Part shown: one piece after another, positions 1 through 64,000 of the stretch
Numbering within the stretch: position 1 is the first letter of the stretch
Layout: each line of letters starts with the position of its first letter
NCBI GenBank assembly: GCA_964595045.1
Contig: CAZQOW010000001.1
Span: 9,183-73,182 of the forward strand
Length of the DNA stretch: 64,000 nucleotides
Reading direction: 5' to 3'
From: an uncultured Pseudomonadota bacterium
GTDB lineage: Bacteria > UBA10199 > JADFYH01
The notes under the pieces: generated by a model
The model's input: only the letters and a program-made list of their open reading frames with translations
Database searches by the model: none
Told to the model about the DNA's origin: nothing
Position numbers and translations under genes: made by a program

Positions 1-472
1 TCCGATCGAGAGTAAAAAAACAACCGGTTACATTTTCTAAAATTCCTCTGACTTTTATTTGCGAATGATGTAACTCTTCTTCAATAAATCTCTCGCTAAT
101 TAAAGTTCTATGAAATTTTTCACTTAATAAAACAAGAATTGAACTGATAAAGCAAAATAGCAAAGTATAAAATAGATCAATTCCTGTCGTAGAAAAATTG
201 AGATAATATTTTGGCTCAATGAATAGAAAATTCGCTGCAAAAGCACTCAATAAAATTGAGAGTACTCCAGGAAAAAAACCTGCATACCAAGCTGTGACAA
301 AAATTACCGGATAAAAAAATGAAAATGGAGCATAAACTTTTTGAAAAAAAAGATCGAAAATCAAGTGAGAAAGAACTCCCAACCCAACCATCATGATCGA
401 AAAGCTAAAACGCCAAAAATAACTTTTATGACGTAAAAACTTCTCTGTTTGTAAGAATTTAAAATGAGTCAT
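1..472 (-). CDS. Sensor histidine kinase, N-terminal fragment (DUF4118-like membrane domain then start of a PAS domain). The 3' part lies beyond the window start.
   Basis: Manual reverse-complement translation from the ATG at 470-472 gives MTHFKFLQTEKFLRHKSYFWRFSFSIMMVGLG...FVTAWYAGFFPGVLSILLSAFAANFLFIEP...ILENVTGCFFTLDR. The hydrophobic KdpD/DUF4118-like segment is followed by a PAS-like start. It is not in the ORF track, possibly because it runs off the window edge. Confidence 0.45.
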   Translation of the reverse strand, partial: MTHFKFLQTEKFLRHKSYFWRFSFSIMMVGLGVLSHLIFDLFFQKVYAPFSFFYPVIFVTAWYAGFFPGVLSILLSAFAANFLFIEPKYYLNFSTTGIDLFYTLLFCFISSILVLLSEKFHRTLISERFIEEELHHSQIKVRGILENVTGCFFTLDR

Positions 473-1064
473 TTTATCCTTTTTTAAAAATTCCCCTTAA
501 ACCTTTTCTCTACTTGAGTAGTATCTAAATGGCAACATACCTACTTTACCTTGTTGATTTTATAAAAGGATATATAAGCTGTTAAAATTACTAGTGATTT
601 AAATAATATTAAAGAAACAGTACAAAAACTTTCATCAACAAAAATGATATTTTTCAAATGATCTGTCGCTTCAAAGTTCTATCCATAGATTTCCAACACT
701 AGCCCTATTCCTATCCCTAAAAACATCAGAATCAGGTGAAGCTTTTTTTCTATAAATTTAAAAAAAAATTGATTTCTCGTTTTCATAAATTCGTTTATTT
801 AGAATGAAATCTAAGTTTTATTTTTTACTATGATTCTATCGTACATCTAAATGAATCTTTATCTTTCTAACAATGGGGGATAATACGGTTTAAAAATAGG
901 GGAATACCGGGGAAAAGAATCTTAAAAAAAGAGAAATTTTTATTAATTTTACTTCATATAAATACAGATAAAGAATTTTATTCCTAATTTTAAAATCTTT
1001 AATTTCACTTAAGCTAAAAACTAATCTTAATTAAAATTTAATATTTTTAGAAACTAAGAAGTTT

Positions 1065-1096
1065 CCCTACTTGCAAATAAGAGCTCCCCTGATAGT
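1065..1096 (+). promoter_or_regulatory. Bipartite C-rich motif CCCTACTT-N10-GCTCCCCTGATAGT about 70 nt upstream of the 1165 gene. Second copy at 1697-1728, related copy at 62540-62566.
   Basis: Direct comparison: cCCTACTTgcaaataagaGCTCCCCTGATAGTttt versus cCCTACTTaaaaatcatttGCTCCCTGATAGTaat. Both sit in AT-rich intergenic DNA at similar distances from a start codon. Confidence 0.45.
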
Positions 1097-1164
1097 TTTT
1101 TTTGAACTGCTCTAATATAGTTTTTTATATTTATAAAAAACTTAAATTAATGAGGGAGAAAAAA

Positions 1165-1557
1165 ATGAAAATTTTTAAATTTTATTTTCAAATAAAACTA
1201 TTTTTTTTGAGCATTTTTATTTTTATAATTTTATTAATTTCTCAAATTTCTCAAAGTCTTGCTCGAACAAGTCATTTTAAAAAAATATTAATAAATCGAT
1301 CACATTTTACAGCAAATGAAATTCCATCGAACACTACTACTAATCCTCCAGGAACTATTCATACTAGCCCGAATCCGCCCCCTCCAAAGATTACGCCGAC
1401 TACGCCTCAGCCATCCGATTCATCTATAGAAGGAGCAATTAAAGATGATCCCTCGTCGTTAAAAAACAACAACCCTCCTGCCACAAAAAGTAAGAAGGTT
1501 GGAACTCCTTCAACAATTCGAACTTGGCCACCCCATAATAATAGTTATCAAAACTAA
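1165..1557 (+). CDS. Secreted Pro/Thr-rich low-complexity protein
   Basis: Preferred start is the internal ATG at 1165, behind GAGGGAG at 1153-1159. N-terminal signal-like stretch MKIFKFYFQIKLFFLSIFIFIILLISQISQSLA, then P/T/S/N-rich sequence (NPPGTIHTSPNPPPPKITPTTPQP). No recognisable enzymatic motif. Confidence 0.4.
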   Translation: MKIFKFYFQIKLFFLSIFIFIILLISQISQSLARTSHFKKILINRSHFTANEIPSNTTTNPPGTIHTSPNPPPPKITPTTPQPSDSSIEGAIKDDPSSLKNNNPPATKSKKVGTPSTIRTWPPHNNSYQN

Positions 1558-1795
1558 ACTTCACTTTGTACAATAGTTCATTAAAAAAATAATAATTAGT
1601 ATTGCTGAACATTGTGAAGAATTTAAAAAATTAATTAATTTCGTTCATTTTATTTTTAGATTTTTTAATCTTTTCTTATCTATTTTTAGGGCCTCCCCCT
1701 ACTTAAAAATCATTTGCTCCCTGATAGTAATTAAAATCTATCTCATTTTAATATTACCAAATCAAAATCATTAACCATTTATTAAGGAGATAGTC

Positions 1796-2104
1796 ATGAA
1801 CAACCAATCAGACAATCAAAAGAACAAAAGCGAAGGAAATAAAAATTTATCTGAGAAAGATAAAAATCAGAATCTTAACCAAGATTCAGATACTCAAATG
1901 AATGAAGAAAATCAGGATCGAAGACAAGAGAGAGATCAGGATTCAGGTACTCAAAAAGATGAAAGATCTGGAGAAGAAATAAAACGAAGAACTTCAACTG
2001 AACTTGAAGAAGAAGATGAAAATGATCCGTCAGTAAAAGAGAAAGTTGAATACAAAGATCCAATCAAACCCCAAACAGAAGCTGAACGTTTCGCAAAAAA
2101 ATAA
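1796..2104 (+). CDS. Small highly charged protein (D/E/K/Q/N-rich), predicted disordered. Stress-protein-like.
   Basis: Strong Shine-Dalgarno (TAAGGAGATAGTC) before ATG. 102 aa with no hydrophobic segment. Composition resembles hydrophilin/LEA-like stress proteins. Confidence 0.4.
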   Translation: MNNQSDNQKNKSEGNKNLSEKDKNQNLNQDSDTQMNEENQDRRQERDQDSGTQKDERSGEEIKRRTSTELEEEDENDPSVKEKVEYKDPIKPQTEAERFAKK

Positions 2105-2141
2105 TTATTTAATCAATTTAAAATTTATAAAGGAGACTAAT

Positions 2142-2408
2142 ATGGAAAACGTAAAATCATTCGGAAAAGAAATTAAAACCGATGCAGAAAATCTCACTAC
2201 GATCGTTCAAAATGCAGTGAGAGATTCTGTCCAGAGTATTAAAGAGAATTTTTCAGAATATTATGAAAAAGGAATCGAAGGGGCAAAAGAATGGGAAAAA
2301 AAAGCAGAAGGAAAAATTAAAGATTATCCTTTGCAATCTCTTTTAATTGCCGCCGGGGTCGGTTTAGTTTTCGGACTATTATGTCACAAAAAGCAAGCAT
2401 GCAATTAA
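2142..2408 (+). CDS. DUF883/ElaB/YqjD-family membrane-anchored stress protein
   Basis: Internal start with AAAGGAGACTAAT Shine-Dalgarno. About 88 aa. Hydrophilic helical N-terminus then a C-terminal anchor YPLQSLLIAAGVGLVFGLL, the typical ElaB/YqjD architecture. Confidence 0.55.
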   Translation: MENVKSFGKEIKTDAENLTTIVQNAVRDSVQSIKENFSEYYEKGIEGAKEWEKKAEGKIKDYPLQSLLIAAGVGLVFGLLCHKKQACN

Positions 2409-2419
2409 AAGGAGGCTTT

Positions 2420-2878
2420 ATGGATGCAATACAATTATTAAAAGAAGATCATGAAAAAGTAAAAAAGCTATTTAAAGAATATGAATCCTTAGGAGAAAAG
2501 GCTCTTTCTAAAAAAAAAGATATCGCTGATAAAATTTTGATGGAACTGGAAATTCATGCTGAAATTGAAGAACAAATTTTTTATCCGCGAGTCAAAGAGG
2601 CAACGGAAGATGAAGACATTAAAAAATTAATCTATGAGTCTTTTGAAGAACACAAAATTGTAAAAACACTTGTTGCCGAATTAAAAGAGTCAGAAGAAAT
2701 CGATGAAGTTTTCGAAGCTAAGATGAAAGTTTTACGAGAAAGTGTTGAGCACCATATTAAAGAAGAGCAAACAGAACTTTTCCCAGGAGCTAAAAAAGCA
2801 ATGAAGGAAGAGTTGAAAGAGTTAGGAAATGAAATGCAAGCACAAAAAGAGGTTTTGAAGGAGGAAAAAGCAGCTTAG
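2420..2878 (+). CDS. Hemerythrin-like (HHE cation-binding) domain protein
   Basis: Start preferred at ATG 2420 behind AAAAGGAGG. Contains LLKEDHEKVKKLFKEY, EIHAEIEEQIFYP and ESVEHHIKEEQTELFP, the H/E-rich motifs typical of hemerythrin-like domains. Confidence 0.55.
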   Translation: MDAIQLLKEDHEKVKKLFKEYESLGEKALSKKKDIADKILMELEIHAEIEEQIFYPRVKEATEDEDIKKLIYESFEEHKIVKTLVAELKESEEIDEVFEAKMKVLRESVEHHIKEEQTELFPGAKKAMKEELKELGNEMQAQKEVLKEEKAA

Positions 2879-2910
2879 TTAACAATAACAATAATTCTAT
2901 AGGAGGTTTT

Positions 2911-3126
2911 ATGTCAAAAAAAGCATCTGAACATCATAATAAAGCTTCTGAGCATTATGATAATGCTTCCAAACATCATAAAGAAGCGGCAAAGCATTAT
3001 GATGCTGGTAACCATGAAAAAGCAGCACATCATGCTCATACTGCACATGGCCATAGCCAGACTGGCAAAAGTCATGCAAACGAAGCTTCGAAGTCTCACA
3101 CAGAAGAACATGGAAGTAAAAAGTAA
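2911..3126 (+). CDS. Histidine-rich repeat protein (ASEHH / AAKHY / AAHHAH repeats). Possible metal-binding stress protein.
   Basis: Behind ATAGGAGGTTTT Shine-Dalgarno. 71 aa, about 25% His in degenerate heptad-like repeats. Followed by a stem-loop terminator. Confidence 0.45.
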   Translation: MSKKASEHHNKASEHYDNASKHHKEAAKHYDAGNHEKAAHHAHTAHGHSQTGKSHANEASKSHTEEHGSKK

Positions 3127-3138
3127 ATCTACTTTATA

Positions 3139-3173
3139 CCCTTTCTATCTTTAAAGGTAGAAAGGGTTTTTTT
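3139..3173 (+). terminator. Rho-independent terminator after the His-rich gene
   Basis: CCCTTTCTA (3139-3147) and TAGAAAGGG (3158-3166) form a perfect 9-bp stem with a 10-nt loop, followed by T7. Confidence 0.55.
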
Positions 3174-3449
3174 ATGTCCTTCACACTCTCACATCTTTCT
3201 TTTTCAGAATTTTTAGGACTGATCCTGACAATTTTCGGAACGCTCTGTTGGGGAATTTGTTTTTATTGGATGAAGCGAATCTCTGATCGACAAGACAAAG
3301 TAATGAATGAGCTTCAAACTCAAGGAAAGCGAATTGAAAAATTATCAAAAGCTGAGCACGATTTAATTAAAGAAGTGCATCCACAAGTTGGGGAAATCAA
3401 AGAGAGCATTGAAGCTGTCGTAAAAATCATAGATGTGAATAATATTTAA
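3174..3449 (+). CDS. Small membrane protein (one or two TM segments plus a charged C-terminal helix)
   Basis: ORF starts immediately after the terminator T-run. N-terminal hydrophobic segment FLGLILTIFGTLCWGICFYW. No recognised family. Confidence 0.3.
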   Translation: MSFTLSHLSFSEFLGLILTIFGTLCWGICFYWMKRISDRQDKVMNELQTQGKRIEKLSKAEHDLIKEVHPQVGEIKESIEAVVKIIDVNNI

Positions 3450-3464
3450 TTAAAAGGAGAAAAT

Positions 3465-3611
3465 ATGCTGCGTACAATTTTAATTGTTCTACTCGTTCTT
3501 ATGCTCGTTGGAATGTTACCGATATGGCCTTACAGTGCCCATTTTGGATATTATCCGAGTGGAGCTGCTGGATTAGTACTCATCGGATTGATTATTCTTG
3601 CTTTGAGATGA
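3465..3611 (+). CDS. DUF3309-like small membrane protein, 48 aa. Below the ORF-track size cutoff.
   Basis: AAAAGGAGAAAAT Shine-Dalgarno then ATG. Manual translation MLRTILIVLLVLMLVGMLPIWPYSAHFGYYPSGAAGLVLIGLIILALR. The PxWPYS...GYYPSG pattern is typical of DUF3309. Confidence 0.5.
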   Translation: MLRTILIVLLVLMLVGMLPIWPYSAHFGYYPSGAAGLVLIGLIILALR

Positions 3612-3647
3612 ACAATCCAAGAAGAAATAAACAAAATCGTAAAGAAA

Positions 3648-4553
3648 TTAATTTTTTAATAATTCTCCTAAAATCGCTTTTTGAATGTGAAGGCGATTTT
3701 CGGCTTGCTGAAAAATATAAGATTGTGGCCCATCCATTATTTCGCTGGTAATCTCTTCACCCCGATGAGCCGGGAGACAGTGAAGGATCATTGCTTTCGG
3801 AGCAGCATGACTTAAAAGTTTTTTATTAATCTGAAATGGTAAAAATTGGCTCTTTTTTTGTGGATCTTCTTTTTGCCCCATCGAAAACCATGTGTCTGTA
3901 TAAACTACATCAGCGTTTTTTACCGCTTTGATCGGATCAGACGAAATTGAAATTTGAGGATAACTGGTGATCTGTGTCAACAATCCACCCGACGGCAAAT
4001 GCCCCTGGGGAGAGGCAATTCTCAATTCAAAACCGAGCAGGATAGACGCTTCAATCCAGGAATTTGCCAGATTATTCCCATCTCCCACATAAGCAATTTT
4101 CAATTTTTTATAATTTTTTTTCACTTCAACAATCGTCAAAAGATCTGCCAAAATTTGAACGGGATGAAAAAGATCAGATAAACCGTTGATCACCGGAACA
4201 GCAGAATTCTTCGCCAACTCTTCCAGATTTTTCTGAAGAAAAGTACGAATCACAATTCCGTGAACATAACGTGAAAGAACTCTGGCGGTATCCTGATAAG
4301 ATTCTCCACGCCCAATCTGGCTTTCTTGTCCGCTGAGATAAATGGAAGTTCCACCCAATTCACTCATTGCGACTTCAAAAGAAACCCGAGTGCGCGTCGA
4401 ACTTTTTTCAAAAATCATCGCAAGTGTTTTTCCTGAAAGTGGTTTCGGATGTTTTTTCTTCCCGCGAAGAAGTTTGTATTGGCGAGCTTTTTTGAGAAGC
4501 TGATCCACTTCTTTTGGTTGAAGATCAAAAAGGGTGAGAAGATGTTTTTTCAT
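3648..4553 (-). CDS. argF: Ornithine carbamoyltransferase
   Basis: STRTR carbamoyl-phosphate motif (FEKSSTRTRVSFE), HCLPAHRGEE ornithine-binding motif, about 300 aa. Overlaps argD by 4 nt. Confidence 0.9.
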   Translation of the reverse strand: MKKHLLTLFDLQPKEVDQLLKKARQYKLLRGKKKHPKPLSGKTLAMIFEKSSTRTRVSFEVAMSELGGTSIYLSGQESQIGRGESYQDTARVLSRYVHGIVIRTFLQKNLEELAKNSAVPVINGLSDLFHPVQILADLLTIVEVKKNYKKLKIAYVGDGNNLANSWIEASILLGFELRIASPQGHLPSGGLLTQITSYPQISISSDPIKAVKNADVVYTDTWFSMGQKEDPQKKSQFLPFQINKKLLSHAAPKAMILHCLPAHRGEEITSEIMDGPQSYIFQQAENRLHIQKAILGELLKN

Positions 4554-5752
4554 CTCAATAAATCCTCCAAAATCTGAATCGCCAAATCAACCTCCTGTTT
4601 GGAAATGATCAATGGAGGAACAAATCGCAAAACCTTCTCTTGAGTACAATTTAGCAACAAACCTTTTTCGAGCCCTTTTAAAACAATCTCTTTGCCGGGT
4701 TGACTTAGCTCAATTCCCAGCATCAACCCTTTTCCGCGAACCTCGATAATTATCGGATGTTTTTTCTTCAACTCTAAAAGTTGATCAAAAAAATACTTTC
4801 CGACTTCTTTGCAATTCTGGAGAACCGTTTCCTGGAGGATTGAAATCACCTCTTTTGCTACCCGCGTCACTAAAGGATTTCCACCGAAGGTTGCCGCGTG
4901 ATCTCCCGGCTCAAAACTTTTCGCCACTTTTTCATTCGCGAGAATCGCACCGATCGGTAAACCTCCCGCCAACCCTTTTGCCAAAGTCAGAATATCGGGC
5001 GCAACACCTGACTGCTCGTATGCGAACAAAGATCCGGTCCGGCCAATTCCTGTTTGAATTTCGTCATAGATCAGAAGAAGATTTTGCTCATTGCACAACT
5101 GTCGAACTTTTTGAAGATAATCAGTCGAAGCGAGACAAACTCCCCCTTCTCCCTGAATCGGCTCAATCAGAACAGCTGCGGTTTTGGAAGAGATCGATTG
5201 TTTGAGTGCTTCAAAATCGTTGAAAGGGACATGTTTAAATCCTTCTACCAGAGGCTCAAACCCTTTTTTCACTTTTTCCTGGCCGGTCGCGCTGATCATC
5301 GCCAGCGTTCGTCCATGAAAAGAGTTTTTCATCGCGATCACTTCATATTTTTCAGGAGAACCGTTTTTTTTGAAATATTTTCGAGTAAGCTTCACGGCTC
5401 CTTCATTTGCCTCTGCGCCGCTATTACAGAAAAAAACTTGGTCAGCGAAGGAATTTTCTACAAGAGTTTCCGCCAACTCAATCTGAGGAAGATTAAAATA
5501 AAGATTGGATATATGGATCAGCTTGGAAGCTTGATCTGCAATCACCTTGGATAATCGAGGATGGGCATGTCCTAGGCAATTCACCGCAATTCCGCCGACC
5601 AGATCGAGATATTTTTTTCCTTCGACATCCCAGACAAAACAACCTTCTCCGTGGGTGAGCACAACAGGAAAACGGGAATAGGTGTTCATGAGAACCTGAT
5701 TCGCTCGATGAATAATGGATTGGTTGTTTAAAGTTTCAGAAGACATTTTCAT
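4550..5752 (-). CDS. argD: Acetylornithine aminotransferase (class III PLP aminotransferase)
   Basis: Class III aminotransferase signature (LIYDEIQTGIGRTG, TLAKGLAGG), 400 aa. Position between argB and argF. Confidence 0.85.
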   Translation of the reverse strand: MKMSSETLNNQSIIHRANQVLMNTYSRFPVVLTHGEGCFVWDVEGKKYLDLVGGIAVNCLGHAHPRLSKVIADQASKLIHISNLYFNLPQIELAETLVENSFADQVFFCNSGAEANEGAVKLTRKYFKKNGSPEKYEVIAMKNSFHGRTLAMISATGQEKVKKGFEPLVEGFKHVPFNDFEALKQSISSKTAAVLIEPIQGEGGVCLASTDYLQKVRQLCNEQNLLLIYDEIQTGIGRTGSLFAYEQSGVAPDILTLAKGLAGGLPIGAILANEKVAKSFEPGDHAATFGGNPLVTRVAKEVISILQETVLQNCKEVGKYFFDQLLELKKKHPIIIEVRGKGLMLGIELSQPGKEIVLKGLEKGLLLNCTQEKVLRFVPPLIISKQEVDLAIQILEDLLR

Positions 5753-5766
5753 TTAATATCAATTCC

Positions 5767-5800
5767 CCCTCTCCTCCGGGGAGAGGGCTGGGGTGAGGGG
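5767..5800. repeat. GC-rich hairpin (8-bp stem CCCTCTCC/GGAGAGGG) overlapping a four-run G-tract (GGGG AGA GGG CT GGGG TGA GGGG) in the 57-nt argB-argD spacer
   Basis: Direct reading. Hairpin at 5767-5787. G4-type motif at 5778-5800 on the plus strand, which is the template for the minus-strand arg genes. Very GC-rich island in AT-rich surroundings. Confidence 0.5.
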
Positions 5801-5809
5801 AAAACAATT

Positions 5810-6688
5810 TTATTGTAAAACTGTTCCGACCCCTTGATCTGTAAATATCTCAAGTAGAACGGCATGCTCGACCCGCCCATCAATAATATGAGCACTTTTA
5901 ACTCCGTTCGCGAGCGCTTTGATACAGCATTCGACCTTCGGAATCATCCCCCCTTTAATCACATCTTCTCGAATGAGTCTTTTTGTTTCGGCAACTCCAA
6001 GATTTGAAATTAATTTTCCCTGTTGATCTTTTACCCCTTCCACATCGGTTAAAAGAACCAGCTTTTCTGCTTGAAGGGCGGAGGCAACCGCTCCCGCAAC
6101 GAGATCGGCATTGATATTCAACGCTTCCCCTTTTTCAGAAATGCCAACCGGAGCAATAATCGGGATAAAATGATCATTCGCTAAAATTTTGAGGAGATTG
6201 GCATTCACTTCAGTGACATTTCCAACACGCCCCAAATCGATAATTTCAGCCACTTTTTGATCAAACGTTACTTTTTCTTTGGGAAGTTTTTTTGCTTTAA
6301 TTAGATCTCCGTCAGCACCAGAAACCCCCACCGCCTTCCCTCCATGGCGGTTCATCAAGCTCACAATCTCTTTGTTTACTTTTCCGACTAACACCATTTC
6401 GACGACATCCATCGTTGCTTGATCGGTGATTCGAATTCCCCTATGAAATTTGGATTCGATTCCCAGCTGTTCAAGCATTTTTCCTATTTGCGGGCCACCA
6501 CCATGAACCACCACCGGATTCAATCCGATATATTTCATCAAAACGATATCTTTCGCAAAGCTCTCTTTCAGAGCTTCATCGACCATCGCATGACCACCAT
6601 ACTTCACGATGATCGTTTTACCGAAAAAACGTTTGATATAAGGGAGTGCTTCCATCAAGGTGGAAGCTTTTTGTAGGGCTTCTTGCAT
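5810..6688 (-). CDS. argB: Acetylglutamate kinase
   Basis: Amino-acid kinase family motifs ([30 protein letters not shown]), 292 aa. Confidence 0.9.
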
Positions 6689-6692
6689 AATA

Positions 6693-6750
6693 GTTATGGG
6701 TTATGGGTTATGGGTTATGGGATTTTTTATTCTTATTCATTACCCATAAC
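6693..6750. repeat. Tandem heptamer GTTATGG x4 (6693-6720) plus an inverted partial copy CCCATAAC (6743-6750)
   Basis: Direct reading. On the argB (minus) mRNA this reads CCAUAAC x4 then UAUU then AUG, so it occupies the position where a Shine-Dalgarno would be. It also lies 3' of the hslU stop. Confidence 0.8.
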
Positions 6751-6768
6751 TCATCACTCATAACGCTC

Positions 6769-8187
6769 TTATAAAATATATCTGCTTAAATCTTGATCTT
6801 TCGCGATATCAGTCAATCTCTCTCTCACATATTTCTGATCAATACAAACCTCTTTTCCCTTCATTTCGGGAGCGCTAAACGAAACATCATCCAAAACTCT
6901 TTCCATGATTGTATGCAAACGTCTTGCTCCAATATTTTCAGTTCTTTCATTCACCGTCGCTGCGAAGGTAGCAATTTCTTCCAATCCATCTTGCCGAAAA
7001 TCGACTTTTACCTCTTCGGTTTTTAACATGGCAACCGACTGTTTCATGAGCGAGTTTTCAGGTTCAATTAAAATTCTCAAAAAATCTCCCTGACTCAAAG
7101 AATCGAGCTCTACTCGAATCGGAAATCTCCCTTGCAATTCAGGAATCAAATCGGACGGCTTTGAAACATGAAAAGCGCCGGCTGCAATAAACAAAATATG
7201 ATCGGTTTTGACCATTCCATATTTCGTATTGACGTTTGAACCTTCAACAATCGGCAAGATATCCCGTTGAACCCCTTCTCTGGAAACATCAGGACCTTGG
7301 GCACTTTCACGGCCGGCGATTTTGTCGATTTCATCTAGAAAGACAATTCCGTTTTGTTCGACCCGCTCTATGGCACATTTAATAACGTAATCCATATCAA
7401 TTAAACGACCCGCTTCTTCTTGAAGTAAAATCTGTTTTGCTTCTAGCACTTTTACTTTTCTTCGCTTTTTTCCTTTGGGCATGAAGCTTTGAAACATATC
7501 GCGAAGATTCATTCCGATCTCATCCATGTTCGCTCCGCTGATTACTTCCACCATCGGCATCGAGGCTTGGGAGTTGATTTCGAGATCAACGATCCTTTCA
7601 TCGAGTTTTCCAGCGCGAAGAAGCGCTCTTAACTTTTCGCGGGTTTCATCGGTCGGTTCTTGTACCGGTTCGATCGGCTCTTCTACAGTGGCCGAAAAGT
7701 CTGCTTTAGAAAATTCGTTATCTTGCAAAACAGTTTCTTGAGATTCAGTCGGTTCAGGAGATTGTCTTCTCGGAAGTAAAAGATCTAAGATCTGTTCTTC
7801 AACCAGCTCTTCGGCTTTTGCGAGAACTTTTTCTTTTTCTTCTTCTCGGACCATGTTCACCGCCAAGTCAGTCAATTCGCGGATAATCGACTCAACATCT
7901 TTTCCGACATAACCCACCTCGGTAAACTTGGACGCTTCGACTTTGACAAACGGCGCCTGTGCAAGCTTTGCCAAGCGACGCGCAATTTCAGTTTTTCCAA
8001 CGCCGGTTGGTCCGATCATAATAATGTTTTTTGGAGCAATTTCATCGCGAAGTTCTTTCGGAACCTGCTGCCTTCTCCATCGATTCCGAAGCGCAATCGC
8101 TACGGCACGTTTAGCTTTTGCTTGTCCGATAATATATTTATCTAACTCAACCACGATTTCTTTGGGGGTAAAATTCATATTAACCAA
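6769..8187 (-). CDS. hslU: ATP-dependent protease ATPase subunit HslU
   Basis: N-terminal [33 protein letters not shown], Walker [16 protein letters not shown], 472 aa with an acidic variable insert (I-domain). Overlaps hslV by 8 nt. Confidence 0.9.
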
Positions 8188-8737
8188 CTTCCTCTACGCT
8201 AATTTGATTATTCGTATAAATACAAATCTCGGAAGCAATTTTCAGAGATTCTGTTGCGATCTCTTTTGCTGAAAGATCGGTAAACTTCATCAAGGCGCGC
8301 CCTGCAGACAGCGCAAACGGGCCACCGGAGCCGATAGCGCTCACTCCGTCATCGGGTTCAATCACATCGCCGTTTCCAGAAAGAGTCAAAATCTTATCTT
8401 TATCAGCCACAATCAGTAACGCTTCAAGTCGCCTTAAAATTCTATCGGTTCTCCAATCTTTTGCGAGCTCGACTGCAGCTCGTGTCAAGTTCGCCTGATA
8501 TTGATCGAGCTTTGCTTCAAACTTTTCAAAAAGGGTAAACGCATCAGCTGTTGAACCGGCAAAACCGGCAATTACTTTATCATTTTTCATTCGTCTTACT
8601 TTTTTGGCGGTATGTTTCATCACCGTATTTTGAAAACTAACTTGACCATCTCCCGCAATCGCAACTTTTCCATTTCGCATAACGGCTATAATAGTCGTTC
8701 CTCTAAACTGTAATAAATTATTTTCCGATTGATTCAT
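8180..8737 (-). CDS. hslV: ATP-dependent protease subunit HslV (ORF has a 13-aa extension before the catalytic Thr-Thr)
   Basis: [21 protein letters not shown]...[17 protein letters not shown] aligns with HslV from its mature N-terminus. Adjacent to hslU. Confidence 0.85.
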
Positions 8738-8788
8738 AGATTCCTCTCTGGTGAGTAGCTCAGAGGATGATTAACTCCAAAGCTTCGC

Positions 8789-9682
8789 TCACGCCTTCGG
8801 ATGGGCTTTATCGTAGATTTCCATTATTTTTTCAAGACTAAGATGTGTATATTTTTGAGTGGTAGAAAGCGAGGCATGCCCCAGAAGTTGCTGGATACTT
8901 CTTAAATCAGCTCCGGCCCCCAGTAAATGGGTTGCATAGGAGTGTCTGAGGCCATGGGGGCTCACTTTGTGGCCATATCCTGCCTGAAGTTGATAACTTT
9001 CAACTAACTTTTGAACAGTTCGAATGGAGAGTCTTTTTCCTCTTTCATTTAAAAATACTGCTTTCTCATCTTTCTTCTCACTACCAGAATCAGCTTTTAA
9101 ATATTCTTGGAGAATATCAAACGCTTTTTCACCGATTGGAATGATTCTTTCTTTATTTCCTTTCCCCCTAACTCTCAGAAAATGATCGGATAGATTGCAA
9201 TCATCGATATTTAATCCGACCAACTCACTGACTCGTAGACCACATCCATATAACAACTCCAAAATCGTCTGATCTCTCAGAGAACTTTTTTTGATCTGCT
9301 TCTGAGGTTGCTCAACCAATCCAAAAGCTTCATCTACTGAGAGAAAGCGAGAAAGTTTTTTAACTCTTTTGGGAGCAGAAATTGTTCGGACAGGATGGTT
9401 GGTTAAAAGTTTTTTTTTCAGACAAAAATTGTAAAAAGATTTGAGAGTAGAAATTTTTCGACTAATCGAGTGAGAACTATTTTTTTTGATTAAATAGGCA
9501 ATAAATGACCGTATGCTTCTTACAGTAATATCTGACCAAAGTGGCTGTTCATTCTGAATTAGTGTAGGAAAACTTTCTTTTAGATAACTATAAAACTCTA
9601 AAAGATCTCGCCGATAATTTTTTATGGTATGAGGTGAGGCAGAACGTTCGTTTTTTAAGTAAGTAAAAAATTGGTTAATCAC
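8789..9682 (-). CDS. xerC: Tyrosine recombinase, XerC/XerD family (chromosome-dimer resolvase, not an island integrase)
   Basis: Catalytic motifs RVSELVGLNIDD, HGLRHSYATHLL, LGHASLSTTQKYTHL, 297 aa. Conserved xerC(codV)-hslV-hslU arrangement. Confidence 0.7.
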   Translation of the reverse strand: MINQFFTYLKNERSASPHTIKNYRRDLLEFYSYLKESFPTLIQNEQPLWSDITVRSIRSFIAYLIKKNSSHSISRKISTLKSFYNFCLKKKLLTNHPVRTISAPKRVKKLSRFLSVDEAFGLVEQPQKQIKKSSLRDQTILELLYGCGLRVSELVGLNIDDCNLSDHFLRVRGKGNKERIIPIGEKAFDILQEYLKADSGSEKKDEKAVFLNERGKRLSIRTVQKLVESYQLQAGYGHKVSPHGLRHSYATHLLGAGADLRSIQQLLGHASLSTTQKYTHLSLEKIMEIYDKAHPKA

Positions 9683-9708
9683 TTATTTACAATTAATCAA
9701 AAAAAAAA

Positions 9709-10956
9709 TTATTTCAACGTTTTCAATGGTAACTTTTTATTTTCACTTAATTTTCGAAAATGTTCGATTGAAAACGTTAAAAAAATGCTAAAAAATAATC
9801 CGCCTATAAAAGCAATAAGTGTATTTTGTCGCACTTTTGGGAAAGAGGGCCCCCTAGGAACTAGGGCTTTATCAATTACTTGAAAAGCTAGATCTTCTTT
9901 TGATTCTTCTATTTTTGCTAACTCATATTGCTGCATAAGAAGAGCATTTGTATTTGTAAGTAATTCTCTTTGAAGAGTTACATACTGTAAGTAAACTTGA
10001 GCCGGAACATTTTCGACAACTCCTTTTTGATTCAATCTCAATAAATGTGCGTCAGATCTTTCTTTTTGTTGCTCCAAGATGCTAAGGTGCTGGCGGAATT
10101 CTTCAAAAGTTTTAGGAAGGATTTCTGATTTCCCGACATCAACATTTATAGTAGACTGTACGCTTGAGATTCTATTATTAGTATAAAACTCACTTAATTT
10201 TTTACTAAACTCTAAGAAGTCTACTTTATTCTTCTGTAACTGAATCTCTATAAACTGACGGTTCCTTTTAGCTGTGGTCAAATTATTCGTAGTAATATAA
10301 TCTTGTAGTCGAACAACAAAATGATTCGCTATGCTCGCAGTTAATTGTGGATCTTTGAAAGTAACTACGATTTTAAGTAGTCCTGTTTTTTTATCTTCAG
10401 CTACTTTTAAAACTTTTGATTGAATAACGCCTACTCCATCTTCGATGCGTGGGATTTGCTCTGCGTTATTATACTTCCAATTATTTTTTGAAACATCCCA
10501 TTGATTCTCAAAAAGAACCGGCATTAAATGTAGATCTTCTATAACCCCCTCAATAAGGGTACGACTGTTTAAAATATTTTTAAATTGCTGAGTTTGTTGA
10601 TCATTTCCCCCAAGTCCTGCCAATTGACTTCCTATAACTGGAATAGAATTAGCTTGAGTTAGTAATGCAGAAAGTCCTCCTCTCCCTGATGAAATTGGAG
10701 TTAAGGCAACCTCTGCCTGGTATAGCTTGGGTGATTTTGAACTAATCCAAAAAGTTATCAGTGTTAATAACAAGGTAAAACAGGCAATTTTCAGTTTATG
10801 GTTATAAAGCATTCTCCCATAATCTAGGAGATTTATTTCATCATCTTCCGCTTTTTTTTGCCAATCATAATAGAAAGATGGAATTGGGAATGGTGGACTA
10901 GAAAAACCTGAATCATCTCCAGGTATGGTTTTGGAATGTTCAGAATCAATTTGCAT
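9709..10956 (-). CDS. Wzz-like polysaccharide co-polymerase (PCP) without a C-terminal BY-kinase domain
   Basis: Wzz-type N-terminus (EINLLDYGRMLYNHKLKIACFTLLLTLITFWIS, TM1), long coiled-coil periplasmic region, C-terminal TM2 (LIAFIGGLFFSIFLTF). Only 415 aa and no Walker motifs. Confidence 0.65.
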   Translation of the reverse strand: MQIDSEHSKTIPGDDSGFSSPPFPIPSFYYDWQKKAEDDEINLLDYGRMLYNHKLKIACFTLLLTLITFWISSKSPKLYQAEVALTPISSGRGGLSALLTQANSIPVIGSQLAGLGGNDQQTQQFKNILNSRTLIEGVIEDLHLMPVLFENQWDVSKNNWKYNNAEQIPRIEDGVGVIQSKVLKVAEDKKTGLLKIVVTFKDPQLTASIANHFVVRLQDYITTNNLTTAKRNRQFIEIQLQKNKVDFLEFSKKLSEFYTNNRISSVQSTINVDVGKSEILPKTFEEFRQHLSILEQQKERSDAHLLRLNQKGVVENVPAQVYLQYVTLQRELLTNTNALLMQQYELAKIEESKEDLAFQVIDKALVPRGPSFPKVRQNTLIAFIGGLFFSIFLTFSIEHFRKLSENKKLPLKTLK

Positions 10957-11104
10957 TTTTCACCTTGAACTCTGAATACTGAACCTTCTGGATACTGTCA
11001 ACCAGCGATTTCTTATTAACTCGCAGTTGAAATATTGACATTCAAATCGATTCTGATATGGGTAACTTCCCTTAAGGATTGAATAGATTCAGTAAAATTT
11101 TCAT

Positions 11105-12223
11105 ATGAAAAAATGTTTTATATTAATTTTAATAATAAGCATGGTAATGTCGCAAACCTATTTCCTCCAAGCTCAAGGTTTCGACCCATCTTCTCTTCTT
11201 AACAATCGAGGTGGGAGTAGAGTTAATGATGTACAAAGAAGCTTTCGTGCATTGCCAAACTCTTCTACTGGAAATAAAGGAGAAGCCACCGACACTTCTT
11301 TTTCTTCTCCATCAAACTCAATAGGGAGAGTTTCTGAAGGATCTATATACTATAACATCCATGTTCTTGGGGAAGTGAATAGACCTGGAACATATAAAGC
11401 CCTACCCTCTGACCGCATCACTGATGGGGTAAGGTACGCTGGTGGAATCTCTGAAAATGGCTCTCAAACAGCGATTCAACTCAGAAGACAAGGTAAGAGA
11501 ACGCAAATACTTGATCTTTTTTCTTATAAATTTAAAGGAATGCTTGATCAAAATCCTTATCTTATTGAAAACGATGTTATTTTCATTCCTCTTAAAGAAG
11601 GAGAGTTTGAAGTAGAAGGACCAGTAAAGCGACCTGGTAAATATGAAATGACCGGCTCTATTAACTTAGAAAATGCTATTAATATGGCAGGTGGATTTGC
11701 AACTGGACGATCTATACAAGCTCCGATTCACATTATTCGTTTCAATGAAAATGAAAAAAAAGAAATTCTTAAAATAGATAATAAAGAAGAATCAATCAAG
11801 AGTTTTGCCATTCAAAAAGGCGATGTAGTAATTGTCCCTCATGTTTTAACTGCTAATAATAAATTTGATTACAACTTAAAGCAACTTCCGGGTGATCATA
11901 TTTTTTACCCAACATTGAATGATCAAATTTACGTTTCTGGCGCCGTATCCTTACCAGGACCTTATCCATTTCAACCTGGTCTTTCGGTGAATAATTATAT
12001 AAGTCAGGCGGGACCAAGCGATAAAGCTAGTTTAAAAAGAGCGAGGATCATTGGATCTGATGGTAAAAGAAGAACTGTAAATGACATTGATCTAGTCAAT
12101 CCCGGAGATACGATTGTAGTTCCTGCTAAAGCAATTACTGTTACTAATGCTATCTCATGGTTTAGTACTTTATCATCACTTGCTCTAACAAGCTTTGTTT
12201 TTTATGATAGATTTGCTAAATAG
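11105..12223 (+). CDS. Wza-like outer-membrane polysaccharide export protein (Poly_export + SLBB domains)
   Basis: Signal peptide, PGTYKALPSDRITDGVRYAGG-type Poly_export motif, repeated SLBB-like segments, 372 aa. Divergent from the Wzz-like gene. Confidence 0.7.
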   Translation: MKKCFILILIISMVMSQTYFLQAQGFDPSSLLNNRGGSRVNDVQRSFRALPNSSTGNKGEATDTSFSSPSNSIGRVSEGSIYYNIHVLGEVNRPGTYKALPSDRITDGVRYAGGISENGSQTAIQLRRQGKRTQILDLFSYKFKGMLDQNPYLIENDVIFIPLKEGEFEVEGPVKRPGKYEMTGSINLENAINMAGGFATGRSIQAPIHIIRFNENEKKEILKIDNKEESIKSFAIQKGDVVIVPHVLTANNKFDYNLKQLPGDHIFYPTLNDQIYVSGAVSLPGPYPFQPGLSVNNYISQAGPSDKASLKRARIIGSDGKRRTVNDIDLVNPGDTIVVPAKAITVTNAISWFSTLSSLALTSFVFYDRFAK

Positions 12224-12376
12224 TTCTGTAGAAATTGTCTTTAATTGTAAATCCCTGCTTAAATTTTTCCCTTTATAAAGTCTCCTATATCTATTTTGTT
12301 TATGCCATAATTAACTAATGGCTATTATCCCTTTTGACATTTTTCATTAGAATAAAAACTGTCTCCCCCCTTCGAT

Positions 12377-13873
12377 ATGAGACGATTATTTCTTGTAGGT
12401 ATTTTTCTGTTTGATATCCTCTTTTTTTCAGGATGCGTTGGCCCCTCTGATTCAAATAACTCTTACATTTCCAAATTAACAAATCCTAAACTCACCCTCA
12501 CCATCACAGGTATTGGCAAAGGGAAGATCCACTCTTCCCAAGGAGAAATCAATTGCTCAAAAGCAGGAGGTGCCTGTAGCACTATCACTCACAAAGGAGA
12601 GAAGCTCACCCTCACAGCTGAGCCGGAAAACGGGTACCTCTTTTTGGGATGGTATGGGGGCATTTGTCACGGAGGTCTCGATTGTGAAGTGACGATGGAT
12701 CAGGCAAAAGAGATCAAAGCTGCATTTGGAATGGTCGCTTATATATCTAATTTAAATCCTTTTCCCAATTCCATGAAAAACTCCAATCGATCTTTATCGG
12801 ATATCGAAGCGAGTCAGATTTTTAATATTTGGATTGCGACCACTGATGGCAAAACCTCTTATCCTCTCACTCAACTGGGCAGAGCTAATAGCCAATTCCC
12901 TCGCTGGTCTCCTGATGGAACCAAACTCCTTTATCAATCTTCTAGAGCGTTGGATGGAAGCGATCAGGATATCGGCCGATCTAACATCTGGGTTGTAAAC
13001 GCCGACGGCTCCAATCATAAACCGCTTACCAGCCTGACTCAGGCTGACAGCTTTCTTCCCCAATGGTCTCCCGATGGAAAACAGATTGTCTACGGATCCT
13101 TTCAGGCTTTGGATGGAACAGATTATAAAAGCGACTTTTCAAATATTTGGATGATGAACTCCGATGGATCAAATCCCAAACCGCTCACAAAACTGACAAA
13201 GGGGGGAAGCTACGAACCTCAGTGGTCCCCCGATGGAAAACAGATCGTCTATGAATCTGCACGCGCGCTCGATGGAAACGACAGTACCAACGAGCATTAT
13301 AATATCTGGATCATGAATGCAGATGGATCAAGCCCCAAGCCTCTCACTCAGTTGACAAAGGCGGATAGTTACCTCCCCCAATGGTCTCCCGATGGGAGCA
13401 AAATAGCCTATCAATCTTTTCAAGCTCTGGATGGAAAGGATCATAAAAATGATTTTTCCAATATTTGGGTGGTCAATTCAGATGGCTCAAACCCGAAACC
13501 TATCACCCAGCTAACGAAGGCTGGAAGCTACTCAGCGCAATGGTCTTCGGATAGCACTCATCTGCTTTATGAATCTTCTCGCGCCTTGGATGGAACCGAC
13601 AATACGAATGAACATTACAATATTTGGATTGCGGATCTAAACGATCCAAACCACAAACCGCTCACCCATTTCACACAGGCCGACAGCTATGTTCCACAAG
13701 GATCTGCGGACGGAAGTCAATTGATCTACGGATCCTCTGCGACTCTCGATGGAGCAGATCAGAACAATAATCACCTTTCCAACATCTGGGTGATGAATCT
13801 GGATCAACTTGAAACAAAACCGCTGACTCAATCAAATAACGCCCATAGTTTTTTGCAGTTTATTGCGGAGTAA
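12377..13873 (+). CDS. Lipoprotein: N-terminal divergent InlB-B-repeat-like domain, then about 8 PD40 (TolB-like) beta-propeller repeats
   Basis: Lipobox LFDILFFSGC. Cys-containing domain (GEINCSKAGGACSTITHKGEKLTLTAEPENGYLFLGWYGGICHGGLDCEVTM) resembling InlB B-repeat. A roughly 47-aa unit (NIW..N.DGSN.KPLT.LT.A.S..PQWSPDG..I.Y.S..ALDG) repeats eight times. Confidence 0.6.
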   Translation: MRRLFLVGIFLFDILFFSGCVGPSDSNNSYISKLTNPKLTLTITGIGKGKIHSSQGEINCSKAGGACSTITHKGEKLTLTAEPENGYLFLGWYGGICHGGLDCEVTMDQAKEIKAAFGMVAYISNLNPFPNSMKNSNRSLSDIEASQIFNIWIATTDGKTSYPLTQLGRANSQFPRWSPDGTKLLYQSSRALDGSDQDIGRSNIWVVNADGSNHKPLTSLTQADSFLPQWSPDGKQIVYGSFQALDGTDYKSDFSNIWMMNSDGSNPKPLTKLTKGGSYEPQWSPDGKQIVYESARALDGNDSTNEHYNIWIMNADGSSPKPLTQLTKADSYLPQWSPDGSKIAYQSFQALDGKDHKNDFSNIWVVNSDGSNPKPITQLTKAGSYSAQWSSDSTHLLYESSRALDGTDNTNEHYNIWIADLNDPNHKPLTHFTQADSYVPQGSADGSQLIYGSSATLDGADQNNNHLSNIWVMNLDQLETKPLTQSNNAHSFLQFIAE

Positions 13874-14022
13874 AAAAAATTCTATTTTTTAATTGGCTGC
13901 TTTTTGGATTTTATCGAGCAATAAAGTATGAAATTAGGACAATAAAAAAATCCTTCTTCTTCTCTAATCTAGAAAAACACTCTCTTTCTCAATTGGCATA
14001 ACCTCTGCATGACCTGCCGGTC

Positions 14023-14646
14023 ATGAGTGATGTAAAAAATATTTTAACCATTATCGTTCTCTTCTCATTTCTTTTACTGAATGGATCATTTGCTCGTACA
14101 GCGGAAAAACCAACTCTGCATCAATTAGAAGTCGCTGCGCTCAAATATGCAAGTCTAGATCCGCAGGAGGTAATAAATTGGAAATCGAGAATCAAGTGGG
14201 CAAAAGCCTTGCCGCAAGTAACCGTCGGTTATGAACAACGGCTCGTCAATCAAATCAACAATACGATTCAAGATTCTATTTCAGTCACCAGCTCAAGCAT
14301 TACGGTCGGCCCTCCTCAATCTCAACTCAATCAAAACAACAATCTCAATCAAGGCTTTGAAGCAAAAGCAACTTGGTCTTTGGATGAACTGGTCTTTAAT
14401 AAAGATTCTCTCTTAATCTCTAAAGAGGCTCGCTACCGCAACCTCATGCGCTCGCAGGTTTTAGAGGAGCTTTACCAGATTTATTTTGAAAGAAAAAAAC
14501 TGCTCTTGAAAGAAGGAGAAAAAAAACGGGAAGAACTTTCATCTATCACTCAGCTCCGTCTTGAGGAGTTGGAGGCAAAACTCGATTCTCTCACCGGAGG
14601 ATATTTTTCCAAAACCACAGAACCCATTCAAGGAGATGAAAAATGA
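14023..14646 (+). CDS. Secreted hypothetical protein (signal peptide, coiled-coil C-terminus). Weak resemblance to the N-terminal helical repeat of outer-membrane efflux proteins.
   Basis: Signal peptide ILTIIVLFSFLLLNGSFA. PTLHQLEVAALKYASLDPQEV resembles a TolC-family first repeat, but the protein is only 207 aa. Overlaps the next gene by 4 nt. Confidence 0.3.
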   Translation: MSDVKNILTIIVLFSFLLLNGSFARTAEKPTLHQLEVAALKYASLDPQEVINWKSRIKWAKALPQVTVGYEQRLVNQINNTIQDSISVTSSSITVGPPQSQLNQNNNLNQGFEAKATWSLDELVFNKDSLLISKEARYRNLMRSQVLEELYQIYFERKKLLLKEGEKKREELSSITQLRLEELEAKLDSLTGGYFSKTTEPIQGDEK

Positions 14647-15716
14647 AAATAAATAGCAGATTACTTTATTATTTTTTGTTCACCTTTCTTTCTCTCATCA
14701 TCGGTTGCCAAAATTTGCCGAACGGAAACTTTCATTCTCTCGTTCAATCTGAGCCTTATCTGCTTGCCATCTCTCCTGCTCCTGGAGATCGATTGGAGAA
14801 GATCGATCAAATCGAGTTGACCTTTTCTCATCCGATTGAAACAAAAACAGTCAACGCAAAATCAATTTTTCTTCTAAAAACAGAAATCAATCCGACTCAA
14901 TATTCAACCGGTGATCTCATTCAAAAAGATTTGGATAAAGGAAAACTAAATCGGGTCGATGGAACTTATACAACTAATTCAAATTTGCAAAAAATTACCT
15001 GGTCATCCTCTGAAATTTTAAAGAGCGGAAGTTATACTTTGGTAATTACTTCTGATTTGTTGGCAATAAGTAAAGCCCCCTTTAACCAAAAACCAGGGGA
15101 TCAAACCATTCCATTTCTTGCCGTTTTCAAATTGCCAATTCCATTACAACCAACTCCAACACCACAACCGAATTCGGATCCACCTCCTCCGGAGAAAATA
15201 AGACCAACCTCACTAGTAATGAATGAAATTCTTTACGACTCAGCAGAAAGTGATACCGATGGAAATGAGTTTGTCGAACTTTACGGAACACCCAATAGCG
15301 ATATTGATGGGTATCAACTGGTCATCGTCAACGGATCGGATGGAAAAATTCTAAAAATCATCACCTTTCCGGAAAACAGCAAAATCCCTGCAGATGGCAT
15401 TTTCCTCATCGCCGACGCCCAAAATGGAAAGCCTTCCCAATCGAATATTCCTGGAGCCGATTTTATCGACAACTTCGACCCTCAAAATGGCCCAGATGCA
15501 ATTCAGCTTTTGGATGATCAGGGAAATTTACTGGATGCTGTTTCTTATGGTGAAGTCAGCGTCACTCTAGCGAGCAATGGGCTCGCAATTTTGCAGGGAA
15601 AACCTGCATTCGATGTGAAAGAAGGACATAGCCTATCGCGGATCAAAGGACAGAATACAAAGGATAACAGCAAAGACTTTATCGATCTCGAAAAACCAAC
15701 CCCAGGAGAATTATAA
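14643..15716 (+). CDS. Lipoprotein with a C-terminal lamin-tail domain (LTD)
   Basis: Lipobox LSLIIGC. C-terminal LVMNEILYDSAESDTDGNEFVELYGTPNSDIDGYQLVIVNGSDGKI...IFLIADA...DAIQLLDDQGNLLDAVSYG matches the LTD pattern (NE.lyd......EFVEL.N......L.GY.L). Confidence 0.55.
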   Translation: MKINSRLLYYFLFTFLSLIIGCQNLPNGNFHSLVQSEPYLLAISPAPGDRLEKIDQIELTFSHPIETKTVNAKSIFLLKTEINPTQYSTGDLIQKDLDKGKLNRVDGTYTTNSNLQKITWSSSEILKSGSYTLVITSDLLAISKAPFNQKPGDQTIPFLAVFKLPIPLQPTPTPQPNSDPPPPEKIRPTSLVMNEILYDSAESDTDGNEFVELYGTPNSDIDGYQLVIVNGSDGKILKIITFPENSKIPADGIFLIADAQNGKPSQSNIPGADFIDNFDPQNGPDAIQLLDDQGNLLDAVSYGEVSVTLASNGLAILQGKPAFDVKEGHSLSRIKGQNTKDNSKDFIDLEKPTPGEL

Positions 15717-16754
15717 ATGTCATTTACAACAAAGAAGTTAATTCTTTTTTTTGCCTTCCTTTTTTCGGGCTGCGCTGCACTCAAACAGAACCCTTTTCCA
15801 AAGGATTGGCAACAGACTCCCACTCCTCCTGAATTAAATTCTTCAAATGAAAACAGTGGGAGTCTTAAAATTACTCTTCTCGATATTGGTCAAGGGGACG
15901 CCACATTGATCACTACCCCCAAAGGAAAAAATATTCTGATCGATGCGGGAAATATTGGAAAGGGAACCGATATCATCCTCCCCTACCTTCAATCCCATCG
16001 AATCAACTCTCTTGATATGATCATTGCCACTCATTATGATGCGGACCATATCGGTGGAATAAGCGAAGTGATTGCAGGAGCGGATGGCCAGTTGGAAACA
16101 GCCGATGATTTAATGCCGTCACAAGGGATTTACGATCGGGGTGGAACTCCGCTCGATTCTTCTCCCCTTTACACAGACTATTTAAAGGCGGTTGAAAAAA
16201 ATAGATTTTCTATTTTACCGGGAGACCTGATCGGTCTTGATCCGGAAGTCATCATTCGTTGTGTGGCAGTCAATGGATCAGTTTGGAATGGCCCAACGCT
16301 CGATCTCTTTCAGGTCGGCATTCATGAAACCGAAAATAGTGCCGCAATCTCTCTGCTGATCGAATATAAGAACTTTCGTTATCTTACTTCGGCTGATCTA
16401 ACGGGCGGAGGAAGTCCTGGAGGATTTAAAACATTGGATATAGAAACTCCCTTGGCAGAACAGATTGGAGAAATTACCGCTATCCATGTCAATCATCATG
16501 GAAGTAGTACAAGTTCCAATCAAAGCTTTGTCAACAGTCTAAAACCCAAAGTTGCCCTGATTAGTGTAGGAAATGGAAATAGTTATCATCACCCTGACCA
16601 GCAAATTCTCGAACGTTGGCAAAAATCGGGAGCAAAAATTTGGCTGACTGAAAAAGGGGCGGGAGGATTTGTCACCAAGGAAAAAATTGCCAATGGTGCA
16701 GTTGAACTGATTACAGATGGAAATTTAATTATAATTAATGGGGAAAAAATTTAA
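15717..16754 (+). CDS. Lipoprotein, metallo-beta-lactamase fold hydrolase of the ComEC/Rec2 C-terminal-domain type
   Basis: Lipobox LFSGC. LKITLLDIGQGDATLITTP.GKNILIDAGN and IATHYDADHIGG match the ComEC-type MBL motifs. Directly abuts the LTD gene. Confidence 0.6.
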   Translation: MSFTTKKLILFFAFLFSGCAALKQNPFPKDWQQTPTPPELNSSNENSGSLKITLLDIGQGDATLITTPKGKNILIDAGNIGKGTDIILPYLQSHRINSLDMIIATHYDADHIGGISEVIAGADGQLETADDLMPSQGIYDRGGTPLDSSPLYTDYLKAVEKNRFSILPGDLIGLDPEVIIRCVAVNGSVWNGPTLDLFQVGIHETENSAAISLLIEYKNFRYLTSADLTGGGSPGGFKTLDIETPLAEQIGEITAIHVNHHGSSTSSNQSFVNSLKPKVALISVGNGNSYHHPDQQILERWQKSGAKIWLTEKGAGGFVTKEKIANGAVELITDGNLIIINGEKI

Positions 16755-17065
16755 TAACTTCTAAATATTTTGACTATTATTTCATTTTTTAAAATTCAAA
16801 ATACCAACTATCCTATACTTTTTATCGATATAATCTCTCCAGATCTTTTTCCCTTAAACCTACGAAAATCAACCGATAGCTCATATTTTTTTAGTTGATA
16901 AAATTTTCTTTAGCGAATACAGCAAACAGCTAAGAAATATATCTGTTTGCCTAATTTTTATTCGTGGAACTGTTTAAAGAATTGTTCAAAAACCCTTTTT
17001 GCGCCTACAAGGGTGATTTTGAATATAACTTATTGGAATTACACAAGAATCTCATTTGATTCAAT

Positions 17066-17077
17066 GGCGGTAGCCTG
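17066..17077 (+). promoter_or_regulatory. ops-like element GGCGGTAGCCTG (11/12 match to the E. coli RfaH recruitment site GGCGGTAGCGTG), 40 nt upstream of the NusG-paralog start codon
   Basis: Direct reading of 17061-17080 (tcaatGGCGGTAGCCTGctt). Candidate -35/-10 (TTGCGC ... TATAAC) about 45-65 nt further upstream would place the element in the 5' UTR. Confidence 0.5.
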
Positions 17078-17117
17078 CTTAAAGTATCACTTTTCATGCT
17101 GAGGAAATAATAACAAA

Positions 17118-17597
17118 ATGAATGCTTGGTACGTCATTCGAACGAAACTAAAAAAAGAAAAAGAAGTTATAAACCAGCTCAACAGAGCTCATTATGAACT
17201 CTTCTTTCCCCAAATGAATGCAGTTCCATCTCCTAAACCTCTTTTTCCTTGCTATCTCTTCATCCGAACAGATTTTACCGATCCAAATCATCACCGAATG
17301 GTCCGATACACTCGCGGAGTAAACAGAATTTTGGGAACTGGAACAGATCCTGCCCCTGTTTCGGATATCGTCATTGAAACTTTAAAAATGAAAACGGAAA
17401 ACGGTTTACTGCGGGAACAAGAACTTCTTTTTAAAGAAGGGGACGAGGTAAAGGTGAAAAAGGGAATCTTAAAAGATCTGCAGGGAATGATAGAAAAAAA
17501 TCTTCCGGCTGCAGGTCGGGTAAAAGTATTGTTTAAATGGTTGAACGTAAATATGCGAGCAACCTTGAAATACACTGATTTAGAAAGACATGGTTAA
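17118..17597 (+). CDS. NusG/RfaH-family specialised transcription antiterminator (NGN + KOW domains)
   Basis: NGN start WYVIRTKLKKEKEVINQL, KOW-like FKEGDEVKVKKGILKDLQGMIEK, 159 aa. First gene of a co-directional gene run of about 42 kb, preceded by a 360-nt leader. Confidence 0.7.
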   Translation: MNAWYVIRTKLKKEKEVINQLNRAHYELFFPQMNAVPSPKPLFPCYLFIRTDFTDPNHHRMVRYTRGVNRILGTGTDPAPVSDIVIETLKMKTENGLLREQELLFKEGDEVKVKKGILKDLQGMIEKNLPAAGRVKVLFKWLNVNMRATLKYTDLERHG

Positions 17598-17642
17598 TTT
17601 CTGTTTAAGAAAAGTTTTACATTTTTTGGTCTTATCTGCGTT

Positions 17643-19310
17643 TTGAGCTTATTTTACAATTCGTTCGCTTACACTCAAGCATCCATCAATATATCGACCT
17701 TAGATCCTGTTTATCGAGACATTGATCGGCTAACTTCCCAAGGGTTGGTGGACAAAATCATTGTGGGGCAACGTCCCTATTCACGAAAAGAAATTGCAAG
17801 AATTGTTTCTGAAGCGATAAAACATCTCCCGAACCTAGAAGAGAAACTCAATAACCCCAAACTTTCTGAAACAGAAAAGCAGGCGATTCAAGCCAGAATA
17901 GACTATTTAAAACCGACTCTTAACCGTTTAAAACAGGACTTTCATGAGGAGTTAGTTTTCTTAAAAACCGTAGAAGGGGAAAACAATTGGTACTCTCTTC
18001 ATCCACTAGAAAAAGTAACCGTCGATCTGACAGGATCCAATAGTAAATCAAGACAGGTGATTCCGAACAATGGTGCTGGAAGCATCAATGCCACCATCAA
18101 TCCGCTTCTTCAATATCAACAAGGAAGAGAATTAATTGAAGGAGTGAACCCTTCTCTCGAAACCACTCATTGGGCGAGACTCACAAACCATTTTGCTCTT
18201 TATCTGCAACCCCGTTTTCAACTAGCTTTTGCAACCGGCAACAATGAATCAAATGATAATAATATTTTCCTTCTCTATCTTTACGGCAAAGTTTATTTTA
18301 AAAATTTTGAATTAGAAGTAGGTCGAGACAATCTAGTTTGGGGACAGGGAAAAGATGCGGGACTCGTCTTATCCAATAACCCCCGCGGTCTCGACATGAT
18401 AAAGATTTCCAATGATAGCCCTTTTTTTCTCCCTTCCATCTTAAAATATCTCGGGGCGATCAAAATGTCTTATTTCTTTTCTAATTTGGGTCCTGAGCAA
18501 AATTATCCCTATCCTTATCTTTTAGGATATAAGTTTAGCATTCAACCATTTTCGTTCTTCGAACTCGGGTATGAAATGTTAGTGGAGTCAGGAGGAAGAG
18601 GTGCACCTTACAACTCTTTTAAAAATAGCTTATTAGAAGGAATCCCTTTCGGTGCTTTATATAATGGAGCCAATTCCGATATTGCTTCCAATAAAATGGG
18701 AGGACTCGATTTTCGATTTCGAATTCCGCCTGCTCGAAATTTGGAGATTTACGGTGAGTTTATATTAGATGACAGCCCTACTATTAATCGAACAAAAGAT
18801 TTTTTTCTTTTAGACTCAGGATTTATGGGTGGAATTTATTTAGGACGATTGGTGAATACTGGAAAAGCAGATTTGAGATTAGAATATCATCATACAGGAC
18901 CCATCTTTTATCGAAACTCCCAATACACAACTGGTTTAACTTTAAATGGATTTATCTTAGGAGATAACTTAGGTCCTGATGCACAGGGGTTTTATTTAAA
19001 CTCCAACGTAGATATTAATTCACAAAATCAACTGACATTTAATGAAGCTGTGGAACTCAGAAGCGGTGATATTTGGGCTGGTGCTGTGAGCCCTCAATTT
19101 GTAGTGATTCAAAATAATCCAAGTGAAAATCGCTATCGCACAACAGTCGAATGGTTATACCGCATGAATAAAAATCCATTTCTTATAAAAACAAAGGTTG
19201 GATACGAATTTGTTCAAAATTTCAATTTTGTAAGCAGTCAAAGTCGAAATAATTTTTTAGGAGAAATTTCCTTTCAATTCAACATTGACCATTTAATCCA
19301 CTTACAATAA
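17643..19310 (+). CDS. Wzi-like capsule-anchoring outer-membrane beta-barrel protein
   Basis: N-terminal LDPVYRDIDRLTSQGLVDKIIVGQRPYSRKEIARIV matches the Wzi D..L.DRG.I...PLS..EIAR.L motif. About 555 aa, aromatic-rich with alternating beta-strand pattern. TTG start, N-terminus uncertain. Confidence 0.55.
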   Translation: MSLFYNSFAYTQASINISTLDPVYRDIDRLTSQGLVDKIIVGQRPYSRKEIARIVSEAIKHLPNLEEKLNNPKLSETEKQAIQARIDYLKPTLNRLKQDFHEELVFLKTVEGENNWYSLHPLEKVTVDLTGSNSKSRQVIPNNGAGSINATINPLLQYQQGRELIEGVNPSLETTHWARLTNHFALYLQPRFQLAFATGNNESNDNNIFLLYLYGKVYFKNFELEVGRDNLVWGQGKDAGLVLSNNPRGLDMIKISNDSPFFLPSILKYLGAIKMSYFFSNLGPEQNYPYPYLLGYKFSIQPFSFFELGYEMLVESGGRGAPYNSFKNSLLEGIPFGALYNGANSDIASNKMGGLDFRFRIPPARNLEIYGEFILDDSPTINRTKDFFLLDSGFMGGIYLGRLVNTGKADLRLEYHHTGPIFYRNSQYTTGLTLNGFILGDNLGPDAQGFYLNSNVDINSQNQLTFNEAVELRSGDIWAGAVSPQFVVIQNNPSENRYRTTVEWLYRMNKNPFLIKTKVGYEFVQNFNFVSSQSRNNFLGEISFQFNIDHLIHLQ

Positions 19311-19356
19311 GCATATAATAAAACGGTAATCTTTATAAAATTCAAAAATATAATTT

Positions 19357-20658
19357 ATGGAAAATTTTCATCTAAAAATAGCAGATAAATCGGTTCGAGC
19401 AGCAGTGATTGGCTTAGGTTATGTAGGTCTCCCTCTTGCGGTTGAAATTGCTAAAAACGGTTTTAACATTTGGGGATTCGATATTTCAGAAGCTAAAATT
19501 AATACATTAGTACAGGGACAAACATATATAAAGGATATTGACGAACCAAGTTTCTATAATTTAGTTAAAAGCGGAAAATTTAAGGCCACTACCGATTTTT
19601 CGCATCTAAAAGATTGCGATCTTATTTCTATTTGCGTTCCAACTCCTCTCGGAAAAGGAAAAGATCCAGACGTTTCATATATCCTACAAGCTGTAAACGA
19701 AATAAAAAAATACCTTCGCCCTGGACAAACGATCATATTAGAGTCTACCACGTACCCTGGCACTACCAACGAATTGGTTTTAACTCTTCTCGAGGAAACT
19801 GGTCTAAAAGTTGGAAAAGATTTTTATTTGGCTTTTTCTCCTGAGAGAATTGATCCAGGAAACAAAAAGTTTGGAATTAAGAATACCCCTAAAATTATTG
19901 GAGGAGCCACTCATAACTGTACAGAAATAGCCTGCAGTTTTTATAAAACCTTTATCGATAAAGTTATCCCTGTAAGCTCTACTCAAGTTGCAGAGATGGT
20001 AAAACTTCTTGAGAACACCTTTCGAGCAGTCAACATAGGACTCGCTAACGAAATAGCCATTATCTGTAACCGCTTAGGAATTAACACTTGGGAGGTTATT
20101 GAAGCTGCTGCAACTAAGCCTTTTGGATTTATGCCTTTTTACCCGGGCCCAGGTCTTGGGGGACATTGCATTCCGGTTGATCCTCATTATCTAGTCTGGA
20201 AATTAAGATCCATGGATTATAACCCCAAATTTATTCAATTGGCGGATGAAATTAATTCTTCTATGCCCCGAGTTGTTGTTGAAAAAATTACATCTGCTTT
20301 AAACTCTAGAAAAAAATCGGTCATGAGTTCTAAAGTTATGATCTTAGGGGTTGCTTATAAAAGCAACATTGATGATTATCGTGAGTCTCCTGCACTTGAC
20401 GTTATTAAACTCCTTAAAGAAAAAGGAGCCGAGGTATCCTATTACGATCCATATATCCCATCAATAAAGTTTGATGGATTTTTTTTAGAATCTGTTTCAC
20501 AAATAGTAAATTTAAATATTTATGATTGTGTAGCTATTCTTACGCATCATGATCAATTTTTAGTGAAAAAAATATTGGAAGAATGCAATCTTTTAGTAGA
20601 TGCACGAAATGCTACAAAAGACATTCTTGGTTTTTCAGAAAAAATTTTTAGGATTTAA
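19357..20658 (+). CDS. Nucleotide-sugar 6-dehydrogenase (UDP-glucose/GDP-mannose dehydrogenase family; UDP-GlcNAc/ManNAc dehydrogenase-like)
   Basis: N-terminal Rossmann VIGLGYVGLPLA. Catalytic GGHCIPVDP with Cys, 433 aa. Confidence 0.85.
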   Translation: MENFHLKIADKSVRAAVIGLGYVGLPLAVEIAKNGFNIWGFDISEAKINTLVQGQTYIKDIDEPSFYNLVKSGKFKATTDFSHLKDCDLISICVPTPLGKGKDPDVSYILQAVNEIKKYLRPGQTIILESTTYPGTTNELVLTLLEETGLKVGKDFYLAFSPERIDPGNKKFGIKNTPKIIGGATHNCTEIACSFYKTFIDKVIPVSSTQVAEMVKLLENTFRAVNIGLANEIAIICNRLGINTWEVIEAAATKPFGFMPFYPGPGLGGHCIPVDPHYLVWKLRSMDYNPKFIQLADEINSSMPRVVVEKITSALNSRKKSVMSSKVMILGVAYKSNIDDYRESPALDVIKLLKEKGAEVSYYDPYIPSIKFDGFFLESVSQIVNLNIYDCVAILTHHDQFLVKKILEECNLLVDARNATKDILGFSEKIFRI

Positions 20659-20793
20659 TCTGTAATTAACCAAATAAATTTTTTCTACCTACCATTAAGA
20701 TATGACAGAAGAATGGTTTAACTAACTATCGTCTTTCATCAAAGCTCAAAAGCTCAACTACTATTAAAATCAATAAACGTTATATTTTCTATT

Positions 20794-21717
20794 ATGAGAA
20801 TTTTGTTTACTGGAGGTTCAAGTTTTTTGGCATTAAATTGGGCTTGTTGTATGAGAGAACAACACGAGATTATACTTTCTACTCATAAAAAAACTATCTT
20901 ATTAAAAGGTGTCAGAACAGTACCTGGAAATTTTGGTTCTTTTGATACCATTCGAGAAAATCTACAAAAAATTCAGCCGGATCTCATTATAAACACTGCC
21001 GCTATTACTAATGTAGATGAATGCGAGCATTATCCAGGAGCAGCTTATGAATTAAATGCTGAATTCACACACCGAATAGCAAAAGCTGCTTTTTTAGAAA
21101 AAATTTCTTTTATTCATATTTCAACTGATCAGCTTTTTGATGGTTCACAATCCTTTATAAAAGAAAATGAAATCCCCTCTCCTTTGAACGTATATGGTAA
21201 AACCAAAGCACTTGCTGAGCTTTATGTATTGCAAGCCGCGCCTACAGCTTTGATTTTGAGAACAAATTTTTTTGCCTGGGGACATAAATTTCGTAATTCT
21301 TTAACTGATTGGATTTTACAAAGTATGAGATCTGATCAAGAGATCAAAATGTTTAAAGATGTTTTTTTCACTCCTATATTGGCTGATAATTTGATTAAAA
21401 CTGCTCATATTCTTCTAGAAGCTAGAGAGAAAGGGATTTTTCATATCGTAGGAGATGAACGAATTTCAAAATATGATTTTGCAATTCGTATTGCAAAAAT
21501 TTTTGGTTTTTCTGAAGGACTTATAATTCCGATTCATCTCGCAGATAAAAAGTTGGCTGCAAGACGCCCTTTTGATATGTCTTTAAATAATCATAAAACC
21601 TGTTCAGCTACTGGTAAATGTCTTGGAGATATTGATATGCAAATCAACGAACTTAAGCTTCAACAAGAGAAAGGTAGAGCCGAAGAGTTAAGAACGGCTG
21701 TGGTAAACAACGTATGA
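20794..21717 (+). CDS. RmlD-like NAD(P)H-dependent sugar reductase (dTDP-4-dehydrorhamnose reductase family)
   Basis: RmlD substrate-binding-domain pattern (ILFTGGSSFLA, NTAAITNVDECE, YGKTKALAE), 307 aa. Glycine motif somewhat degenerate. Confidence 0.55.
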   Translation: MRILFTGGSSFLALNWACCMREQHEIILSTHKKTILLKGVRTVPGNFGSFDTIRENLQKIQPDLIINTAAITNVDECEHYPGAAYELNAEFTHRIAKAAFLEKISFIHISTDQLFDGSQSFIKENEIPSPLNVYGKTKALAELYVLQAAPTALILRTNFFAWGHKFRNSLTDWILQSMRSDQEIKMFKDVFFTPILADNLIKTAHILLEAREKGIFHIVGDERISKYDFAIRIAKIFGFSEGLIIPIHLADKKLAARRPFDMSLNNHKTCSATGKCLGDIDMQINELKLQQEKGRAEELRTAVVNNV

Positions 21718-22706
21718 TTTTAGATGGAAAATCAATCCTGGTAACTGGAGCTACTGGTTCATTTGGAAAACGTTTCATAAAAACTGTTTTAGAAAACCAC
21801 AAACCTAAAAGAATAGTTGCTTTCAGCCGTGATGAGCTCAAACAGTTTGAACTGCAACAGCATTTAAGCTCCCCTATTCTACATTATATGTTAGGTGATG
21901 TTCGCGACAAAGAAAGACTTTATCGTGCAACAGATGGAATAGACTGTGTTGTCCATGCCGCTGCCATGAAACAGGTCCCTTCCTCTGAACATAATCCAAT
22001 GGAAGCAATTAAAACTAATATTATTGGTGCAGAAAATATTATCAATGTTTGTATTGATCAGGGAATTGAACGTGTCATAGCTATGAGCACTGATAAAGCA
22101 GCTAATCCAGTAAATCTTTATGGCGCAACAAAACTATGCTCGGACAAGCTTTTTATAGCAGCAAACGATCTCTCTCGAAAACATCGCACCCATTTTTCAG
22201 TGGTACGCTATGGGAACGTTGTTGGTTCCCGAGGCAGTGTCATCCCTTTTTTCATGAAATGCCGACAAAGTGGCACTTTGCCGATTACAGATGTCCGTAT
22301 GACTCGCTTCTGGATTACTCTTAGTCAAGGAGTACAGTTTGTCATTCGCTCTTTAGAACGAATGAGAGGGGGAGAGCTATTCGTACCAAAAATACCATCC
22401 ATGAATATTATGGATGTCGCTAAAGTCGTAGCCCCAGAGTGTCAGACAGAAATTATAGGAATACGACCTGGAGAAAAGCTTCATGAAATTATGATTACGC
22501 GAGATGATTCAATTCATACTCTTGAATTTGACGACTTTTTTGTTGTTCAACCCTCTGCGGAGTGGTGGAATAAAAAAAATTATAAAGAGGAGTCGGGTGG
22601 CAAACCAGTCCCTGAAGATTTCCAATTTAGCAGTGATCTGAATAATCAATGGATGACAGTTGCAGAGTTAACAGATCTTTTAAAAAGAGAACCAATTGAA
22701 TTATGA
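21714..22706 (+). CDS. pseB: UDP-GlcNAc 4,6-dehydratase/5-epimerase (PseB/FlaA1-type short CapD)
   Basis: KSILVTGATGSFGKRFIKTVL, FSRDELKQ, HAAAMKQVPSSEHNPMEAIKTNIIGAENI, STDKAANPVNLYGATK. Near-collinear with PseB. Followed by a DegT aminotransferase. Confidence 0.8.
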   Translation: MILDGKSILVTGATGSFGKRFIKTVLENHKPKRIVAFSRDELKQFELQQHLSSPILHYMLGDVRDKERLYRATDGIDCVVHAAAMKQVPSSEHNPMEAIKTNIIGAENIINVCIDQGIERVIAMSTDKAANPVNLYGATKLCSDKLFIAANDLSRKHRTHFSVVRYGNVVGSRGSVIPFFMKCRQSGTLPITDVRMTRFWITLSQGVQFVIRSLERMRGGELFVPKIPSMNIMDVAKVVAPECQTEIIGIRPGEKLHEIMITRDDSIHTLEFDDFFVVQPSAEWWNKKNYKEESGGKPVPEDFQFSSDLNNQWMTVAELTDLLKREPIEL

Positions 22707-23941
22707 TTCCCTACGGTCAACACTTTATTGATGAAGAAGATATTCAGGCGGTTGTTGAGCTTTTGCGTACCGGATATCTTACACAAGGTCCAAAAATTAT
22801 TGAGTTTGAAAAAACAGTCGCCCAATATGTAGGGGCCAAATTTGCTGTCGCCACTTCTAGTGGAACAACGGCTCTACATCTTGCTTGTATTGCTGCTGGA
22901 ATTGAACCTGGAGATAATTTAATCACTTCTCCTAATACTTTTGTGGCTAGCTCTAATTGTGCCATTTACGTAGGTGCCATTCCTCACTTTGCTGATATTC
23001 ATCCGGAAACTTTAAATATCGATTCATTCAAACTTAAAGAAAAACTTAATGAACTGGGTCGTGTGAAGGCTATCATACCTGTTCACTTTGCAGGTTTTCC
23101 TTGTGAGATGCCCGTAATCAAAAAAATAGCCGATGATTTGGGCGCCAATATTATCGAAGATGGTGCACACGCTTTTGGCGCATCTTATCCAGATGGGGGG
23201 AAAGTGGGAAATTGTGCCCATTCTCTTATGACGGTTTTCTCTTTTCATCCGGTAAAAATGATTACTTCAGGAGAAGGAGGAATCATTACAACCAATGATG
23301 AGGATTGCTATCGAAACCTTCTACGATTTCGAAGTCACGGCATCAATAAAGGGAATGACCCTTTTATAGATCTTAAGCTAGCATTCGACGAAGGCAAAGT
23401 AAACCCTTGGTATTACGAAATGCAATATTTAGGTTTTAATTACCGTATTACTGATATTCAATGTGCTCTAGCTATTTCTCAAATGAAAAAGCTGGATCAG
23501 TTTGTGATGAAACGTCGTGAAATTGCCATTCGTTACGATGAAGCATTTGCCGATCTTCCTTACTTAATGAAAACGCAAGTGGAAGGAAGAGACTTAAGCA
23601 GTCATCATCTTTATGTAGTCCGTATTCAATTTGAAGAGCTTGGTATTTCTCGGCGTGAATTAATGGCAAAACTAGCCAGTTTGGGAGTTGGGAGCCACGT
23701 TCATTACATTCCGGTACCAATGCAACCTTACTATCGAGAACATTACCAAATTCCGGAAAGAGATTACCGCGAGGCTAATCAATACTATCAAGAAGCTCTC
23801 ACACTACCAATTTTTCCCTCTATGAAAGAGGAAGAGATCAGTAACGTCATCAACTCTGTTAAATCTATTTGTCTGCATGAATATAAAAAATCTCTCAATA
23901 CTGATCGTCGGCTGCGGCTCGATCGGCAAGCGACACGCTAA
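22703..23941 (+). CDS. pseC: DegT/DnrJ/EryC1-family aminotransferase (PseC-like, UDP-4-keto-6-deoxy sugar 4-aminotransferase). 3' end probably about 70 nt shorter than the ORF.
   Basis: SSGTTALHLA, FSFHPVKMITSGEGG (Lys-PLP region), 412-aa ORF. The last ~22 aa overlap the next gene and look like read-through. Confidence 0.75.
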   Translation: MIPYGQHFIDEEDIQAVVELLRTGYLTQGPKIIEFEKTVAQYVGAKFAVATSSGTTALHLACIAAGIEPGDNLITSPNTFVASSNCAIYVGAIPHFADIHPETLNIDSFKLKEKLNELGRVKAIIPVHFAGFPCEMPVIKKIADDLGANIIEDGAHAFGASYPDGGKVGNCAHSLMTVFSFHPVKMITSGEGGIITTNDEDCYRNLLRFRSHGINKGNDPFIDLKLAFDEGKVNPWYYEMQYLGFNYRITDIQCALAISQMKKLDQFVMKRREIAIRYDEAFADLPYLMKTQVEGRDLSSHHLYVVRIQFEELGISRRELMAKLASLGVGSHVHYIPVPMQPYYREHYQIPERDYREANQYYQEALTLPIFPSMKEEEISNVINSVKSICLHEYKKSLNTDRRLRLDRQATR

Positions 23942-24881
23942 AAACCTTCTTCAATGCGGAGTCTACAAAATTTGTGGTGTCGACCCTAACGTTCAACGAC
24001 GGGAGGAAATGTGTTCAATCACAAACACTCAAAGTTTTGCTTCCATGGAAGAAGCTTTGATTAACGATTCTTTTGATGCCGCTTTTATCACATCGCCCAC
24101 TTCTTCGCATATTACAGATGCCTTATATGCTGCCAACTTTAACTGTCATCTCTTTATTGAAAAACCTTTATCGCACAGTCTTGAGCAGCTAAATGAGCTG
24201 ATCGAAATTGTTCGGAGTAGAAGAATTAAGGGACATCTTGGAAGCAATTGGAAGTTTCATCCTTCTTTCAAACGGATAAAAAAAATTCTCGAAAATAACG
24301 AAATTGGAAAACTGCTGTCGGTTCGTTGCCAAGCAGGTCAATATCTTCCCGATTGGCATCCTTGGGAAGATTATCGCAAAGGATACTCAGCCAATAAAAA
24401 AATGGGGGGGGGAATCCTTCTAGATTGTCATGAGTTTGATTATTTAACCTGGTTTGTGGGTGAACCTGAAAAAATTGCCTGTTTTACCGATAAAACAAGT
24501 TCTTTAGAAATTGACACAGAAGATGTCGCTGAAGTGATTCTGAAATTCAAAAACGGTTCTATCGGTGAAATTCATGTAGATTATATTCAACGTGCATACC
24601 AAAGAAATTATGAATTCTTTGGTGAAGAAGGCTCTCTGTTTTGGAATTTCAATTCAAAAAAAGTTCGCCTCTATTTAGCTCGTGATAAGTCTTGGCAAGA
24701 ATGGCAAGAACCGGAAGGTTATGATTTAAATCAAATGTATCTTGATCAAACCTCTCACTTTTTAAATGTATTAGCGGATGAAGAAAAGCCTATTACTCCA
24801 CTGGATCGTGGACGTGATGTACTTTCATGGATCTTAGCGGCAAAACAAGCTTCGGAAAACAACACAGTAATAAGGATATAA
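23877..24881 (+). CDS. Gfo/Idh/MocA-family NAD(P)-dependent oxidoreductase. Contains a G9 homopolymer at 24406-24414.
   Basis: N-terminal LSILIVGCGSIGKRHAKNL Rossmann, EKPL motif (LFIEKPLSHS), 334 aa. Confidence 0.75.
   Translation: MNIKNLSILIVGCGSIGKRHAKNLLQCGVYKICGVDPNVQRREEMCSITNTQSFASMEEALINDSFDAAFITSPTSSHITDALYAANFNCHLFIEKPLSHSLEQLNELIEIVRSRRIKGHLGSNWKFHPSFKRIKKILENNEIGKLLSVRCQAGQYLPDWHPWEDYRKGYSANKKMGGGILLDCHEFDYLTWFVGEPEKIACFTDKTSSLEIDTEDVAEVILKFKNGSIGEIHVDYIQRAYQRNYEFFGEEGSLFWNFNSKKVRLYLARDKSWQEWQEPEGYDLNQMYLDQTSHFLNVLADEEKPITPLDRGRDVLSWILAAKQASENNTVIRI
24406..24414 (+). repeat. G9 homopolymeric tract inside the Gfo/Idh/MocA oxidoreductase CDS (candidate slipped-strand phase-variation site)
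   Basis: aaaaaaATGGGGGGGGGaatcc encodes K-K-M-G-G-G-I in frame. It is the only G-run of 8 or more noticed in the window. Confidence 0.6.
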
Positions 24882-24882
24882 T

Positions 24883-25890
24883 ATGAACTCACTGAAGATC
24901 ATTGCTGAAGTAGCGCAAGGCTATGAAGGAAAACCCGAGCTCGCTGAAATGCTTGTCAAAGGAGCGGCAGCAGCAGGGGCAGACGCAGTCAAGTTCCAGC
25001 TTATTTATGCAGATGAATTGGCAACCCCTGATTATAAACACTTTCAACTTTTTCAATCTCTAGAAATGCAAGATGCTGTTTGGTTGAAAATTGCCTCTCT
25101 CGCTCAAGAAAAAAACATATCTCTCTTTTTGGATGTCTACGGTGCAAAGAGTTTAAAGCTTGCAGAACATATGCAAGTGTCTGGTGTCAAAATCCATAGC
25201 ACTGACATGCAAAATCTCGATCTACTTAAATCGATATCTAAATCAAAAATTCCCCTTATTTTTCTATCGATCAGCGGTTGTCTTCGAGAAGAAGTTCATC
25301 AAGCGATCGAGATCATGGGAGAAAAAAACATTGTTCTTCTCCATGGCTTTCAAAGCTATCCGACACCGATTGAAGCAAATCAAATCAAACGATTATCAAC
25401 GCTCATGACTCAGTTTGGAAACCGAAAAAATATTGGCTACGGGTTCGCAGATCATGTGCCTGTCGAAGATGAACTTCGCTTTACCCTCGCGGCTGTAGCG
25501 ATTGGTTTCGGAGTGAGCTACTTAGAAAAGCATTTGACACTTTCCAAAGTAATGAAACTAGAAGATCACGAGTCCGCCCTCTCTCCGGATGAGTTTTTAC
25601 GCTTTGTTCGCTTCATGAGGCAGTGCCACCAAGCTGTAGGCGAAACTGATCCTCTCAAGGGTGAATTTACAACGAATACTTCAGAACTAGACTACCGACG
25701 AATGACTCATAAACATGTCGTCACCGCACGAAAATTAGAATCCGGGACCCTCTTAACACCGGAGCTTTTGACCTTAAAAAGAACTGCCGCAGCCAATCCA
25801 CTCTATGATATTAAAAGCATCTATGGAAAACGCCTCACTAAAAGTCTGGAGCAGGGGGTAGCCGTTACCATTGAAGTATTGGAGACCTAA
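24883..25890 (+). CDS. NeuB-family nonulosonic-acid synthase paralog (SpsE-like; AQGYEG variant of the AGxNHNG loop) with C-terminal SAF domain
   Basis: IIAEVAQGYEGKPELAEMLVKGAAAAGADAVKFQ aligns with the NeuB N-terminus. C-terminal SAF-like HVVTARKLESGTLLTPELL, 335 aa. Confidence 0.65.
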   Translation: MNSLKIIAEVAQGYEGKPELAEMLVKGAAAAGADAVKFQLIYADELATPDYKHFQLFQSLEMQDAVWLKIASLAQEKNISLFLDVYGAKSLKLAEHMQVSGVKIHSTDMQNLDLLKSISKSKIPLIFLSISGCLREEVHQAIEIMGEKNIVLLHGFQSYPTPIEANQIKRLSTLMTQFGNRKNIGYGFADHVPVEDELRFTLAAVAIGFGVSYLEKHLTLSKVMKLEDHESALSPDEFLRFVRFMRQCHQAVGETDPLKGEFTTNTSELDYRRMTHKHVVTARKLESGTLLTPELLTLKRTAAANPLYDIKSIYGKRLTKSLEQGVAVTIEVLET

Positions 25891-25892
25891 TC

Positions 25893-26639
25893 ATGAAACG
25901 TCGACTTGTCGCCTCTCTTGCCTGCCGTAATAATGGATCACGTCTTTATGGCAAGCCACTTCAAAGAATTTTAGAGAATGTTACTATTCTTGACCAAATC
26001 ATCACTGCACTTAAAACATTTCCAGTCATCGATGAAATTGTTCTTGGTGTTTCTGAGGGGATCGACAATGCAGTTTTCGTCGATATTGCTCATGCACACA
26101 ACATTTCGTATATTTATGGAGACCCTACAGATGTTCTCATGAGGCTCATTCAATGTGGAAGATCCGGTAAGGCAACTGATGTTTTTAGAATCACCACCGA
26201 ATGCCCTTGGTTTGCTTATGATTTGTTAAATATAGTTTGGGAAAAACATATCAAACAAAGCAATGATATTACTGTTTGCGATCGCTTGCCAGAAGGGCTT
26301 CACTTTGAAATTTATACTCTAGATGCATTGGAAAAATCCCATCAAAGAGGAACTTCGAAAGACCGTTCGGAGTTCTGCTCTAATTATCCTCGAATGAATC
26401 CAAAAGAATTCAAAATCGATGTAATATTGCCACCCGAAAAATTTCAACGGATGGATCTCCGCGTCACTGTTGATTATCCTGAAGATTTAATCCTCTGCCG
26501 TGAAATTGCAAAAGCCCATCTTGATTACATGCCGCTCATCTCGGTTGAACAGATTATTAGCTTTCTCGATTCAAGACCCGACTTGAAAGATCTCACAAAA
26601 TCTTTTGTCGTGCCCAAACCTCTCTGGGATGTTTTATAA
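25893..26639 (+). CDS. Cytidylyltransferase, SpsF/PseF-like (CTP_transf_3 family), candidate CMP-NulO synthetase
   Basis: ASLACRNNGSRLYGKPLQ matches the (A)RxxSxRLxGK motif, 248 aa. Immediately downstream of a NeuB-like gene. Confidence 0.6.
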   Translation: MKRRLVASLACRNNGSRLYGKPLQRILENVTILDQIITALKTFPVIDEIVLGVSEGIDNAVFVDIAHAHNISYIYGDPTDVLMRLIQCGRSGKATDVFRITTECPWFAYDLLNIVWEKHIKQSNDITVCDRLPEGLHFEIYTLDALEKSHQRGTSKDRSEFCSNYPRMNPKEFKIDVILPPEKFQRMDLRVTVDYPEDLILCREIAKAHLDYMPLISVEQIISFLDSRPDLKDLTKSFVVPKPLWDVL

Positions 26640-26656
26640 TAGAAAAAATCCAATCG

Positions 26657-27709
26657 ATGAACTATTGGGCGCAAAAAAAAGTTTTTAATTTCCCTTTGCC
26701 TGATCGGCTGGATTTAACCTTGCTGCTCAGAGGAATCCTGGCAATTATGGTTGTCTGGTGGCATACGAATGGTTATCGTATCACTAATACTCCGATTGCC
26801 TTCCTAAATATTGCAGGACGAATCTGCGTTTGGGTCTTTTTCATTTTGTCTGGATATACTATTGGTTATGCTTTTGAGAAAAAACGATATCAATTTAATA
26901 CAAAAGAAATTTTCTATTTCTACAAAAATCGACTGGTCCGAATCTATCCCCTTTTGCTTTTCATTACTGTTTTATCATTTTTCATAAATACCCATTTTAG
27001 CCAAGATCCTATCCCGTGGACTAGTTCCCTATTTATGAAAGAATTTTTGATGCTTCAATGGAATCATACCTATTAACTCGTCGGTGTCTTTTGGGCCTTG
27101 GGAGTCAAAATCCAGTTCTATCTCATCGCACCGCTGTTAGCTTTTATCCTCCAAAAAACGGGAAAGTCATTCTCCATGATTGCCCTTACATTTGCTTTCT
27201 TTTTATTCATACCCACTCTGGCAAAGTTTATTTCTCACTATTCGTGGGTCAATCGATCACTGACAGGAAATTTATCTCATTTTTATGCCGGATTTATTTT
27301 AGATTATTTAATAGACAAAATCGCTCCCTCAAAACTTGATACAATATCACCCATCCTTATTATGCCTCGCCTCTCTTATTATTTTATATTCCACTTTATG
27401 GATGTATCAAAAAAACCAGGTTTGTTTTGGGCTTCAGGACCTCTGTCAGTCGATTTAGCAGGAGTCGGACTTTTAACAGCACACGTTTTATGGGATAGAG
27501 AAAAAATTTCTTTAAGTGGGCTAGCATTCATTCTTTCAACCTTAGAGGTATTTTCCTATGGAATCTATGCCTGGCACGGACTTTTGGTGCAATACTCAGA
27601 TTACTGTGAATCTCATTTTTTCGTTACTCTTTTAGCAACAATCATTCTCTCTATTCTTTCTTATTTTTTGATCGAAAAACCGCTATTGTGTTATCGTCGT
27701 TCCACTTAA
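26657..27709 (+). pseudogene. Acyltransferase-3 (OafA-like O-acyltransferase) gene interrupted by a single in-frame TAA at 27074-27076
   Basis: ORFs 26657-27076 and 27098-27709 are in the same frame (both start positions are 2 mod 3). Across the stop the sequence reads ...QWNHTY*LVGVFWALGVKIQFYLIAPLL, i.e. the conserved acyltransferase-3 W.L..E.QFYL motif. The joined product would be 351 aa and multi-TM. Confidence 0.6.
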
Positions 27710-27715
27710 AAAGTT

Positions 27716-29002
27716 ATGATCCACTATACTTCTTCTGAAAAATTACTTGAGCAAGCTCTAAAAACCATTCCGCTCGGTTCTCAAACTTTTAGTAAAAGCA
27801 AAACTCAATTTCCACTGGGTGTCTCCCCATTTTTCTTGAAAAAAGGACGAGGGTCCCATGTATGGGACGTTGATAGAAATGAGTACATCGATTTTATTAA
27901 CGGGCTGGCATCGATTACTCTCGGCTATTTAGATCCTGATGTGACTTCTGCAGTACAAGAGCAATTGCAAGAGGGAGTTATTTTTAGCCTTCCTCATCCC
28001 ATTGAAATTAAGGTTGCGGAAAAAATTTCTGAGATGATTCCTTGTGCTGAGATGGTTCGTTTTGCCAAAAACGGTTCCGATGCGACCGCAGGAGCAGTTC
28101 GGCTCGCCCGAGCTTACACAAACCGCGATCATATTGCTGTTTGCGGCTACCATGGTTGGCAAGATTGGTATATAGGATCAACCACCCGAAACCGTGGAGT
28201 TCCAAAAGCAACCAGGAAGCTGACGCATACTTTCATTTATAACGACATCGAATCTCTTCATCAGTTATTTTCGAATTACCCCGACTTGATCGCCGCTGTT
28301 ATTCTCGAACCGATGAATGTGACAGATCCATTGCCAGGCTTCTTAGAAGAGGTAAAAACACTCACCCATCGCCATGGTACCCTGTTAATCTTTGATGAAA
28401 CGATCACCGGTTTTCGCTTTGCAAATGGAGGGGCACAAGAGCTCTTTAACGTCGTTCCAGATCTGGCGACTTTTGGCAAAGGCTTGGCAAATGGTTATCC
28501 TCTTTCTGCCATCGCTGGACGTGCTGAAATCATGAAACTGATGGAAGAAATCTTTTTTTCATTCACTTTCGGGGGAGAAACATTATCACTCGCAGCGGCC
28601 CTCGCTGTGATGAAGAAATTACAGCAACAACCGGTCATTAAGCATCTTTGGCAGCAAGGAGAAAAACTCATTCATGGGCTTCGGGAAATCATCCAAAAAA
28701 ACAGACTCGAAGAATTTTTAAGCGTTTCCGGAAAACCGTGTTGGTCATTTCTACTCATCAAAGATACCCCAAAATGCAGCTCATCTGAAATCAAGACTCT
28801 TTTGCTGCAAGAAGTTTTCGCCCGAGGGATTCTGACAGTCGGCACGCACAACATGAGTTATGCTCACTCAAATTCAGATATTAGACGGCTAATGGTTGTC
28901 TACGAAGAAGTGATACCGATTCTAAAAAAAGCAATCGATGGTTTCCCTCTTTCAGATCTTTTACGATGCCATCCTCTCGAGCCACTTTTTAAAGTACGAT
29001 GA
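27716..29002 (+). CDS. Class III PLP aminotransferase, glutamate-1-semialdehyde aminomutase-like
   Basis: FAKNGSDATAGAVRLARAYT, LIFDETITGFRF, TFGKGLANGYP, 428 aa. Confidence 0.75.
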   Translation: MIHYTSSEKLLEQALKTIPLGSQTFSKSKTQFPLGVSPFFLKKGRGSHVWDVDRNEYIDFINGLASITLGYLDPDVTSAVQEQLQEGVIFSLPHPIEIKVAEKISEMIPCAEMVRFAKNGSDATAGAVRLARAYTNRDHIAVCGYHGWQDWYIGSTTRNRGVPKATRKLTHTFIYNDIESLHQLFSNYPDLIAAVILEPMNVTDPLPGFLEEVKTLTHRHGTLLIFDETITGFRFANGGAQELFNVVPDLATFGKGLANGYPLSAIAGRAEIMKLMEEIFFSFTFGGETLSLAAALAVMKKLQQQPVIKHLWQQGEKLIHGLREIIQKNRLEEFLSVSGKPCWSFLLIKDTPKCSSSEIKTLLLQEVFARGILTVGTHNMSYAHSNSDIRRLMVVYEEVIPILKKAIDGFPLSDLLRCHPLEPLFKVR

Positions 29003-29478
29003 CAAAACTTACTTTAAGACTCGCCTCAGGCGATGATGCAAAACTCTTGTGGGAATGGGCGAATGATCCAGAGACGCGCAAATTCTCCTTTTCGAGCGCG
29101 CCAATTGCTTGGCAAACTCATCAAACATGGCTCGCATCGAAATTGAGCAACCCATCTTATTTTTTTCGAATCGCTCTTGATGCCTCTGAAGTACCGATCG
29201 GATATATTCGTTGTGAAAAAAAAGAAAATAGAGGTCTAATTTCAGTCAGTGTCAGCCCACTCATGCGGAGAGAAGGATATGGCAGCAGAATCATTCAATT
29301 GGCAACTCAAGTGATCTTTAAAGAAATGAATGTCGAAATGATTCATGCTTATATTAAAAAAGAGAACCAAGCTTCTCAAAAGACTTTCGAAAAAGCCGGC
29401 TTCCAATACGAAGGGATTGTCGTTCTGGAACAGCATCAAGCTCTTCAATTTACATATCAAAGGAATCAGACCTTATGA
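28999..29478 (+). CDS. pseH: GNAT N-acetyltransferase (PseH-like)
   Basis: 159 aa GNAT fold (RREGYGSRII..., KENQASQKTFEKAGF). Sits between an aminotransferase and pseI. Confidence 0.55.
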   Translation: MTKLTLRLASGDDAKLLWEWANDPETRKFSFSSAPIAWQTHQTWLASKLSNPSYFFRIALDASEVPIGYIRCEKKENRGLISVSVSPLMRREGYGSRIIQLATQVIFKEMNVEMIHAYIKKENQASQKTFEKAGFQYEGIVVLEQHQALQFTYQRNQTL

Positions 29479-30524
29479 ATGAAATCACTATTGGTAAAAA
29501 AAAGATTGGGCCTGCTCATCCGGTCTATATCATTGCAGAAATCTCGGCAAATCATCATCAAAATTTCGATCAGGCGGTAGAGTTAATCAAAGCCTCTAAA
29601 GAAGCGGGGGTCGATGCTGTCAAATTACAAACCTATACCGCCGAAACGATCACACTCGATTCAAATAAAAAGCATTTTCAGATTAAAGGGAAAACCCTTT
29701 GGGATGGGCAGCGACTTTATGATCTATATAAAGATGCATATACTCCCTGGGAATGGCAACCGCGTTTAAAAGTAATTGCAGAACAGATCGGTCTCGATCT
29801 TTTTTCTTCTGCTTTCGATTCAACCGCGGTCGATTTTTTAGAAGGAATGAATATTCCGGCGCACAAGATAAGCTCATTTGAGATTGTTGATCTTCCACTC
29901 ATTGAAAAAATGGCAAAAACCAAAAAACCGCTTATCATTTCAACAGGAATGGCAACTTTAGAAGAAATTTCTGAAGCAGTGAGCACCGCTCGTTCTGCCG
30001 GGGCTGATCAAATCGCTCTTCTCAAATGTACCAGCGCGTATCCCGCTCCACCCGACTCGATGAGGCTCCGAACAATTCCGCATTTGTCAGAAACCTTTCA
30101 AATTCCAATAGGCCTTTCCGACCATACGCTGGGAGTCATTGTTCCAGTCGCCGCAGTCGCGATGGGGGCGTGTATTATTGAAAAACATATCACTTTATCC
30201 ACAAATATTTCGGGTCCTGACAGTGCCTTCTCACTCGAACCGGATGAATTCAAACAAATGGTGGAAAGTGTGCGAATAACCGAACAAGCTTTGGGAAAAG
30301 TTCATTATGGAAGAAGTGAACAAGAGGAAAAAAACCATCTTTTTCGGCGATCACTCTTTATCGTGAAAGATGTGAAGTTGGGTGAAACTCTTACAGAAGA
30401 GAATATTCGCTCTATTCGACCGGGGCATGGCCTTTCTCCAAAGCATTTTAAAGAAATCATCGGACGAAAGGCGACTCAAGATATTCCCGCCGGAACCCCT
30501 CTCGACTGGAGCCTTGTTCAATGA
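29475..30524 (+). CDS. pseI: Pseudaminic acid synthase (NeuB family with C-terminal SAF domain)
   Basis: YIIAEISANHHQNFDQAVELIKASKEAGVDAVKLQTY, the PseI-type N-terminal signature. SAF domain present (LFIVKDVKLGETLTEENIRSIRPG), 349 aa. Followed by a PseG-like gene. Confidence 0.8.
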   Translation: MNEITIGKKKIGPAHPVYIIAEISANHHQNFDQAVELIKASKEAGVDAVKLQTYTAETITLDSNKKHFQIKGKTLWDGQRLYDLYKDAYTPWEWQPRLKVIAEQIGLDLFSSAFDSTAVDFLEGMNIPAHKISSFEIVDLPLIEKMAKTKKPLIISTGMATLEEISEAVSTARSAGADQIALLKCTSAYPAPPDSMRLRTIPHLSETFQIPIGLSDHTLGVIVPVAAVAMGACIIEKHITLSTNISGPDSAFSLEPDEFKQMVESVRITEQALGKVHYGRSEQEEKNHLFRRSLFIVKDVKLGETLTEENIRSIRPGHGLSPKHFKEIIGRKATQDIPAGTPLDWSLVQ

Positions 30525-31624
30525 ACATTACTATCCGTGTTGATGCATCTTCTCTCATGGGCTCAGGACACGTGATGCGTTGTATTGCACTGGGGGATAC
30601 TTTCGCCGAGAACGGATCAGAAGTATCTTTTATCTGCCGCGAGCTTGAAGGGCATCTTTGCGACTTCATGGAAAACCGAGGATTAAAGGTCTATCGTCTA
30701 CCCCCTCCAAAAAAAACATTATCGAAAGAGATCGGTTCTATACGTCATAAAGACTGGTTAGGAGTCCCTTTGGAAGAAGACTGCATGCAAACCGAGGAGA
30801 TTTTAAGAACGATTCCAACACCCGATTGGTTAATTCTCGATCATTATGCGCTCGATGTTAAATGGGAAAACTTTGTACGGCGGTATGTTAGAAAAATTCT
30901 GGTGATCGATGATCTCGCTGATAGAGCACATGACTGCGACATCCTTCTCGACCAAAACGTCTCTGAGTCACATGCGAATATCTACCAACAGCTCACTCCA
31001 AAGAATTGCGAAATCATACTCGGTCCTCGCTACTCTCTTCTACGTTCAGAATTTCGTAAAAAGCGTTCAACGATGCGCCAACGAGATGGAAAAATAAAAA
31101 GAATTCTTATCTCATTCGGAATGATTGATCAAACGAATGAAACTTTTAAAACGCTCAAAGTAATCGAATCTCTTCAAGAAAAAAACTTCAGTTGTGACGT
31201 TGTTGTCGGTCAACAAAATTGGCACAAAAACGAGATCGAGAATTTTTGCAAACAGTTGCCACACACCCGTTTTCACTTTCAAGTTGACTATCTCTCTGAA
31301 TTAATTGCTGCTGCGGATCTAGCGATTGGAGCATCCGGATCTACCCATTGGGAACGTTGTTGTCTCGGCTTACCTTCTCTTCTTATTTCCGTCGCTTTCA
31401 ATCAGGAATCAATTGGTAAAACATCTCAAGAAAATGGGACTGGTATTTATCTCGGCACTTCCGAAGAAGTAACCTCTGAAAGAATCGCAAATGAGATAAA
31501 AAACCTTTTTACTGATTCAAAGCGAATGCTTGACTTATCTCGTAATGCCAAAGCGATCGTAGACGGTGAAGGAGCTTTACGTGTTTATGATAGAATGTTA
31601 AAAAAAATAACTACAAAATTATAA
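30521..31624 (+). CDS. pseG: PseG-like UDP-sugar hydrolase (GT-B, UDP-2,4-diacetamido-2,4,6-trideoxy-L-altropyranose hydrolase family)
   Basis: N-terminal ITIRVDASSLMGSGHVMRCIALGDTF, the PseG S..GxGH.mR motif, 367 aa. Confidence 0.7.
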   Translation: MNITIRVDASSLMGSGHVMRCIALGDTFAENGSEVSFICRELEGHLCDFMENRGLKVYRLPPPKKTLSKEIGSIRHKDWLGVPLEEDCMQTEEILRTIPTPDWLILDHYALDVKWENFVRRYVRKILVIDDLADRAHDCDILLDQNVSESHANIYQQLTPKNCEIILGPRYSLLRSEFRKKRSTMRQRDGKIKRILISFGMIDQTNETFKTLKVIESLQEKNFSCDVVVGQQNWHKNEIENFCKQLPHTRFHFQVDYLSELIAAADLAIGASGSTHWERCCLGLPSLLISVAFNQESIGKTSQENGTGIYLGTSEEVTSERIANEIKNLFTDSKRMLDLSRNAKAIVDGEGALRVYDRMLKKITTKL

Positions 31625-31635
31625 CGTATAAAAAA

Positions 31636-32193
31636 ATGATAACAAATGATCACTTAATATTCAGAGGCGGCCATCTTCGTGTTTTAAGAGAAGAAGATGT
31701 TCATCAAAGATACGTAGATGGGCTCAATAACTCCCTCGTTAATCGCTATCTTGGTAACGTAAAAAAAACGACGCAAACTCTAGAAACTGTCTCTCAATTT
31801 GTTAAACAAAACCTACAAGATCCACATGGTATCTTGTTTGGAGTTTGGCCAGACAACTCAAAGAACCACTGTGGCACCGTTCGATTACATAGTATTGATG
31901 ATTATCATTTAACAGCGAATATTGGGATTTGTATTTTCGAAACTGACTTTTGGGGACAGGGCATCGGAACCAAATCTATTCAGATCATTACGCAATGGGG
32001 AATAGACACTTTAAAACTTCGCTGGATTGAATCAGGAATTTATATCGACAATAAAGCATCGCAAAAAGCATTCTTAGCTGCCAACTACAAATGGATATGT
32101 GATTTAGAAGGGAAGCATCTCTTCGATGGCTTACCAACTATTACTCGTATTTATGCAGCCCGCAATAATTATTGTGAAAAAAAAACATCCTAA
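31636..32193 (+). CDS. GNAT-family N-acetyltransferase (RimL/PseH-like), second copy
   Basis: 185 aa. LRVLREEDVHQRYVDGLNN then GQGIGTKSIQIITQWGID, an acetyl-CoA binding pattern. Confidence 0.55.
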   Translation: MITNDHLIFRGGHLRVLREEDVHQRYVDGLNNSLVNRYLGNVKKTTQTLETVSQFVKQNLQDPHGILFGVWPDNSKNHCGTVRLHSIDDYHLTANIGICIFETDFWGQGIGTKSIQIITQWGIDTLKLRWIESGIYIDNKASQKAFLAANYKWICDLEGKHLFDGLPTITRIYAARNNYCEKKTS

Positions 32194-34069
32194 AGCTCTT
32201 ATCGTATTACGACTACATCCTTTAAATTTCCCTTTGATTTTAATTGGAAGTTTTTTTTTCAATATTGTCTATTGGAAATCAGAAAAAATTCCAGAATCGT
32301 GGCTTAAGAGATTCGAAGTCATAGATCCTGAAGATTACTTTACATACGAAGAATGGATAGAGGTCACTGCTCAAGCCCAGAAGAGTTGGAAAATAAAGAT
32401 TGAACCATGGAACGACAAAACCTCTTTTTTATGGAAACAAATTAATATTACGGTTGATTTCAGTAATACATGGCTACAATGGCTTGGAATATACTTTGAA
32501 GAGTACTTTTTTTTTCTCCATTTATCTAAACGTTGGATCGAGAAAGCTATTAGCATTAAAGCAGTCAAATTCGCTGATTTGATGATATTTGACTTAGCCT
32601 CCGACTTAAAATACATAGTTTCAGCTTCTTCCCTCAGCATCATAAAAATTTTCTACTATCTCGATTTGGCATGGCAATGGTCTCTTGCTTTAATATTTTG
32701 CTTTCGCCAACTTGGAAGGCTTATTCAAAGGAGAGACAAATCTGTAAATACTAGAGAAACATACCGTTACCTATGGACTGGAATCAGCCCACAAGAAGCA
32801 GCTAGCGAACCGAACCAACTCGATTTTGCATTTCTTGTTGAAAGAGGAATAATAAACTCTAAAGATTGTCTTTTCATCCTAGCCAAACAACCATCAAATA
32901 CGACTATCAGTTATCTTAGTAAAAGAAATATCCATTGGACCACCACTCAAGACATTGGGAAATGGCTTAACATTCGAGAACGAGTTCTAGCACTTCTTGG
33001 ACTTTTCAAAACTCTATTGCATGGATGTTTTTTGAGAAAGAAACAGATTCATACCCCCCTTATCTTGCAGTTTTGCTTTAATACCCAATCATGGATTTTT
33101 TTCATAAAAAAAATCAAACCGGAAATCTATTTTTCTACTGTGAGTGAATCCTGGCCTGAACGTCCTGAGGTGTCTGTTATAAACGCTTTAGGTGTCAATA
33201 CAGTGAACTGGTTTTATTCGGCAAATATATTTTCGTATTCTCAGACAAATCCTGCCTTTGAAGATCTCGGTATCTTGAGAAGTATTTCTGTCGCACGAGA
33301 AATATGGGTTTGGAACGAAACAGTCGCTCAGTGGTTTAATTTAAGAAATATTCAACCAAAACCTGATCAACCAAAAATCAAAGTCACAGGACCCATAATG
33401 TGCGGAAATTCCCAATGGCTAAAAAAAACCCCAGCTGATGTTCGAAGCTCTTATGGAATTAAATCAGAAAAAACGACAAAATTTATTGCCGTATTTGATG
33501 TGCCTACCATTACTAGAGCATACCGGATTAAAATAGGTCATGGCCCATCTCTTTACCCCTTAAAGATGCTCGAACAATTTTTTGATGATCTCTGTAACCT
33601 CTTAGATGCTTTCGAAAATGTAAACTTGATTATAAAACCTAAAAGATCATTAGAAGATCCCCAAAGAGACTATTCAAAAGGAATGTGGCGCCTCATAAAT
33701 CCGACGGGACATTATCAAGAAAGAAAAAAAATCACTCTTCTCCCACATAATATTGATCCGTATTTACCGATCGCCATGTCAGACTTCTGTGTAGGTCTCC
33801 CCTTTACCTCTCCAGTTCTTGTCGGTCTAAGCAGTGGCAGAGATGGTCTTTTTCATGACCCACTTTCTTGTGTAAATTATTTTTATCCTAAGGAAATAAC
33901 CCCCTTGATTACTCATGGAAAAAAAGAGTTTTTAGAACGAATCGATCAATGGATGAAGGGGAACAAAATCAAAATACGCAACCAATCAGTTGCAGAAGCT
34001 TACTGTGGCTCTTCGGTTGATCCTGCAATACAATTTGCAACTCTTGCCTTATCAAACCCCAGTAATTAA
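32126..34069 (+). CDS. Uncharacterized large protein with GT-B-like C-terminal half. Candidate CMP-NulO/Kdo-type transferase. Start uncertain.
   Basis: C-terminal NLIIKPKRS...KITLLPHNIDPYLPIAMSDFCVGLPFTSPVLVGLSSGRDGLF looks like a GT-B nucleotide-sugar-binding domain. The 5' end overlaps the GNAT gene by 68 nt in another frame, so the true start is likely downstream. Confidence 0.4.
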   Translation: MAYQLLLVFMQPAIIIVKKKHPKALIVLRLHPLNFPLILIGSFFFNIVYWKSEKIPESWLKRFEVIDPEDYFTYEEWIEVTAQAQKSWKIKIEPWNDKTSFLWKQINITVDFSNTWLQWLGIYFEEYFFFLHLSKRWIEKAISIKAVKFADLMIFDLASDLKYIVSASSLSIIKIFYYLDLAWQWSLALIFCFRQLGRLIQRRDKSVNTRETYRYLWTGISPQEAASEPNQLDFAFLVERGIINSKDCLFILAKQPSNTTISYLSKRNIHWTTTQDIGKWLNIRERVLALLGLFKTLLHGCFLRKKQIHTPLILQFCFNTQSWIFFIKKIKPEIYFSTVSESWPERPEVSVINALGVNTVNWFYSANIFSYSQTNPAFEDLGILRSISVAREIWVWNETVAQWFNLRNIQPKPDQPKIKVTGPIMCGNSQWLKKTPADVRSSYGIKSEKTTKFIAVFDVPTITRAYRIKIGHGPSLYPLKMLEQFFDDLCNLLDAFENVNLIIKPKRSLEDPQRDYSKGMWRLINPTGHYQERKKITLLPHNIDPYLPIAMSDFCVGLPFTSPVLVGLSSGRDGLFHDPLSCVNYFYPKEITPLITHGKKEFLERIDQWMKGNKIKIRNQSVAEAYCGSSVDPAIQFATLALSNPSN

Positions 34070-34074
34070 ATTGA

Positions 34075-35829
34075 TTGGAAAAAAATGTGTCTACCTTTAA
34101 AATTAAATCCTCTCTAGCTAAATTTAAAAAATGGCTGTCCATCAAACATCTTAAAAAAACTTATCTCTTTTTAGGGTCTCGTGTCATTTACTATCTGAGT
34201 GGAAGCGGAATTGCTGGACTACTCCTTTTTTTAACTGAAGCAGCATTTGCACTCGGGTTACAACTTTTTCTTCTAGCTCTCGGAATTGCATCTCCTCAAA
34301 CTGTCAAGCTTCCAAACTGGCTAACTGGATTGGGATTTTATCAGGTGATTGGACTTGTCTTTTCGATCGGTGTATTTCGAGCGTTACTACTCTGGTTTCA
34401 AACTTATCTGCAAATGGCCTCTATGGAGGAGCTTAAATATCTTATTCGAACTCGAATATTATCTTGGGCTTTTCATGCTAAGTCAGTAAGTGCTACCCAG
34501 GTAACCTCGATCTTTAATGAGAGATGTAATATAGCAGCAGGTGCTATAGGAAATTTTCAAGGTTTAATTGTAAAAGTAATCGCCGGGATCTGCATCCTCA
34601 TCAATCTGTTCATTCTTTCCCCTTTCACAACCATAGTCACTAGTATCGCTTTTCTCTGTTTAGGACTAATTGCCACTCAGATGAGCCGTAAAATTACGAA
34701 TGCTGGCTCTAATCTTAAAAAGGAATGGGATAGAACAAATCGAGGACTTCTTAATAGTATTAAAAATTTACTGCTCATGCAAATCTATGGAACACAATCC
34801 ATGGAAGAAGCGAAAGCGCAGAAAAGTCTAAGAACCTATCGTGATCATATTATGAATCATTTTTATAAAGCTGGTTTCAATTCTGCTATTCCACAGATTG
34901 GAGGAATTGCAATGATCTGCGCCATTGCCCTTACTTACAGATCCCACTACGGAATTGCCCCGGCTGCTTTGGTTTCTTATCTTTATCTTTTTTTGCGACT
35001 AGCTCAAAATTTTTCAGAAAGTGTTCACAATGGCTCAAACCTACTGTTTTATTGGCCTCAATTTATTGAGATTGGACAATGGTGGAATCAAACTCTTTCA
35101 TCGGATGAGCATGACCCATTACCAGTCGTACAAAAATATGATTTTCAAATTAAAAATATTTCTCAACCTTTAGGTTGGATGATCAAAAATGTTCAATATA
35201 GCTACCCCGCTACAAACCACTCTGCTATTAAGCAATTTAATCTACATTTAGCCCCAGGTAAAACTCTTGTGATTACTGGTCCTTCTGGCTCAGGGAAAAG
35301 CACTATTTTGGGATTAATGCTCGGAATTCTTTCTCCTCAAATAGGAGAAGTAAATATTTTATTTGGAGAAACTTCGTATCCCATAGAGAGTGTAAAACCA
35401 ATCCTTCTAAAAAATATTGGCTATGTAGGAGCTGAAAGCTTTCTTTTGGAAGGAACAATTTATGATAATATTATTTATGGATTGAGTACTATCCCTACCG
35501 AAGCTGAAATTCATGAGGCACTCAAACTATCTGAATGTGATTTTATTTACAACTTTCCCAAACAGCTCAATCATAAAATCACAGAACAAGGTCATGGGTT
35601 ATCTGCGGGGCAAAAGCAACGACTTTCTCTAGCAAGAGCATTTCTTAGAAAACCAAAAATTCTATTTCTAGATGAAGCGACTGCAAATCTAGATTCAAAA
35701 ACTGAAATGAAGTTGGTGACCACTCTAGGTCTTTCAAAAGGTAAAATGACAATTATTGCTGCTACGCATCGAAGTGCAATGCTTACCATCGCTGATGTTC
35801 AATTAAAGTTAGATAAGAGTGATGAATAG
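34075..35829 (+). CDS. ABC exporter, fused permease + ATPase (MsbA/PglK-type half-transporter). Candidate lipid-linked oligosaccharide flippase.
   Basis: Six predicted TM helices. Walker A GPSGSGKST, ABC signature LSAGQKQRLSLARAF, Walker B ILFLDEATANLD, 584 aa. Confidence 0.85.
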   Translation: MEKNVSTFKIKSSLAKFKKWLSIKHLKKTYLFLGSRVIYYLSGSGIAGLLLFLTEAAFALGLQLFLLALGIASPQTVKLPNWLTGLGFYQVIGLVFSIGVFRALLLWFQTYLQMASMEELKYLIRTRILSWAFHAKSVSATQVTSIFNERCNIAAGAIGNFQGLIVKVIAGICILINLFILSPFTTIVTSIAFLCLGLIATQMSRKITNAGSNLKKEWDRTNRGLLNSIKNLLLMQIYGTQSMEEAKAQKSLRTYRDHIMNHFYKAGFNSAIPQIGGIAMICAIALTYRSHYGIAPAALVSYLYLFLRLAQNFSESVHNGSNLLFYWPQFIEIGQWWNQTLSSDEHDPLPVVQKYDFQIKNISQPLGWMIKNVQYSYPATNHSAIKQFNLHLAPGKTLVITGPSGSGKSTILGLMLGILSPQIGEVNILFGETSYPIESVKPILLKNIGYVGAESFLLEGTIYDNIIYGLSTIPTEAEIHEALKLSECDFIYNFPKQLNHKITEQGHGLSAGQKQRLSLARAFLRKPKILFLDEATANLDSKTEMKLVTTLGLSKGKMTIIAATHRSAMLTIADVQLKLDKSDE

Positions 35830-35993
35830 AAAAATAGTAGCCAATCATTAACCGAAGTTTTAAGTTAACTTTGTATCTGGAACGTCTTGAGACTATCCTA
35901 TGATATTTCCGAAATCAGCTTAAGGCTATTGAGAAAAAAACGATGTTCAATTCAACTTTCCGCTATTACAGAAAACACATATTTGGATAAACA

Positions 35994-36818
35994 ATGCCCA
36001 ACAAAATAAAAAAAACCTATATTATCGCCGACATTTCTTCTAATCACATGGGTAATATGGCAATAGCCCAAGCAATGATTGATGTAGCTGCCAATATTGG
36101 TATTGACTGCGTCAAGTTTCAATCTTGGAAGGCAGGCTCACTCCGTAAAGATTTTCCAGATTACAATGCCACCTACAACCGCCACAAAAAAACCGAGCTT
36201 TCCGAAGATGACCATTTACTGTTGATAGAACATTGTAAAAAAAATAGCATCGACTTCCTCACTACCTGCTTTGATCTAAATCGTATTGATTTTTTAGCTT
36301 CTCTTGGAATCGACACAATCAAAGTTGCCAGTCCTGATTGTGGAAGTATTCGGCTTCTTGAATCTTTAATGAAACATTTTAAAAAACTGATTATTTCTAC
36401 GGGCATGACGCAGGATACAGATGTTCAAAAAGCAATTGAAGTGACACGAGGTCATGATGTTGTTTTTCTTCATTGTGTATCGCTCTATCCTACCCCCCCT
36501 GAAAAAGTAAATATGAAGCGATTAGACTGGCTTAAATCAATGGGGGTTCGTGTCGGTTACAGTGATCACACCATGGGAGTGGATGCTGGGAAGCTTGCCA
36601 TATCTCGCGGAGCAGAGATTTTGGAAAAACATTATACTCTCTCCCGTGACTTGCCTGGTAAAGATCAAGCAATGTCTATGATGCCAGAAGAGTTGGCAGA
36701 GCTCTGCCGTTTTGCGAAAGTGGTTGAGCGGATGGATGGGGTATCGCAACCAGAACTCTCTGAAGATGAAAAAAAACTTCGGGCAATTTATGTTGGAAAA
36801 TGGGGAAATAACCGATGA
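35994..36818 (+). CDS. Short NeuB-family nonulosonic-acid synthase (TIM-barrel only, no SAF domain)
   Basis: YIIADISSNHMGNMAIAQAMIDVAANIGIDCVKFQ and GYSDHTMG, 274 aa. Ends before where a SAF domain would begin. Overlaps neuC. Confidence 0.7.
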   Translation: MPNKIKKTYIIADISSNHMGNMAIAQAMIDVAANIGIDCVKFQSWKAGSLRKDFPDYNATYNRHKKTELSEDDHLLLIEHCKKNSIDFLTTCFDLNRIDFLASLGIDTIKVASPDCGSIRLLESLMKHFKKLIISTGMTQDTDVQKAIEVTRGHDVVFLHCVSLYPTPPEKVNMKRLDWLKSMGVRVGYSDHTMGVDAGKLAISRGAEILEKHYTLSRDLPGKDQAMSMMPEELAELCRFAKVVERMDGVSQPELSEDEKKLRAIYVGKWGNNR

Positions 36819-37975
36819 GTGATAAAAAAAGAAAAATTTGCATTGTGGTTGCCAGTCGTGCCAACTATGGAAGAATTAAATCTGTCTTAAAGGCTATTCA
36901 AAAACACCCCTCTCTTGAACTTCAGTTGATCGTCGGCGCCTCTGCCCTTTTACATCGATTTGGAAGTGTTATTGATATTATTCGAAAAGACGGCTTCGAA
37001 CCTAATGCAACTCTCTATTCTATTGTCGAAGGAGAAAATCCAACAACGATGGCTAAATCAACTGGGATGGGCATTATAGATCTAGCAACACAATTCGAAA
37101 ATTTAAAACCTGACGTTGTGCTAACAGTGGCTGATCGATTTGAAACCATGTCGACCGCCATTGCCGCTTCCTATATGAATATTGCTCTCGCGCACACACA
37201 AGGTGGAGAAGTCACAGGCTCACTCGATGAAAGTGTAAGACATGCAATCACTAAACTTGCCCATATTCACTTTCCTGCAACTCCTATCGCTGAGCAAAGA
37301 CTTTTAAAAATGGGAGAGGAACCTGAAAGAATTCGAATGACAGGTTGCCCCTCTTTAGATCCTATTTGTGATATCGATCTTAAACTTCCCGAAGATATTT
37401 TTCGTCGATATGGAGGGGTCGGGGCCGACATCAAAACCAACTCAGAGTACATCGTGGTTCTTCAACATCCAGTGACAACTGAATATGGATCCGGATTAGC
37501 ACAAATTAACGAAACACTGAAGGCTGTCTCTCAACTCAAAAAACCAACGATATGGCTCTGGCCAAATGTTGACGCAGGATCTGACGATATCTCCAAGGGG
37601 CTTCGAACTTTTCGTGAACGGGAAAAACCAGACTATATCCATTTTTTCCGTAACTTCTCAGTTGAGGATTATGCTCGTTTAATCTCTAACTGCATCTGTC
37701 TCATCGGAAACTCTTCCAGTGGGATACGAGAAGGAGCATTACTCGGTACGCCCGTAGTAAATATAGGATCACGCCAGCAAGGTCGAGAACGTGCCCAAAA
37801 TGTATTGGACGCCGATTATAAAGCCGAAGAGATTCTCAACAAGACAAAAATTCAAATTGATCATGGAAAGTATAAATCTAATCCGCTTTATGGAGATGGT
37901 CATGCAGGTATAAGAATTGCGGATAATTTGGCAACAATGTCACTTCACAATCTCCAGAAACGTCTAACCTATTAA
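36815..37975 (+). CDS. neuC: UDP-N-acetylglucosamine 2-epimerase (hydrolysing), NeuC/LegG type
   Basis: ICIVVASRANYGRIKSVLKAI, DRFETMSTAIAASYMNIALAHTQGGEVTGSLDESVRHAITKLAHIHF, 386 aa. Confidence 0.8.
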   Translation: MSDKKRKICIVVASRANYGRIKSVLKAIQKHPSLELQLIVGASALLHRFGSVIDIIRKDGFEPNATLYSIVEGENPTTMAKSTGMGIIDLATQFENLKPDVVLTVADRFETMSTAIAASYMNIALAHTQGGEVTGSLDESVRHAITKLAHIHFPATPIAEQRLLKMGEEPERIRMTGCPSLDPICDIDLKLPEDIFRRYGGVGADIKTNSEYIVVLQHPVTTEYGSGLAQINETLKAVSQLKKPTIWLWPNVDAGSDDISKGLRTFREREKPDYIHFFRNFSVEDYARLISNCICLIGNSSSGIREGALLGTPVVNIGSRQQGRERAQNVLDADYKAEEILNKTKIQIDHGKYKSNPLYGDGHAGIRIADNLATMSLHNLQKRLTY

Positions 37976-38009
37976 TACATCCCAAATCTTGTAAGTAAAA
38001 CGATTCAAT

Positions 38010-39407
38010 ATGAAACCACTCCTGTTCATGATTCTTCATAATGATTATATGGCACGTGACTTTGTGGAGAGTGGCGTTTTAGTTCAGTTAAAACAAGAGT
38101 TCGAATTATATTTTGCCATTACTGATAAAAATTTTACCTTGGATCTCTCTCCGTATGGGAAAGTTATTGGAAAATATACAAATCCATCCTGGAGAGAAAG
38201 AATTTGGGAAATTGCCTTTGGCTTAAAACATCTCGCCGACCTCGATCCGATTATTCATACACAAAAAAATCGATTAGACGTGTTTCAAAGAGGTCGCGGA
38301 CCTCGACTAAAAAAACTAGTATTTCTAATTCATCGGATGGGACTTTCGAATTTTTTCAGTAAGATCTTTCAAAAAATTTTTCTTTGGAGTTCCAATAATT
38401 TTATCAACTTTCCTCGACTCCCCTCTGTGGCACTTTTACCTACAGGAATCAATGATCCTTTTTGGTCAGATGCTTTAACTATATGTAAACGAAATAAAAT
38501 CCCTTCACTTACCTTAACTGTCAATTGGGATAATATTGCACATAAAATCTTTCTAGTTCAACCAGATCTTCTAGGGGTCTGGGGGGAACAAGGCTATCTT
38601 TTTGCACGGCTTCTTCAAAAAATTCCTGTCGACAAAATTGTCAATGTCGGGACACCCCGTTTCGAAGCTTATCGAACCGTAAAAGCTTCGCGGATAGAAG
38701 CCCGAAAACAGGTAGACTTTCCGGAAGAAAAACGGATCCTACTTTTCGCCGGGGCTGGGGTGGCATTTGACGAAGTTTCACTGATTGAAGAGTTTGAAAA
38801 GGGATGCAGAGATGGAACACTCCCATCCGATCTCTATTTAGTTTACAAACCACATCCAAAAAGACACAAAAGAGTCGCTGAACCTCCTTTGAAACCTGAG
38901 ACATACAAATATGTTCAAGTATTGCAAAACTCCGGTTATACACCACTTCAACAATACCCAATTTTGCTCTCAGCGGTAGATGGATTGATCACCCCCTTTT
39001 CCACTATGCTATTGGAAGGGGCATTAATGGGTTTACCCGCTATTGGACTTGCTTATGACGATCCTAATCATGGGGATTTCTCTTGGTCAAACGCAAGAAT
39101 GAATAATCACCTTCATCCAATGCTTGATGAAAGATGGATGATTCAATGCTTCGAGCGTAAAGAATTTATCCCCAGCATACTCAAACTTTTACCGATGATT
39201 CGTAATCCCAAAGTAACAACCTCTGCTTATCAGACATCTCAGTTTATTCTGTTCAACGATCATCAAACATATGCGGACCGAATTACTCAAATTTTGAAAC
39301 AAGTCTCATCTCAACCTTATTCAAAAAAAATCTCGGATGAATTAGAAAAACAGATGGTGGAAAAAGGACAGAGCTATGTTAGCGAGCCGAATGTGCCAAC
39401 TTTGTAA
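38010..39407 (+). CDS. Uncharacterized GT-B-like protein. Candidate NulO/capsule transferase.
   Basis: YLVYKPHPKRH...LITPFSTMLLEGALMGLPAIGLAY is a GT-B C-terminal-domain pattern. No classical GT motif. 465 aa. Confidence 0.4.
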   Translation: MKPLLFMILHNDYMARDFVESGVLVQLKQEFELYFAITDKNFTLDLSPYGKVIGKYTNPSWRERIWEIAFGLKHLADLDPIIHTQKNRLDVFQRGRGPRLKKLVFLIHRMGLSNFFSKIFQKIFLWSSNNFINFPRLPSVALLPTGINDPFWSDALTICKRNKIPSLTLTVNWDNIAHKIFLVQPDLLGVWGEQGYLFARLLQKIPVDKIVNVGTPRFEAYRTVKASRIEARKQVDFPEEKRILLFAGAGVAFDEVSLIEEFEKGCRDGTLPSDLYLVYKPHPKRHKRVAEPPLKPETYKYVQVLQNSGYTPLQQYPILLSAVDGLITPFSTMLLEGALMGLPAIGLAYDDPNHGDFSWSNARMNNHLHPMLDERWMIQCFERKEFIPSILKLLPMIRNPKVTTSAYQTSQFILFNDHQTYADRITQILKQVSSQPYSKKISDELEKQMVEKGQSYVSEPNVPTL

Positions 39408-40269
39408 TTTTGATCAATCTTATATTGTTTATGAAGGATCTATTCGTTCAGGACTTCCTGGAACCACAACAAACGGTTATAAAATTTTAGAATGTCATCA
39501 TTGTAAAATCCAATATTTAGATCCACAGCCTGAAAATCCACTTCAAAAATACGAAGATGGTTCTTATCGGAAAGATTATGATGGAGCAGAAAATTTATCT
39601 TCCTATCGACAAAAACATGACAAAGATCAGTCACTGAAAATCTCTCTCATTGGAACTGAAAAACTGCGTGACATTGCTATAGCTGACGTTGGGTGTGGTG
39701 CAGGGGCCTTTCTTGATTTAGTAAAGGGAATGGCTTTACGCACTATAGCAGTCGAGCCAATGCTTTCTTATCACGACTATTTATCAAAAAACTTTACTGC
39801 GTGCTATCGCAGCACCTCCGAATTTTCCAAAAATGAACTCAACACGGTGGATATCATCACGACTTTTGCGGTCATCGAACATGTTCAGAATCCGTTAGTT
39901 TTTTTGAAAGAGCTTCGAGTGGCATTAAAACCTGGAGGTTATCTTTGTTTAACTACGCCTAATCGTCGAGAGATTTTAATGACCACCAATGAAGTTTCTT
40001 TTAAGCCACATTTTTATCGTACCGCTCATCTCTGGTACTTTGACCGCGAATCATTAATTAATCTTGCTGAGCAAGCTGGATTTAAAGTAAAAAGTTTTCA
40101 TACATTTCACACTTATAATTTTTCCAATTATGTTGTTTGGCTGCGAGATAGAAAAGTATCAGGAAAAGACTCTATTTTTAAAGAATTCACTTCAGAAATT
40201 GATGACGCTTGGCGTTCTTTTCTTGAAAGAAATGAATTGGCAGATCAAATCTACATGGAGCTTATATGA
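39376..40269 (+). CDS. Class I SAM-dependent methyltransferase with N-terminal Cys-rich (zinc-ribbon-like) segment
   Basis: CQLCNFDQ...ECHHCKIQY then motif I ADVGCGAGAFLDL, 297 aa. The 5' end overlaps the preceding gene, so the start may be at internal Met. Confidence 0.6.
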   Translation: MLASRMCQLCNFDQSYIVYEGSIRSGLPGTTTNGYKILECHHCKIQYLDPQPENPLQKYEDGSYRKDYDGAENLSSYRQKHDKDQSLKISLIGTEKLRDIAIADVGCGAGAFLDLVKGMALRTIAVEPMLSYHDYLSKNFTACYRSTSEFSKNELNTVDIITTFAVIEHVQNPLVFLKELRVALKPGGYLCLTTPNRREILMTTNEVSFKPHFYRTAHLWYFDRESLINLAEQAGFKVKSFHTFHTYNFSNYVVWLRDRKVSGKDSIFKEFTSEIDDAWRSFLERNELADQIYMELI

Positions 40270-41039
40270 AAGAAATTGAATCTCACTATGAATTTCTTCA
40301 TGAAAAAATTTTCCAAACAAAAACAAAATGGCCACAATTTAAGCGAATGCTCGAGGACGTTCGTGACTTGTCGATTCAACTTCCTCAAAGTTCGAATGTC
40401 ATAATTCTAGAGAGAGCTTATGTCTACGGCGGAAACAGTCTTTTTGCTCCATTATTTCATCAGCATCAAGTGACATCGGTCGATTGTGAAATACCAACAA
40501 CTACGGAACGTAGAGGATATCAAAAATCATGGACTGAAGATCCGCGATGTATTCAAATACCTGCTCAAACAAAAGCTTCAATCACAAAAACTGGACTACC
40601 CCATGCCAGTGCTGACTTGTTGCTTGTCCCTAATGTAGTTCATCACGAACCGGATCAAGAGGGAATGTTCGAAGAAATCGCCCGTCTTCTTCGGCCAGGA
40701 GGAACAGGATATATTTTCGAAGCACTTATAAGAGAATTGCATCAGATTCCTGATGACTACATAAGATATACTCCTTGGGGATTTCAAAAGATACTAGCTC
40801 GTCATGGTCTTGAAATGACTGAATGGAAACCAACAGGTGGTCCCTTTGAGGCAATTTCTTATTGCTGGATACAGGCATTGCAGTTCATTCCTGAAAGTGA
40901 GCGTGGTGAAAAAGAAAAGTGGTTTTTTACTGAGCATCTTCCAGAACTTTTAGAAATGGATAAACGATATACAACAAATATCTCCCGACCACACACTACA
41001 TTTCCAGTTGCCTACTCTATTTATTTTAGAAAGTCTTAA
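40266..41039 (+). CDS. SAM-dependent methyltransferase-like protein
   Basis: LLVPNVVHHEPDQEGMFEEIARLLRPGGTGYIFE resembles the post-motif-I/II region of Methyltransf_11/23 enzymes. 257 aa. Confidence 0.5.
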   Translation: MKEIESHYEFLHEKIFQTKTKWPQFKRMLEDVRDLSIQLPQSSNVIILERAYVYGGNSLFAPLFHQHQVTSVDCEIPTTTERRGYQKSWTEDPRCIQIPAQTKASITKTGLPHASADLLLVPNVVHHEPDQEGMFEEIARLLRPGGTGYIFEALIRELHQIPDDYIRYTPWGFQKILARHGLEMTEWKPTGGPFEAISYCWIQALQFIPESERGEKEKWFFTEHLPELLEMDKRYTTNISRPHTTFPVAYSIYFRKS

Positions 41040-41042
41040 CAA

Positions 41043-41756
41043 ATGTTTTCTCACCTCCCTCCAGCTCTCAAACCGGTATTGGCGTTCATTCCTGCAAGAG
41101 CTGGTAGCAAAGGAGTTCCTAATAAAAATCTTAGAACACTCGATGGAAAAAGCTTAATGCAACTCGCCATAGAATGTGCAAAATCATCCTCTATTTTTGA
41201 CCGTATTGTCGTTTCATCCGATGGAGAAGAAATTCTAAAAGAAGCCACCCGATATGGTGCCGAAACGATTCAACGTCCCCCAGAACTTGCAATTGATAGT
41301 GCCAATATTCTGGATTCAATCACTCATACTCTTCAGTTTTTATTTTCTCAAGGATATCAACCAGCTTCTATTGCACTTTTAGAACCCAGCTCTCCATTTC
41401 GTACACCGGCACTTGTTCAACAGGTAGTTTCCTTATTAAGTGAGCATGAAGCTGCTTTTACAGTAACTGAAGTAGATTTAAAATTTCACCCTGCAAAACA
41501 ATTTATTCTAAATGATCAAAGAATAGCCCTTCCCTCCTGTTCAAATCTGGCTTCTCCAGTGAATCGTCAAGAATTAGACCCAACGTTCATTAGAAATGGT
41601 GGAGTATATGCTTTTCGAACAGAAATGTTTCTTCGAGAAAAATCAGTCTTAGGAAAAAGGCCCCGGGCTTTTATAACAAAGGAAGTTTTGATAAATATCG
41701 ATACGATGGCAGATTATAAACTTGCTCAAAAGCTGATACAAAAAATAAATAAATAA
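41043..41756 (+). CDS. neuA: Acylneuraminate cytidylyltransferase (CMP-NulO synthetase, NeuA/LegF-like)
   Basis: LAFIPARAGSKGVPNKNLRTLDGKSLMQLAIECAKSS...RIVVSSDGEEI aligns with the NeuA N-terminus. 237 aa. Confidence 0.8.
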   Translation: MFSHLPPALKPVLAFIPARAGSKGVPNKNLRTLDGKSLMQLAIECAKSSSIFDRIVVSSDGEEILKEATRYGAETIQRPPELAIDSANILDSITHTLQFLFSQGYQPASIALLEPSSPFRTPALVQQVVSLLSEHEAAFTVTEVDLKFHPAKQFILNDQRIALPSCSNLASPVNRQELDPTFIRNGGVYAFRTEMFLREKSVLGKRPRAFITKEVLINIDTMADYKLAQKLIQKINK

Positions 41757-41760
41757 AACT

Positions 41761-42678
41761 ATGCACAAATTAGCCTTTGTAATTCCAACCAAAGACCGCC
41801 CAAACGACATGCGAGTGATGCTTACAAGTCTTTCTCGTCAGACACTTCTCCCTAATCAGATTATTGTCGTCGATGGAAGTAATCCAGACATTCAATCTGT
41901 CATTAATGAGTTTCCACAATTACATATCGATTATGTCCGTGTTTATCCCCCTTCTCTTGCAAAACAACGCAATGAAGGAATGAAAAAAATAAAGCCTGAA
42001 ATTACGCTTGCTGGATATTTAGATGACGACGTAGAACTTCAACCAAACGCCGTTGCATCGATGATGAACTATTGGGAAAAAAGTGCTCCTGATCTAGGTG
42101 GGACCTGTTTCAATATCGTCAACACCGATCCTGCTCGATGGACAAAAGTTAAGAGTGTTTTTGGCATTGATGGTTCAATTCCAGGAAAAGTTTTTCCCTC
42201 AGGATGCGTCTCTATTCTTGGATATCAATCCGAGGATATAGAAACAGACTGGCTTTGCGGAGGTGCAACCATATGGCGACGAGAAATTATAGAAAATTAT
42301 CCCTATGACGAATGGTTTAAAGGAACCGGGTTCCTTGAAGATGTCGACTATAGCTTTAATGTACGTGAGAAGTATCGCTTGGCTTTGGTAGCTTCAGCGA
42401 AGCTGAGTCACTATAGCCCGCCGATCCGATCCGATCGACATTTTTTGCTTGGGAAGTGGCAAATTGTCAACCGTATGTATTTTGTTAGAAAGTATCGAAT
42501 GAGAGGCCTATCCATTTCCAAAGCGTGGATTGCAAATTTTGGAATGTTGTATTTGAGACTTATTCAGGCTCTTCTTAAGAGGGATCGAAACAGCTGGAAT
42601 CAATTTAGAGGTCATGCAGCTGGTATATGGTCTGAGATTCGCGGTAAAAACGAGCAAATCGGCGGATTCTTGAAATAA
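41761..42678 (+). CDS. Family 2 glycosyltransferase
   Basis: FVIPTKDRPNDMRVMLTSLSRQT...IIVVDGSNPD, DDD motif (YLDDDVEL), 305 aa. Confidence 0.75.
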   Translation: MHKLAFVIPTKDRPNDMRVMLTSLSRQTLLPNQIIVVDGSNPDIQSVINEFPQLHIDYVRVYPPSLAKQRNEGMKKIKPEITLAGYLDDDVELQPNAVASMMNYWEKSAPDLGGTCFNIVNTDPARWTKVKSVFGIDGSIPGKVFPSGCVSILGYQSEDIETDWLCGGATIWRREIIENYPYDEWFKGTGFLEDVDYSFNVREKYRLALVASAKLSHYSPPIRSDRHFLLGKWQIVNRMYFVRKYRMRGLSISKAWIANFGMLYLRLIQALLKRDRNSWNQFRGHAAGIWSEIRGKNEQIGGFLK

Positions 42679-42775
42679 ACATTGATAGAGTTGATAAATT
42701 TTTATTCGCCTATTGGAAAATTTAAATAGCAATGGGAGCAAAACAAATAAAAACAGAGATCGGAGTTTGTAATAA

Positions 42776-43621
42776 ATGAGTATCGTATCCATTTTGAAAT
42801 CAACTCTTAAACCAATAATCCCATCCTTCATATTTCAAAGAACTCATATCATACGTAAAAAAATCCAGAAACTTCGTTTCTCTTTTTTTGAAAAAACTGT
42901 AGACTGTGATGTTTTAGGAAATACAATTAAAATAGGGGTTTCCTCGGATATCGAAAAATACCGCACTGAAACTTATTCCACCAAAGAGCCTGAAACACTG
43001 AACTGGTTAAAAAAGAATCTTCAGGAGGGGGATGTTTTTTACGATATCGGAGCAAATATTGGGCTTTATTCATTATATGCAGCGAAACTTCATCCGCATA
43101 TTAAAATATTCGCTTTCGAACCAGAATCCCAAAACTTTGCAAGACTCTGCAAAAATTTGATTCTCAATCATGCAACTCAAGTAATTCCTTGTAGTTTTCC
43201 TTTAACTGATAGAGAAATATTCGATTACTTTTTTATCAGTGAATTGAAGGCAGGATGTGCCTTTCATGAGTTCGGATCGCCTAATCAATACCGTTGGTCT
43301 AAAGAAACAGAACCGTTCAAACAGGGAGCTTTAGGAGTTTCTTTAGATTGGCTGGTCAACGTTCTTAAAGTTCCGGCCCCCACATTGTTAAAGATTGATG
43401 TGGATGGAATTGAAGAAAAAATATTGGCGGGAGGATCTTCACTAATCACACAAAGGAGCATTCGCTCCATTCTTATAGAAGTGACAGATAACAACGGGGA
43501 AAAAGATCGGGTAATCAACTTATTTAAAAAGGCACAATATCAACTTACAGAAGAAGGCGAAGAGCTGACCACTTCCAATGGATCCAGAAGCCGCAATCTC
43601 ATATTTGATCGAATCTCTTAA
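42776..43621 (+). CDS. FkbM-family methyltransferase
   Basis: FYDIGANIGLYSLYAA motif, FAFEP, IDVDGIEEKIL. 281 aa. Confidence 0.7.
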   Translation: MSIVSILKSTLKPIIPSFIFQRTHIIRKKIQKLRFSFFEKTVDCDVLGNTIKIGVSSDIEKYRTETYSTKEPETLNWLKKNLQEGDVFYDIGANIGLYSLYAAKLHPHIKIFAFEPESQNFARLCKNLILNHATQVIPCSFPLTDREIFDYFFISELKAGCAFHEFGSPNQYRWSKETEPFKQGALGVSLDWLVNVLKVPAPTLLKIDVDGIEEKILAGGSSLITQRSIRSILIEVTDNNGEKDRVINLFKKAQYQLTEEGEELTTSNGSRSRNLIFDRIS

Positions 43622-43637
43622 ATGATTTTAAGATTAA

Positions 43638-45197
43638 ATGAATCTCAGGAAAAACTCAAAAAAAGATTTCATATTTTCATATGCCAAGACCATTGCTTCT
43701 GCCGGCTCCCAGAACCTTTCACTGAACTGGTGGCCAACTTGGCTTTCTTCAAAAAACAGGTACCTCTCTTCAGCTACACGCTATTTTGAAGAAATTTTTC
43801 TTAATGAAAAAACTTTTCATGAACCTCCCAAGAAATTTCGTTACGGACTTGCCCTTATTTCTGCAATTGCTCGCTCGATCAAATGTAGTATAAAACTACT
43901 TTTTCAAATAGGCTTAATGCGTATTAAATATGCATCTCTTACCAAGAGAATAAAAAAAGAATTCAAGGGTAAAGAAGTTTATCTCATCAAGACGTTTGCT
44001 TATAAACATAGTTTTAAGGATAAGTCATTTAGAGATGTTTACTTTGAAACTTTACCACAGCATTTAAAAAAAAGAGGGATTGCGACTCTCACTATTTTTG
44101 ATCCTATTGATTGTTTTAAAGAGACATTCCGTTATGGCTTCGCAAATCTACTAAAAGAAAAAGCCTTACCTTTCTATCTCTTCTGTAACTTCTTTGACCT
44201 TTTAAAGGCTTGGAAATACTTGATTAGAGGTGCTCTTTGCGCCCAATTTCAAAATGTTCTTTTTGGTTCCCAGGATGTATCTTGTGAAATTAAACGCTTC
44301 CATCAAATCGATATGTTGGGAGCAAACTCTCTTTACAGCTTCGTGATTTATTTGGCCTTCTGTAGAATTTCAAAAACTTTCAATTTGAGTCACTTTCTCT
44401 TTACTTTTGAAAATAACCCTTGGGAGCGTTTATGCCAAATCGCCGTAAAAAAGCAAAACCCAAAAACCAAAACTATAGGATATCAACACTCAGTATTAGC
44501 CGAGTCTTCAATGAATATGTTTGCAGGAGAAGGTGAGCTTTCTTACGCTCCTTATCCGGATCGTGTACTGACAGTCGGTTGGGAGACAGCACAAATTATC
44601 AAACAATATAGTGCTGCGCCGCCCCCTTCTCCAGAGCCTGCATGCGCTCTAAGATTTCAATATCTCGAAAAAATGCAGACTCGTTCTGGGCCTGTAACAA
44701 AAACTCTACTCGTCGCTCTAGATGGTGCTCGCGAAGCCTCTCAGGTAATTCATTACATTTTTCAAAACTTATCGGCTTTAAAAGATTGGGAAATAATTAT
44801 TAGAATGCATCCATCTTTATCGATAAGTAAATTAAAAGGGATAAATCTTGATTTTTCTTATTCTAATATTGAACTTTCTAAAAATAGAAAGCTTTACGAA
44901 GATCTAAGTAGAAGTGGAGTTGTTTTCTATCAAGGCAGCTCTGTTGCTCTCGAGGCATTAATGCTTGGTCTTCCGATCATTCATTTTGATACTAATAGAA
45001 TTCTATCCGATGATCCCCTTTTTGCTTGTCCTCACTTAAAATGGATAACCCAACATTCTTCGGCACTTAATAATGTTTTAGAGAATATATTGACTATCCC
45101 CCTTATTTCTCTTAATGAGTCACGTCTGAGAGCTCAAGAATATTTACGTAAATATTTTTATCCGGTCACTATTCAATCAATGAATCTCTTTATTTGA
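43638..45197 (+). CDS. Uncharacterized GT-B-like protein. Candidate NulO/capsule transferase or polymerase.
   Basis: EIIIRMHPS...VVFYQGSSVALEALMLGLPIIHFD is a GT-B C-terminal pattern. 519 aa, no classical motif recognised. Confidence 0.4.
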   Translation: MNLRKNSKKDFIFSYAKTIASAGSQNLSLNWWPTWLSSKNRYLSSATRYFEEIFLNEKTFHEPPKKFRYGLALISAIARSIKCSIKLLFQIGLMRIKYASLTKRIKKEFKGKEVYLIKTFAYKHSFKDKSFRDVYFETLPQHLKKRGIATLTIFDPIDCFKETFRYGFANLLKEKALPFYLFCNFFDLLKAWKYLIRGALCAQFQNVLFGSQDVSCEIKRFHQIDMLGANSLYSFVIYLAFCRISKTFNLSHFLFTFENNPWERLCQIAVKKQNPKTKTIGYQHSVLAESSMNMFAGEGELSYAPYPDRVLTVGWETAQIIKQYSAAPPPSPEPACALRFQYLEKMQTRSGPVTKTLLVALDGAREASQVIHYIFQNLSALKDWEIIIRMHPSLSISKLKGINLDFSYSNIELSKNRKLYEDLSRSGVVFYQGSSVALEALMLGLPIIHFDTNRILSDDPLFACPHLKWITQHSSALNNVLENILTIPLISLNESRLRAQEYLRKYFYPVTIQSMNLFI

Positions 45198-45271
45198 ACT
45201 TTATAAAAGATTGTTTCTCAAAGCATGAAAGACTAATAAAACATTTAAAATAAACAATAGAGGTATGTATT

Positions 45272-45991
45272 ATGATAGCCGCTTTACTTATTGGTCGTAA
45301 AGGAAGTGTCGGATTTCCTGGAAAAAATAGTTATCCCATTAATGGAAAACCTCTGGCATCTTATCCCATGCATGCTGCCAAATCATCCTCTCTTGTAGAT
45401 CATATTTTCATCTCCACTGACTGCGAAAAGCTCATCGATTTGGCCAAGGAAAACGACCTTAAAATTATTAATCGCCCTGATTATCTCGCCACCAGACAGG
45501 CTCTGGGGGAAGATGTCTTTGTTCATGGTTATAAAGAAATCAAGCAACAAATGGGAAACTTAGAGTTTATGGTTCTCCTTCATTGTAACTCTGCAACTGT
45601 TACAGGAAAAATGATAGATGAAGGAATTCAAACGTTGCGCAAAAACCCTTCCTTCGATTCGGCTGTCTCTGTTTCACGTTATAATATGTGGAGCCCATTA
45701 CGTGCCCGAAAAATTGGATCTGATGGACTTTTACATCCCTTCATCCCACTTGAAACTTTTGGTGATCCAAAAACCCTTAATTGTGATCGGGACTCTCAAG
45801 GAGATGTCTATTTTGCTGATATGGGAGTTTCGATTGTACGCTCGTACTGTTTAGAGCATATTGAAGAGGGATTACTTCCTCAGAAATGGATGGGGCAAAA
45901 AATATATCCATTGATCCAAGAGGCAGGATGCGATGTAGATTATGAGTTTCAAATTCCTCAAACCGAATATTGGATTAAGAAAAACTTATAG
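45272..45991 (+). CDS. Acylneuraminate/CMP-Kdo-type cytidylyltransferase (third CMP-sugar synthetase in the locus)
   Basis: MIAALLIGRKGSVGFPGKNSYPINGKPLASYPMHAAKSS...HIFISTD. 239 aa. Confidence 0.75.
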   Translation: MIAALLIGRKGSVGFPGKNSYPINGKPLASYPMHAAKSSSLVDHIFISTDCEKLIDLAKENDLKIINRPDYLATRQALGEDVFVHGYKEIKQQMGNLEFMVLLHCNSATVTGKMIDEGIQTLRKNPSFDSAVSVSRYNMWSPLRARKIGSDGLLHPFIPLETFGDPKTLNCDRDSQGDVYFADMGVSIVRSYCLEHIEEGLLPQKWMGQKIYPLIQEAGCDVDYEFQIPQTEYWIKKNL

Positions 45992-46033
45992 TGAGTGATT
46001 CAACCGTAAGTTTTTTTAGAAATATATTTTCAT

Positions 46034-47176
46034 TTGATCATGAAAAACAGACAAGAATACATTAAACACCATAGCTTTAAAGAATTCCATTCAAATGTAG
46101 ATACAAAACAGGAGACTCAGCGTGAAAGGGTCATTAGAATTTTGCACGGAGCAAAACAGTCTCAGCATGAAAAAATATTCCAATCCATTCTTTCCGATCT
46201 AGAAAACTATTCGAACAGTGAGATCGACTTTAAAATTACTCTTCATATTGCGGATGAGCTCTCTAAGATAGAAGATATAGATGTTTCACGCTATCTTTAC
46301 CATCGATATCGATACGATATATATCCAAAAAAGAAAATATTGGACCAATTCCCCCCTTATTTGCAGATTGAACCAACCTCAATATGTAATTACCGATGTG
46401 TTTTTTGTTATCAAACAGATGCTGAATTCACAAATAAGAAAAATGGTTTTATGGGGTTTATGTCGTTTGAACTATTTAAGATAATCATCGATCAGATTGA
46501 AGATAAAATCGATTTTTTATCACTCGCATCCAGAGGTGAACCACTTTTGTGTCGTGATATTGATCAAATGCTCGAGTACTGCCAAGGAAAATTTTTAGGG
46601 CTTAAGCTGAACACAAATGCGTCCATGCTAAATGAAAAACATTCTCATGCAATTTTATCTGGTGGGGTAAATACTGTAGTCTTCTCTGCCGATGCAGCAA
46701 ATGAGAATTTGTATAGTCAATTGCGTGTCAATGGAAGTTTAAAAAAAATTTTAGCAAACATTCAAATGTTTCAAAAAATTAAGGAAACACATTATCCCAA
46801 TTCGAAAATTATCACCCGTGTTTCAGGGGTGCGATACTCCGATAGTCAAGATATGGACTCAATGATTAACCTTTGGAGTAGTCTAGTGGATCAGATTTCG
46901 TTTGTGGCCTATAACCCTTGGGAAAACATCTATGCCTCTGAACCTAATGAAATAAAAAAAGCCTGTAGTGATCTTTGGCGCCGAATGTTTATTTGGTTCG
47001 ATGGCACTGTTAACCCATGCGATACCGATTATAAATCAAGCCTTAAAATTGGGAACATCAAAGAAAATCGAATTGAAGATCTTTGGAGTTCAATTGATTA
47101 TCAATTCCTTCGTGAACAACATATCAAATCTAAACGTAGCTGCGTTAATCCTTGTAACCGTTGTACGGTCATATAA
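46034..47176 (+). CDS. Radical SAM enzyme with C-terminal SPASM/twitch-like Cys cluster
   Basis: CxxxCxxC as IEPTSICNYRCVFCYQ. C-terminal CSDLWRRMFIWFDGTVNPCDTDY...SCVNPCNRC. 380 aa with an N-terminal extension of about 110 aa. Confidence 0.75.
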   Translation: MIMKNRQEYIKHHSFKEFHSNVDTKQETQRERVIRILHGAKQSQHEKIFQSILSDLENYSNSEIDFKITLHIADELSKIEDIDVSRYLYHRYRYDIYPKKKILDQFPPYLQIEPTSICNYRCVFCYQTDAEFTNKKNGFMGFMSFELFKIIIDQIEDKIDFLSLASRGEPLLCRDIDQMLEYCQGKFLGLKLNTNASMLNEKHSHAILSGGVNTVVFSADAANENLYSQLRVNGSLKKILANIQMFQKIKETHYPNSKIITRVSGVRYSDSQDMDSMINLWSSLVDQISFVAYNPWENIYASEPNEIKKACSDLWRRMFIWFDGTVNPCDTDYKSSLKIGNIKENRIEDLWSSIDYQFLREQHIKSKRSCVNPCNRCTVI

Positions 47177-47887
47177 ATGAAAAAGAAAAAAATTCTTATC
47201 ACCGGAGCAGGAACCGGAATAGGCTTAGCCATCACCTGTAAATTCTTGGAACAAGGATGGGAAGTTGTTGCTCATTATAATCTTTCCGGAGATCAATTAA
47301 TAAAGCTTAAAAAACAAAATTTTCCTCTTAGACTTCTTAAAGCTAACTTTGCCAAAACCTCTGAAATCAAAAATTTTATTAAAGTTGTGTCAAAAGAATC
47401 GTTTAATATTCTCATCAATAATGCAGCCATATATGATCTTTCTTTGAGCGCTAAAAATCGGATTTCTTCGATTGAAGATGTTTTAAGAGTCAACATGATA
47501 GCCCCCGCATTAATTGCCGAGGCTCTTTTCCAAAAAATGAAACTTCAAAAACGAGGGCACATTATTAATATTAGTTCGATCGGTGCCAAATATGGTAGCG
47601 ACAGTGAAAACAAATTTTATAGCATGAGTAAACGCGGACTAGAGTCTTTAACCAATACGCTCGCTCGAGAAGGAGCGTCCTTTAATATAGCTGTTAATAC
47701 AATACGACCAGGAGTTATTCAAACGAATTTCCATATTAAAAATAAACGAGTTTCAAAACAGCGACTTCATAAAATTCCTATGAAGCGTCTTGGTAAGCCA
47801 GAAGAGATTGCGGATTTTATATTTTATTTGTGTGATCAACAAACTTTTCTAACTAATCAAACGATTGCGATCGCAGGAGGAGAATAA
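47177..47887 (+). CDS. Short-chain dehydrogenase/reductase (SDR)
   Basis: ILITGAGTGIGLAI (TGxxxGxG), NNAA, catalytic YSMSK. 236 aa. ATG overlaps the radical SAM stop. Confidence 0.75.
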   Translation: MKKKKILITGAGTGIGLAITCKFLEQGWEVVAHYNLSGDQLIKLKKQNFPLRLLKANFAKTSEIKNFIKVVSKESFNILINNAAIYDLSLSAKNRISSIEDVLRVNMIAPALIAEALFQKMKLQKRGHIINISSIGAKYGSDSENKFYSMSKRGLESLTNTLAREGASFNIAVNTIRPGVIQTNFHIKNKRVSKQRLHKIPMKRLGKPEEIADFIFYLCDQQTFLTNQTIAIAGGE

Positions 47888-47890
47888 ATC

Positions 47891-48820
47891 ATGCACGACA
47901 TCCTAATTTCTGCTACCCCTTTTGCCGAGTTCAGCACTTATCCTATTCAAAGACTTTCTGAACATGGCTTTAGAGCTACTATAAGTCCCTATGGATCTTA
48001 CGCAACCGAAGAGCAAAGCATCTCTTTATTAAAAGAAACCATCGGTATTATTGCAGGATTAGAACCTCTTACCAGAAAAGTATTAGAATCTTCTCCAACA
48101 CTTCGAGTCATCTCTCGAGTCGGCATAGGATTAGATAATATTGATTTGCAAGCTGCTGAACAATTAAATATTAAAGTTTTAAATACTCCGGATGCACCCA
48201 CTGATGCAGTTGCCGAGTTAACACTTGCACATCTCCTTGCACTGCTTCGCCAAACTCCTAAAAACAATTTGGAAATGAAAAATGGAGAATGGATTCAAAA
48301 TCCTGGTACCCTTTTAAAAAATAAAACGGTTGGTGTTATAGGTCTTGGAAGAATCGGAAAAAGATTCATTGAATTGCTTAAAGCATTCAAAGTAAAAATT
48401 TTAGGATTTGACCTCACCCCCCCATGGCCTTTCATTGAGGAATATGGTGTTAATCATTGCAATAATATTGAAGAAATTATTCAGGATGCAGACATCATTT
48501 CACTCCATATTCCGCATACCAAAGGGATCGGTTATACAATTGGAAAAAAAGAAATCGCCAAAATGAAAAAAAATGCGACTCTAATCAATTGTTCCAGAGG
48601 AGGCTTGGTCGATGAAAACGCTTTGTTACAAGCATTACAGGAAAAACGAATCAGCGCGGCTGCAATCGACTGCTTTGAAGAAGAACCCTATCGAGGTTCT
48701 CTGAAACAACTTGATAATATTATTCTTACTCCTCATATAGGGTCTTATACTAGAGAAACACGGGTCCAGATGGAATCCGAAGCAGTTGAAAATTTGATTA
48801 ATTATCTAAAACAGATATGA
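47891..48820 (+). CDS. D-isomer-specific 2-hydroxyacid dehydrogenase (phosphoglycerate/glycerate dehydrogenase-like)
   Basis: KTVGVIGLGRIGKRF, HIPHTKGIGYTIGKKEIAKMKKNATLINCSRGGLVDENAL. 309 aa. Confidence 0.8.
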   Translation: MHDILISATPFAEFSTYPIQRLSEHGFRATISPYGSYATEEQSISLLKETIGIIAGLEPLTRKVLESSPTLRVISRVGIGLDNIDLQAAEQLNIKVLNTPDAPTDAVAELTLAHLLALLRQTPKNNLEMKNGEWIQNPGTLLKNKTVGVIGLGRIGKRFIELLKAFKVKILGFDLTPPWPFIEEYGVNHCNNIEEIIQDADIISLHIPHTKGIGYTIGKKEIAKMKKNATLINCSRGGLVDENALLQALQEKRISAAAIDCFEEEPYRGSLKQLDNIILTPHIGSYTRETRVQMESEAVENLINYLKQI

Positions 48821-49491
48821 ATTTGAAATATAAAATACTTTCATATCCTTTAGAACAAGAAACGCCTCTTTATGGGGATACTCCCAAAATTCAGTTTGTC
48901 CCACTAAAGAGCATCGCTAAAGGAGACAGTTCAAATACAACTTTTGTCTCATTTTGTACACATTCCGGAACCCATATCGATGTTCCACTTCACTTTTCCT
49001 CTCAAGGATTTTCCATCACTGACTTTACAATTGAAGATTTTATTTTTCACTCCCCATTTTTGCTAACGTGCCCTAAAGAACCGGGTACTTTGGTGGAAAT
49101 TAATGATATTTTAAAATACGAAGAGATGTTAATAAAATGCGATATACTTTTAATTCGCACGTTATTTTCTCGCTTTCGCGGAAAAGAAATTTATCGAACT
49201 CAGAACCCTGGAATATCCTCTCTGTTAGCAAAATTTATTGTCGATCGATTTAAAAATATTCGTGCAATCGGTATTGACTCAATTTCTATTAGTTCTTATC
49301 AACACCGACCTATGGGAAGGGAAACGCATCAAATTTTTCTAGAGAGAGATTCTAATTACCCACCGATGATCATTATTGAAGATTTATACTTAGAAAATCT
49401 AAATCAACTGGAAAAACTATTTGTTATCCCATTATTTTTAAAAGGATTAGATGGTTCACCCGTCACTGTATTTGCCCAGATTAAACTATGA
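48817..49491 (+). CDS. Cyclase-family protein (kynurenine formamidase-like metal hydrolase)
   Basis: HSGTHIDVPLHF matches the cyclase HxGTHxDxPxH motif. 224 aa. Confidence 0.6.
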   Translation: MNLKYKILSYPLEQETPLYGDTPKIQFVPLKSIAKGDSSNTTFVSFCTHSGTHIDVPLHFSSQGFSITDFTIEDFIFHSPFLLTCPKEPGTLVEINDILKYEEMLIKCDILLIRTLFSRFRGKEIYRTQNPGISSLLAKFIVDRFKNIRAIGIDSISISSYQHRPMGRETHQIFLERDSNYPPMIIIEDLYLENLNQLEKLFVIPLFLKGLDGSPVTVFAQIKL

Positions 49492-50324
49492 ACCTCAGTC
49501 AATTAACCAAAGATGTAATTCTCGTCTGCCAGCGTGCTGGAGAATATCTTTTAAAAACTATCAACGATGTTAAGCCTGAGTTGAAAGGCTCGAACGATTT
49601 TGTGACCCAAGTAGATGTAGGTTCGGAAAAAATACTACTCAAAGGACTTGCTACTCTTTGCCCTCAAGCGAACTTCTTGAGTGAAGAAGCTGGAGAACAA
49701 AAGAATAATTTGAATGAAAGCTTGTTATGGGTAGTTGATCCTTTAGATGGTACTGTAAACTATGCTTTTGGTATTCCTTTTTTTGCAATATCAGTGGCTC
49801 TTATAAAAGAACAAAAACCTATTTTAGCGGTGGTCTATGCTCCAGCCCTTAACGAATTGTTTGTTGGGGAAATTGACAGAGGATCATATCTTAATAATAA
49901 GAGATTATCCTTAGATGAAAACAAAAACCAATTGTTAAAAATGATAGCAACAAGTGCCGGAATGACAGAAAGCGATTTTACTGGTAAAACATCCTATTAT
50001 CACCAAAACCTTCTTCCTCATTATAATCGTTTGCGACTCCTCGGTTCGCAAGCACTCCATTTGTGTTATGTGGCAGCCGGCAGATTAGAGGTTGCATTAA
50101 CTAACCAAGCAAAATTATGGGATGATGCTGCAGGATCTCTCATTCTGCAGGAGGCGAGTGGGATTTATAGTGATTTTTCCGGAAAAGAAATTTTTCCTCT
50201 CAAGAGAAATTCTCCTGTTTACGAAGGAAAATCATACGAAAGTATTGGTTCTTCAAGTCAAAAAGCTCTTGATAAAATTGTAAAACTCCTCAATGTTAAT
50301 CAAGAGGAAAGAGGTATTATATGA
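49488..50324 (+). CDS. Inositol-monophosphatase-family sugar-phosphate phosphatase
   Basis: WVVDPLDGTVNYAFGIPFFAISVAL (IMPase motif), LGSQALHLCYVAAGR. 278 aa. Confidence 0.75.
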   Translation: MNLSQLTKDVILVCQRAGEYLLKTINDVKPELKGSNDFVTQVDVGSEKILLKGLATLCPQANFLSEEAGEQKNNLNESLLWVVDPLDGTVNYAFGIPFFAISVALIKEQKPILAVVYAPALNELFVGEIDRGSYLNNKRLSLDENKNQLLKMIATSAGMTESDFTGKTSYYHQNLLPHYNRLRLLGSQALHLCYVAAGRLEVALTNQAKLWDDAAGSLILQEASGIYSDFSGKEIFPLKRNSPVYEGKSYESIGSSSQKALDKIVKLLNVNQEERGII

Positions 50325-51262
50325 GCGAAAAATTAGTTTGCGTTTTCGGCGGAAGTGGTTTTCTTGGAAGTCATGTCGCTGATACGCTAACCGAAGCAGG
50401 ATATAAAGTTAGAATTTTTGATTCTCAACCCTCCCCATTTATCCAAAAAAACAGCCAAGAAATGGTCATAGGAGATATTATGGATTTTGAGGCTGTCAGG
50501 AAAGCAAGTGAAGGGTGTAATATTATTTATAATTTTGCAGGTCTATCTGACATTGATCAAGCAAATGATAGACCTCTCGATACGGTTCACCTTAATGTAT
50601 TAGGTAATATTAATATCTTAGAAGCGGCTCGACAAGTAAATGCAACAAGATTTATTTTTGCTAGCAGCATTTATGTATTATCTGAGAAGGGATCTTTCTA
50701 TAGAGCCAGTAAACAATCAGCAGAAAGATTCGTAGAGGCTTATCATGAAAGGTATGGTCTCGAGTATACAATTTTACGTTATGGTTCTCTTTACGGAAGA
50801 AGAGCAGATGAACGTAATGGAATTTATCGCATGGTCAAGCAGGCGCTAGAAAATCGTTGTATCATTTACAATGGCGATCCTGACTCAAGTAGAGAGTACA
50901 TTCATGCTAAAGACGCGGCTCAATTAAGCGTTCAAATTCTTAATCCTACTTATGCAAACCGTCATATTATTTTAACAGGGCATGAGCGTTTTAAGGTAAA
51001 AGACCTGATGAAATTAATTGCGGAAATGATACCCGGTGGAGCGGAGATTCATTTTGGAGAAAAGATGATGAAAAGTCATTATGTAATGACTCCCTATGCG
51101 TTTAATCCAAAAATTGGCCACAAACTTCTTGCGGATGATTATATTGATCTTGGACAGGGAATATTAGATTGTCTTACAGAGATTTACGAAAATAACTATA
51201 AAAATGAACAGGTTAAAGATAATAAACTAGTCTCATTTGCCCAACTCGTTTATGAAGAATAA
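50321..51262 (+). CDS. NAD-dependent epimerase/dehydratase-family protein
   Basis: LVCVFGGSGFLGSHVADTL Rossmann, YxxxK (YRASKQSAE). 313 aa. Confidence 0.7.
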   Translation: MSEKLVCVFGGSGFLGSHVADTLTEAGYKVRIFDSQPSPFIQKNSQEMVIGDIMDFEAVRKASEGCNIIYNFAGLSDIDQANDRPLDTVHLNVLGNINILEAARQVNATRFIFASSIYVLSEKGSFYRASKQSAERFVEAYHERYGLEYTILRYGSLYGRRADERNGIYRMVKQALENRCIIYNGDPDSSREYIHAKDAAQLSVQILNPTYANRHIILTGHERFKVKDLMKLIAEMIPGGAEIHFGEKMMKSHYVMTPYAFNPKIGHKLLADDYIDLGQGILDCLTEIYENNYKNEQVKDNKLVSFAQLVYEE

Positions 51263-51312
51263 ATATCTGATTCTCACAATAACTATGCAAAATCGAATTC
51301 GATAAAGAAGTA

Positions 51313-52509
51313 ATGTATTATTACTCCCTTCTACTATTCGGCATTTCCTCCTTTTTTATTACCATGACTCTCTTTGGTATTCGTGCGCCTTTTAGTATAT
51401 ATGTTCCATTTATTTGTCTCCTTGATTTCCCTTTTTTTCTAAAAATTATAGAACGTTTACGGCTTCATCTAACTCATGTTTCTTATGTAGCGTTGTTTTT
51501 TTCTTACGTTCTATTCAATGCATTATTTCATTCATTAAGTATTGCTATTATTTCCCTTATCATTATTACTCTTCTTAAACTTCTTATCCTCATTTATCTC
51601 TTTTTTTACTTCACAGATAGAATCAGAAAATTCGGGCTTCACTTTTTCTATGCAGGACTTTTTGTCCATTTTTTATACGTCTGTTATCAACAGATATCGT
51701 ATGCTTTTTTTGGTGCTTCACTCCCTTTCTCCACCCCATTAGATCTTCCTTTTGTCATTCATGATGGAGGATTTACTGTTGCTGACTCTAACTTTGGAGG
51801 CACCGAAAGCTTTATCATCTCAACTATATTTCGGGTACGAGTTTCTGGTTTCACTCAAGAACCTAGCTATCTGATTGCTGTCTCTTTTCCGCTCCTTCTT
51901 ACCCGCATTTCTAAATTTTTTAAATATATTTTGATTTTTTTCATCGTCGAAGCTCTTGCAAAAAACGCTCTTCTCATCATCGGACTTTTCAGCAGTTACT
52001 TTATCCTTTCACGCTTCTTAAAGGATCTCCACGCTTTTCTTATTACACTTTTAGGAACAATCGCAATCCTTTCACTTACTTCTTATTGGACAATTTCCCT
52101 GGGTGCGACCTATCTGAGCAGGTTTAGTCCTTTTTATCACTACATTTACCAAGCTAATTTCATGGAAAAAATATTTGGAGTTGGAATGTATAACTATGCC
52201 ATGACTTATGGCACTGGTTTAGTTAATGAAATGACCCCTCCCATGGGGGCTTTTGGAGGTATTCTGATAGAATTAGGCCTCATTGGTTTTTTATTTTATA
52301 TGGTTGCAATTGTTTATATTTTTAATTCTGCCCAAAATAAATATCTTTTTATCTGTATTATTGGCTTACTCTTTAGTTGGGGTTATTTCACAGCTTGGCC
52401 AATCTGGCCTTTTGCATTGGCGATGGATCGCGCTTTACCATTCAGTCCAAAGATCCCGAAACGAATTAAAAATAATGTTGTTTATTCAAGTCTTGCTCAA
52501 CGAGCTTAA
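51313..52509 (+). CDS. Wzy-like polysaccharide polymerase / O-antigen-ligase-family membrane protein
   Basis: 398 aa, about 10-11 hydrophobic helices, large loop near the C-terminal third. Location among GT genes. No soluble-enzyme motif. Confidence 0.5.
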   Translation: MYYYSLLLFGISSFFITMTLFGIRAPFSIYVPFICLLDFPFFLKIIERLRLHLTHVSYVALFFSYVLFNALFHSLSIAIISLIIITLLKLLILIYLFFYFTDRIRKFGLHFFYAGLFVHFLYVCYQQISYAFFGASLPFSTPLDLPFVIHDGGFTVADSNFGGTESFIISTIFRVRVSGFTQEPSYLIAVSFPLLLTRISKFFKYILIFFIVEALAKNALLIIGLFSSYFILSRFLKDLHAFLITLLGTIAILSLTSYWTISLGATYLSRFSPFYHYIYQANFMEKIFGVGMYNYAMTYGTGLVNEMTPPMGAFGGILIELGLIGFLFYMVAIVYIFNSAQNKYLFICIIGLLFSWGYFTAWPIWPFALAMDRALPFSPKIPKRIKNNVVYSSLAQRA

Positions 52510-52515
52510 CCCCAT

Positions 52516-53313
52516 ATGGAATATGCTCCTATTACAGTGATCATTCCTTGCTATTGCTGCAAACAAACGATTGAAAAAACATTAGAATCGGTCGTTCACC
52601 AAACTTATCGTCCAAAAGAACTATTTTTAATCGACGATGCTAGTCCAGATGGAACGATACAAATACTCTATCAACTACAAAATAAGTACGGTTCAGACTG
52701 GATTCAGGTTTTTCAATTACCATTTAATCAAGGCCCTTCTACTGCACGAAATTATGGATGGAAAAGATCAAGCCAACCCTACATTGCTTTCCTAGACGCA
52801 GATGATATTTGGCATCCTCAAAAAATTGAAATTCAATATAAATGGATGATAGAGCATCCTCAATATGTCATCACAGGGCATCGATATCGATATTTGAGAA
52901 ACAATCTGCCATTCTTTCAGATTAGATCAATCCCGAAAAAAAAAAACCTTAGTAAAACTAAAATGCTTTTTTCAAATTATTTGAGCACTCCATCGGTAAT
53001 GCTGAAACGTGAACTTTTAGAAAGATTTGATCCAAAAAAGCGATATGCTGAAGATTATCTTTTATGGCTTACCCTCCTCTGTCGTGGCTATCTGGCAGCA
53101 TACATAGACCTCCCACTTGTGTATCTTTTGAAACACGCTTATGGAAGCGGCGGCTTAAGTAAAAACCTCTGGAAGATGGAAAAAGGGGAATTGGAAGTTT
53201 ATTGGCAACTCCACAAAGATCGTTATCTTTCAATCTTCCCTCTTTTTATTTTGCTCGGTTTTTCACTTATAAAATACTTACGGCGAGTAATACTATCTTT
53301 TTTTCGAACGTAG
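52516..53313 (+). CDS. Family 2 glycosyltransferase. Contains an A11 tract at 52936-52946.
   Basis: ITVIIPCYCCKQTIEKTLESVVHQTY, LIDDASPDGT, DADD motif. 265 aa. Confidence 0.75.
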   Translation: MEYAPITVIIPCYCCKQTIEKTLESVVHQTYRPKELFLIDDASPDGTIQILYQLQNKYGSDWIQVFQLPFNQGPSTARNYGWKRSSQPYIAFLDADDIWHPQKIEIQYKWMIEHPQYVITGHRYRYLRNNLPFFQIRSIPKKKNLSKTKMLFSNYLSTPSVMLKRELLERFDPKKRYAEDYLLWLTLLCRGYLAAYIDLPLVYLLKHAYGSGGLSKNLWKMEKGELEVYWQLHKDRYLSIFPLFILLGFSLIKYLRRVILSFFRT

Positions 53314-53399
53314 CATCTTAATTTTGACCACTCTGGTGACGATTTTATCAAGAAGAATTGCTTTTTGACAAATCACACTACCAGAGATAGATATTCCAA

Positions 53400-54380
53400 A
53401 TGAATAAAGTATTAGTAACAGGAGCAGACGGCTTCATAGGAAGTCACTTGGTTGAAGAACTTGTTCAAAATGGATACTCTGTAAAAGCTTTTGTTCAATA
53501 TAATTTCCGAAACCAATGGGGTTGGCTAGAAAATCTTTCCGCCCAACATCTTGCTTGTATAGAAATTTTTTCGGCCGATCTCCGAGATCCATTCGCAGTA
53601 CAAAGAGCTGTACGTGGATGCTCACGTATTTTTCATCTTGGTGCATTAATTGCCATACCGTATTCTTATATGGCACCCCAAGATTATATACAAACAAACG
53701 TTTTAGGAACTCTAAATATTCTGCAGGCTTCTTTAGAAGAAAAAGTAGATCAAGTTATCCACACCTCTACCAGTGAAACTTATGGTACAGCCATCTATGC
53801 TCCTATTAATGAAACTCACCCTCTTCAAGGACAATCGCCTTATTCTGCTAGTAAAATAGGGGCTGATAAACTTGCGGAAAGTTATTTTTTATCTTTTGGT
53901 CTACCAGTTACTACCATCCGACCTTTTAATACTTATGGTCCAAGACAGTCTGCTAGAGCGATTATTCCTACCATAATAACCCAGATCTTCTCTGACCAAA
54001 AAACCATTAAATTAGGAGCTCTTGATCCTGTTCGAGATATGAACTTTGTTACTGATACAGTAAATGGTTTTATGAAAGCAGCTAAAACTAGCGACTCAAT
54101 TGGTGAAACAATCAATATTGGTTCTGGAAAAGGAGTAACTATTGGTGAAATCGCTGAAATGATTTTAAAAATTACAAACTCTGAGAAGTCTATTGAAAAA
54201 GATAATATTCGATTACGTCCTCAGAAAAGTGAGGTCATGAAATTGATTTGCGATAACTCTAAAGCAAAAAAATTACTTGATTGGGAACCGACTATTAGTC
54301 TGGAAAATGGCCTTAAAAGCACAGTCAATTGGTTTAAAGACCATCTTTCCTTTTATAAGTCGAATATTTACAATTTATAG
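53400..54380 (+). CDS. NAD-dependent nucleotide-sugar epimerase/dehydratase
   Basis: VLVTGADGFIGSHLVEEL, STSETYG, YSASKIGADKLAES (catalytic YxxxK). 326 aa. Confidence 0.75.
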   Translation: MNKVLVTGADGFIGSHLVEELVQNGYSVKAFVQYNFRNQWGWLENLSAQHLACIEIFSADLRDPFAVQRAVRGCSRIFHLGALIAIPYSYMAPQDYIQTNVLGTLNILQASLEEKVDQVIHTSTSETYGTAIYAPINETHPLQGQSPYSASKIGADKLAESYFLSFGLPVTTIRPFNTYGPRQSARAIIPTIITQIFSDQKTIKLGALDPVRDMNFVTDTVNGFMKAAKTSDSIGETINIGSGKGVTIGEIAEMILKITNSEKSIEKDNIRLRPQKSEVMKLICDNSKAKKLLDWEPTISLENGLKSTVNWFKDHLSFYKSNIYNL

Positions 54381-54389
54381 GATAAAAAT

Positions 54390-55088
54390 ATGCATGCAGT
54401 CTTATTGGCTGGTGGAGTAGGGACCAGACTTAAACCATACACAACTATTATACCAAAACCGTTGATGCCGGTTGGGGGAATGCCTATTATGGAAATTATT
54501 CTCCGCCAACTCGCCCGAGATAATTTTAAAGAGGTAACTATTACCTTAGGGTATCTAGGAAAACTTATAGAAAGTTACTTTGGAAATGGAAGTCAACTGG
54601 GAATTCGAATTACTTATTCTTATGAAACTACTCCTCTAGGAACCATGGGGCCTTTAAAACTTATTCGTGAATTGCCTGAAAACTTTCTTGTTATGAACGG
54701 CGATATTCTTACAGACTTATCTTTTATAAATTTTTATAAAAACCATCTAGAAACTAGAAAAATTTTTTCTGTATCTACTTATTACCGTAAAATTTCAACC
54801 GAGTTAGGAATTTTAGATATTGATAACGAAGGAAATCTTATAGGTTTTCGTGAAAAACCTAAGCTTGGATTTCATGTCAGTATGGGAATTTATATGGCCA
54901 ATAAGCAAATATTAGATCACATACCTGACAATTGTCCTTTTGGATTTGATCAATTAATGAGACGTTTTATTGAGTTGAAAAATTTCCCTTATATTTATCA
55001 TCATGAAGGTTACTGGCTCGATATCGGACGCACAGAAGATTATAATCTTGCTCAAGAAGATTTTGATAAGATTCAACAATTACTTTAA
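54390..55088 (+). CDS. Sugar-1-phosphate nucleotidyltransferase (HddC/ManC-like short NTP_transferase)
   Basis: MHAVLLAGGVGTRLKPYTTIIPKPLMPVGG is the G-x-G-T-R-L pyrophosphorylase signature. 232 aa. Confidence 0.75.
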   Translation: MHAVLLAGGVGTRLKPYTTIIPKPLMPVGGMPIMEIILRQLARDNFKEVTITLGYLGKLIESYFGNGSQLGIRITYSYETTPLGTMGPLKLIRELPENFLVMNGDILTDLSFINFYKNHLETRKIFSVSTYYRKISTELGILDIDNEGNLIGFREKPKLGFHVSMGIYMANKQILDHIPDNCPFGFDQLMRRFIELKNFPYIYHHEGYWLDIGRTEDYNLAQEDFDKIQQLL

Positions 55089-55169
55089 ATCGAAATAGAC
55101 ATAGTGGTGATAGTTCTGATAAAACCATCAAACATAAAAATATAGATCCAACACCTCGTCCCTTAACGA

Positions 55170-56390
55170 ATGTTTAAGTTAGACATTTCAGGAAATTATG
55201 CTGTGACCTCTTCAAGACGATTGAAAATTTTTCATATAATCTCTCGACTCAATGTTGGAGGAGCAGCAATATATGGAATTTTTTTGGCTTCCTATTTAAA
55301 AAAGAGAGGTCACGAAGTTACTTTAATCAATGGTAAATCTGGTGTGTCTGAAGGAGATATGACCGAGCTTGTGGATAAAGACCTAGTTAATTTTGAACAA
55401 ATCTACATTTCCGATTTAGGACGTGAAATCCACCCTCTTAAAGATATTAAAACTCTTTTTAAACTTATCAAAATTTTTTGGAATGAAAAACCAGATGTTG
55501 TGCACACACATGCCTCAAAAGCAGGTTTTCTTGGACGTATAGCAGCACTATTCGTAAAAACACCTCTAATAATCCATTCATTTCACGGTACTATTTTTGA
55601 TGGTTATTTTAATCGTTGGAAGTCAAGTTTTTTTATCTTTATTGAAAAGCTTCTTGGAAAATATTCAGATTGCCTCTTTACTGACACAGCTTCTAATCGA
55701 GAAGAAATTATCCGGCTTAAGATAGCAGCGCCTAGAAAAATAAAAGTTGTACCAATAGGCATTGATTTAGATCCGTTCAAAGATATAACCTCTTTTAAAG
55801 GAATTCTTCGAAATAAATTACATCTAAACGAAAAAACTAAAATCATCGGAACTGTAGCCAGACTTGTCCCAATTAAAGGTATTTCTTATTTTTTAGATGC
55901 GGCCTCTCAAATTCTACTTAAATATCAAAATGTGCATTTTGTTATTGTGGGAGATGGAGAGTTAAGATCATCTTTAGAAAAAAAAGTAGAAGAGCTAGGA
56001 ATAACTAAAAATATTACTTTTCTTGGTTTTTGGCGAGACTTAAGAGAAATATATGCCGATCTTGATCTGGTTATACTTTCTTCATTGAATGAAGGGTCCC
56101 CCATTACTATTTTAGAAGCCATGGCTTCTGGGAAACCAGTCATCGCAAGTTCTGTGGGCGGTGTCCCAGATCTTATTCGGCATAATGAAAATGGTCTTTT
56201 GGTTCCATCAAAAAATGGAGATAAAATTGCGGAGTTTGCACTAAACTTACTTACAAATGCAGCAGAATGTGAACGCCTATCTAGTAAAGCGAAACAAGAA
56301 GTTTTCGAAAAATTTACAATATTGAAAAGCGTTGAAAATACAGAAGGTTGGTATTTAAATCTAATGAACTCATCTGCTGAATTGCTATAG
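55170..56390 (+). CDS. GT4-family (GT-B) glycosyltransferase
   Basis: EGSPITILEAMASGKPVIASSVGGVPDLI is the E-x7-E motif. 406 aa. Confidence 0.8.
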   Translation: MFKLDISGNYAVTSSRRLKIFHIISRLNVGGAAIYGIFLASYLKKRGHEVTLINGKSGVSEGDMTELVDKDLVNFEQIYISDLGREIHPLKDIKTLFKLIKIFWNEKPDVVHTHASKAGFLGRIAALFVKTPLIIHSFHGTIFDGYFNRWKSSFFIFIEKLLGKYSDCLFTDTASNREEIIRLKIAAPRKIKVVPIGIDLDPFKDITSFKGILRNKLHLNEKTKIIGTVARLVPIKGISYFLDAASQILLKYQNVHFVIVGDGELRSSLEKKVEELGITKNITFLGFWRDLREIYADLDLVILSSLNEGSPITILEAMASGKPVIASSVGGVPDLIRHNENGLLVPSKNGDKIAEFALNLLTNAAECERLSSKAKQEVFEKFTILKSVENTEGWYLNLMNSSAELL

Positions 56391-56412
56391 TTAAGAAAGG
56401 GGTAACAAAAGA

Positions 56413-57387
56413 TTGAAAGTATTAATTACAGGTGGAGCAGGATTTATAGGAAGCCATTTAGCTGAAGAATATTTAAACAAAGGAGACGAAGTATACGTTA
56501 TAGATGATCTATCTACTGGCTCCCGAGACAATATAATAGCCATACAAAATAAATTACCTTCTAAAATGGGTAGTCTTTTTGTTACTTACGATTCTGTTTT
56601 AAATCGAGAGGTCATGTTAGAGCTGATTGGTATTTGTGATGTCGTAGTTCATTTAGCCGCAGCGGTTGGAGTGAAATATATTTTAGACAATCCTCTTAGC
56701 TCAATTATTACCAACATTCAAGGGACCGATTTAGTATTGAATCTTTGTGCTAAATTTAAAAAAAAAGTTTTAATTGCTTCCACTTCTGAGGTTTATGGAA
56801 AACATGATCATGCCCCCCTGGTGGAGACTGACGATTGTGTATACGGCCCTTCAGTCAAATCTCGCTGGAGTTATGCAGCTGCCAAACTAATGGATGAATT
56901 TACAGCCTTAGCTTATCACCGCACTAAAAACTTGCCTGTATTGATTGTACGTTTTTTTAATACCGTCGGCCCTCGCCAAACAGGTCGATATGGGATGGTA
57001 ATTCCCCGCTTCATTGAACAAGCCATGAAAGATGAAGATATTACTGTTTATGGGGATGGGAAACAAACTCGAACGTTTACTCATGTCTGTGAAGTTGTAA
57101 ATTGTTTAATTCGATTGATAGATGAACCTAAAGCAATTGGTGAAGTAATTAATATTGGAGGAATCGAAGAAATTTCAATACTGAATCTGGCGACACGAAT
57201 TCTTGAGATTACCGGCTCTAAATCATTAATAAAAACTGTTCCTTATGAAGAAGCTTACCCCAAAGATTTCGATGACATGCAAAGAAGAGTCCCCTCTACA
57301 GAAAAGCTGCAAAAAATCATAGGAATTGCGCCAAAGATGACCATGAATGATATATTAAAAGACATTATTAAGAGTTTTAAAACCTGA
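56413..57387 (+). CDS. UDP-glucuronate decarboxylase / UDP-sugar 4-epimerase-like SDR (UXS/ArnA C-terminal type)
   Basis: KVLITGGAGFIGSHLAEEYLNKGDEVYVIDDLSTGSRDNI is close to the UXS N-terminus. YAAAKLMDE (YxxxK). 324 aa. Confidence 0.7.
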   Translation: MKVLITGGAGFIGSHLAEEYLNKGDEVYVIDDLSTGSRDNIIAIQNKLPSKMGSLFVTYDSVLNREVMLELIGICDVVVHLAAAVGVKYILDNPLSSIITNIQGTDLVLNLCAKFKKKVLIASTSEVYGKHDHAPLVETDDCVYGPSVKSRWSYAAAKLMDEFTALAYHRTKNLPVLIVRFFNTVGPRQTGRYGMVIPRFIEQAMKDEDITVYGDGKQTRTFTHVCEVVNCLIRLIDEPKAIGEVINIGGIEEISILNLATRILEITGSKSLIKTVPYEEAYPKDFDDMQRRVPSTEKLQKIIGIAPKMTMNDILKDIIKSFKT

Positions 57388-57411
57388 TCAATTTATTCTT
57401 GAAAGTAGTTA

Positions 57412-59304
57412 ATGATTAGATTTTTTTTCTTTGGTTTTGTTGCCTTTAATTTAAGCCTTTTAGCTGTATGGTTTACACGTAATCTCTCTCGCAAACAGGG
57501 ATGGGTGGCTTCCCCGCGTGCCGATCGATGGCATAGTACCCCAACTGCTTTATATGGAGGGGTTGGAATCTTCTTTTCCTTTTCCATTACTAATCTCTTT
57601 ATTTATTTTTTTTATAAACCAATTATCCACTATTCGTTTTTTTTAGTATTATTTCTTGGGGGGAGTGGAAGTTTTTTATTGGGCTTTATTGATGATCTCT
57701 ATCATCTTAAACCTGTTTCAAAACTTGTTGGAGAAATCGCCTTATCAACCCTATTCATTATTATGGGAGGTACTTTTGAAATCTCCTCCAGTAACACAAT
57801 CAATATTTTACTCACTTACTTTTGGTTTATCGGTATCATCAATGCGATTAATTTTCTCGATAATATGGATGGATTGGCCTCGGGAGTGAGCATTATCTCT
57901 TCGTTGTCACTTTTAAGTTTAATGGTAATTAATGGAAGTAAATTAGCCACTGATCCTATGTTATTGATTATTTTTATTTTTATAATGTCAATACTAGGGT
58001 TTTTAGTTTTCAACTTTTCTCCAGCTTCAATTTTTATGGGAGATATGGGTAGCCTTTTTTTAGGTTACACACTAGCGGCTCTTACTATACCTCATTCCTT
58101 TAATCATTATGGAGATCAAGCCAACTACTCTTCACTACTTAGCCTCTTCCTTCCTGTTGTAATATTAGGAATTCCCATCTTTGATACTACCCTTGTAACG
58201 GTCTCTCGAATATTCTCAGGAAGAGGAGTTACCCGTGGAGGATGTGATCATAGTTCTCACAGACTGGTAGGGCTCGGATTTTCTGAAAAATTGTCTGTTT
58301 TAATTTTATATATACTCACTTCAATTGGGGGACTTACTGCAATACTGATGACGTTATTTCATGAAACTTCTCTACTCCTTTTTGGAATATATATTGTTTT
58401 CTTAATTATCATTGGTATTTACTTAGGGAAGAAAAAAATCACTTCTTATAATGAAGCTCCCAAAAATAACAAACGTTGGACCCCTCTAGTAGGACAAATT
58501 ATGTATAAAAAAGGTATGATTGAAGTAGCATTAGATATCATACTAATTTCTCTATGTTATTTTTCGTCATTTTTATTAATAACTCCCACGACTACCTTAA
58601 AAACTACTCCCAACAGTTATGCAGTTACTCTTCCGATTGTTATCGTCTCTACTATTATTGTTTTTCAATTTTCTCATGTTTATAGAGGTGTTTGGCATTT
58701 ATTAGCCATTGAAGATATTTACATATTTTTAAAAGCTATCTCTGTTTCTTTTTTCATGCTCCTTTTAATTAATCTGTTTATTTTTCATTCTTCAGTTCCT
58801 TGGGAAGTTTATATCACCTTTTCTTTACTTCTATTTTTTTCCGTCGTTGGAAGCCGTCTTTCCTTTCGATTTTTTGATACTTTTGTCAGCACTCATGGCT
58901 TATCAAAACGTCCAAAAAAAATATTACTATATGGAGCAGGCGCTGGCGGCAAACTGTTGGTTAGCGAAATCAAAAAAAATGAAAAATTTAGCTCGTGGAA
59001 ACCGATCGGTTTTTTAGATGACGACTTAAGTAAGCAAGGACGAACTGTATCAGGAGTTAAAATTTTGGGAGATTTATTATGGCTATCGAAAGGAAAATAT
59101 AATCCTAAAAATATTAATTTTTCAGAAATTTGGATTACTTTTAAGAAAATACCTGCTGGTAGAATTGAAGAATTAAGAAAAATTCTAAATAGCGATCTCC
59201 CAATTAAAAAGATTTCTTTGGATATTATTGCAATTGAAACAACCTCTTTCCAAAACACTGAGGAACTTGAGGACTACGAACCATCAGAAGGATGGGCTGG
59301 TTAA
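57412..59304 (+). CDS. WecA/WbpL-type polyprenyl-phosphate HexNAc-1-phosphate transferase (Glycos_transf_4) fused to a C-terminal Rossmann-like domain resembling the CoA_binding_3 module of WbaP/PglF-type proteins
   Basis: NAINFLDNMDGLASG and FMGDMGSLFLGY (MraY/WecA motifs) within about 11 TM helices. C-terminal KILLYGAGAGGKLLVSEIKKNEKFSSWKPIGFLDDD...GVKILG with no Bac_transf domain after it. 630 aa. Confidence 0.65.
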   Translation: MIRFFFFGFVAFNLSLLAVWFTRNLSRKQGWVASPRADRWHSTPTALYGGVGIFFSFSITNLFIYFFYKPIIHYSFFLVLFLGGSGSFLLGFIDDLYHLKPVSKLVGEIALSTLFIIMGGTFEISSSNTINILLTYFWFIGIINAINFLDNMDGLASGVSIISSLSLLSLMVINGSKLATDPMLLIIFIFIMSILGFLVFNFSPASIFMGDMGSLFLGYTLAALTIPHSFNHYGDQANYSSLLSLFLPVVILGIPIFDTTLVTVSRIFSGRGVTRGGCDHSSHRLVGLGFSEKLSVLILYILTSIGGLTAILMTLFHETSLLLFGIYIVFLIIIGIYLGKKKITSYNEAPKNNKRWTPLVGQIMYKKGMIEVALDIILISLCYFSSFLLITPTTTLKTTPNSYAVTLPIVIVSTIIVFQFSHVYRGVWHLLAIEDIYIFLKAISVSFFMLLLINLFIFHSSVPWEVYITFSLLLFFSVVGSRLSFRFFDTFVSTHGLSKRPKKILLYGAGAGGKLLVSEIKKNEKFSSWKPIGFLDDDLSKQGRTVSGVKILGDLLWLSKGKYNPKNINFSEIWITFKKIPAGRIEELRKILNSDLPIKKISLDIIAIETTSFQNTEELEDYEPSEGWAG

Positions 59305-59393
59305 ATAGTCTTCTCAGTAATTTTGGTCCGCACTAACTCACATTATGTTTGCTGCAAACTGCCAGTCTTTTTTTAGCACTGCAATAAATTAAA

Positions 59394-59420
59394 AGACCCG
59401 CTAGTAAAAATAGCGGGTCT
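59394..59420. terminator. Bidirectional stem-loop terminator between convergent genes
   Basis: AGACCCGCTA gtaaaaa TAGCGGGTCT, a perfect 10-bp stem. A/T runs on both sides, with a T-run on the minus strand after the LamG gene. Confidence 0.55.
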
Positions 59421-59453
59421 AAAAAGATTTTCCCTACTCTCCAGATACTTGCA

Positions 59454-62276
59454 CTACAAATTACAATACCTAGGTAGAGGGGTAATTCCAACAAGGGCTT
59501 GATCTGCGCAGTTCTTATTAGTGATTGACTGCTCTGAAAGATCCGCTGAATAAATAATAGTTTCATCAATTAAACCTTCAAAAAAACCATTAAACGCGGC
59601 TCCTTTGTCACAGTAAGCACCAATACAAACATCCACGGAATTGTTAGATATTACACCACTCTGTGGTGTTGATGACTCCATGACTTTATCAACATATAAT
59701 TTTTGCAGCTTTCCATCATACACGCCAACAATATGATGCCACTTTCCATCATTTATCAATGTATTGGATTCTGACTCAGCTACCACCAATGTTTTAGTCG
59801 AAAAACCAACTACAAGACCAGGGCCATTAACTCTAACTCTCATCCAATAGGAAGAATCAACCATTCCAAGCTTTGATAAAATAGATTTATTTGTTGAAAT
59901 TGCAGTAGTCTTCACCCAAGCTTCAATAGTTAATTTATTCATACCATCGAGGGTGGAACTATCTGGCATTAGCGAATAACCGCTTATTCCATCAAATTGG
60001 AACAACCTTCCTAAAATGCCAGTCATAGGTGGTAACCAAGAGATTCCTCCATGCAACATTCCATGATTTCCATTACCCGAGTAGTCGCAAACCCCATTTC
60101 CTGGCATTCCTCCAGGTGCAGTGGGCTTACCTAAACCAGCTGGACAAAGAATATTTGGGTCCGAATCGAATCTCCACCACCCAACAATACTATCATCTGT
60201 ATTAAACCTACTGGGTTCAGTGCAAATTGAAACAGCTCCCTGAGCATCTTTCGAACAAATTCTCCACGCATACGATTTATTTGGTTGCAAATAAAGAGCT
60301 GTAGTCCCCATATTCGGAGCGAATGCAGCGTTACCATCGGTGGAGTTTTGGATAACGAATTTCGAATCTTTCACATCACTTCTATAAAGTGCAGCTTGAG
60401 GAAATACTTTTGGGTCACTCGAAACCTCCGAGAAGTAAACTTCGTAAGCTATTTTATCCCCATCAGGATCGTTCGCAGGATTCCAATGTAGATATAGTCT
60501 TGTCGGAGCCCATGTTACCCCATTTGCAGGTGACGCGGCTAATTCAGGGGTGAGTGGACTGTTATTTTTAGCCGAAGAAAGAAACTTATAGGCTTGAACT
60601 GTTTCGACTCCATTCGCAGTCCCTGCCCAAGTAACAACGAAATTCGAAAAATCGCTGGCAAGCTCTGCAAGACGACTGTTTTGAGCCGTCGTCGAAATGC
60701 TCACAGGTCCTTTGAGCACATTCAACATTCCATCCAAAAGAACCGCTGAGAAATTATTTTGATTAATAAACGAAAGAGCAATGGTGTCTGAAGCACCGGC
60801 AGCCGAATTTCCGGAAATTCCAAAACCACTTGATAAACGTGGTTCGACTTTTCCTTCATTTCCTCCCAATGCTAAATTTACTGAGGCTAATTCTATCAAA
60901 TCAAGACCAATCGATTTCAAAGAGATATTATGCTGGTCATCGTAGGCAAGAACCACATGATCAAGATAAGAAATAATATCAGGATTTTCCAGAAAACCTC
61001 CGTCTCCACCTTTCACAACATATTCAGTAAAGGTGGGATTTTTAACTAGTCCATCATTTGATGTATTCAACGAAATTCTCTGTGCCCCAATATCTCCGCG
61101 ACTTGGAGATGCAGCTCTGGCAAATTCATAGGCGATCACAAAATCACTTGAACCGGTCCCTTTATTCATACTGTTATATGCAATGCGTGGTTTTTGAGCT
61201 CTAAAAACGTTGGGGAGAGCAAAGCAAGCACCGGTATCAGACGCTTTGAGTGCCGCTGTAGGATCACTATAAACTGGAAATGACGATTTGTTTAACGCGC
61301 GATTGGTTGGAGAAAACTCCGGTTGAATATAGCGGGCATATACAGAAGTAGAATCTCGTCGAGCGGGATCATCACAACCGATAAAACCTTTATTGGTTTG
61401 CCACGTCACCAAAAAACCATTGGAACTCGAAGGAGCAACATCTGGCTTACCAGACTGTTCCCATGCCTGAATTTCACTATCATTCGTAGCAGGATGAGCT
61501 GGATTGTTTGAAACAATCCAGATACCTGAAATCAAAATCCCCTCTTCCCAAACAAAATCAGTTCCTGTCCCACCACTCCCTTTATCATCTGGATGAGCTG
61601 CCGGGGTTAAATCATTGGCGTTTAACATCTTTACGATGATATTGCTGAATTTTCTTCCTTCAGAATTACTAGATCCATCTGAGTTTTTTGCAAAATCTGC
61701 AATTCCTTTTAATTCCCAAACCACTAAAAAACGCCCTTTTCCATCCGAACCTTTATTGTAAGCAACAGCAGGATTGGAAGCGTTAGGACAATTTTTTGGA
61801 GTCGTAATTGCCGAATTATCTGAATCGAAAGTTTCATAAAAGCAACCGCGCTTGGTACGTGGTGTGCTAATAAGCACGGGATAGTTAAGAGAATTACCCG
61901 CTTTATCTCTAAATTGACCTAGAATATTAGAAGATCCATCATCATTTTTCTTTTCCCACACAACCAAATATCTTTGATTGTCGGGATCATAAGCAATATC
62001 AGGATGAGTCGACTGAACTTTCACATTTTCAAGATTTGATGTTTTCGAATTGATAACAAACGGACTTCTTCGCACTCCTATGGCAGAACCGCTCTCCGAA
62101 AGGGAATTGGTTTGACGATTAAAAAATTTTGATGGATAAAGTGCCGAATTTATTTTTCTAAAAAAATCATTCAGAGAAAAATAAAGATTAGGTTGAGCCT
62201 GGCTAGTGTTCGATATTATCACCAAAAGAACTAAGAGGCTGAACCCCTTCACAAAAAAAGTTTTAAAAAACCTCAT
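59454..62276 (-). CDS. Large secreted protein with FN3-like segment and C-terminal LamG (concanavalin-A-like lectin) domain
   Basis: Signal peptide FSLLVLLVIISNTSQAQ. FN3-like GVTWAPTRLYLHWNPANDPDGDKIAYEVYFS. C-terminal LamG-like ...LTIEAWVKTT...DGKWHHIVGVYDG.KLQKLYVDKV. 940 aa. Confidence 0.6.
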   Translation of the reverse strand: MRFFKTFFVKGFSLLVLLVIISNTSQAQPNLYFSLNDFFRKINSALYPSKFFNRQTNSLSESGSAIGVRRSPFVINSKTSNLENVKVQSTHPDIAYDPDNQRYLVVWEKKNDDGSSNILGQFRDKAGNSLNYPVLISTPRTKRGCFYETFDSDNSAITTPKNCPNASNPAVAYNKGSDGKGRFLVVWELKGIADFAKNSDGSSNSEGRKFSNIIVKMLNANDLTPAAHPDDKGSGGTGTDFVWEEGILISGIWIVSNNPAHPATNDSEIQAWEQSGKPDVAPSSSNGFLVTWQTNKGFIGCDDPARRDSTSVYARYIQPEFSPTNRALNKSSFPVYSDPTAALKASDTGACFALPNVFRAQKPRIAYNSMNKGTGSSDFVIAYEFARAASPSRGDIGAQRISLNTSNDGLVKNPTFTEYVVKGGDGGFLENPDIISYLDHVVLAYDDQHNISLKSIGLDLIELASVNLALGGNEGKVEPRLSSGFGISGNSAAGASDTIALSFINQNNFSAVLLDGMLNVLKGPVSISTTAQNSRLAELASDFSNFVVTWAGTANGVETVQAYKFLSSAKNNSPLTPELAASPANGVTWAPTRLYLHWNPANDPDGDKIAYEVYFSEVSSDPKVFPQAALYRSDVKDSKFVIQNSTDGNAAFAPNMGTTALYLQPNKSYAWRICSKDAQGAVSICTEPSRFNTDDSIVGWWRFDSDPNILCPAGLGKPTAPGGMPGNGVCDYSGNGNHGMLHGGISWLPPMTGILGRLFQFDGISGYSLMPDSSTLDGMNKLTIEAWVKTTAISTNKSILSKLGMVDSSYWMRVRVNGPGLVVGFSTKTLVVAESESNTLINDGKWHHIVGVYDGKLQKLYVDKVMESSTPQSGVISNNSVDVCIGAYCDKGAAFNGFFEGLIDETIIYSADLSEQSITNKNCADQALVGITPLPRYCNL

Positions 62277-62865
62277 AACACCCTCCTTATAGGAATAACT
62301 TTCATTAAAAATTCCCTCTCAAAAAACCCCGTTATAGTCGTCCTCGAAATCTATTAGAGATAGTTGCTAATTTTTTTAATTTTTATTTAAATATTAATAA
62401 TTGATTAGAAGATTTTTCATTTCTAAAAAAAATTAATGAGGATTATCAGCTTCTTAATTCCTTTTCATGATTTTCGATTATCAAATCGTCTCAAACTGTT
62501 TTTAGGCTCCCCCTGGTGGCTCAGATCATTAACTATATTGCAAAACTCTCCCCCCTCCTGTGATAGAAAATAAAACCTTTAGAAAGCAATTGAAGCACCC
62601 AATTATTCGAACACGAATGGCTCTACCGAGTTGGAAAAAAACAGCCTTCTTGTACCTTGAAACCGACACTCTAAGAAATGGTACACGAGGTGAAACGGGT
62701 TGAACTAAACATTGGACTTCATGACATTTTCATCAGCCCGGAAAATTAGTAACGGAATCGATCCAAGAGGCGAGGGATCTGCCTTGGGAGACTGATGAAA
62801 AAATATTTTTTTTAGAACTATTTCTGGAAAACCGCGTTGGTTCTCCAAATAAAGGAGAATTATTC

Positions 62866-63258
62866 ATGCAAAGAACAATCATTTTTTCTACACTTATCGG
62901 ATTAGGGCTTATCTTTCTCACCTCTTGCGGGGGAGCACTCAACGCGCCAGCCCCTGATATTACCGGTATTTACACTCTAACTACCACCCAATGTGCCGGA
63001 TCCCTTTCCAATCAAATCAAAATTGAGCAAGATGGGTACAATTTTTCTGCGACTTCTACCCCCATAAATTCCATGAAACCTTGGAGTGGAACCGTAGGAT
63101 CCAGCGGTGCGCTTTTTATTTCAATTCCTACGACCGGAAGCAATCGAATCGTCTGCGATGGCACTCATCATGACAATTTGATTGATTTAGATTGTGATCT
63201 CAATGGAGGAAACGCTCCTGAGATTCCCTGTAAAGTTCAATACCAGAAGAATAATTAA
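62866..63258 (+). CDS. Small lipoprotein
   Basis: AGGAGAATTATTC Shine-Dalgarno. Lipobox LIFLTSC. 130 aa. Terminator downstream. Confidence 0.45.
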   Translation: MQRTIIFSTLIGLGLIFLTSCGGALNAPAPDITGIYTLTTTQCAGSLSNQIKIEQDGYNFSATSTPINSMKPWSGTVGSSGALFISIPTTGSNRIVCDGTHHDNLIDLDCDLNGGNAPEIPCKVQYQKNN

Positions 63259-63280
63259 AAACTTCGTTTACCCCCCTACG

Positions 63281-63323
63281 AGTGGTGAAGAGCAGTTTAA
63301 AAACTTCACCACTTCTCTTTTTC
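63281..63323 (+). terminator. Rho-independent terminator
   Basis: AGTGGTGAAG (63281-63290) and CTTCACCACT (63304-63313) form a 10-bp stem, followed by TCTCTTTTTC. Confidence 0.55.
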
Positions 63324-63499
63324 AAAAGATATCTTTCACCAGGACAAGCTCTGTTCAATTTTAGGTTTTAAAAATAAGGAAAGTTAAAAACTCTCAAATC
63401 AATTCTTTCTCATGAGATCTCTTGCCATAGAATGGGAAGATGGGATATGAACTTTCAGCTTTATTTGTTGAATAGACAAGCCTTTAAAGAAAGCAAACT

Positions 63500-63838
63500 A
63501 TGAAAAAAACTATTTTTTTAATGTTATTCCTACTCAGTGTCACTGCTTGCACTGGACGTCTCCCGTCAACAAACACCGCCCAATCGATTATTAAAAAACA
63601 TCTGAACAAATATGCGAAAAAATATCCAAACACTATTTTATCAGGACACCATGTCGCCAAAGTCGACATCGTCAATCTAGAAGAAATGCAAAAATATTTT
63701 GCAACAGCTGAAGCAGTCGTTGGATTAGACGACGGCACCCAATTCAAAATGCAGATGAACTTTCTTTACAAACGCCCGTTAGGCTGGCGTCAGCAAGGGT
63801 GGGAGATTTTAGATGCAGCTCCTGCTGTTTCCCCATAA
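63500..63838 (+). CDS. Small lipoprotein
   Basis: Lipobox LLSVTAC. 112 aa. Confidence 0.45.
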   Translation: MKKTIFLMLFLLSVTACTGRLPSTNTAQSIIKKHLNKYAKKYPNTILSGHHVAKVDIVNLEEMQKYFATAEAVVGLDDGTQFKMQMNFLYKRPLGWRQQGWEILDAAPAVSP

Positions 63839-64000
63839 AAGTGTGAATCGATAATTTTTCTCCATTCCATTTCAGATCGATTTCTCCGTCTATATCTGTT
63901 CTAAAAAGTTCACTTCTCATTATTTTATAACGATGAACTACTTCGGAATGAGGAAACTTAAACCAGTTTTTCCTCCCTATCCCCATCAATCCAACTTGGG

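Follow-up and report, generated by a model that had tools for sequence, protein, structure and literature searches.

Genes and elements of the window

The window—the whole 64,000-nucleotide stretch under analysis, which is part of a 90,344-bp contig of an uncultured bacterium—carries three copies of a conserved element close to its left edge (Table 1). Elements 1 and 2 precede, by 68 and 67 nt as counted from their ends, the genes that start at 1165 and 1796. The first of these genes encodes a secreted protein for which neither Pfam nor NCBIfam gave a match; the second heads a string of genes for small proteins. Element 3 points the other way, toward a membrane-peptide ORF and the N-terminal part of a sensor kinase. 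On the contig, this kinase is followed by a NarL-type regulator (P0127), which is 97% identical to the regulator of the related locus L002 (L numbers denote loci fetched in the searches described below).

Table 1. Coordinates of the elements and neighboring genes in the window
Feature	Coordinates	Strand	Remarks
Sensor kinase, N-terminus	1..473	-	DUF4118/PAS/GAF/HisKA_3; continues beyond window edge
35-aa membrane peptide ORF	679..786	-	Start 83 nt past element 3; L002 orthologue MKMINQHFFKFVEKKLHLILMFIGIGIGLMLEIYG
Element 3, weak -10-like hexamer TTAGAT	845..850	-	Predicted from family position 59-64
Element 3	870..911	-	ccCGGTATTCCCCTATTTTTAAACCGTATTATCCCCCATTGT; kept in L002 8419-8381 and L003 150-112
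Element 3, site 2	890-872	-	-35-like TTGTTA 873-868
Element 3, site 1	911-897	-	CCCGG-TATTC-CCCTA
Element 1, upstream regulator-binding region (predicted)	1055..1096	+	Matrix score; conservation in L002 8591-8629 (orthologous locus)
Element 1, site 1	1055-1069	+	TAAGA-AGTTT-CCCTA, left half weak; then A-rich linker
Element 1, site 2	1076-1094	+	AATAAGAGCTCCCCTGATA
Element 1, predicted core promoter	1093..1121	+	From family consensus; -35-like TAGTTT 1093-1098, 17-bp spacer, -10-like TATAGT 1116-1121; predicted start ~1128
Element 1 gene	1165..1557	+	130-aa secreted proline-rich protein, signal peptide; orthologue in L002
Element 2	1687..1728	+	Kept as block in L002, L003, L005; flanks diverged
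Element 2, site 1	1687-1701	+	TAGGG-CCTCC-CCCTA, both half-sites perfect
Element 2, site 2	1708-1726	+	AATCATTTGCTCCCTGATA
Element 2, predicted core promoter	1725..1754	+	From family consensus and sequence; -35-like TAGTAA 1725-1730, 18-bp spacer, -10-like TAATAT 1749-1754; predicted start ~1761
Element 2 gene string	1796..3611	+	Gene order identical in L002, L003, L005, L006
Acidic 102-aa protein	1796-2104	+	First gene after element 2
DUF883-like	2142-2408	+	
Hemerythrin	2420-2878	+	
His-rich 71-aa protein	2911-3126	+	
Terminator-like hairpin	3138-3167		Inside gene string after element 2
91-aa membrane protein	3174-3449	+	
DUF3309	3465-3611	+	

The sequences CCCTACTTGCAAATAAGAGCTCCCCTGATAGT at 1065-1096 and CCCTACTTAAAAATCATTTGCTCCCTGATAGT at 1697-1728 align without gaps as CCCTACTT-N14-CCCTGATAGT. 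The pattern CCCTACTT-N8-14-GCTCCC occurs twice in the window and in none of 100 dinucleotide shuffles. A weight matrix of distant relatives, built from 54 sites with the window sequence and its close relatives left out, assigns 27.5, 25.5, and 24.4 bits to the three window sites (27.5 to element 1 and 25.5 to element 3), and -7.2 bits to the next-best position on both strands of the 64 kb. With the full matrix, the maximum in 100 Markov-1 random windows is 9.6 bits. The two near-identical elements at 1065-1096 and 1697-1728 that the original prediction had singled out are, hence, real and far beyond chance as judged by shuffles and matrix scores. The three relatives it had listed in addition (62540-62566, 493-518, and 16851-16880) reach -22, -38, and -27 bits with the family matrix and are not members: two of its five sites are genuine, three are unrelated, and the minus-strand copy at 911-870 was overlooked. 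Short C-rich look-alikes carry no weight because CCCTACTT with one mismatch is found 32 times compared with 34 expected.

Architecture of the motif family

Strict-pattern scans of genome and metagenome collections were used to fetch loci, and the weight matrix was then run over these loci. The motif occurs in fixed register in approximately 70 further copies from related metagenomic and MAG contigs with a GC content of 0.27 to 0.63. The matrix found many extra copies that were not forced by the strict pattern, such as nine in 13.7 kb of L072 and six in 13.4 kb of L002. In the genome_contigs collection, the pattern scan returned 58 matches—about chance level—of which only L009, L014, L035, L021, L052, and perhaps L019 are true; most matches were rejected as single chance matches or as conserved coding sequence in Flavobacteriia and Anaerolineae.

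The gapless alignment of 68-74 distinct copies yields the consensus TAGGGaAATcCCCyA-gTyaaAAAtC-ctgtctcCCCTGATtGT, followed by tc, a CT-rich spacer of 17 nt, and TAnnnT. The first part, site 1, is over 74 copies the palindrome T A G G G a A A T c C C C y A; within the window, its left half is weak in elements 1 (TAAGA) and 3 (CCCGG). The AAA at positions 18-20 of the motif is invariant. Site 2 lies 23 bp downstream of site 1 and shares the skeleton T....G.....CCC.A.T; its left half is complete in just one subclass, which features AATC...GATT with GGG/CCC, for example, AATCGGGACTTCCCCGATT in L081. The two C-rich boxes noticed at the outset are the right halves of these two palindromic sites 23 bp apart.

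Predicted core promoter and downstream genes

Site 2 abuts TTGTtc (36-41), and TAnnnT begins exactly 17 bp after this hexamer, 20 nt downstream of GATTGT. In the family alignment, TAnnnT stands at position 59 in 37 of 68 copies and at any other position in at most four; T59 is kept in 64/68 copies and A60 in 56/68. From this hexamer, we infer the -10 and with it the transcription start, and all positions relative to the start rest on this predicted -10, whose last position is T in only 40 of 68 copies—low for a canonical -10.

The genes downstream of the copies encode CsbD, DUF883, DUF1328, Dps/ferritin, SOD, BON proteins, lipoproteins, and the kinase and regulator described below; chaperone and protease genes were not found among them. 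This content is shared with the regulons of RpoS, SigB, and EcfG, which comprise CsbD/YjbJ, DUF883 (ElaB/YqjD-like), DUF1328/YtjA, Dps-like ferritin, SOD, and BON-domain proteins—in Salmonella, yjbJ and ytjA are under tight sigma-S control (PMC5437024). It speaks for a dedicated alternative sigma factor (ECF-type, sigma-32-like, or another of group 3/4) that would use the element as its promoter, with a -35 within the 39-mer and a -10 in GATTGT or in the downstream TA. The CC(T/C)GATTGT block, which is kept more strongly than an ordinary -35, points the same way and could be read by such a dedicated sigma or by a second protein. However, in the RpoS, SigB, and EcfG systems, a bipartite -35/-10 is read by a dedicated sigma factor, whereas here the conserved block precedes a core promoter of ordinary appearance, and the regulator linked to it belongs to the two-component response regulators. 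Wherever a -35 is placed, conservation continues for another 35-40 nt upstream of it and bears dyad symmetry. In addition, GATTGT as -10 accounts neither for the invariant T59 A60 nor for the 17-bp geometry. The earlier parsing of TTGCAA, C-rich spacer, and GATAGT as -35 and -10 of an alternative sigma is not supported: the conserved TAnnnT is found 20 nt past GATTGT and 17 bp after its TTG.

Readings as sigma-28, sigma-32, sigma-54, SigB-type, and ECF promoters were each rejected by register and spacing. The sigma-32 consensus is CTTGAA-N13-14-CCCCATnT, and CCCCCATTGT of element 3 resembles its -10, with a cTTnAAA-like box upstream. This likeness is superficial: the distance to the box is 11-12 nt instead of 13-14, the family consensus is CCCTGATTGT, conservation extends far upstream, and the downstream genes lack the chaperones and proteases. 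The AAC/CGT signature of ECF promoters is absent from the consensus, with G58 in only 26/68 copies, and GG-N10-GC of sigma-54 (TGGCAC-N5-TTGC, -24/-12) is absent from the elements on both strands and from the consensus. The 334 kb of motif-bearing loci hold no alternative sigma gene; their one sigma gene is RpoD-like and has no motif in front. The ECF gene in L105 (2572-3111), a locus fetched by the regulator, lies 7 kb away from the motif and has no copy in its vicinity. The proposed search for a cognate ECF sigma, thus, turned up none in the 334 kb; a NarL-type regulator gene recurs beside the motif instead. Between the promoter class and the shared regulator operator that had been offered side by side, the operator fits best and the ECF-type promoter is unsupported. 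A dedicated alternative sigma factor is, overall, unlikely.

A linked NarL/FixJ-type regulator

The NarL/FixJ-type regulator, present in nine locus groups, is the sole transcription factor family among the recurrent families of the motif loci and is paired with a GAF/PAS HisKA_3 sensor kinase. Orthologues with bit scores of ~300 are encoded in L002 and in five loci for whose retrieval only the motif was used (L085, L075/86, L089, L099, and L009). In the opposite direction, all five independent loci fetched by the regulator (L101, L102/103, L104, L105/106, and L107/109; GC 0.42-0.63) have a motif copy within ~200 bp of the regulator or kinase operon. The motif is located immediately upstream of regulator or kinase genes in L089, L085, L014, L099, and L101 and, via element 3, in the window and L002. 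The key positions of the recognition helix VSxKTxESHYAxIKxKL do not vary among orthologues whose overall identity is only ~60%, matching the conserved DNA motif. An invariant D67 (L002 numbering) may be the receiver aspartate. In a divergent subgroup of the regulator with an HYAKIK helix, the motif at the respective loci is essentially unchanged, and the linkage held. By NCBIfam and PDB searches, the regulator is a generic member of the NarL/FixJ family without an equivalog: the NarL model reaches 137 bits where its cut-off is 250, and the PDB match to DevR (E 1e-25) is weaker than those to VraR or NarL.

This linkage, including the upstream copies, is equally expected if the regulator is a mere regulon member, and its sequence cannot reveal its binding specificity. 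Both points suit an operator of another transcription factor—activator or repressor—with the NarL-type regulator and its kinase as passengers of the regulon. We give this reading a low probability: the motif loci show no second recurrent transcription factor family, and the DNA-reading helix and the motif are invariant over one and the same range of genomes. Tandem GGG/CCC palindromes with the proximal one placed over the -35 are a documented NarL-family pattern (PMC3177182). The predicted site positions, -66 and -43, together with a weak -35 fit activation better than repression.

Position and boundaries of the copies

Every copy is oriented toward its downstream gene, at a motif-to-start-codon distance of 35-323 nt with a median of 78, and the start codons feature strong Shine-Dalgarno sequences. 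Among the reliable cases, most lie no closer than 54 nt, which agrees with a transcription start ~32 nt past the motif. Only 5/69 copies fall inside mechanical ORFs of at least 120 aa, although such ORFs make up 78% of the loci. Conservation ends at -3 upstream and approximately +64 downstream, with unique flanks and no terminal inverted repeats. That stress genes are preceded by a common regulatory element, intergenic and of fixed orientation, is borne out by position and orientation across the copies, and two of the findings that were to speak against it—a similar frequency in coding regions and membership in a MITE or dispersed repeat—were not observed.

These boundaries, the constant orientation, and the 64 of 69 copies outside long ORFs make a dispersed MITE- or REP-like repeat highly improbable despite many copies per locus and near full-length conservation over ~40 nt, and the same holds for a structured RNA leader, for which a subclass able to form an AATCGGG...CCCGATT hairpin would speak: the element is upstream of the predicted -10, an Rfam search with it gave no family at E<=1, and covariation is unconvincing (columns 23/33: A-T 18, C-T 28, C-C 11, G-C 7, and G-T 7). 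The related AATCAGG...CCTGATT hairpin was rejected because of low mutual information and the lack of a compensatory pattern.

Proposed activation at tandem sites

On the basis of sequence, we lean toward reading the three window elements as promoters that serve one conserved stress and envelope regulon and depend on the NarL/FixJ-family regulator, which would activate them at tandem sites. In this model, the 15-bp palindrome TAGGG-N5-CCCTA of site 1 would be centered ~66 bp upstream of the predicted start and be joined by an A-rich linker to site 2, a degenerate (AA)T[C/A]GGG-N5-CCC[T/G]A(TT) that usually retains only the right half TCCCCTGA and would be centered near -43. Site 2 would overlap a weak -35—TTGTtc in the family and TAGTxx in the window—followed by a CT-rich spacer of 17-18 bp and a presumed sigma-70-type -10 (TAnnnT). 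The protein most likely to bind is this conserved response regulator, whose gene lies beside the promoters, together with its GAF/PAS HisKA_3 kinase. Phosphorylated dimers on both tandem sites would recruit RNA polymerase with an ordinary sigma factor and so turn on the small stress proteins, the envelope proteins, and the regulator's own operon, with positive autoregulation via element 3. The center-to-center spacing of 23 bp, as opposed to the 21 bp of DevR boxes, counts against this model, as do the weak left halves of site 1 in two window copies, the low share of T at the last -10 position, the strong conservation of CC(T/C)GATTGT, and the invariant AAA at positions 18-20, which plays no part in it.

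More tentatively, this uncultured lineage ("Deltaproteobacteria bacterium" MAGs at NCBI, GC ~0.3 to 0.63) may run its general stress and envelope response under one NarL-type two-component regulator through a near-invariant cassette of ~65 bp in place of an RpoS-, SigB-, or EcfG-type sigma, and the window would then carry three of these promoters including the autoregulatory one.

Comparison with known systems

Half-sites of NarL are heptamers of the sequence TACYYMT in a 7-2-7 arrangement, and BvgA recognizes TTTCCTA repeats. The operators described here are attributed to a regulator of the same family and likewise consist of short C/G-rich half-sites (CCCCT core) arranged as inverted repeats. 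However, the half-sites are oriented the other way round from the NarL 7-2-7 (AGGG...CCCT compared with CCCT...AGGG), and spacing and flanks differ.

In DevR/DosR promoters of the dormancy regulon of Mycobacterium tuberculosis, between two and four palindromic boxes with GGGACT half-sites stand in tandem, such as those at -42.5 and -63.5; DosR binds cooperatively to a degenerate neighboring box and contacts sigma region 4 and the alpha-CTD (PMC3177182; PMC13486717). Both systems combine a NarL-family regulator with a GAF-containing HisKA_3 kinase and palindromic boxes with GGGA... half-sites. At least two boxes stand in tandem, the proximal one at about -42/-43 over the -35 and the next approximately two helical turns upstream—positions that are predicted in the present case—and one box is well conserved with a degenerate neighbor. 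The regulon comprises stress and dormancy proteins, and the regulator operon is autoregulated, here by prediction. In contrast to DevR, of which the present regulator is not an orthologue, the half-sites are closer (GGG-N5-CCC in 15 bp compared with a Dev box of 18-20 bp), the boxes are 23 instead of 21 bp apart, and the better-conserved palindrome is the distal one. Binding is predicted here, and the host belongs to an uncultured "Deltaproteobacteria bacterium" lineage and not to the Actinobacteria. Literature searches with the motif strings returned only unrelated eukaryotic NF-kB-type and primer matches, and no paper connecting CsbD, DUF883, and NarL was found.

If the model of regulator-dependent activation holds, a second, phylogenetically unrelated case of a DevR-style tandem-box stress regulon would be at hand that is built on a response regulator and not on a sigma factor. 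A short DNA signature would then predict the stress-induced genes of a lineage widespread in groundwater, sediment, and sludge metagenomes and point to its master regulator and sensor kinase, so that regulator, operator, and much of the regulon could be named for uncultured organisms. The compact and strongly conserved cassette makes the model directly testable in a heterologous host supplied with the regulator and kinase genes. Uncharacterized small proteins—the acidic 102-aa family, the His-rich 71-aa protein, and the 35-aa peptide—would gain a function by association. The acidic 102-aa family also features a C-terminal EY(K/R)DP motif.

Copies of the motif in the window

The window carries three copies of the motif, elements 1, 2, and 3. 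CCCTACTTGCAAATAAGAGCTCCCCTGATAGT in element 1 and CCCTACTTAAAAATCATTTGCTCCCTGATAGT in element 2 are both found in the sequence and align gap-free as CCCTACTT-N14-CCCTGATAGT, a gapped pattern with 2 matches in the window versus 0 in 100 shuffles. Element 3 (ccCGGTATTCCCCTATTTTTAAACCGTATTATCCCCCATTGT) was found by a regular expression and then by a weight matrix, and has the same 31-nt register as the other two. With a matrix made from 54 distant copies only, the three elements score 24–27.5 bits and the next best window position −7. Short look-alikes are at chance level: the window has 32 one-mismatch matches to CCCTACTT, where 34 would be expected. The original prediction listed five C-rich bipartite sites: two are real (elements 1 and 2), the other three are unrelated to the motif (−22 to −38 bits with the family matrix), and the genuine site of element 3 was overlooked. 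The window contains no tRNA and gives no Rfam match.

Motif copies, neighboring genes, and further features in the window and in related loci (L numbers)
Feature	Position	Strand	Description
Element 1	1065–1096	+	motif position 1 at 1058; ends 68 nt before the gene at 1165–1557
Spacer of element 1	1097–1115		motif positions 40–58
Gene behind element 1	1165–1557		130-aa secreted proline-rich protein
Element 2	1697–1728	+	motif position 1 at 1690; ends 67 nt before a string of small genes
Spacer of element 2	1729–1747		motif positions 40–58
First gene of string	1796–2104		acidic low-complexity protein, 102 aa
Relatives of 102-aa protein	L035 392–676; 3998–4291		distant MAG
Hairpin	3138–3167		terminator-like, 13 pairs and T-run
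Element 3	911–870	−	motif position 1 at 908; opposite direction, toward peptide ORF
Peptide ORF	786–679	−	35-aa membrane peptide, MKTRNQFFFKFIEKKLHLILMFLGIGIGLVLEIYG
Peptide ORF in L002	8181–8282		conserved
Sensor kinase	473–1	−	runs off the window
NusG paralogue	16755–17597		region of the 360-nt leader and the 159-aa protein (NusG and KOW)
Polysaccharide-type gene string	17118–59304	+	~42 kb, headed by the NusG paralogue
Non-coding region	62277–62865		590 nt
C-rich tract	62507–62521		GGCTCCCCCTGGTGG
C-rich tract	62547–62567		CTCTCCCCCCTCCTGTGATAG
Lipoprotein gene	62866–63258		downstream of the non-coding region
Alpha/beta-hydrolase genes	L101 10680–11618; L089 10800–11813; L072 around 10200–11100		BD-FAE/COesterase type

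Copies in relatives

Relatives were found by homology search with the window hemerythrin protein, the close ones being 79–93% identical. In three of them (L002, L003, and L005), all three elements are kept as conserved blocks in diverged intergenic DNA. L002 (13.4 kb) features six copies, three extra ones lying ahead of other small stress genes, and these six paralogous copies align in a single ungapped 39-nt register. Scanning one genome per species with a strict pattern gave 58 matches, which is about chance level; six, from four MAGs named 'Deltaproteobacteria bacterium' or 'Pseudomonadota bacterium', are seemingly genuine, and in their loci the matrix finds additional copies not forced by the search pattern. 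A further scan of this kind, on metagenome contigs, yielded 36 loci, ~25 of them genuine, with nine copies in L072, five in L089, and four to five in L094/L095. In total, 68–74 distinct copies occur in DNA with a GC content of 0.27 to 0.58—up to 0.63 with the loci fetched via the regulator described below. A Flavobacteriia group and a group from Anaerolineae, Acidobacteria, and other phyla were left out (L020, L025, L043, L044, L058; L015, L018, L031, L034, L048, L050, L055); their 39-mers are near-identical within each group and appear to be conserved, most likely coding, sequence fitting the search pattern by chance.

Architecture of the motif

Positions are counted from the G (position 1) that lies seven bases ahead of the CCC of the original prediction. 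The consensus reads T(−2) A G, G G a A A T c C C C y A (1–12), g T y a a A A A t C (13–22), and c t g t c t c C C C T G A T t G T (23–39), followed by t c, a CT-rich, G-poor stretch, T59 (64/68), A60 (56/68), n n n, and t64 (40/68). Of 68 copies, 37 have TAnnnT beginning at position 59; no other offset has more than four. This −10-like hexamer lies exactly 17 bp past TTGTtc (36–41); the strongly conserved GATTGT therefore holds a −35-like TTG, and the remaining 39-mer lies upstream of the core promoter. The predicted start, taken as 7 nt past the −10, is position 71. On the coding strand of relatives, the spacer has many pyrimidines and few Gs; in the AT-rich window, it is T/A-rich.

Site 1 (positions −2 to 12) is a 15-bp palindrome, TAGGG-N5-CCCTA, centered at about −66 relative to the predicted start. 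Site 2 (19–37) is a dyad, AATC..G-N5-CC.GATT, centered at about −43. Site 2 repeats the whole palindrome in a subclass (T-C-G-G-G-A-C-T-T-C-C-C-C-G-A in L081 versus T-A-G-G-G-A-A-A-T-C-C-C-C-T-A for site 1); in most copies, including those of the window, it is reduced to the right half, TCCCCTGA. The two boxes of the original prediction are thus the right halves of both sites. Column pairs across copies show no convincing compensatory covariation, which argues against a folded nucleic acid and for a DNA element bound by a protein.

Position and target genes

Only 5 of 69 copies fall inside a mechanical ORF of at least 120 aa, though such ORFs make up 78% of the loci. For 64 copies, the same-strand downstream gene starts 35–323 nt past position 39 (median 78), mostly with a strong Shine-Dalgarno sequence; the pile-up of gene starts at 54–71 nt fits a transcription start ~32 nt past the motif. 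By locus groups, the targets include CsbD (7), DUF883 (8), DUF1328 (4), and Dps/ferritin-like proteins (5), besides a BON, SOD, OmpA, and ferritin operon, outer-membrane barrels, many Ig-like-domain lipoproteins, and response-regulator and kinase genes. Since the CsbD-like YjbJ and the DUF1328 protein YtjA of Salmonella are small proteins under tight sigma-S control (PMC5437024), this gene set resembles a general stress regulon.

The string behind element 2 encodes, in order, the acidic 102-aa protein, a DUF883-like protein, hemerythrin, a His-rich 71-aa protein, a 91-aa membrane protein, and DUF3309. The strong hairpin lies between the His-rich and the 91-aa protein genes, so the last two genes may depend on read-through or on expression of their own. 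Neither Pfam nor NCBIfam gives a match for the 102-aa protein. With its relatives, which lie behind the same promoter motif, it shares MNxQxD at the N-terminus and EY(K/R)DP at the C-terminus, and it looks like an uncharacterised stress-protein family.

Candidate factor reading the motif

A recurrent NarL/FixJ-type response regulator (227 aa in L002, Response_reg and GerE) adjoins a DUF4118/PAS/GAF/HisKA_3 kinase. Orthologues (bit scores ~300) occur in five loci retrieved solely through the motif, plus L002. Given a single-copy gene and a genome of at least 2.7 Mb, that amount of DNA would be expected to hold an estimated ~0.05 occurrences. The regulator is 60–70% identical across many uncultured MAGs, with a DNA-reading helix invariant at key positions. 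Conversely, five independent loci were fetched via the regulator (L101 from the 2.75-Mb genome CP064976.1, L102/103, L104, L105/106, and L107/109; GC 0.42–0.63), and in all five a motif copy lies no more than ~200 bp from the regulator or the operon of its kinase, ahead of the kinase/regulator operon in some and beginning 8–60 nt past the regulator stop codon in others. The motif lies immediately ahead of regulator or kinase genes in L089, L085, L014, L099, and L101, and element 3 precedes the peptide–kinase–regulator string in the window and L002. Such a gene order is what a positively autoregulated two-component system with neighboring targets would show. The kinase may have a small membrane partner in the hydrophobic peptide encoded between element 3 and the kinase gene.

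These observations favor, as the somewhat likelier reading, an operator plus weak promoter cassette for the conserved NarL-type regulator, with start, binding, and activation all predicted. That the operator belongs to another factor is improbable: among the families that recur in the motif loci, that of the regulator is the only one of transcription factors. The original prediction had read the sites as an alternative-sigma promoter or a shared operator. Shared control of stress genes holds; the sigma promoter is just as improbable as another factor's operator, since no sigma reading fits register and spacing, be it sigma-32, sigma-28, sigma-54, SigB-type, or ECF. A search of 334 kb of motif-bearing loci with E. 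coli RpoE and RpoH queries (approximate sequences) found a single sigma-70-family gene, long and RpoD-like, without the motif ahead.

Comparison with known systems

The regulator has a generic NarL/FixJ family match only and no NCBIfam equivalog up to the cut-off; its nearest solved structures are VraR, NarL, and DevR. The predicted cassette most resembles DevR/DosR promoters, which feature tandem palindromic boxes with GGGACT half-sites, e.g., at −42.5 and −63.5, a conserved box that nucleates cooperative binding to a degenerate neighbor in a helical phasing-dependent manner, and DosR dimer contacts with sigma region 4 and alpha-CTD (PMC3177182; PMC13486717). In contrast, the palindrome here is more compact (GGG-N5-CCC), the spacing is 23 bp, the distal box is the better one, the host lineage is unrelated, and the regulator is not a DevR orthologue. 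The mechanism class is an established one. Apparently undescribed are the regulator, the motif, and the regulon: the searchable literature gives no match for the motif strings or the combination of family names.

Further features

The 590-nt region upstream of the lipoprotein gene does not belong to the motif family (−22 bits), and no Rfam family matches it at E ≤ 1. CCCTTAAACC at 16851, near the NusG paralogue, was listed in the original prediction and is likewise unrelated. In six locus groups, an alpha/beta-hydrolase gene adjoins the response-regulator gene or lies behind a motif copy.

Follow-up and report, generated by a model that had tools for sequence, protein, structure and literature searches.

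The window, by which we mean the whole 64-kb stretch of DNA analysed, carries a long series of co-directional genes behind an AT-rich intergenic region of 363 nt (16755-17117). The host is uncultured and not an enterobacterium; MAGs with the label Pseudomonadota or Deltaproteobacteria are the genomes nearest to it. The features of the locus are the following.

17002-17015, plus strand: GC-containing hairpin CGCCT-ACAA-GGGTG followed by ATTTTG, flagged as terminator-like; opens the conserved leader module
17024-17029 and 17033-17039, plus strand: conserved blocks (T)ATAAC and TTGGAAT, candidate promoter elements
17047-17062, plus strand: inverted repeat or hairpin GAATC-TCATTT-GATTC, a JUMPstart-like stem-loop 3 nt 5' of the ops-like element
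17066-17077, plus strand: ops-like 12-mer GGCGGTAGCCTG in the non-template strand, the strand that codes for the genes downstream
17101-17106, plus strand: Shine-Dalgarno-like GAGGAA, read from the sequence, 11 nt 5' of the paralog ATG
17118-17597, plus strand: RfaH-like NusG paralog of 159 aa with NGN and KOW domains, first gene of the operon
17643-59304, plus strand: 40 further genes with polysaccharide functions by Pfam, including Wzi, UDP-glucose dehydrogenase, DegT aminotransferase, UDP-GlcNAc 2-epimerase, an ABC exporter, GT2 and GT4 glycosyltransferases, three NeuB-type nonulosonic acid synthases and two CMP-sugar cytidylyltransferases; the last, also on the plus strand, is a WecA-like initiating transferase
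59394-59420: GC-rich hairpin of 10 bp, lying after the last gene of the operon and before the convergent gene 59454-62276

The operon comprises 41 co-directional ORFs of at least 100 aa, all on the plus strand, spanning 17118-59304 (42,187 bp). Gaps between them have a median of 5.5 nt and a maximum of 164 nt, with three exceeding 90 nt; at 14 junctions the neighbouring ORFs overlap or touch. The original prediction of about 45 tightly packed co-directional genes therefore holds for the layout and the length of about 42 kb, and its count is corrected to 41 ORFs at this size threshold. Its description of a polysaccharide operon is borne out by Pfam, which finds such functions along the whole unit beginning with Wzi directly after the paralog. 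The transcription unit probably ends at the hairpin at 59394-59420; because the T-run of this hairpin lies on the minus-strand side, we infer rather than observe a terminator role for the plus-strand operon.

The ops-like element and its leader

The sequence GGCGGTAGCCTG was originally proposed to match the E. coli ops element (GGCGGTAGCGTG) at 11 of 12 positions and to lie 40 nt upstream of the paralog gene, and both statements proved exact. The sole difference is a G to C change at position 10, and the ATG at 17118 is 40 nt 3' of the element, which is intergenic and occupies positions -52 to -41. The core CGGTAG (bases 3-8) and T11 G12 are the same as in E. coli, and the 12-mer conforms to the ops pattern GGCGGTAGnnTG on the non-template strand, including C3:G8, G5/T6 and T11/G12. 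In E. coli, G10C lowered stimulation by RfaH, as did all ops substitutions but G2C (PMC5995543), so that this single deviation counts against reading the element as a loading site; position 10 is C throughout the lineage of the window. The same C10 gives a perfect 3-bp inverted repeat that could extend the DNA hairpin (GGC-GGTA-GCC). We built no claim on it because the paused complex can form only the C3:G8 pair of ops, as argued in PMC5995543.

Only one exact copy of GGCGGTAGCCTG exists in the window, where shuffles give an expectation of 0.02 matches at one mismatch or fewer, and a search of the window with the covariance model R1 returned this element as its one significant match (42.8 bits, E 6e-13). 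Two partial copies were considered. The one-mismatch copy GGCGGTATCCTG at 4284, rejected as a second site, is antisense within argF and changes G8 to T. The bare 8-mer GGCGGTAG at 29573, for which a role as internal reload site is not supported, lacks the hairpin, has the tail AGTT and gives no R1 match; it encodes QAVE in the N-terminal part of a NeuB-family protein, and a literature search with it returned primer tables only. Both copies look like chance occurrences. That the element itself is a chance likeness to ops in AT-rich intergenic DNA, a thought to which the frequency of random 12-mers in large genomes and the 8-mer at 29573 lend some colour, is effectively refuted by the shuffle expectation and by the presence of the motif beside homologous genes in dozens of unrelated assemblies.

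This recurrence was evaluated in 73 database genome loci recovered with the paralog protein alone. In 27 of the 73, the motif GGCGGTAGC(N)T(R) occurs on the gene strand no more than about 1.1 kb from the paralog homologue, and the opposite strand of the same loci has zero matches; the association with the paralog is non-random and strand-specific. Inclusion of variants detected by R1, which differ only at base 6, raises the total to about 38. The GC content of ops-bearing loci ranges from 0.38 to 0.57, and CGGTAG is invariant among the exact-motif loci that span this range. Four metagenome contigs found by the DNA motif each carry the paralog immediately upstream of it, and L111 and L112 provide two additional cases of the pairing. 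In L003 and L007, both close relatives, no ops was detected near the paralog gene, a point against the element as a loading site. The base-6 variants (T, G or C) appear to track a change at residue 58 of the protein, N versus D, at the position of E. coli H65.

In the relatives, ops is followed by operons that are homologous polysaccharide loci (ugd, pseB, degT), and a module of about 70 nt is common to two layouts of the region (alignment A5). In the majority layout the hairpin and ops lie directly 3' of the paralog gene; the module stands 5' of the gene only in the sub-lineage of the window. In the clear tabulated cases the element is intergenic and mostly preceded by a hairpin, and a stem of 5 bp or longer that ends 3-5 nt ahead of G1 accompanies 24 of 39 ops copies, compared with 6.9% of random positions. 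Stem sequences vary by clade (GAATTT/AAATTC, GGATT/AATCC, TTAGG/CCTAA). When covariation was tested formally on the alignment fitted by the model, support was modest, with 73.6% of cells paired, and ambiguous in register, as a register slid by -1 scored as well as the true one; the position-restricted hairpin count against background was therefore used instead. None of the individual hairpins is significant singly against shuffles. In the window, the hairpin at 17047-17062 is present in the predicted centroid structure of the leader, the overall stability of which is not unusual (z = 0.26).

Upstream of this hairpin, the ATAAC and TTGRAAT columns are kept across 13 loci of both layouts, and relatives of both layouts also have a GC-rich hairpin in the place equivalent to 17002-17015 (alignment A5), which may be a terminator of upstream transcription or a portion of the promoter region. 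A small leader ORF at 16947-17102 was dismissed because the upstream sequence is not kept as coding in L111 or L002. The promoter originally proposed, TTGCGC-N17-TATAAC at about 17003-17035, is weak and was slightly misplaced: its two sites lie at 16999-17004 and 17024-17029, the second coinciding with the (T)ATAAC block, with a 19-nt spacer, and in a sigma-70 consensus scan of the leader both this pair and the (T)ATAAC and TTGGAAT blocks score below a pass. Such a weak candidate promoter with a 19-nt spacer is a point against ops loading, as is the alternative of reading the TTGRAAT block as a -35 element, which would place the transcription start at or inside ops. The location of ops in a transcribed leader is presumed from the arrangement of these features.

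Alternatively, the inverted repeat and 12-mer could form a promoter or operator for a conventional dimeric regulator or a sigma factor, with ops outside the elongation-phase leader. The conserved blocks lie immediately 5', a -35 TTGAAA with a 17-nt spacer would make the -10 fall within the hairpin's 3' arm and the start on ops, a palindromic operator with symmetrical changes can mimic covariation, and L112 has an HTH gene directly upstream of its paralog. The 12-mer is, however, non-palindromic overall and strictly strand-specific relative to the downstream genes; it has the exact E. coli ops core and co-occurs with an RfaH-like protein and not with a conserved HTH neighbour, and Pfam finds no HTH gene in the window at 14023-17117. 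We consider this explanation highly improbable.

The NusG paralog

The protein encoded behind the element has the NGN and KOW domains first ascribed to it, with a strong Pfam match for NusG/NGN (3.4e-18, residues 3-89) and a weak one for KOW (residues 107-135, E 0.0047, below the KOW cut-off). Its best NCBIfam match is RfaH TIGR01955 with 88.8 bits, under the curated cut-off of 144.5, which weighs against ops loading; RfaH NF006534 (64 bits, cut-off 124) is likewise not reached. By score the subfamilies rank with RfaH first, followed by UpxY NF033644 (57.8 bits, below its cut-off of 100), NusG (52.9 bits) and LoaP NF033641 (47.4 bits against a cut-off of 125), the lowest among the named NusG paralogs. 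Identity to the E. coli RfaH protein is 22%. The homologue P0002 is 80% identical to the window paralog.

Functional residues provide a closer comparison. Of the four side chains that contact ops in E. coli RfaH (K10, H20, R23 and R73; PMC5995543), three are kept, K10, R23 and R73, the last as R66 within T65-R66-G67-V68. The fourth, H20, is Q here and Q or H among close relatives. Also conserved are T72, G74, V75, F56, I93, R138 and L142 of E. coli RfaH. Tight RNAP binding through F56 and loss of the NusG Rho-contact loop I-F-G serve to distinguish RfaH (PMC7593976): F48 of the paralog aligns with F56 and is invariant across all full-length sequences compared, and the Rho-contact loop is absent, with W141-L142-N143 aligned to RfaH L145-I146-N147. 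At the autoinhibitory interface, E48 of the salt bridge is changed to K, and I93, R138 and L142 are retained. The H20Q and E48K substitutions are points against ops loading.

Structure prediction gave two different folds of the C-terminal domain (CTD). With a 24-sequence alignment, AlphaFold predicts helices at 115-126 and 131-142 in an RfaH-like alpha hairpin (pLDDT 58-73), and the top PDB matches of this model are the autoinhibited E. coli RfaH entries 5ond, 8pib and 2oug. With 111 sequences it predicts a beta-barrel CTD (model pLDDT 83, region 76-83; the five models average 71-83). As the two runs contradict each other on the CTD fold, we dropped the claim of autoinhibition. A beta-barrel state accompanies ops-independent action (2026 preprint, PMC13015549), and its appearance in the higher-confidence model is a further point against ops loading.

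These data raise the possibility of a constitutively active, monomorphic beta-CTD factor that is loaded in cis by nearby translation, the 12-mer then being only a pause or coupling signal, or being read by some other factor, rather than offering a docking site specific to the paralog. The 111-sequence model, the E48K change, the two relatives with no ops detected and the link drawn in PMC13015549 between cis-encoded RfaH homologues and beta-predicted, ops-independent activity would all fit. The homologues of that preprint, however, are missing key ops-binding residues, whereas the window keeps K10, R23 and TRGV together with ops bases 3-8. These bases contact RfaH and are dispensable for pausing (PMC5995543), and a pure pause signal would not require an invariant CGGTAG across genomes of 38-57% GC. 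The shallow-alignment model, with its RfaH-like alpha hairpin, also argues against a monomorphic factor, and we regard this explanation as unlikely.

Recruitment could also take place at the RNA level as in LoaP, with the nascent hairpin and the GGCGGUAG tail as the ligand of the paralog in place of non-template DNA. A hairpin lies right before ops in most copies, and the stems of L005, L008, L038 and L045 contain G-T pairs, which pair (as G-U) in RNA only. The best PDB sequence match of the paralog is moreover chain 8f5g_A, an entry labelled 'NusG-RNA complex' in the structure search, which we take to be LoaP bound to leader RNA. The invariant bases are nevertheless those that E. coli RfaH reads as DNA, the DNA-contact residues are kept, and the LoaP score ranks last. 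The stability of the leader is also unremarkable, and the stem covariation is modest and no better in the true register than in the slid one. Recognition of RNA is accordingly very unlikely.

Proposed mechanism and significance

Taken together, GGCGGTAGCCTG is probably a true ops-type site at which the RfaH-like paralog encoded right behind it is loaded. The core of the original prediction, an RfaH-type ops in the leader of a NusG paralog heading a polysaccharide operon, gains support from the comparison through the recurrence of the 12-mer on the gene strand, the rank of RfaH as best subfamily and the retention of K10, R23 and TRGV. The locus appears to be a genuine ops/RfaH-like module for processive antitermination, operating by a known mechanism in a lineage outside the gamma-proteobacteria.

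If the locus works as E. coli RfaH does, transcription would begin within 16755-17117, and RNA polymerase would pass the short hairpin at 17047-17062 and then meet GGCGGTAGCCTG, where it would pause at T11/G12, a position that fits the consensus pause (G-10, Y-1, G+1). On the non-template strand the loop CGGTAG, with C3:G8 as its closing pair, would be exposed and read by the NGN domain of the paralog through K10, R23 and T65-R66-G67-V68. The paralog would then ride the polymerase over the entire 42-kb, 41-gene unit, suppressing pausing and excluding housekeeping NusG and hence Rho-dependent polarity. Since ops is followed first by the paralog cistron, every productive round would yield more of the paralog, a positive feedback whose start would need only basal expression of the promoter-proximal gene. 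We infer autoregulation and action dedicated to this locus from the same arrangement; like the pausing, binding and antitermination steps, the transcription of ops itself is assumed by analogy.

Detailed understanding of RfaH-type control is limited to E. coli (PMC7593976), and the literature cited here holds no description of canonical ops sites beyond enterobacterial systems. A divergent RfaH-like protein paired with the ops core of E. coli recurs in many uncultured genomes labelled Deltaproteobacteria, Thermodesulfobacteriota or Syntrophales, and therefore the recognition code would be much more widely distributed, and better conserved, than the protein. Natural experiments exist within the family, in a module that can stand on either side of the regulator gene, in loci that lack ops and in the variants at base 6, the base that E. 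coli RfaH reads flipped out in a pocket. The family also sits uneasily with the recent proposal that RfaH homologues encoded in cis act independently of ops (PMC13015549). In practical terms, the element flags the start of a 42-kb surface-polysaccharide unit and could be used for annotating such units in metagenomes.

A more speculative and rather doubtful extension is that the clade represents an evolutionary intermediate absent from the present RfaH model, in which a cis-encoded, non-autoinhibited RfaH-like factor with a beta CTD already needs a sequence-specific ops. If so, DNA-specific recruitment would predate autoinhibition and action in trans, and in the sub-lineage of the window the promoter-hairpin-ops module would have shifted from behind the regulator to before it, making a self-reinforcing loop. 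The variants at base 6 and residue 58 would then be a ready map of specificity switching.

Comparison with known systems

The locus resembles E. coli RfaH and ops in the CGGTAG core, T11 G12, the location on the non-template strand, the stem-loop before the element and a long polysaccharide operon as target. The protein likewise combines NGN and KOW in about 160 aa and keeps K10, R23, T72-R73-G74-V75, F56, R138 and L142. It differs in its 22% identity, the sub-cut-off TIGR01955 score, H20Q, E48K and C10 of ops, in a paralog gene that is the first cistron behind ops, and in a host outside the enterobacteria. The GAATC-N6-GATTC stem-loop 3 nt before ops is like the JUMPstart RNA motif, defined by a stem-loop immediately 5' of ops (PMC2864571). 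At gathering score, Rfam finds no family in the window, and no JUMPstart RF01707 either there or among 16 related loci; nor does RF01707 match the surroundings of the element (16700-17200) at E up to 10, and the element is therefore not an RF01707 member by model score. The 16 loci scanned include gamma-proteobacterial ones.

As in Bacteroides UpxY, which is encoded first in its capsular polysaccharide locus, the NusG paralog is the first gene of the polysaccharide locus it would serve. Unlike UpxY, it scores 57.8 on NF033644 against the cut-off of 100, and its next gene is Wzi with no UpxZ-like inhibitor. We know of no canonical ops for UpxY.

The placement of ops in the regulator's own leader is not unprecedented. 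For PrfaH of IncX3 plasmids, an ActX-type RfaH paralog, an ops-like site was mapped experimentally in the 5' UTR of its own gene, at -42 to -25 (PMC11880322), compared with -52 to -41 here. Both sites lie on the non-template strand, and each regulator is the first gene of a long operon, which PrfaH activates and shares a transcript with, as the window paralog would. PrfaH serves virB conjugation genes on plasmids of Enterobacteriaceae, the window paralog a chromosomal polysaccharide locus; the target and key residues of PrfaH depart from canonical ops and RfaH, whereas the window retains the canonical ops core. PrfaH has been tested experimentally, and the element of the window is known from its sequence. 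Finally, the monomorphic RfaH homologues (Tabilo-Agurto et al. 2026, PMC13015549) share with the window paralog a gene in or near a long LPS or polysaccharide operon and the beta-barrel CTD of its 111-sequence AlphaFold model. Those proteins lack the key ops-binding residues and act free of ops, in contrast to the window, which has most of the contacts and a conserved ops.

The ops element and its recurrence

The leader of the RfaH-like NusG paralog, a 159-aa protein encoded by the first gene of a polysaccharide operon, carries an ops-like 12-mer, the type of element at which RfaH is loaded. The features of this region are as follows, those from the first hairpin to ops being delimited by an alignment of 13 close loci.

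Features of the leader and operon
17002-17015 (+): GC-rich hairpin
17025-17029 (+): ATAAC block
17033-17039 (+): TTGRAAT block
17047-17062 (+): AT-rich hairpin, GAATC-TCATTT-GATTC
17066-17077 (+): ops-like 12-mer GGCGGTAGCCTG, read from the sequence
17101-17106 (+): GAGGAA preceding the paralog ATG
17118-17597 (+): paralog, its ATG 40 nt 3' of ops
17118-59304 (+): co-directional operon
59394-59420: 10-bp GC hairpin after the last operon gene

As the original prediction held, the 12-mer differs from E. coli ops (GGCGGTAGCGTG) at position 10 only and lies 40 nt from the ATG of the gene with NGN and KOW domains. The shared positions include bases 3-8, which in E. coli are required for recruitment and dispensable for pausing, and T11 and G12, which govern the pause (Zuber et al., PMC5995543).

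Chance resemblance to ops is excluded by shuffled sequences, by same-strand recurrence among homologues, by a covariance model of hairpin plus ops (R1) and by metagenome contigs, and the predicted match is thus a non-chance element. GGCGGTAGCCTG occurs exactly once in the 64-kb window, where dinucleotide-preserving shuffles give 0.02 expected matches at up to one mismatch, and R1 finds one significant match in the whole window (42.8 bits, E 6e-13; runner-up 11 bits). Protein searches returned 39 and then 371 homologues of the paralog, and among 73 genome loci retrieved from protein alone, 27 (GC content 0.38 to 0.57) carry GGCGGTAGC(N)T(R) no farther than about 1.1 kb from the paralog and on the strand of the gene; the opposite strand has it in none. 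Metagenome contigs scanned for the DNA pattern gave 37 matches, most without a paralog in the stretch fetched; in four contigs the paralog immediately precedes ops, which lies 63-94 nt past its stop.

Variants recovered with R1 differ from GGCGGTAGC solely at base 6, with GGCGGGAGCC at eight loci (and two more by pattern search) and GGCGGCAGC at two. In E. coli RfaH, base 6 is a flipped-out T held in a protein pocket. At residue 58 (window numbering; H65 of E. coli RfaH), all 14 loci of the second clade (L013-L045) that have N58 carry T6, and D58 occurs with G6 in eight, C6 in one and T6 in one. This pairing may represent co-evolution of specificity, as read from sequence counts that ignore kinship.

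Several further sites were noted. A second copy of the 8-mer GGCGGTAG at 29573-29580 (+), 12.5 kb into the operon on the coding strand of a NeuB-family ORF (29475-30524), has the tail AGTT, codes for QAVE, lacks an upstream hairpin and does not match R1; two 8-mers per window were reached in 1 of 100 shuffles. It is probably a chance occurrence and, less likely, an internal reload site. The one-mismatch sequence GGCGGTATCCTG (G8 to T) at 4284-4295 (+), antisense within an ornithine/aspartate carbamoyltransferase gene (3648-4553), was also judged chance. A 13-nt direct repeat (CTGTTTAAAGAAT, 16970-16982; CTGCTTAAAGTAT, 17075-17087; +), whose second copy begins in the final three bases of ops, is probably chance because there are only two copies. 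Two pairs of metagenome contigs (L074/L078 and L075/L081) carry hairpin plus ops and show no paralog in the sequence retrieved, which for L074 covers 5.7 kb upstream and 2.8 kb downstream and for the remaining three contigs 1.3-2.3 kb altogether; the L074/L078 stem has 8 bp (ATTCGTAG...CTACGAAT). These may be targets acted on in trans in other organisms, or chance matches to the 19-nt pattern.

Leader module and its position

The segment from the GC-rich hairpin to ops forms a conserved module of ~70 nt among the 13 close loci. A stem of 5 bp or more ending 3-5 nt before G1 of ops is present in 24 of 39 copies, as against 6.9% of random positions in the same loci, and its sequence varies by lineage: GAATTT/AAATTC in L002, GGATCT/AGATTC with one G-T pair in L005, CGAATT../..AATTCG or CGGATTT/AAATCCG in the second clade, and TTAGG/CCTAA and TTGGA/TCCAA in gamma-proteobacterial loci. 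The pre-ops hairpin may act as either RNA or DNA, since formal covariation support in the model-fitted alignment is modest and register-ambiguous and a palindromic operator in DNA would evolve alike. This bears on two less likely rivals, LoaP-like read-out of leader RNA and a role of the element as operator or promoter DNA. The overall stability of the leader RNA is ordinary (z = 0.26). Regarding the promoter originally proposed, its TATAAC overlaps the conserved ATAAC block and is a candidate -10 on sequence grounds; the hexamer pair (16999-17004 / 17024-17029) has a 19-nt spacer and fails a consensus scan.

In most relatives the module follows the paralog gene and precedes polysaccharide genes (63-97 nt from stop to ops in the close clade, up to ~300 nt in the second), the genes 3' of it being homologous to ugd, pseB and degT of the window, with wza or wzi often divergent upstream. 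The module precedes the paralog in the window, in L001 (97% protein identity), in L111 (72%; ops ends 24 nt from the ATG) and in L002 (63%; 8 nt), and probably also on the contig of P0002, a homologue of 80% identity with gaps of 245 nt upstream and 3 nt downstream. Among more distant loci, L011, L051 and L055 (the last two gamma-proteobacterial) also have ops upstream of the paralog; no ops lies near the gene in L003 or L007. Because most relatives carry the module after the paralog, we regard the own-leader layout as a derived feature of one sub-lineage and not the family norm. In a 67%-identical relative (L112/L113) the module (2526-2567, +) follows the paralog, and the next gene, encoding a 615-aa CapD/PglF-like protein, is convergent and its 3' end overlaps the module; this ops looks as if orphaned by inversion.

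The RfaH-like protein and its operon

The paralog matches Pfam NusG/NGN (3.4e-18) and, weakly, KOW, and its best NCBIfam model is RfaH (TIGR01955, 88.8 bits), followed by UpxY (57.8), NusG (52.9) and LoaP (47.4), all under their cut-offs. Its identity to E. coli RfaH is 22% (BLASTP). Based on that alignment and one of 60 sequences, the E. coli residues conserved (paralog residue in brackets) are K10 (K10), R23 (R23), T72-R73-G74-V75 (T65-R66-G67-V68), F56 (F48), I93 (I86), R138 (R134) and L142 (L138); H20 (Q20), Q24 (A24) and E48 (K40) are changed, and L145-I146-N147, aligned to the Rho-contact loop of NusG, corresponds to W141-L142-N143, which is not NusG-like. AlphaFold with 24 sequences predicted an alpha-helical hairpin CTD (pLDDT 58-73; best PDB matches autoinhibited RfaH 5ond, 8pib and 2oug), and with 111 sequences a beta-barrel, at higher confidence and consistently across models (mean pLDDT 83; range 71-83 over the five). 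Because the two runs differ on the CTD, we make no claim on autoinhibition.

The packed co-directional operon of ~42 kb stands as predicted, with 41 genes in place of about 45: the 41 ORFs with 100 aa or more all run on the + strand and span 42,187 bp, with gaps of median 5.5 nt and maximum 164 nt. Pfam identifies Wzi, UDP-glucose dehydrogenase, RmlD-like and PseB/CapD-like enzymes, a DegT aminotransferase, three NeuB-type synthases, two cytidylyltransferases, UDP-GlcNAc 2-epimerase, an ABC exporter, methyl- and acetyltransferases, GT2 and GT4 glycosyltransferases and, as the last gene, a WecA-like initiating transferase (all +). The operon is not enriched in terminator-like sites over shuffles. 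A crude motif test, applied to the operon genes alone, found an SD-like motif within 20 nt upstream of the start codon in just 14 of the 41; E. coli RfaH targets are noted for missing SD sequences (PMC7819879). Adjacent ORFs at 26657-27076 and 27098-27709 (+) share one Acyl_transf_3 domain (profile 6-112, N-terminal; 132-319, C-terminal) and may represent one O-acyltransferase gene that is split or frameshifted, or else a sequencing error. A Wzz-like chain-length determinant (9709-10956, -) and a Wza-like (SLBB) export protein (11105-12223, +) are encoded 5-7 kb upstream of ops and do not belong to the unit that it heads; unrelated genes, for PD40, lamin-tail/Ig-like and metallo-beta-lactamase-fold proteins, stand in between. 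Relatives have wza divergent and immediately beside the paralog.

Sequence features and their co-occurrence are what we observe; pausing, binding, antitermination and feedback we infer from E. coli RfaH and from PrfaH. By that analogy, RNAP would pause on reaching ops in the leader, the exposed CGGTAG loop would be read by the RfaH-like NGN domain, and the paralog would ride RNAP through the 42-kb unit and suppress polarity. As the paralog is the first cistron after ops, this would create a positive feedback loop. Pausing at ops, NGN read-out and processive antitermination across the unit constitute the best-supported reading.

Comparison with known systems

The window element is a real ops/RfaH-like module, as predicted, given its recurrence by homologues and RfaH as the best-scoring model. 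Its stem-loop-plus-ops layout is that of the gamma-proteobacterial JUMPstart motif, described as having "a conserved stem-loop" (Weinberg et al., PMC2864571); the JUMPstart Rfam model does not match the module in the window or in 16 related loci. Of wider interest are the extension of the canonical ops core well beyond gamma-proteobacteria, a module that can stand either before or after the regulator gene, and the natural base-6 variants. RfaH homologues beside envelope-biogenesis genes, some within exopolysaccharide operons, have been catalogued, with the emphasis that recruitment is established for E. coli RfaH only (Wang et al. 2020, PMC7593976). Cis-encoded homologues have been proposed to be monomorphic, ops-independent and without ops-binding residues (Tabilo-Agurto et al. 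2026, PMC13015549), and a corresponding, less likely rival here is a non-autoinhibited factor that loads in cis, ops being a pause signal alone. The window clade is likewise cis-encoded, yet retains ops and most contact residues, and is in tension with that proposal. The own-leader arrangement is not new in kind, because PrfaH of IncX3 plasmids, also encoded by the first gene, has the same layout, with an ops-like site experimentally shown on the non-template strand of its own 5' UTR at -42 to -25 (PMC11880322).

Follow-up and report, generated by a model that had tools for sequence, protein, structure and literature searches.

A polysaccharide operon with three NeuB paralogs may combine an extended Pse-type route with a Neu5Ac-type route

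The window analyzed here, a stretch of 64,000 nucleotides from an uncultured Pseudomonadota bacterium, carries three genes for NeuB-family synthases, raising the question of whether each synthase marks a nonulosonic acid (NulO) pathway of its own or whether some of them act together. A preliminary description of this DNA recognized a pseudaminic acid (Pse) set (module 1), an SpsE/SpsF-like pair with accessory genes embedded in it (module 2) and a Neu/Leg-type set (module 3), and it held that sequence does not suffice to name the exact sugars, with which we agree.

Results

Locus and gene content

Every ORF of that description was found again on the + strand with its coordinates unchanged, and the genes it lists all read as intact, the sole exception being a membrane acyltransferase with one in-frame TAA. 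The region from about 9.7 to 59.3 kb of the window appears to form one co-directional operon of the capsule or O-antigen type, framed by genes for Wzz-like, Wza/SLBB, RfaH-like and Wzi proteins, a Wzy-like membrane protein and a WecA/MraY-like initiating transferase. A second assembly supports the modules being contiguous, as the genes at 24883 and 38010 lie together on one of its Logan contigs (41,336 nt); on clustering at 90% identity all proteins were singletons. The dense co-localization stressed in the preliminary description is real but not unique, as the same three-NeuB architecture is seen in two or more further environmental genomes (among them L083 and L084), and for Leptospira interrogans NulO clusters with multiple synthases have already been published (PMC3438082).

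Table 1. Features of the locus (positions in the window) and the matches that identify them
Feature	Positions	Strand	Match
RmlD-like NAD(P)-dependent 4-keto-sugar reductase	20794..21717	+	TIGR01214 rmlD 172 bits, below cutoff 224
PseB, inverting UDP-GlcNAc 4,6-dehydratase	21714..22706	+	TIGR03589 520.6 bits, cutoff 407.75
PseC aminotransferase	22703..23941	+	TIGR03588 485.9 bits, cutoff 423.5
Gfo/Idh/MocA oxidoreductase	23877..24881	+	Pfam PF01408, PF22725
NeuBx, divergent NeuB-family synthase, TIM barrel + SAF	24883..25890	+	PF03102 137.8 bits, SAF
CTx, divergent SpsF/COG1861-type cytidylyltransferase	25893..26639	+	PDB 6oew
Acyltransferase-3, membrane O-acyltransferase, interrupted	26657..27709	+	PF01757 on both halves
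AT3, class-III GSA-aminomutase-like PLP aminotransferase	27716..29002	+	PF00202 179 bits
PseH-like GNAT N-acetyltransferase	28999..29478	+	TIGR03585 59.7 bits, below cutoff 93.1
PseI, pseudaminic acid synthase	29475..30524	+	TIGR03586 491.4 bits, cutoff 340.25
PseG, UDP-sugar hydrolase	30521..31624	+	TIGR03590 306.5 bits, cutoff 153.55
Second GNAT acetyltransferase	31636..32193	+	Pfam PF13302 (Acetyltransf_3)
PFTS-motif protein, candidate transferase of Pse-type block	32126..34069	+	TIGR04417 94.4 bits, below cutoff 100
ABC exporter, MsbA/PglK-like half transporter	34075..35829	+	NCBIfam ABC families; 5 hydrophobic segments
NeuB3, SAF-less NeuB-family synthase, 274 aa	35994..36818	+	PF03102 212 bits
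NeuC, hydrolyzing UDP-GlcNAc 2-epimerase	36815..37975	+	TIGR03568 396.5 bits, cutoff 235.9
GT-B/TagF-like protein, candidate CMP-NulO transferase of module 3	38010..39407	+	GT-B fold, TagF link
Two SAM-dependent methyltransferases	39376..41039	+	Pfam Methyltransf_23, Methyltransf_11
CT41, NeuA-like CMP-NulO synthetase	41043..41756	+	PF02348 (CTP_transf_3)
GT2 glycosyltransferase (41761), FkbM methyltransferase (42776), TIGR04326-like protein (43638)	41761..45197	+	Profile matches
CT45 cytidylyltransferase, then radical-SAM/SPASM protein (46034)	45272..47176	+	PF02348 (CTP_transf_3)
LegB-like 4,6-dehydratase and sugar-1-P nucleotidyltransferase (PtmE-like)	53400..55088	+	TIGR04180 464.4 bits, below cutoff 475

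The three NeuB paralogs are distinct, as had been claimed: their pairwise identities are 24-31%, and the phylogeny proposed as a check places them not in one clade but in three, with the NeuBx clade monophyletic in 97 of 100 bootstraps. The alignment columns for the metal and PEP ligands are retained in all three. Several cytidylyltransferase-like genes are likewise present (25893, 41043 and 45272).

The Pse genes and the NeuBx cassette

The pseudaminic acid set is as recognizable as the preliminary description had it, with PseB, PseC, PseI and PseG above their NCBIfam cutoffs and the GNAT at 28999 below its own; the latter shares 37% identity with its GNAT counterpart in L082, a canonical Pse cluster. 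PseI matches PDB 8h2c (E 1e-91) and carries the Pse signature F133/S184 (signature from PMC7371886). PseC is the only DegT-family gene of the window, where a paralog search found no other.

NeuBx has the sequence AEVAQGYEG in place of the canonical E-x-G-x-N-H-x-G loop, so that the unusual AQGYEG motif reported earlier is confirmed by alignment, and it reaches merely 161 and 122 bits on the NCBIfam equivalogs for NeuB and PseI. It retains K53, Q55, K129, H215, E234, H236, D247 and R314, and 11 positions close to the substrate or PEP carry replacements that are invariant in its clade, across 57 sequences. The adjoining CTx gave no match of its own in the Pfam scan, and it is linked to PDB 6oew, annotated 'Cytidylyltransferase', with E 2e-7 alone and 1e-17 as a family profile; it also weakly matches one half of the spiro-SPASM model TIGR04321, of which the 46034 protein likewise matches one half. 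The Gfo/Idh/MocA gene requires its long start at 23877 for the Rossmann domain, and its slot is taken by an aldo-keto reductase (AKR) in 51 of 57 NeuBx loci. AT3 scores 445.7 bits on NF004856 (PRK06209), below the cutoff of 486, and its solved relatives include sugar C-6' aminotransferases, which aminate sugar carbonyls, though as a GSA-aminomutase-like protein it could be a mutase instead of a transaminase. The acyltransferase-3 gene is a single 350-codon frame with its stop at 27074-27076, which rules out a frameshift; the split is also present in the Logan assembly, and unbroken copies occupy the same neighborhood in about eight other loci.

NeuBx, CTx, AT3 and an oxidoreductase constitute an obligate cassette inside PseB/PseC/PseG/PseI clusters, carried by about 57 genomes of at least seven phyla, and our literature search found no description of this four-gene cassette. 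Among the 36 well-flanked loci, those with at least 6 kb on either side of NeuBx, CTx and AT3 occur in all 36, AKR and PseI in 35 each and PseC in 34; only four have a canonical PseF-like gene. An RmlD-like homolog adjoins PseB/PseC in 27/36; the reductase gene at 20794 lies outside the span described earlier, yet it is part of the conserved unit. Homologs of the second GNAT (46-52% identity) are found downstream of PseI in about 15 NeuBx loci, and those of the PFTS-motif protein in 22 loci. In 52 of 57 loci the gene immediately after NeuBx is CTx, and two proteins (P0270 and P0272) are natural NeuBx-CTx fusions, the N-terminal domain being of the NeuBx type (AQG(Y/F)(D/E)G, 40% identity) and the C-terminal one of the CTx type (51-52% identity). 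The matches listed include over 20 other NeuB-CT fusions, and some NeuBx-CTx fusions match PF02348 above the gathering score. The embedding of module 2 in module 1, which had been taken for an independent SpsE/SpsF pathway, is thus not specific to this window; the cassette co-occurs with Pse genes in nearly all of the 36 loci, and modules 1 and 2 therefore make up a single unit, conserved and of an extended Pse type.

Module 3 and the downstream genes

Module 3 is a conserved block of six genes, encoding SAF-less NeuB, NeuC, the GT-B/TagF-like protein, two methyltransferases and the NeuA-like cytidylyltransferase, all of which are syntenic in L084 at 55-78% identity (the methyltransferases at 55% and 67%) and three of which are syntenic in L083 at 53-76%. 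The Pfam scan found no SAF domain in NeuB3, and a truncation can be rejected, as proteins of about 270 aa form a populated family that includes it, with 613 matches at E<=1e-20 whose lengths are all about 245-293 aa. Its nearest PDB entry is 6ncs, it scores 228 on the NeuB equivalog, below the cutoff of 399.65, and it carries E25D, P133, E134D and S184, a combination (P133, D134, S184) that matches no published Neu, Leg or Pse residue signature. The best PDB match of NeuC is the epimerase domain of human GNE (267 bits, versus 205 bits for LegG-type enzymes), and that of CT41 is 1eyr, the CMP-Neu5Ac synthetase of N. meningitidis (111 bits); on the PseF model CT41 gives 122 bits, below the cutoff of 205.7. 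The window contains no LegC, its sole DegT protein, PseC, reaching 218 bits on the LegC model (cutoff 420), and the window ORFs scanned include no hexapeptide-type LegH. Because LegC is missing, no LegH appeared among the scanned ORFs, and NeuC and CT41 are nearest to GNE and to CMP-Neu5Ac synthetases, module 3 looks Neu5Ac-type and not legionaminic; of the earlier label Neu/Leg, the Neu part is favored and the Leg part is not.

One large soluble protein accompanies each block: the PFTS-motif protein (32126), the 38010 protein and the TIGR04326-like protein (43638). The second had been called GT-B-like, and it is a GT-B protein with a link to TagF; the PFTS-motif protein shows a weak profile link to its family (hhalign E 6e-4, probability 29%), and the L083 counterpart of 43638 (617 aa) is matched only by jackhmmer and weakly reached from the same family. 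These three are the best candidates for CMP-sugar-dependent transferases, the first and third by position only. A fourth block (45272-51262) is centered on CT45 and contains no synthase. Only the N-terminal half of CT45 is canonical (PF02348 at positions 2-122; PDB 6ifd, E 2e-13 across that half), and its L083 ortholog is 50% identical. Farther downstream, beyond the span of the preliminary description, is the LegB-like gene with its nucleotidyltransferase, which show 45-52% and 30-34% identity, respectively, to their counterparts in Leg-type loci (L066, L072 and L081 for LegB).

Discussion

We slightly favor a scheme, drawn from sequence comparison, in which an extended Pse-type route (A) and a Neu5Ac-type route (B) operate in one polysaccharide operon. 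In route A, PseB, PseC, PseG and PseI, together with the PseH-like GNAT, would form a pseudaminic acid, and conserved synteny and gene fusions suggest that NeuBx joins PEP to another aldose, one drawn from the Pse pathway, and that CTx then CMP-activates the product. As a guess, this aldose is most simply the RmlD-like reduction product of the 4-keto sugar made by PseB; an alternative guess is a 4-amino sugar that is either un-acetylated or acylated in another way. AT3 and the NAD(P) oxidoreductase (Gfo here, AKR elsewhere) may, by analogy, oxidize a hydroxyl and put in an amino group, which the second GNAT could acylate; which carbon AT3 would aminate and which way the redox step would run are guesses. 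An 8-amino Pse-like nonulosonic acid does occur naturally, in Flexibacter/Tenacibaculum maritimum (PMC3210612). Because CTx is the sole cytidylyltransferase of the cluster in most genomes, it probably also substitutes for PseF; if it were dedicated to the NeuBx product, as the fusions suggest, the PseI product would have no assigned activator in most clusters and the scheme would be awkward. In B. subtilis, legionaminic acid transfer genetically requires an SpsF-type cytidylyltransferase (PMC7439481). In route B, NeuC, NeuB3 and CT41 would provide a Neu5Ac-type sugar, which the two methyltransferases of the block may methylate.

The composition of the cassette bears directly on whether there are three independent pathways to unrelated CMP-NulOs (Pse, SpsE/SpsF-type and Neu/Leg), with module 2 a self-sufficient insert. 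NeuBx forms a distinct clade, comes with its own cytidylyltransferase, aminotransferase and oxidoreductase, and is in some proteins fused to CTx as a self-contained unit to make and activate a sugar, but the cassette brings along neither a dehydratase nor a UDP-sugar hydrolase nor a 2-epimerase, in the well-flanked loci it is hardly ever apart from PseC or PseI, and PseF is mostly absent from those loci. As its own upstream enzymes are missing and PseC and PseI are near-constant partners, the cassette relies on the Pse genes and is inherited together with them, and we regard full independence as quite improbable. It is also unlikely, in our view, that the cassette merely tailors and activates Pse itself, with CTx a non-orthologous PseF, the oxidoreductase and AT3 modifying Pse or CMP-Pse, and NeuBx a specialized or redundant Pse synthase, such that the locus would yield only two NulOs. 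The lack of canonical PseF in 32 of 36 cassette loci agrees with this, as do two published clusters: a Vibrio Pse cluster without NeuA, in which a fusion of an SpsF-like CT with an AKR is the proposed NeuA substitute (PMC7371886), and the O-antigen cluster of L. pneumophila Sg6/12, which has PseG, a class-III aminotransferase, a cytidylyltransferase-like gene, AKR, DegT and CapD and only one NeuB (PMC3694923). In the NeuBx loci, however, NeuBx stands beside a normal PseI, which is unexpected for a redundant copy, the 11 invariant replacements lie near substrate and PEP, and the frequent fusions tie CTx to the product of NeuBx, not to that of PseI.

For module 3, a legionaminic acid made with the LegB-like dehydratase and PtmE-like nucleotidyltransferase at 53.4-55.1 kb is a doubtful alternative. 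The dehydratase falls only slightly short of the LegB cutoff, its neighbor resembles those of Leg-type loci, TIGR03568 does not separate NeuC from LegG, and several NeuB3 homologs are named 'N,N'-diacetyllegionaminate synthase' by JGI; against this stand the missing LegC, the lack of a LegH among the ORFs scanned, the affinities of NeuC and CT41, and the L083 and L084 blocks, which also have no adjacent LegB or LegC. We give very little credence to the extra NeuB and cytidylyltransferase copies being decaying, non-functional paralogs in a metagenome-assembled contig, or an assembly chimera, and the analyses run have largely refuted it. The acyltransferase pseudogene attests to some decay at least, and the source is uncultured with every protein a singleton, yet the catalytic and metal-binding columns are kept in all three synthases, each belongs to a large family with conserved synteny, the genes share one contig in two assemblies, and L083 and L084 repeat the architecture.

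Under the combined scheme of routes A and B, the prediction that the locus provides two CMP-nonulosonic acids, one Pse-type and one Neu-type, is well supported, and it is plausible that the NeuBx cassette would provide a third, probably an additionally aminated ulosonic acid.

Architecture of the polysaccharide locus

A polysaccharide locus occupies ~9.7-59.3 kb of the window, with nearly all of its genes co-directional and separated by minimal intergenic gaps, and the frame genes that it contains, of Wzz, Wza, RfaH, Wzi, Wzy, and WecA-like type, therefore identify it as a capsule/O-antigen-type operon. The locus proteins are all singletons at 90% identity and are carried by two contigs, of 90,344 nt (NCBI) and 41,336 nt (Logan). 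Both NeuBx, a divergent NeuB-family synthase, and the 38010 protein map to the Logan contig, so the contiguity of the modules is independent of any single assembly. Several locus proteins have their closest named relatives in an Oligoflexia MAG, and such loci move horizontally. No rRNA, tRNA, or other Rfam family was found in the window, and a promoter/terminator scan of 31-50.9 kb, in which the counts did not exceed the shuffled expectation, gave no sign of transcription units separating the modules.

Every gene named in the preliminary description, which proposed three nonulosonic acid (NulO) modules in one locus, was found in the window. The locus is real and was correctly observed, but it has to be interpreted anew, with good support for two NulO routes and with a plausible third product.

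The start of the window is a stretch of low GC (28-34%, compared with 36-43% elsewhere) that contains only small ORFs, with no tRNA or Rfam match, and lies upstream of ornithine carbamoyltransferase/ArgD-HslU-XerD-type housekeeping genes. Two proteins flanking the locus may be surface proteins, one of 940 amino acids with a C-terminal Laminin_G_3/ConA-like lectin domain and one of 357 amino acids with Big_5 and lamin-tail domains.

Features of the polysaccharide locus and its flanks, by position in the window (start, or start-end)
Feature	Position	Strand
Low-GC stretch	1-3600	
Wzz-like protein	9709	minus
Wza/SLBB exporter	11105	
Big_5/lamin-tail protein	14643-15716	
RfaH-like antiterminator	17118	
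Wzi	17643	
UDP-sugar dehydrogenase	19357	
Gfo/Idh/MocA oxidoreductase	23877-24881	
NeuBx, divergent NeuB-family synthase	24883	
CTx, divergent predicted cytidylyltransferase	25893	
Acyltransferase-3 gene (in-frame TAA at 27074-27076)	26657-27709	
AT3, class-III aminotransferase	27716	
PseH-like GNAT	28999	
PseI	29475	
PFTS protein	32126	
MsbA/PglK-like ABC exporter	34075	
NeuB3, SAF-less NeuB	35994	
NeuC	36815	
GT-B-like protein	38010	
CT41, CTP_transf_3 protein	41043	
TIGR04326-like protein	43638	
CT45, CTP_transf_3 protein, with radical-SAM/SPASM protein (46034)	45272-47176	
Gene block after CT45	47177-51262	
Wzy-like membrane protein, 9 segments	51313	
LegB-like 4,6-dehydratase (53400) with PtmE-like nucleotidyltransferase	53400-55088	
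WecA/MraY-like initiating enzyme	57412	
Lectin-domain protein	59454-62276	minus
GT2 and GT4 transferases	within ~9.7-59.3 kb	

A pseudaminic acid route without a PseF ortholog

In the pseudaminic acid (Pse) set that forms the first module, the inverting 4,6-dehydratase PseB (TIGR03589, 520.6 bits, cutoff 407.75), the aminotransferase PseC (TIGR03588, 485.9 bits, cutoff 423.5), the UDP-sugar hydrolase PseG (TIGR03590, 306.5 bits, cutoff 153.55), and the synthase PseI (TIGR03586, 491.4 bits, cutoff 340.25; PDB 8h2c, E 1e-91) all score above the NCBI curated equivalog cutoffs, and PseI carries the published Pse signature F133/S184 (PMC7371886). The PseH-like GNAT lies below its cutoff (59.7 bits, cutoff 93.1) and is 37% identical to the GNAT of a canonical cluster (L082). 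The variable N-acylation genes located between PseG and PseI would cover the PseH step, which would leave the canonical Pse route complete apart from PseF. No gene in the window reaches the PseF cutoff (TIGR03584, 205.7 bits), the best being CT41 with 122.1 bits and CT45 with 68.5 bits, and CTx gives no match to this model; the PseF function is probably supplied by a non-orthologous cytidylyltransferase. Compared with the Pse pathway of Campylobacter jejuni and Helicobacter pylori (PseB, C, H, G, I, F), the window shares the PseB, PseC, PseG, and PseI orthologs, with a GNAT of PseH-like type also present, but it has no gene at the PseF cutoff and it interleaves five extra conserved genes encoding an RmlD-like reductase, an oxidoreductase, NeuBx, CTx, and AT3.

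Three NeuB synthases in three clades

The three NeuB paralogs of the window are mutually 24-31% identical, and in a neighbor-joining tree of 148 NeuB-family ORFs from the window, 85 fetched loci, and four solved structures they fall not in one clade but in three separate ones, with PseI grouping with the solved PseI 8h2c, NeuB3 with a SAF-less group, and NeuBx in a clade of 57 sequences that a bootstrap of a subset recovered 97 times in 100. The bootstrap was a simple Kimura-distance neighbor-joining procedure in which some distances are saturated, which makes the support of 70 for the PseI clade and of 73 for the SAF-less clade only approximate.

All three paralogs keep K53, Q55, K129, Y186, D214, H215, E234, H236, and D247 (N. 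meningitidis numbering), and the metal ligands H215 and H236, together with K53, Q55, K129, E234, and D247, are conserved in their clades as well. NeuB3 carries E25D, P133, D134, and S184 and is without the SAF arginine. In the case of the NeuBx clade, R314 is kept and eleven clade-invariant replacements adjoin the substrate and PEP sites (G27A, I28Q, N29G, H30F/Y, T110D, G131H, G133T, E134D, C182G, N184Q, and S213A). NeuBx is a NeuB+SAF protein with the unusual loop that had been noticed earlier, AEVAQGYEG in place of the canonical E-x-G-x-N-H-x-G, and it lies far below the cutoffs of the NeuB (161 bits) and PseI (122 bits) models. Judged from their sequences, the three paralogs appear to be functional, specialised enzymes and not decaying copies. 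The idea that NeuB3, a protein of 274 amino acids without a SAF domain, is a truncated pseudogene was rejected, because its large family is uniformly ~270 amino acids long (613 matches at E<=1e-20; nearest structure, the 290-amino acid 6ncs).

The NeuBx cassette is part of a widespread Pse-linked unit

A scan of one genome per species with the NeuBx family alignment, followed by mapping of synteny with tblastn, identified a NeuBx-clade gene in 57 loci from Beta-, Gamma-, and Alphaproteobacteria, Desulfobulbaceae, Nitrospirota, Bacteroidota, Planctomycetota, Gemmatimonadota, and Bdellovibrionota. A tblastn search of 72,556 plasmids found no member of the clade, all matches being <=30% identical. 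Co-occurrence was counted where NeuBx is flanked on each side by 6 kb or more, as in 36 of the loci: CTx and AT3 are each present in 36/36, an aldo-keto reductase (AKR) and PseI in 35/36, PseC in 34/36, the RmlD-like reductase in 27/36, PseB in 26/36 (matches of at least 45% identity counted), and PseG in 20/36, with a canonical PseF-like cytidylyltransferase in only 4/36. The usual order is PseB, RmlD-like reductase, PseC, AKR, NeuBx, CTx, AT3, PseG, an N-acylation set, PseI, GNAT, and the PFTS protein, where the variable N-acylation set consists of a GNAT, a formyltransferase-like protein, or an ATP-grasp protein with a metallophosphatase and a methyltransferase. The window departs from this unit only by a Gfo/Idh/MocA enzyme at the AKR position. 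The genes of the second module of the preliminary description (NeuBx, CTx, AT3, and the oxidoreductase, with AT3 confirmed as a class-III, GSA-aminomutase-like aminotransferase) are real, and the module is not an independent one, since the cassette belongs to this conserved Pse-linked unit.

CTx lies immediately 3' of NeuBx in 52 of the 57 loci. It has no Pfam match when searched alone, but its family profile matches the solved 'Cytidylyltransferase' 6oew (E 1e-17), iterative search connects it to canonical cytidylyltransferases, and some of its fused homologs, 44-52% identical in the cytidylyltransferase domain, pass the PF02348 gathering score. When 1.84 billion representative proteins were searched exhaustively with CTx, 76 clusters matched at E<=1e-30, many of which are fusions of 575-600 amino acids with a NeuB+SAF portion followed by a C-terminal CTx domain. 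Two such fusions (P0270 and P0272) carry an AQG(Y/F)(D/E)G loop, with an identity of 40% to NeuBx and 51-52% to CTx.

Other fusions were met among the fetched loci. Bacteroidota and Planctomycetota loci among L062-L080 encode proteins of 580-640 amino acids (e.g. L068 9242-11014 and L073 9242-10990) with an N-terminal cytidylyltransferase domain and a C-terminal NeuB domain by jackhmmer and tblastn, and these genes adjoin a Gfo/Idh/MocA oxidoreductase and often a TylF-type methyltransferase; they appear to be another uncharacterised system of synthase, cytidylyltransferase, and Gfo enzyme, related to the Gfo-NeuBx-CTx trio of the window. In L085, which has four NeuB-family genes in total, 14104-16332 encodes a NeuB fused to a cupin-like C-terminal domain (505-513 amino acids), followed by a HAD phosphatase.

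Two gene calls within the cassette deserve comment. At its 3' end PseC shares 65 nt with the Gfo/Idh/MocA ORF. The Logan gene call for this ORF has a later start, which gives 278 amino acids and would remove the Rossmann domain that binds NAD; an intact enzyme requires the long start. In the acyltransferase-3 gene one in-frame TAA cuts a single frame of 350 codons, so that a frameshift was rejected, and the Logan assembly has the identical split; intact homologs occupy the corresponding neighborhood in about 8 other NeuBx loci.

The third module favors Neu over Leg

The third module is a conserved block of NeuB3, NeuC, the 38010 protein, two methyltransferases, and CT41. A Logan contig (L084, SRR29340322) has six module genes in synteny at 75, 78, 62, 55, 67, and 57% identity, followed directly by NeuBx, CTx, AT3, PseG, a formyltransferase, and PseI, and a locus of an Oligoflexia MAG (L083) has NeuB3 (70% identity), NeuC (76%), and a 38010-like gene (53%), in addition to a CT41-like gene, a CT45-like gene, and a NeuBx-like/CTx-like pair. 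These two loci make the three-synthase architecture recurrent, though uncommon, a NeuC module being near 5 of the 57 NeuBx loci.

This block had been described as Neu/Leg-type, and its genes are as stated, with the evidence favoring Neu over Leg. NeuC scores 396.5 bits on TIGR03568 (cutoff 235.9), an NCBIfam model that does not exclude LegG, and it scores 267 bits against the human GNE epimerase domain, the closest solved relative, and 205 bits against solved LegG-type enzymes. NeuB3 belongs to the Pfam NeuB family (212 bits), reaches only 228.5 bits at the NeuB equivalog level (cutoff 399.65), and has P133/D134/S184 in place of the published Neu signature. CT41 matches PF02348 with 64.5 bits and is below every curated equivalog cutoff, and its best solved relatives are CMP-Neu5Ac synthetases (1eyr, 111 bits). 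The only DegT-family ORF of the window is PseC, which scores 218.6 bits on the LegC model (cutoff 420), and the ORFs of 9.7-59.3 kb that were scanned with Pfam or NCBIfam include no hexapeptide-repeat acetyltransferase, so that LegC and LegH are missing. The LegB-like 4,6-dehydratase (464.4 bits, cutoff 475) and its PtmE-like neighbor more probably serve another 6-deoxy sugar than legionaminic acid. These comparisons favor a Neu product for the module, an assignment that is provisional because the residues of NeuB3 fit no published signature for Neu, Leg, or Pse.

Candidate transferases and the CT45 block

That each block has its own large GT-B-like protein is indicated by structure prediction for 38010 and is only suggested for the 32126 (PFTS) and 43638 (TIGR04326-like) proteins. 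The 38010 protein has no Pfam match itself and only 21 homologs detectable by word-indexed search, some of which carry PF04464; the family profile matches TagF and TarL, there is an invariant K-P-H-P motif, and the predicted structure (pLDDT 89, pTM 0.86) has a two-Rossmann GT-B fold. The teichoic acid polymerases TagF and TarL, which are GT-B-like and use CDP-alcohol donors, would share the modeled fold and the K-P-H-P motif with 38010, at an identity of only ~11%, and their donors and the CMP-sugar donors proposed for 38010 both release CMP. Homologs of 32126 lie 3' of PseI in 22 loci, and a profile comparison connects its C-terminal domain weakly with the 38010 family (hhalign E 6e-4, probability 29%); a single-sequence AlphaFold model of 32126 was unusable (pLDDT 31). 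The 43638 protein is weakly linked to the same family through its 617-amino acid counterpart in L083, which was matched by jackhmmer only, and pairwise BLASTP among the three proteins found nothing.

CT45 is canonical in its N-terminal half only and is followed by a radical-SAM/SPASM protein. The latter matches the C-terminal half of the spirochaete 'spiro-SPASM' model TIGR04321, CTx matches the N-terminal half weakly, and CT45 and the radical-SAM protein look like a split version of the spiro-SPASM fusion protein. The genes that follow encode a FabG-like SDR, a D-2-hydroxyacid dehydrogenase, a cyclase/arylformamidase-like protein, an inositol-monophosphatase-like protein, and an SDR epimerase, with no synthase among them. 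A related set in L083 (1504-8634) includes the CT45-like gene (50% identity), a 2-hydroxyacid dehydrogenase (31%), an SDR, and the 617-amino acid protein; the blastp partner of the 313-amino acid SDR of L083 is 53400/56413 and not 50321.

Discussion

Campylobacter jejuni makes Neu, Leg, and Pse. The NulO cluster of Leptospira interrogans combines in one locus multiple NulO synthases and multiple CMP-NulO synthetases with more than one aminotransferase, and its product has been taken to be more than a single NulO (Ricaldi et al. 2012, PMC3438082), so that co-localisation alone is not new. Leptospira surface-sugar families also occur in the window (TIGR04326, and 6ncs and 6oew as nearest solved relatives); the Leptospira cluster, however, is Leg plus Neu with a synthase-phosphatase fusion and is not Pse-based, whereas the window has three synthase clades and the NeuBx cassette. 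The Bacillus subtilis sps genes share the pairing of a NeuB-family synthase with a COG1861/SpsF-type cytidylyltransferase, and SpsE (1vli) is the best solved match of NeuBx, though at only ~27% identity and with the active-site loop remodelled in NeuBx; sps is without a class-III aminotransferase or Gfo/AKR partner, and legionaminic acid is its sole NulO (PMC7439481).

Five constant extras accompany the Pse route in the conserved unit: the 4-keto-sugar reductase, NeuBx as a second synthase that would condense PEP, CTx as a predicted cytidylyltransferase, the NAD(P) oxidoreductase, and AT3 as the class-III aminotransferase. An oxidoreductase-aminotransferase pair is a standard means of converting a sugar hydroxyl to an amine, and the solved class-III relatives of AT3 include aminoglycoside C-6' aminotransferases. 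In our best reading, NeuBx would draw on a side branch of the Pse pathway to build a second ulosonic acid, and its substrate would most simply be the RmlD-like reduction product of the PseB keto-sugar or a non-acetylated 4-amino sugar. CTx would then CMP-activate the product, and probably also covers the missing PseF function, and the Gfo/AKR enzyme and AT3 would add an amino group. The same logic of synthase, cytidylyltransferase, oxidoreductase, and aminotransferase, leading to an extra amino group on a CMP-activated ulosonic acid, is seen for Kdo8N in Shewanella, where an ulosonic acid undergoes oxidation by KdnB and then transamination by KdnA. The Kdo8N enzymes come from unrelated families (an iron-alcohol dehydrogenase and an aminotransferase of another class), Kdo8N is an eight-carbon sugar, and Pse genes are not linked to it, so the likeness would be one of mechanism only and not of membership.

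The cassette with the RmlD-like reductase may be proposed, tentatively and as a possibility rather than a probability, as the missing genetic basis of undescribed CMP-ulosonic acids that are related to Pse and bear an additional or relocated amino group. A Pse-like 8-amino-3,5,7,8,9-pentadeoxy-manno-nonulosonic acid occurs in Flexibacter/Tenacibaculum maritimum (PMC3210612), and such chemistry therefore exists in nature; the paper on the T. maritimum O-antigen gene cluster makes no mention of NeuB or cytidylyltransferases, and the cassette is thus not linked to the 8-amino sugar. That the cassette only tailors and activates Pse itself seems to us unlikely, even with the L. pneumophila Sg6/Sg12 O-antigen cluster, a Pse-type cluster with a class-III aminotransferase, a cytidylyltransferase-like gene, and an AKR but a single NeuB (PMC3694923), and the Pse cluster of Vibrio sp. 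B9-25K2, in which a cytidylyltransferase-AKR fusion takes the place of NeuA (PMC7371886), in its favor. One NeuB is listed in each of these clusters, and their genes were annotated and not analysed as a unit. The NeuBx-CTx fusions argue for consecutive steps in which ulosonic acid synthesis is followed by CMP activation. Literature searches for the cassette as a unit (NeuB, class-III aminotransferase, SpsF-like cytidylyltransferase, and Pse) yielded only the incidental Legionella and Vibrio annotations, and as far as our searches show, the NeuBx-CTx-AT3-oxidoreductase cassette and its obligate association with PseF-less Pse genes are undescribed.

Nonulosonic acids shape the interaction of bacterial surfaces with hosts and phages and in biofilms, and to our knowledge only three routes to them, for Neu, Leg, and Pse, are biochemically defined. 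Recent mass spectrometry surveys have found CMP-activated ulosonic acids that known pathways do not explain and that have no assigned genes (bioRxiv 10.64898/2026.04.20.719630), for which a defined candidate cassette is useful, and divergent NeuB paralogs have been left out of published trees as 'unknown specificities' (PMC8053191). The locus points to a discrete, conserved cassette of four to five genes that is directly testable and that would stand for NulO chemistry of a fourth type or else for a new mode of activating and tailoring Pse. If it merely replaces PseF and decorates Pse, the locus is an ordinary, gene-rich polysaccharide locus. If instead the cassette makes Pse-related CMP-ulosonic acids of its own, of which the T. 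maritimum 8-amino acid and the CMP-ulosonic acids seen by mass spectrometry in environmental bacteria are possible examples, the pathway would be spread over at least seven phyla, and the window would join it with Pse and a methylated Neu5Ac-type sugar in one polymer.
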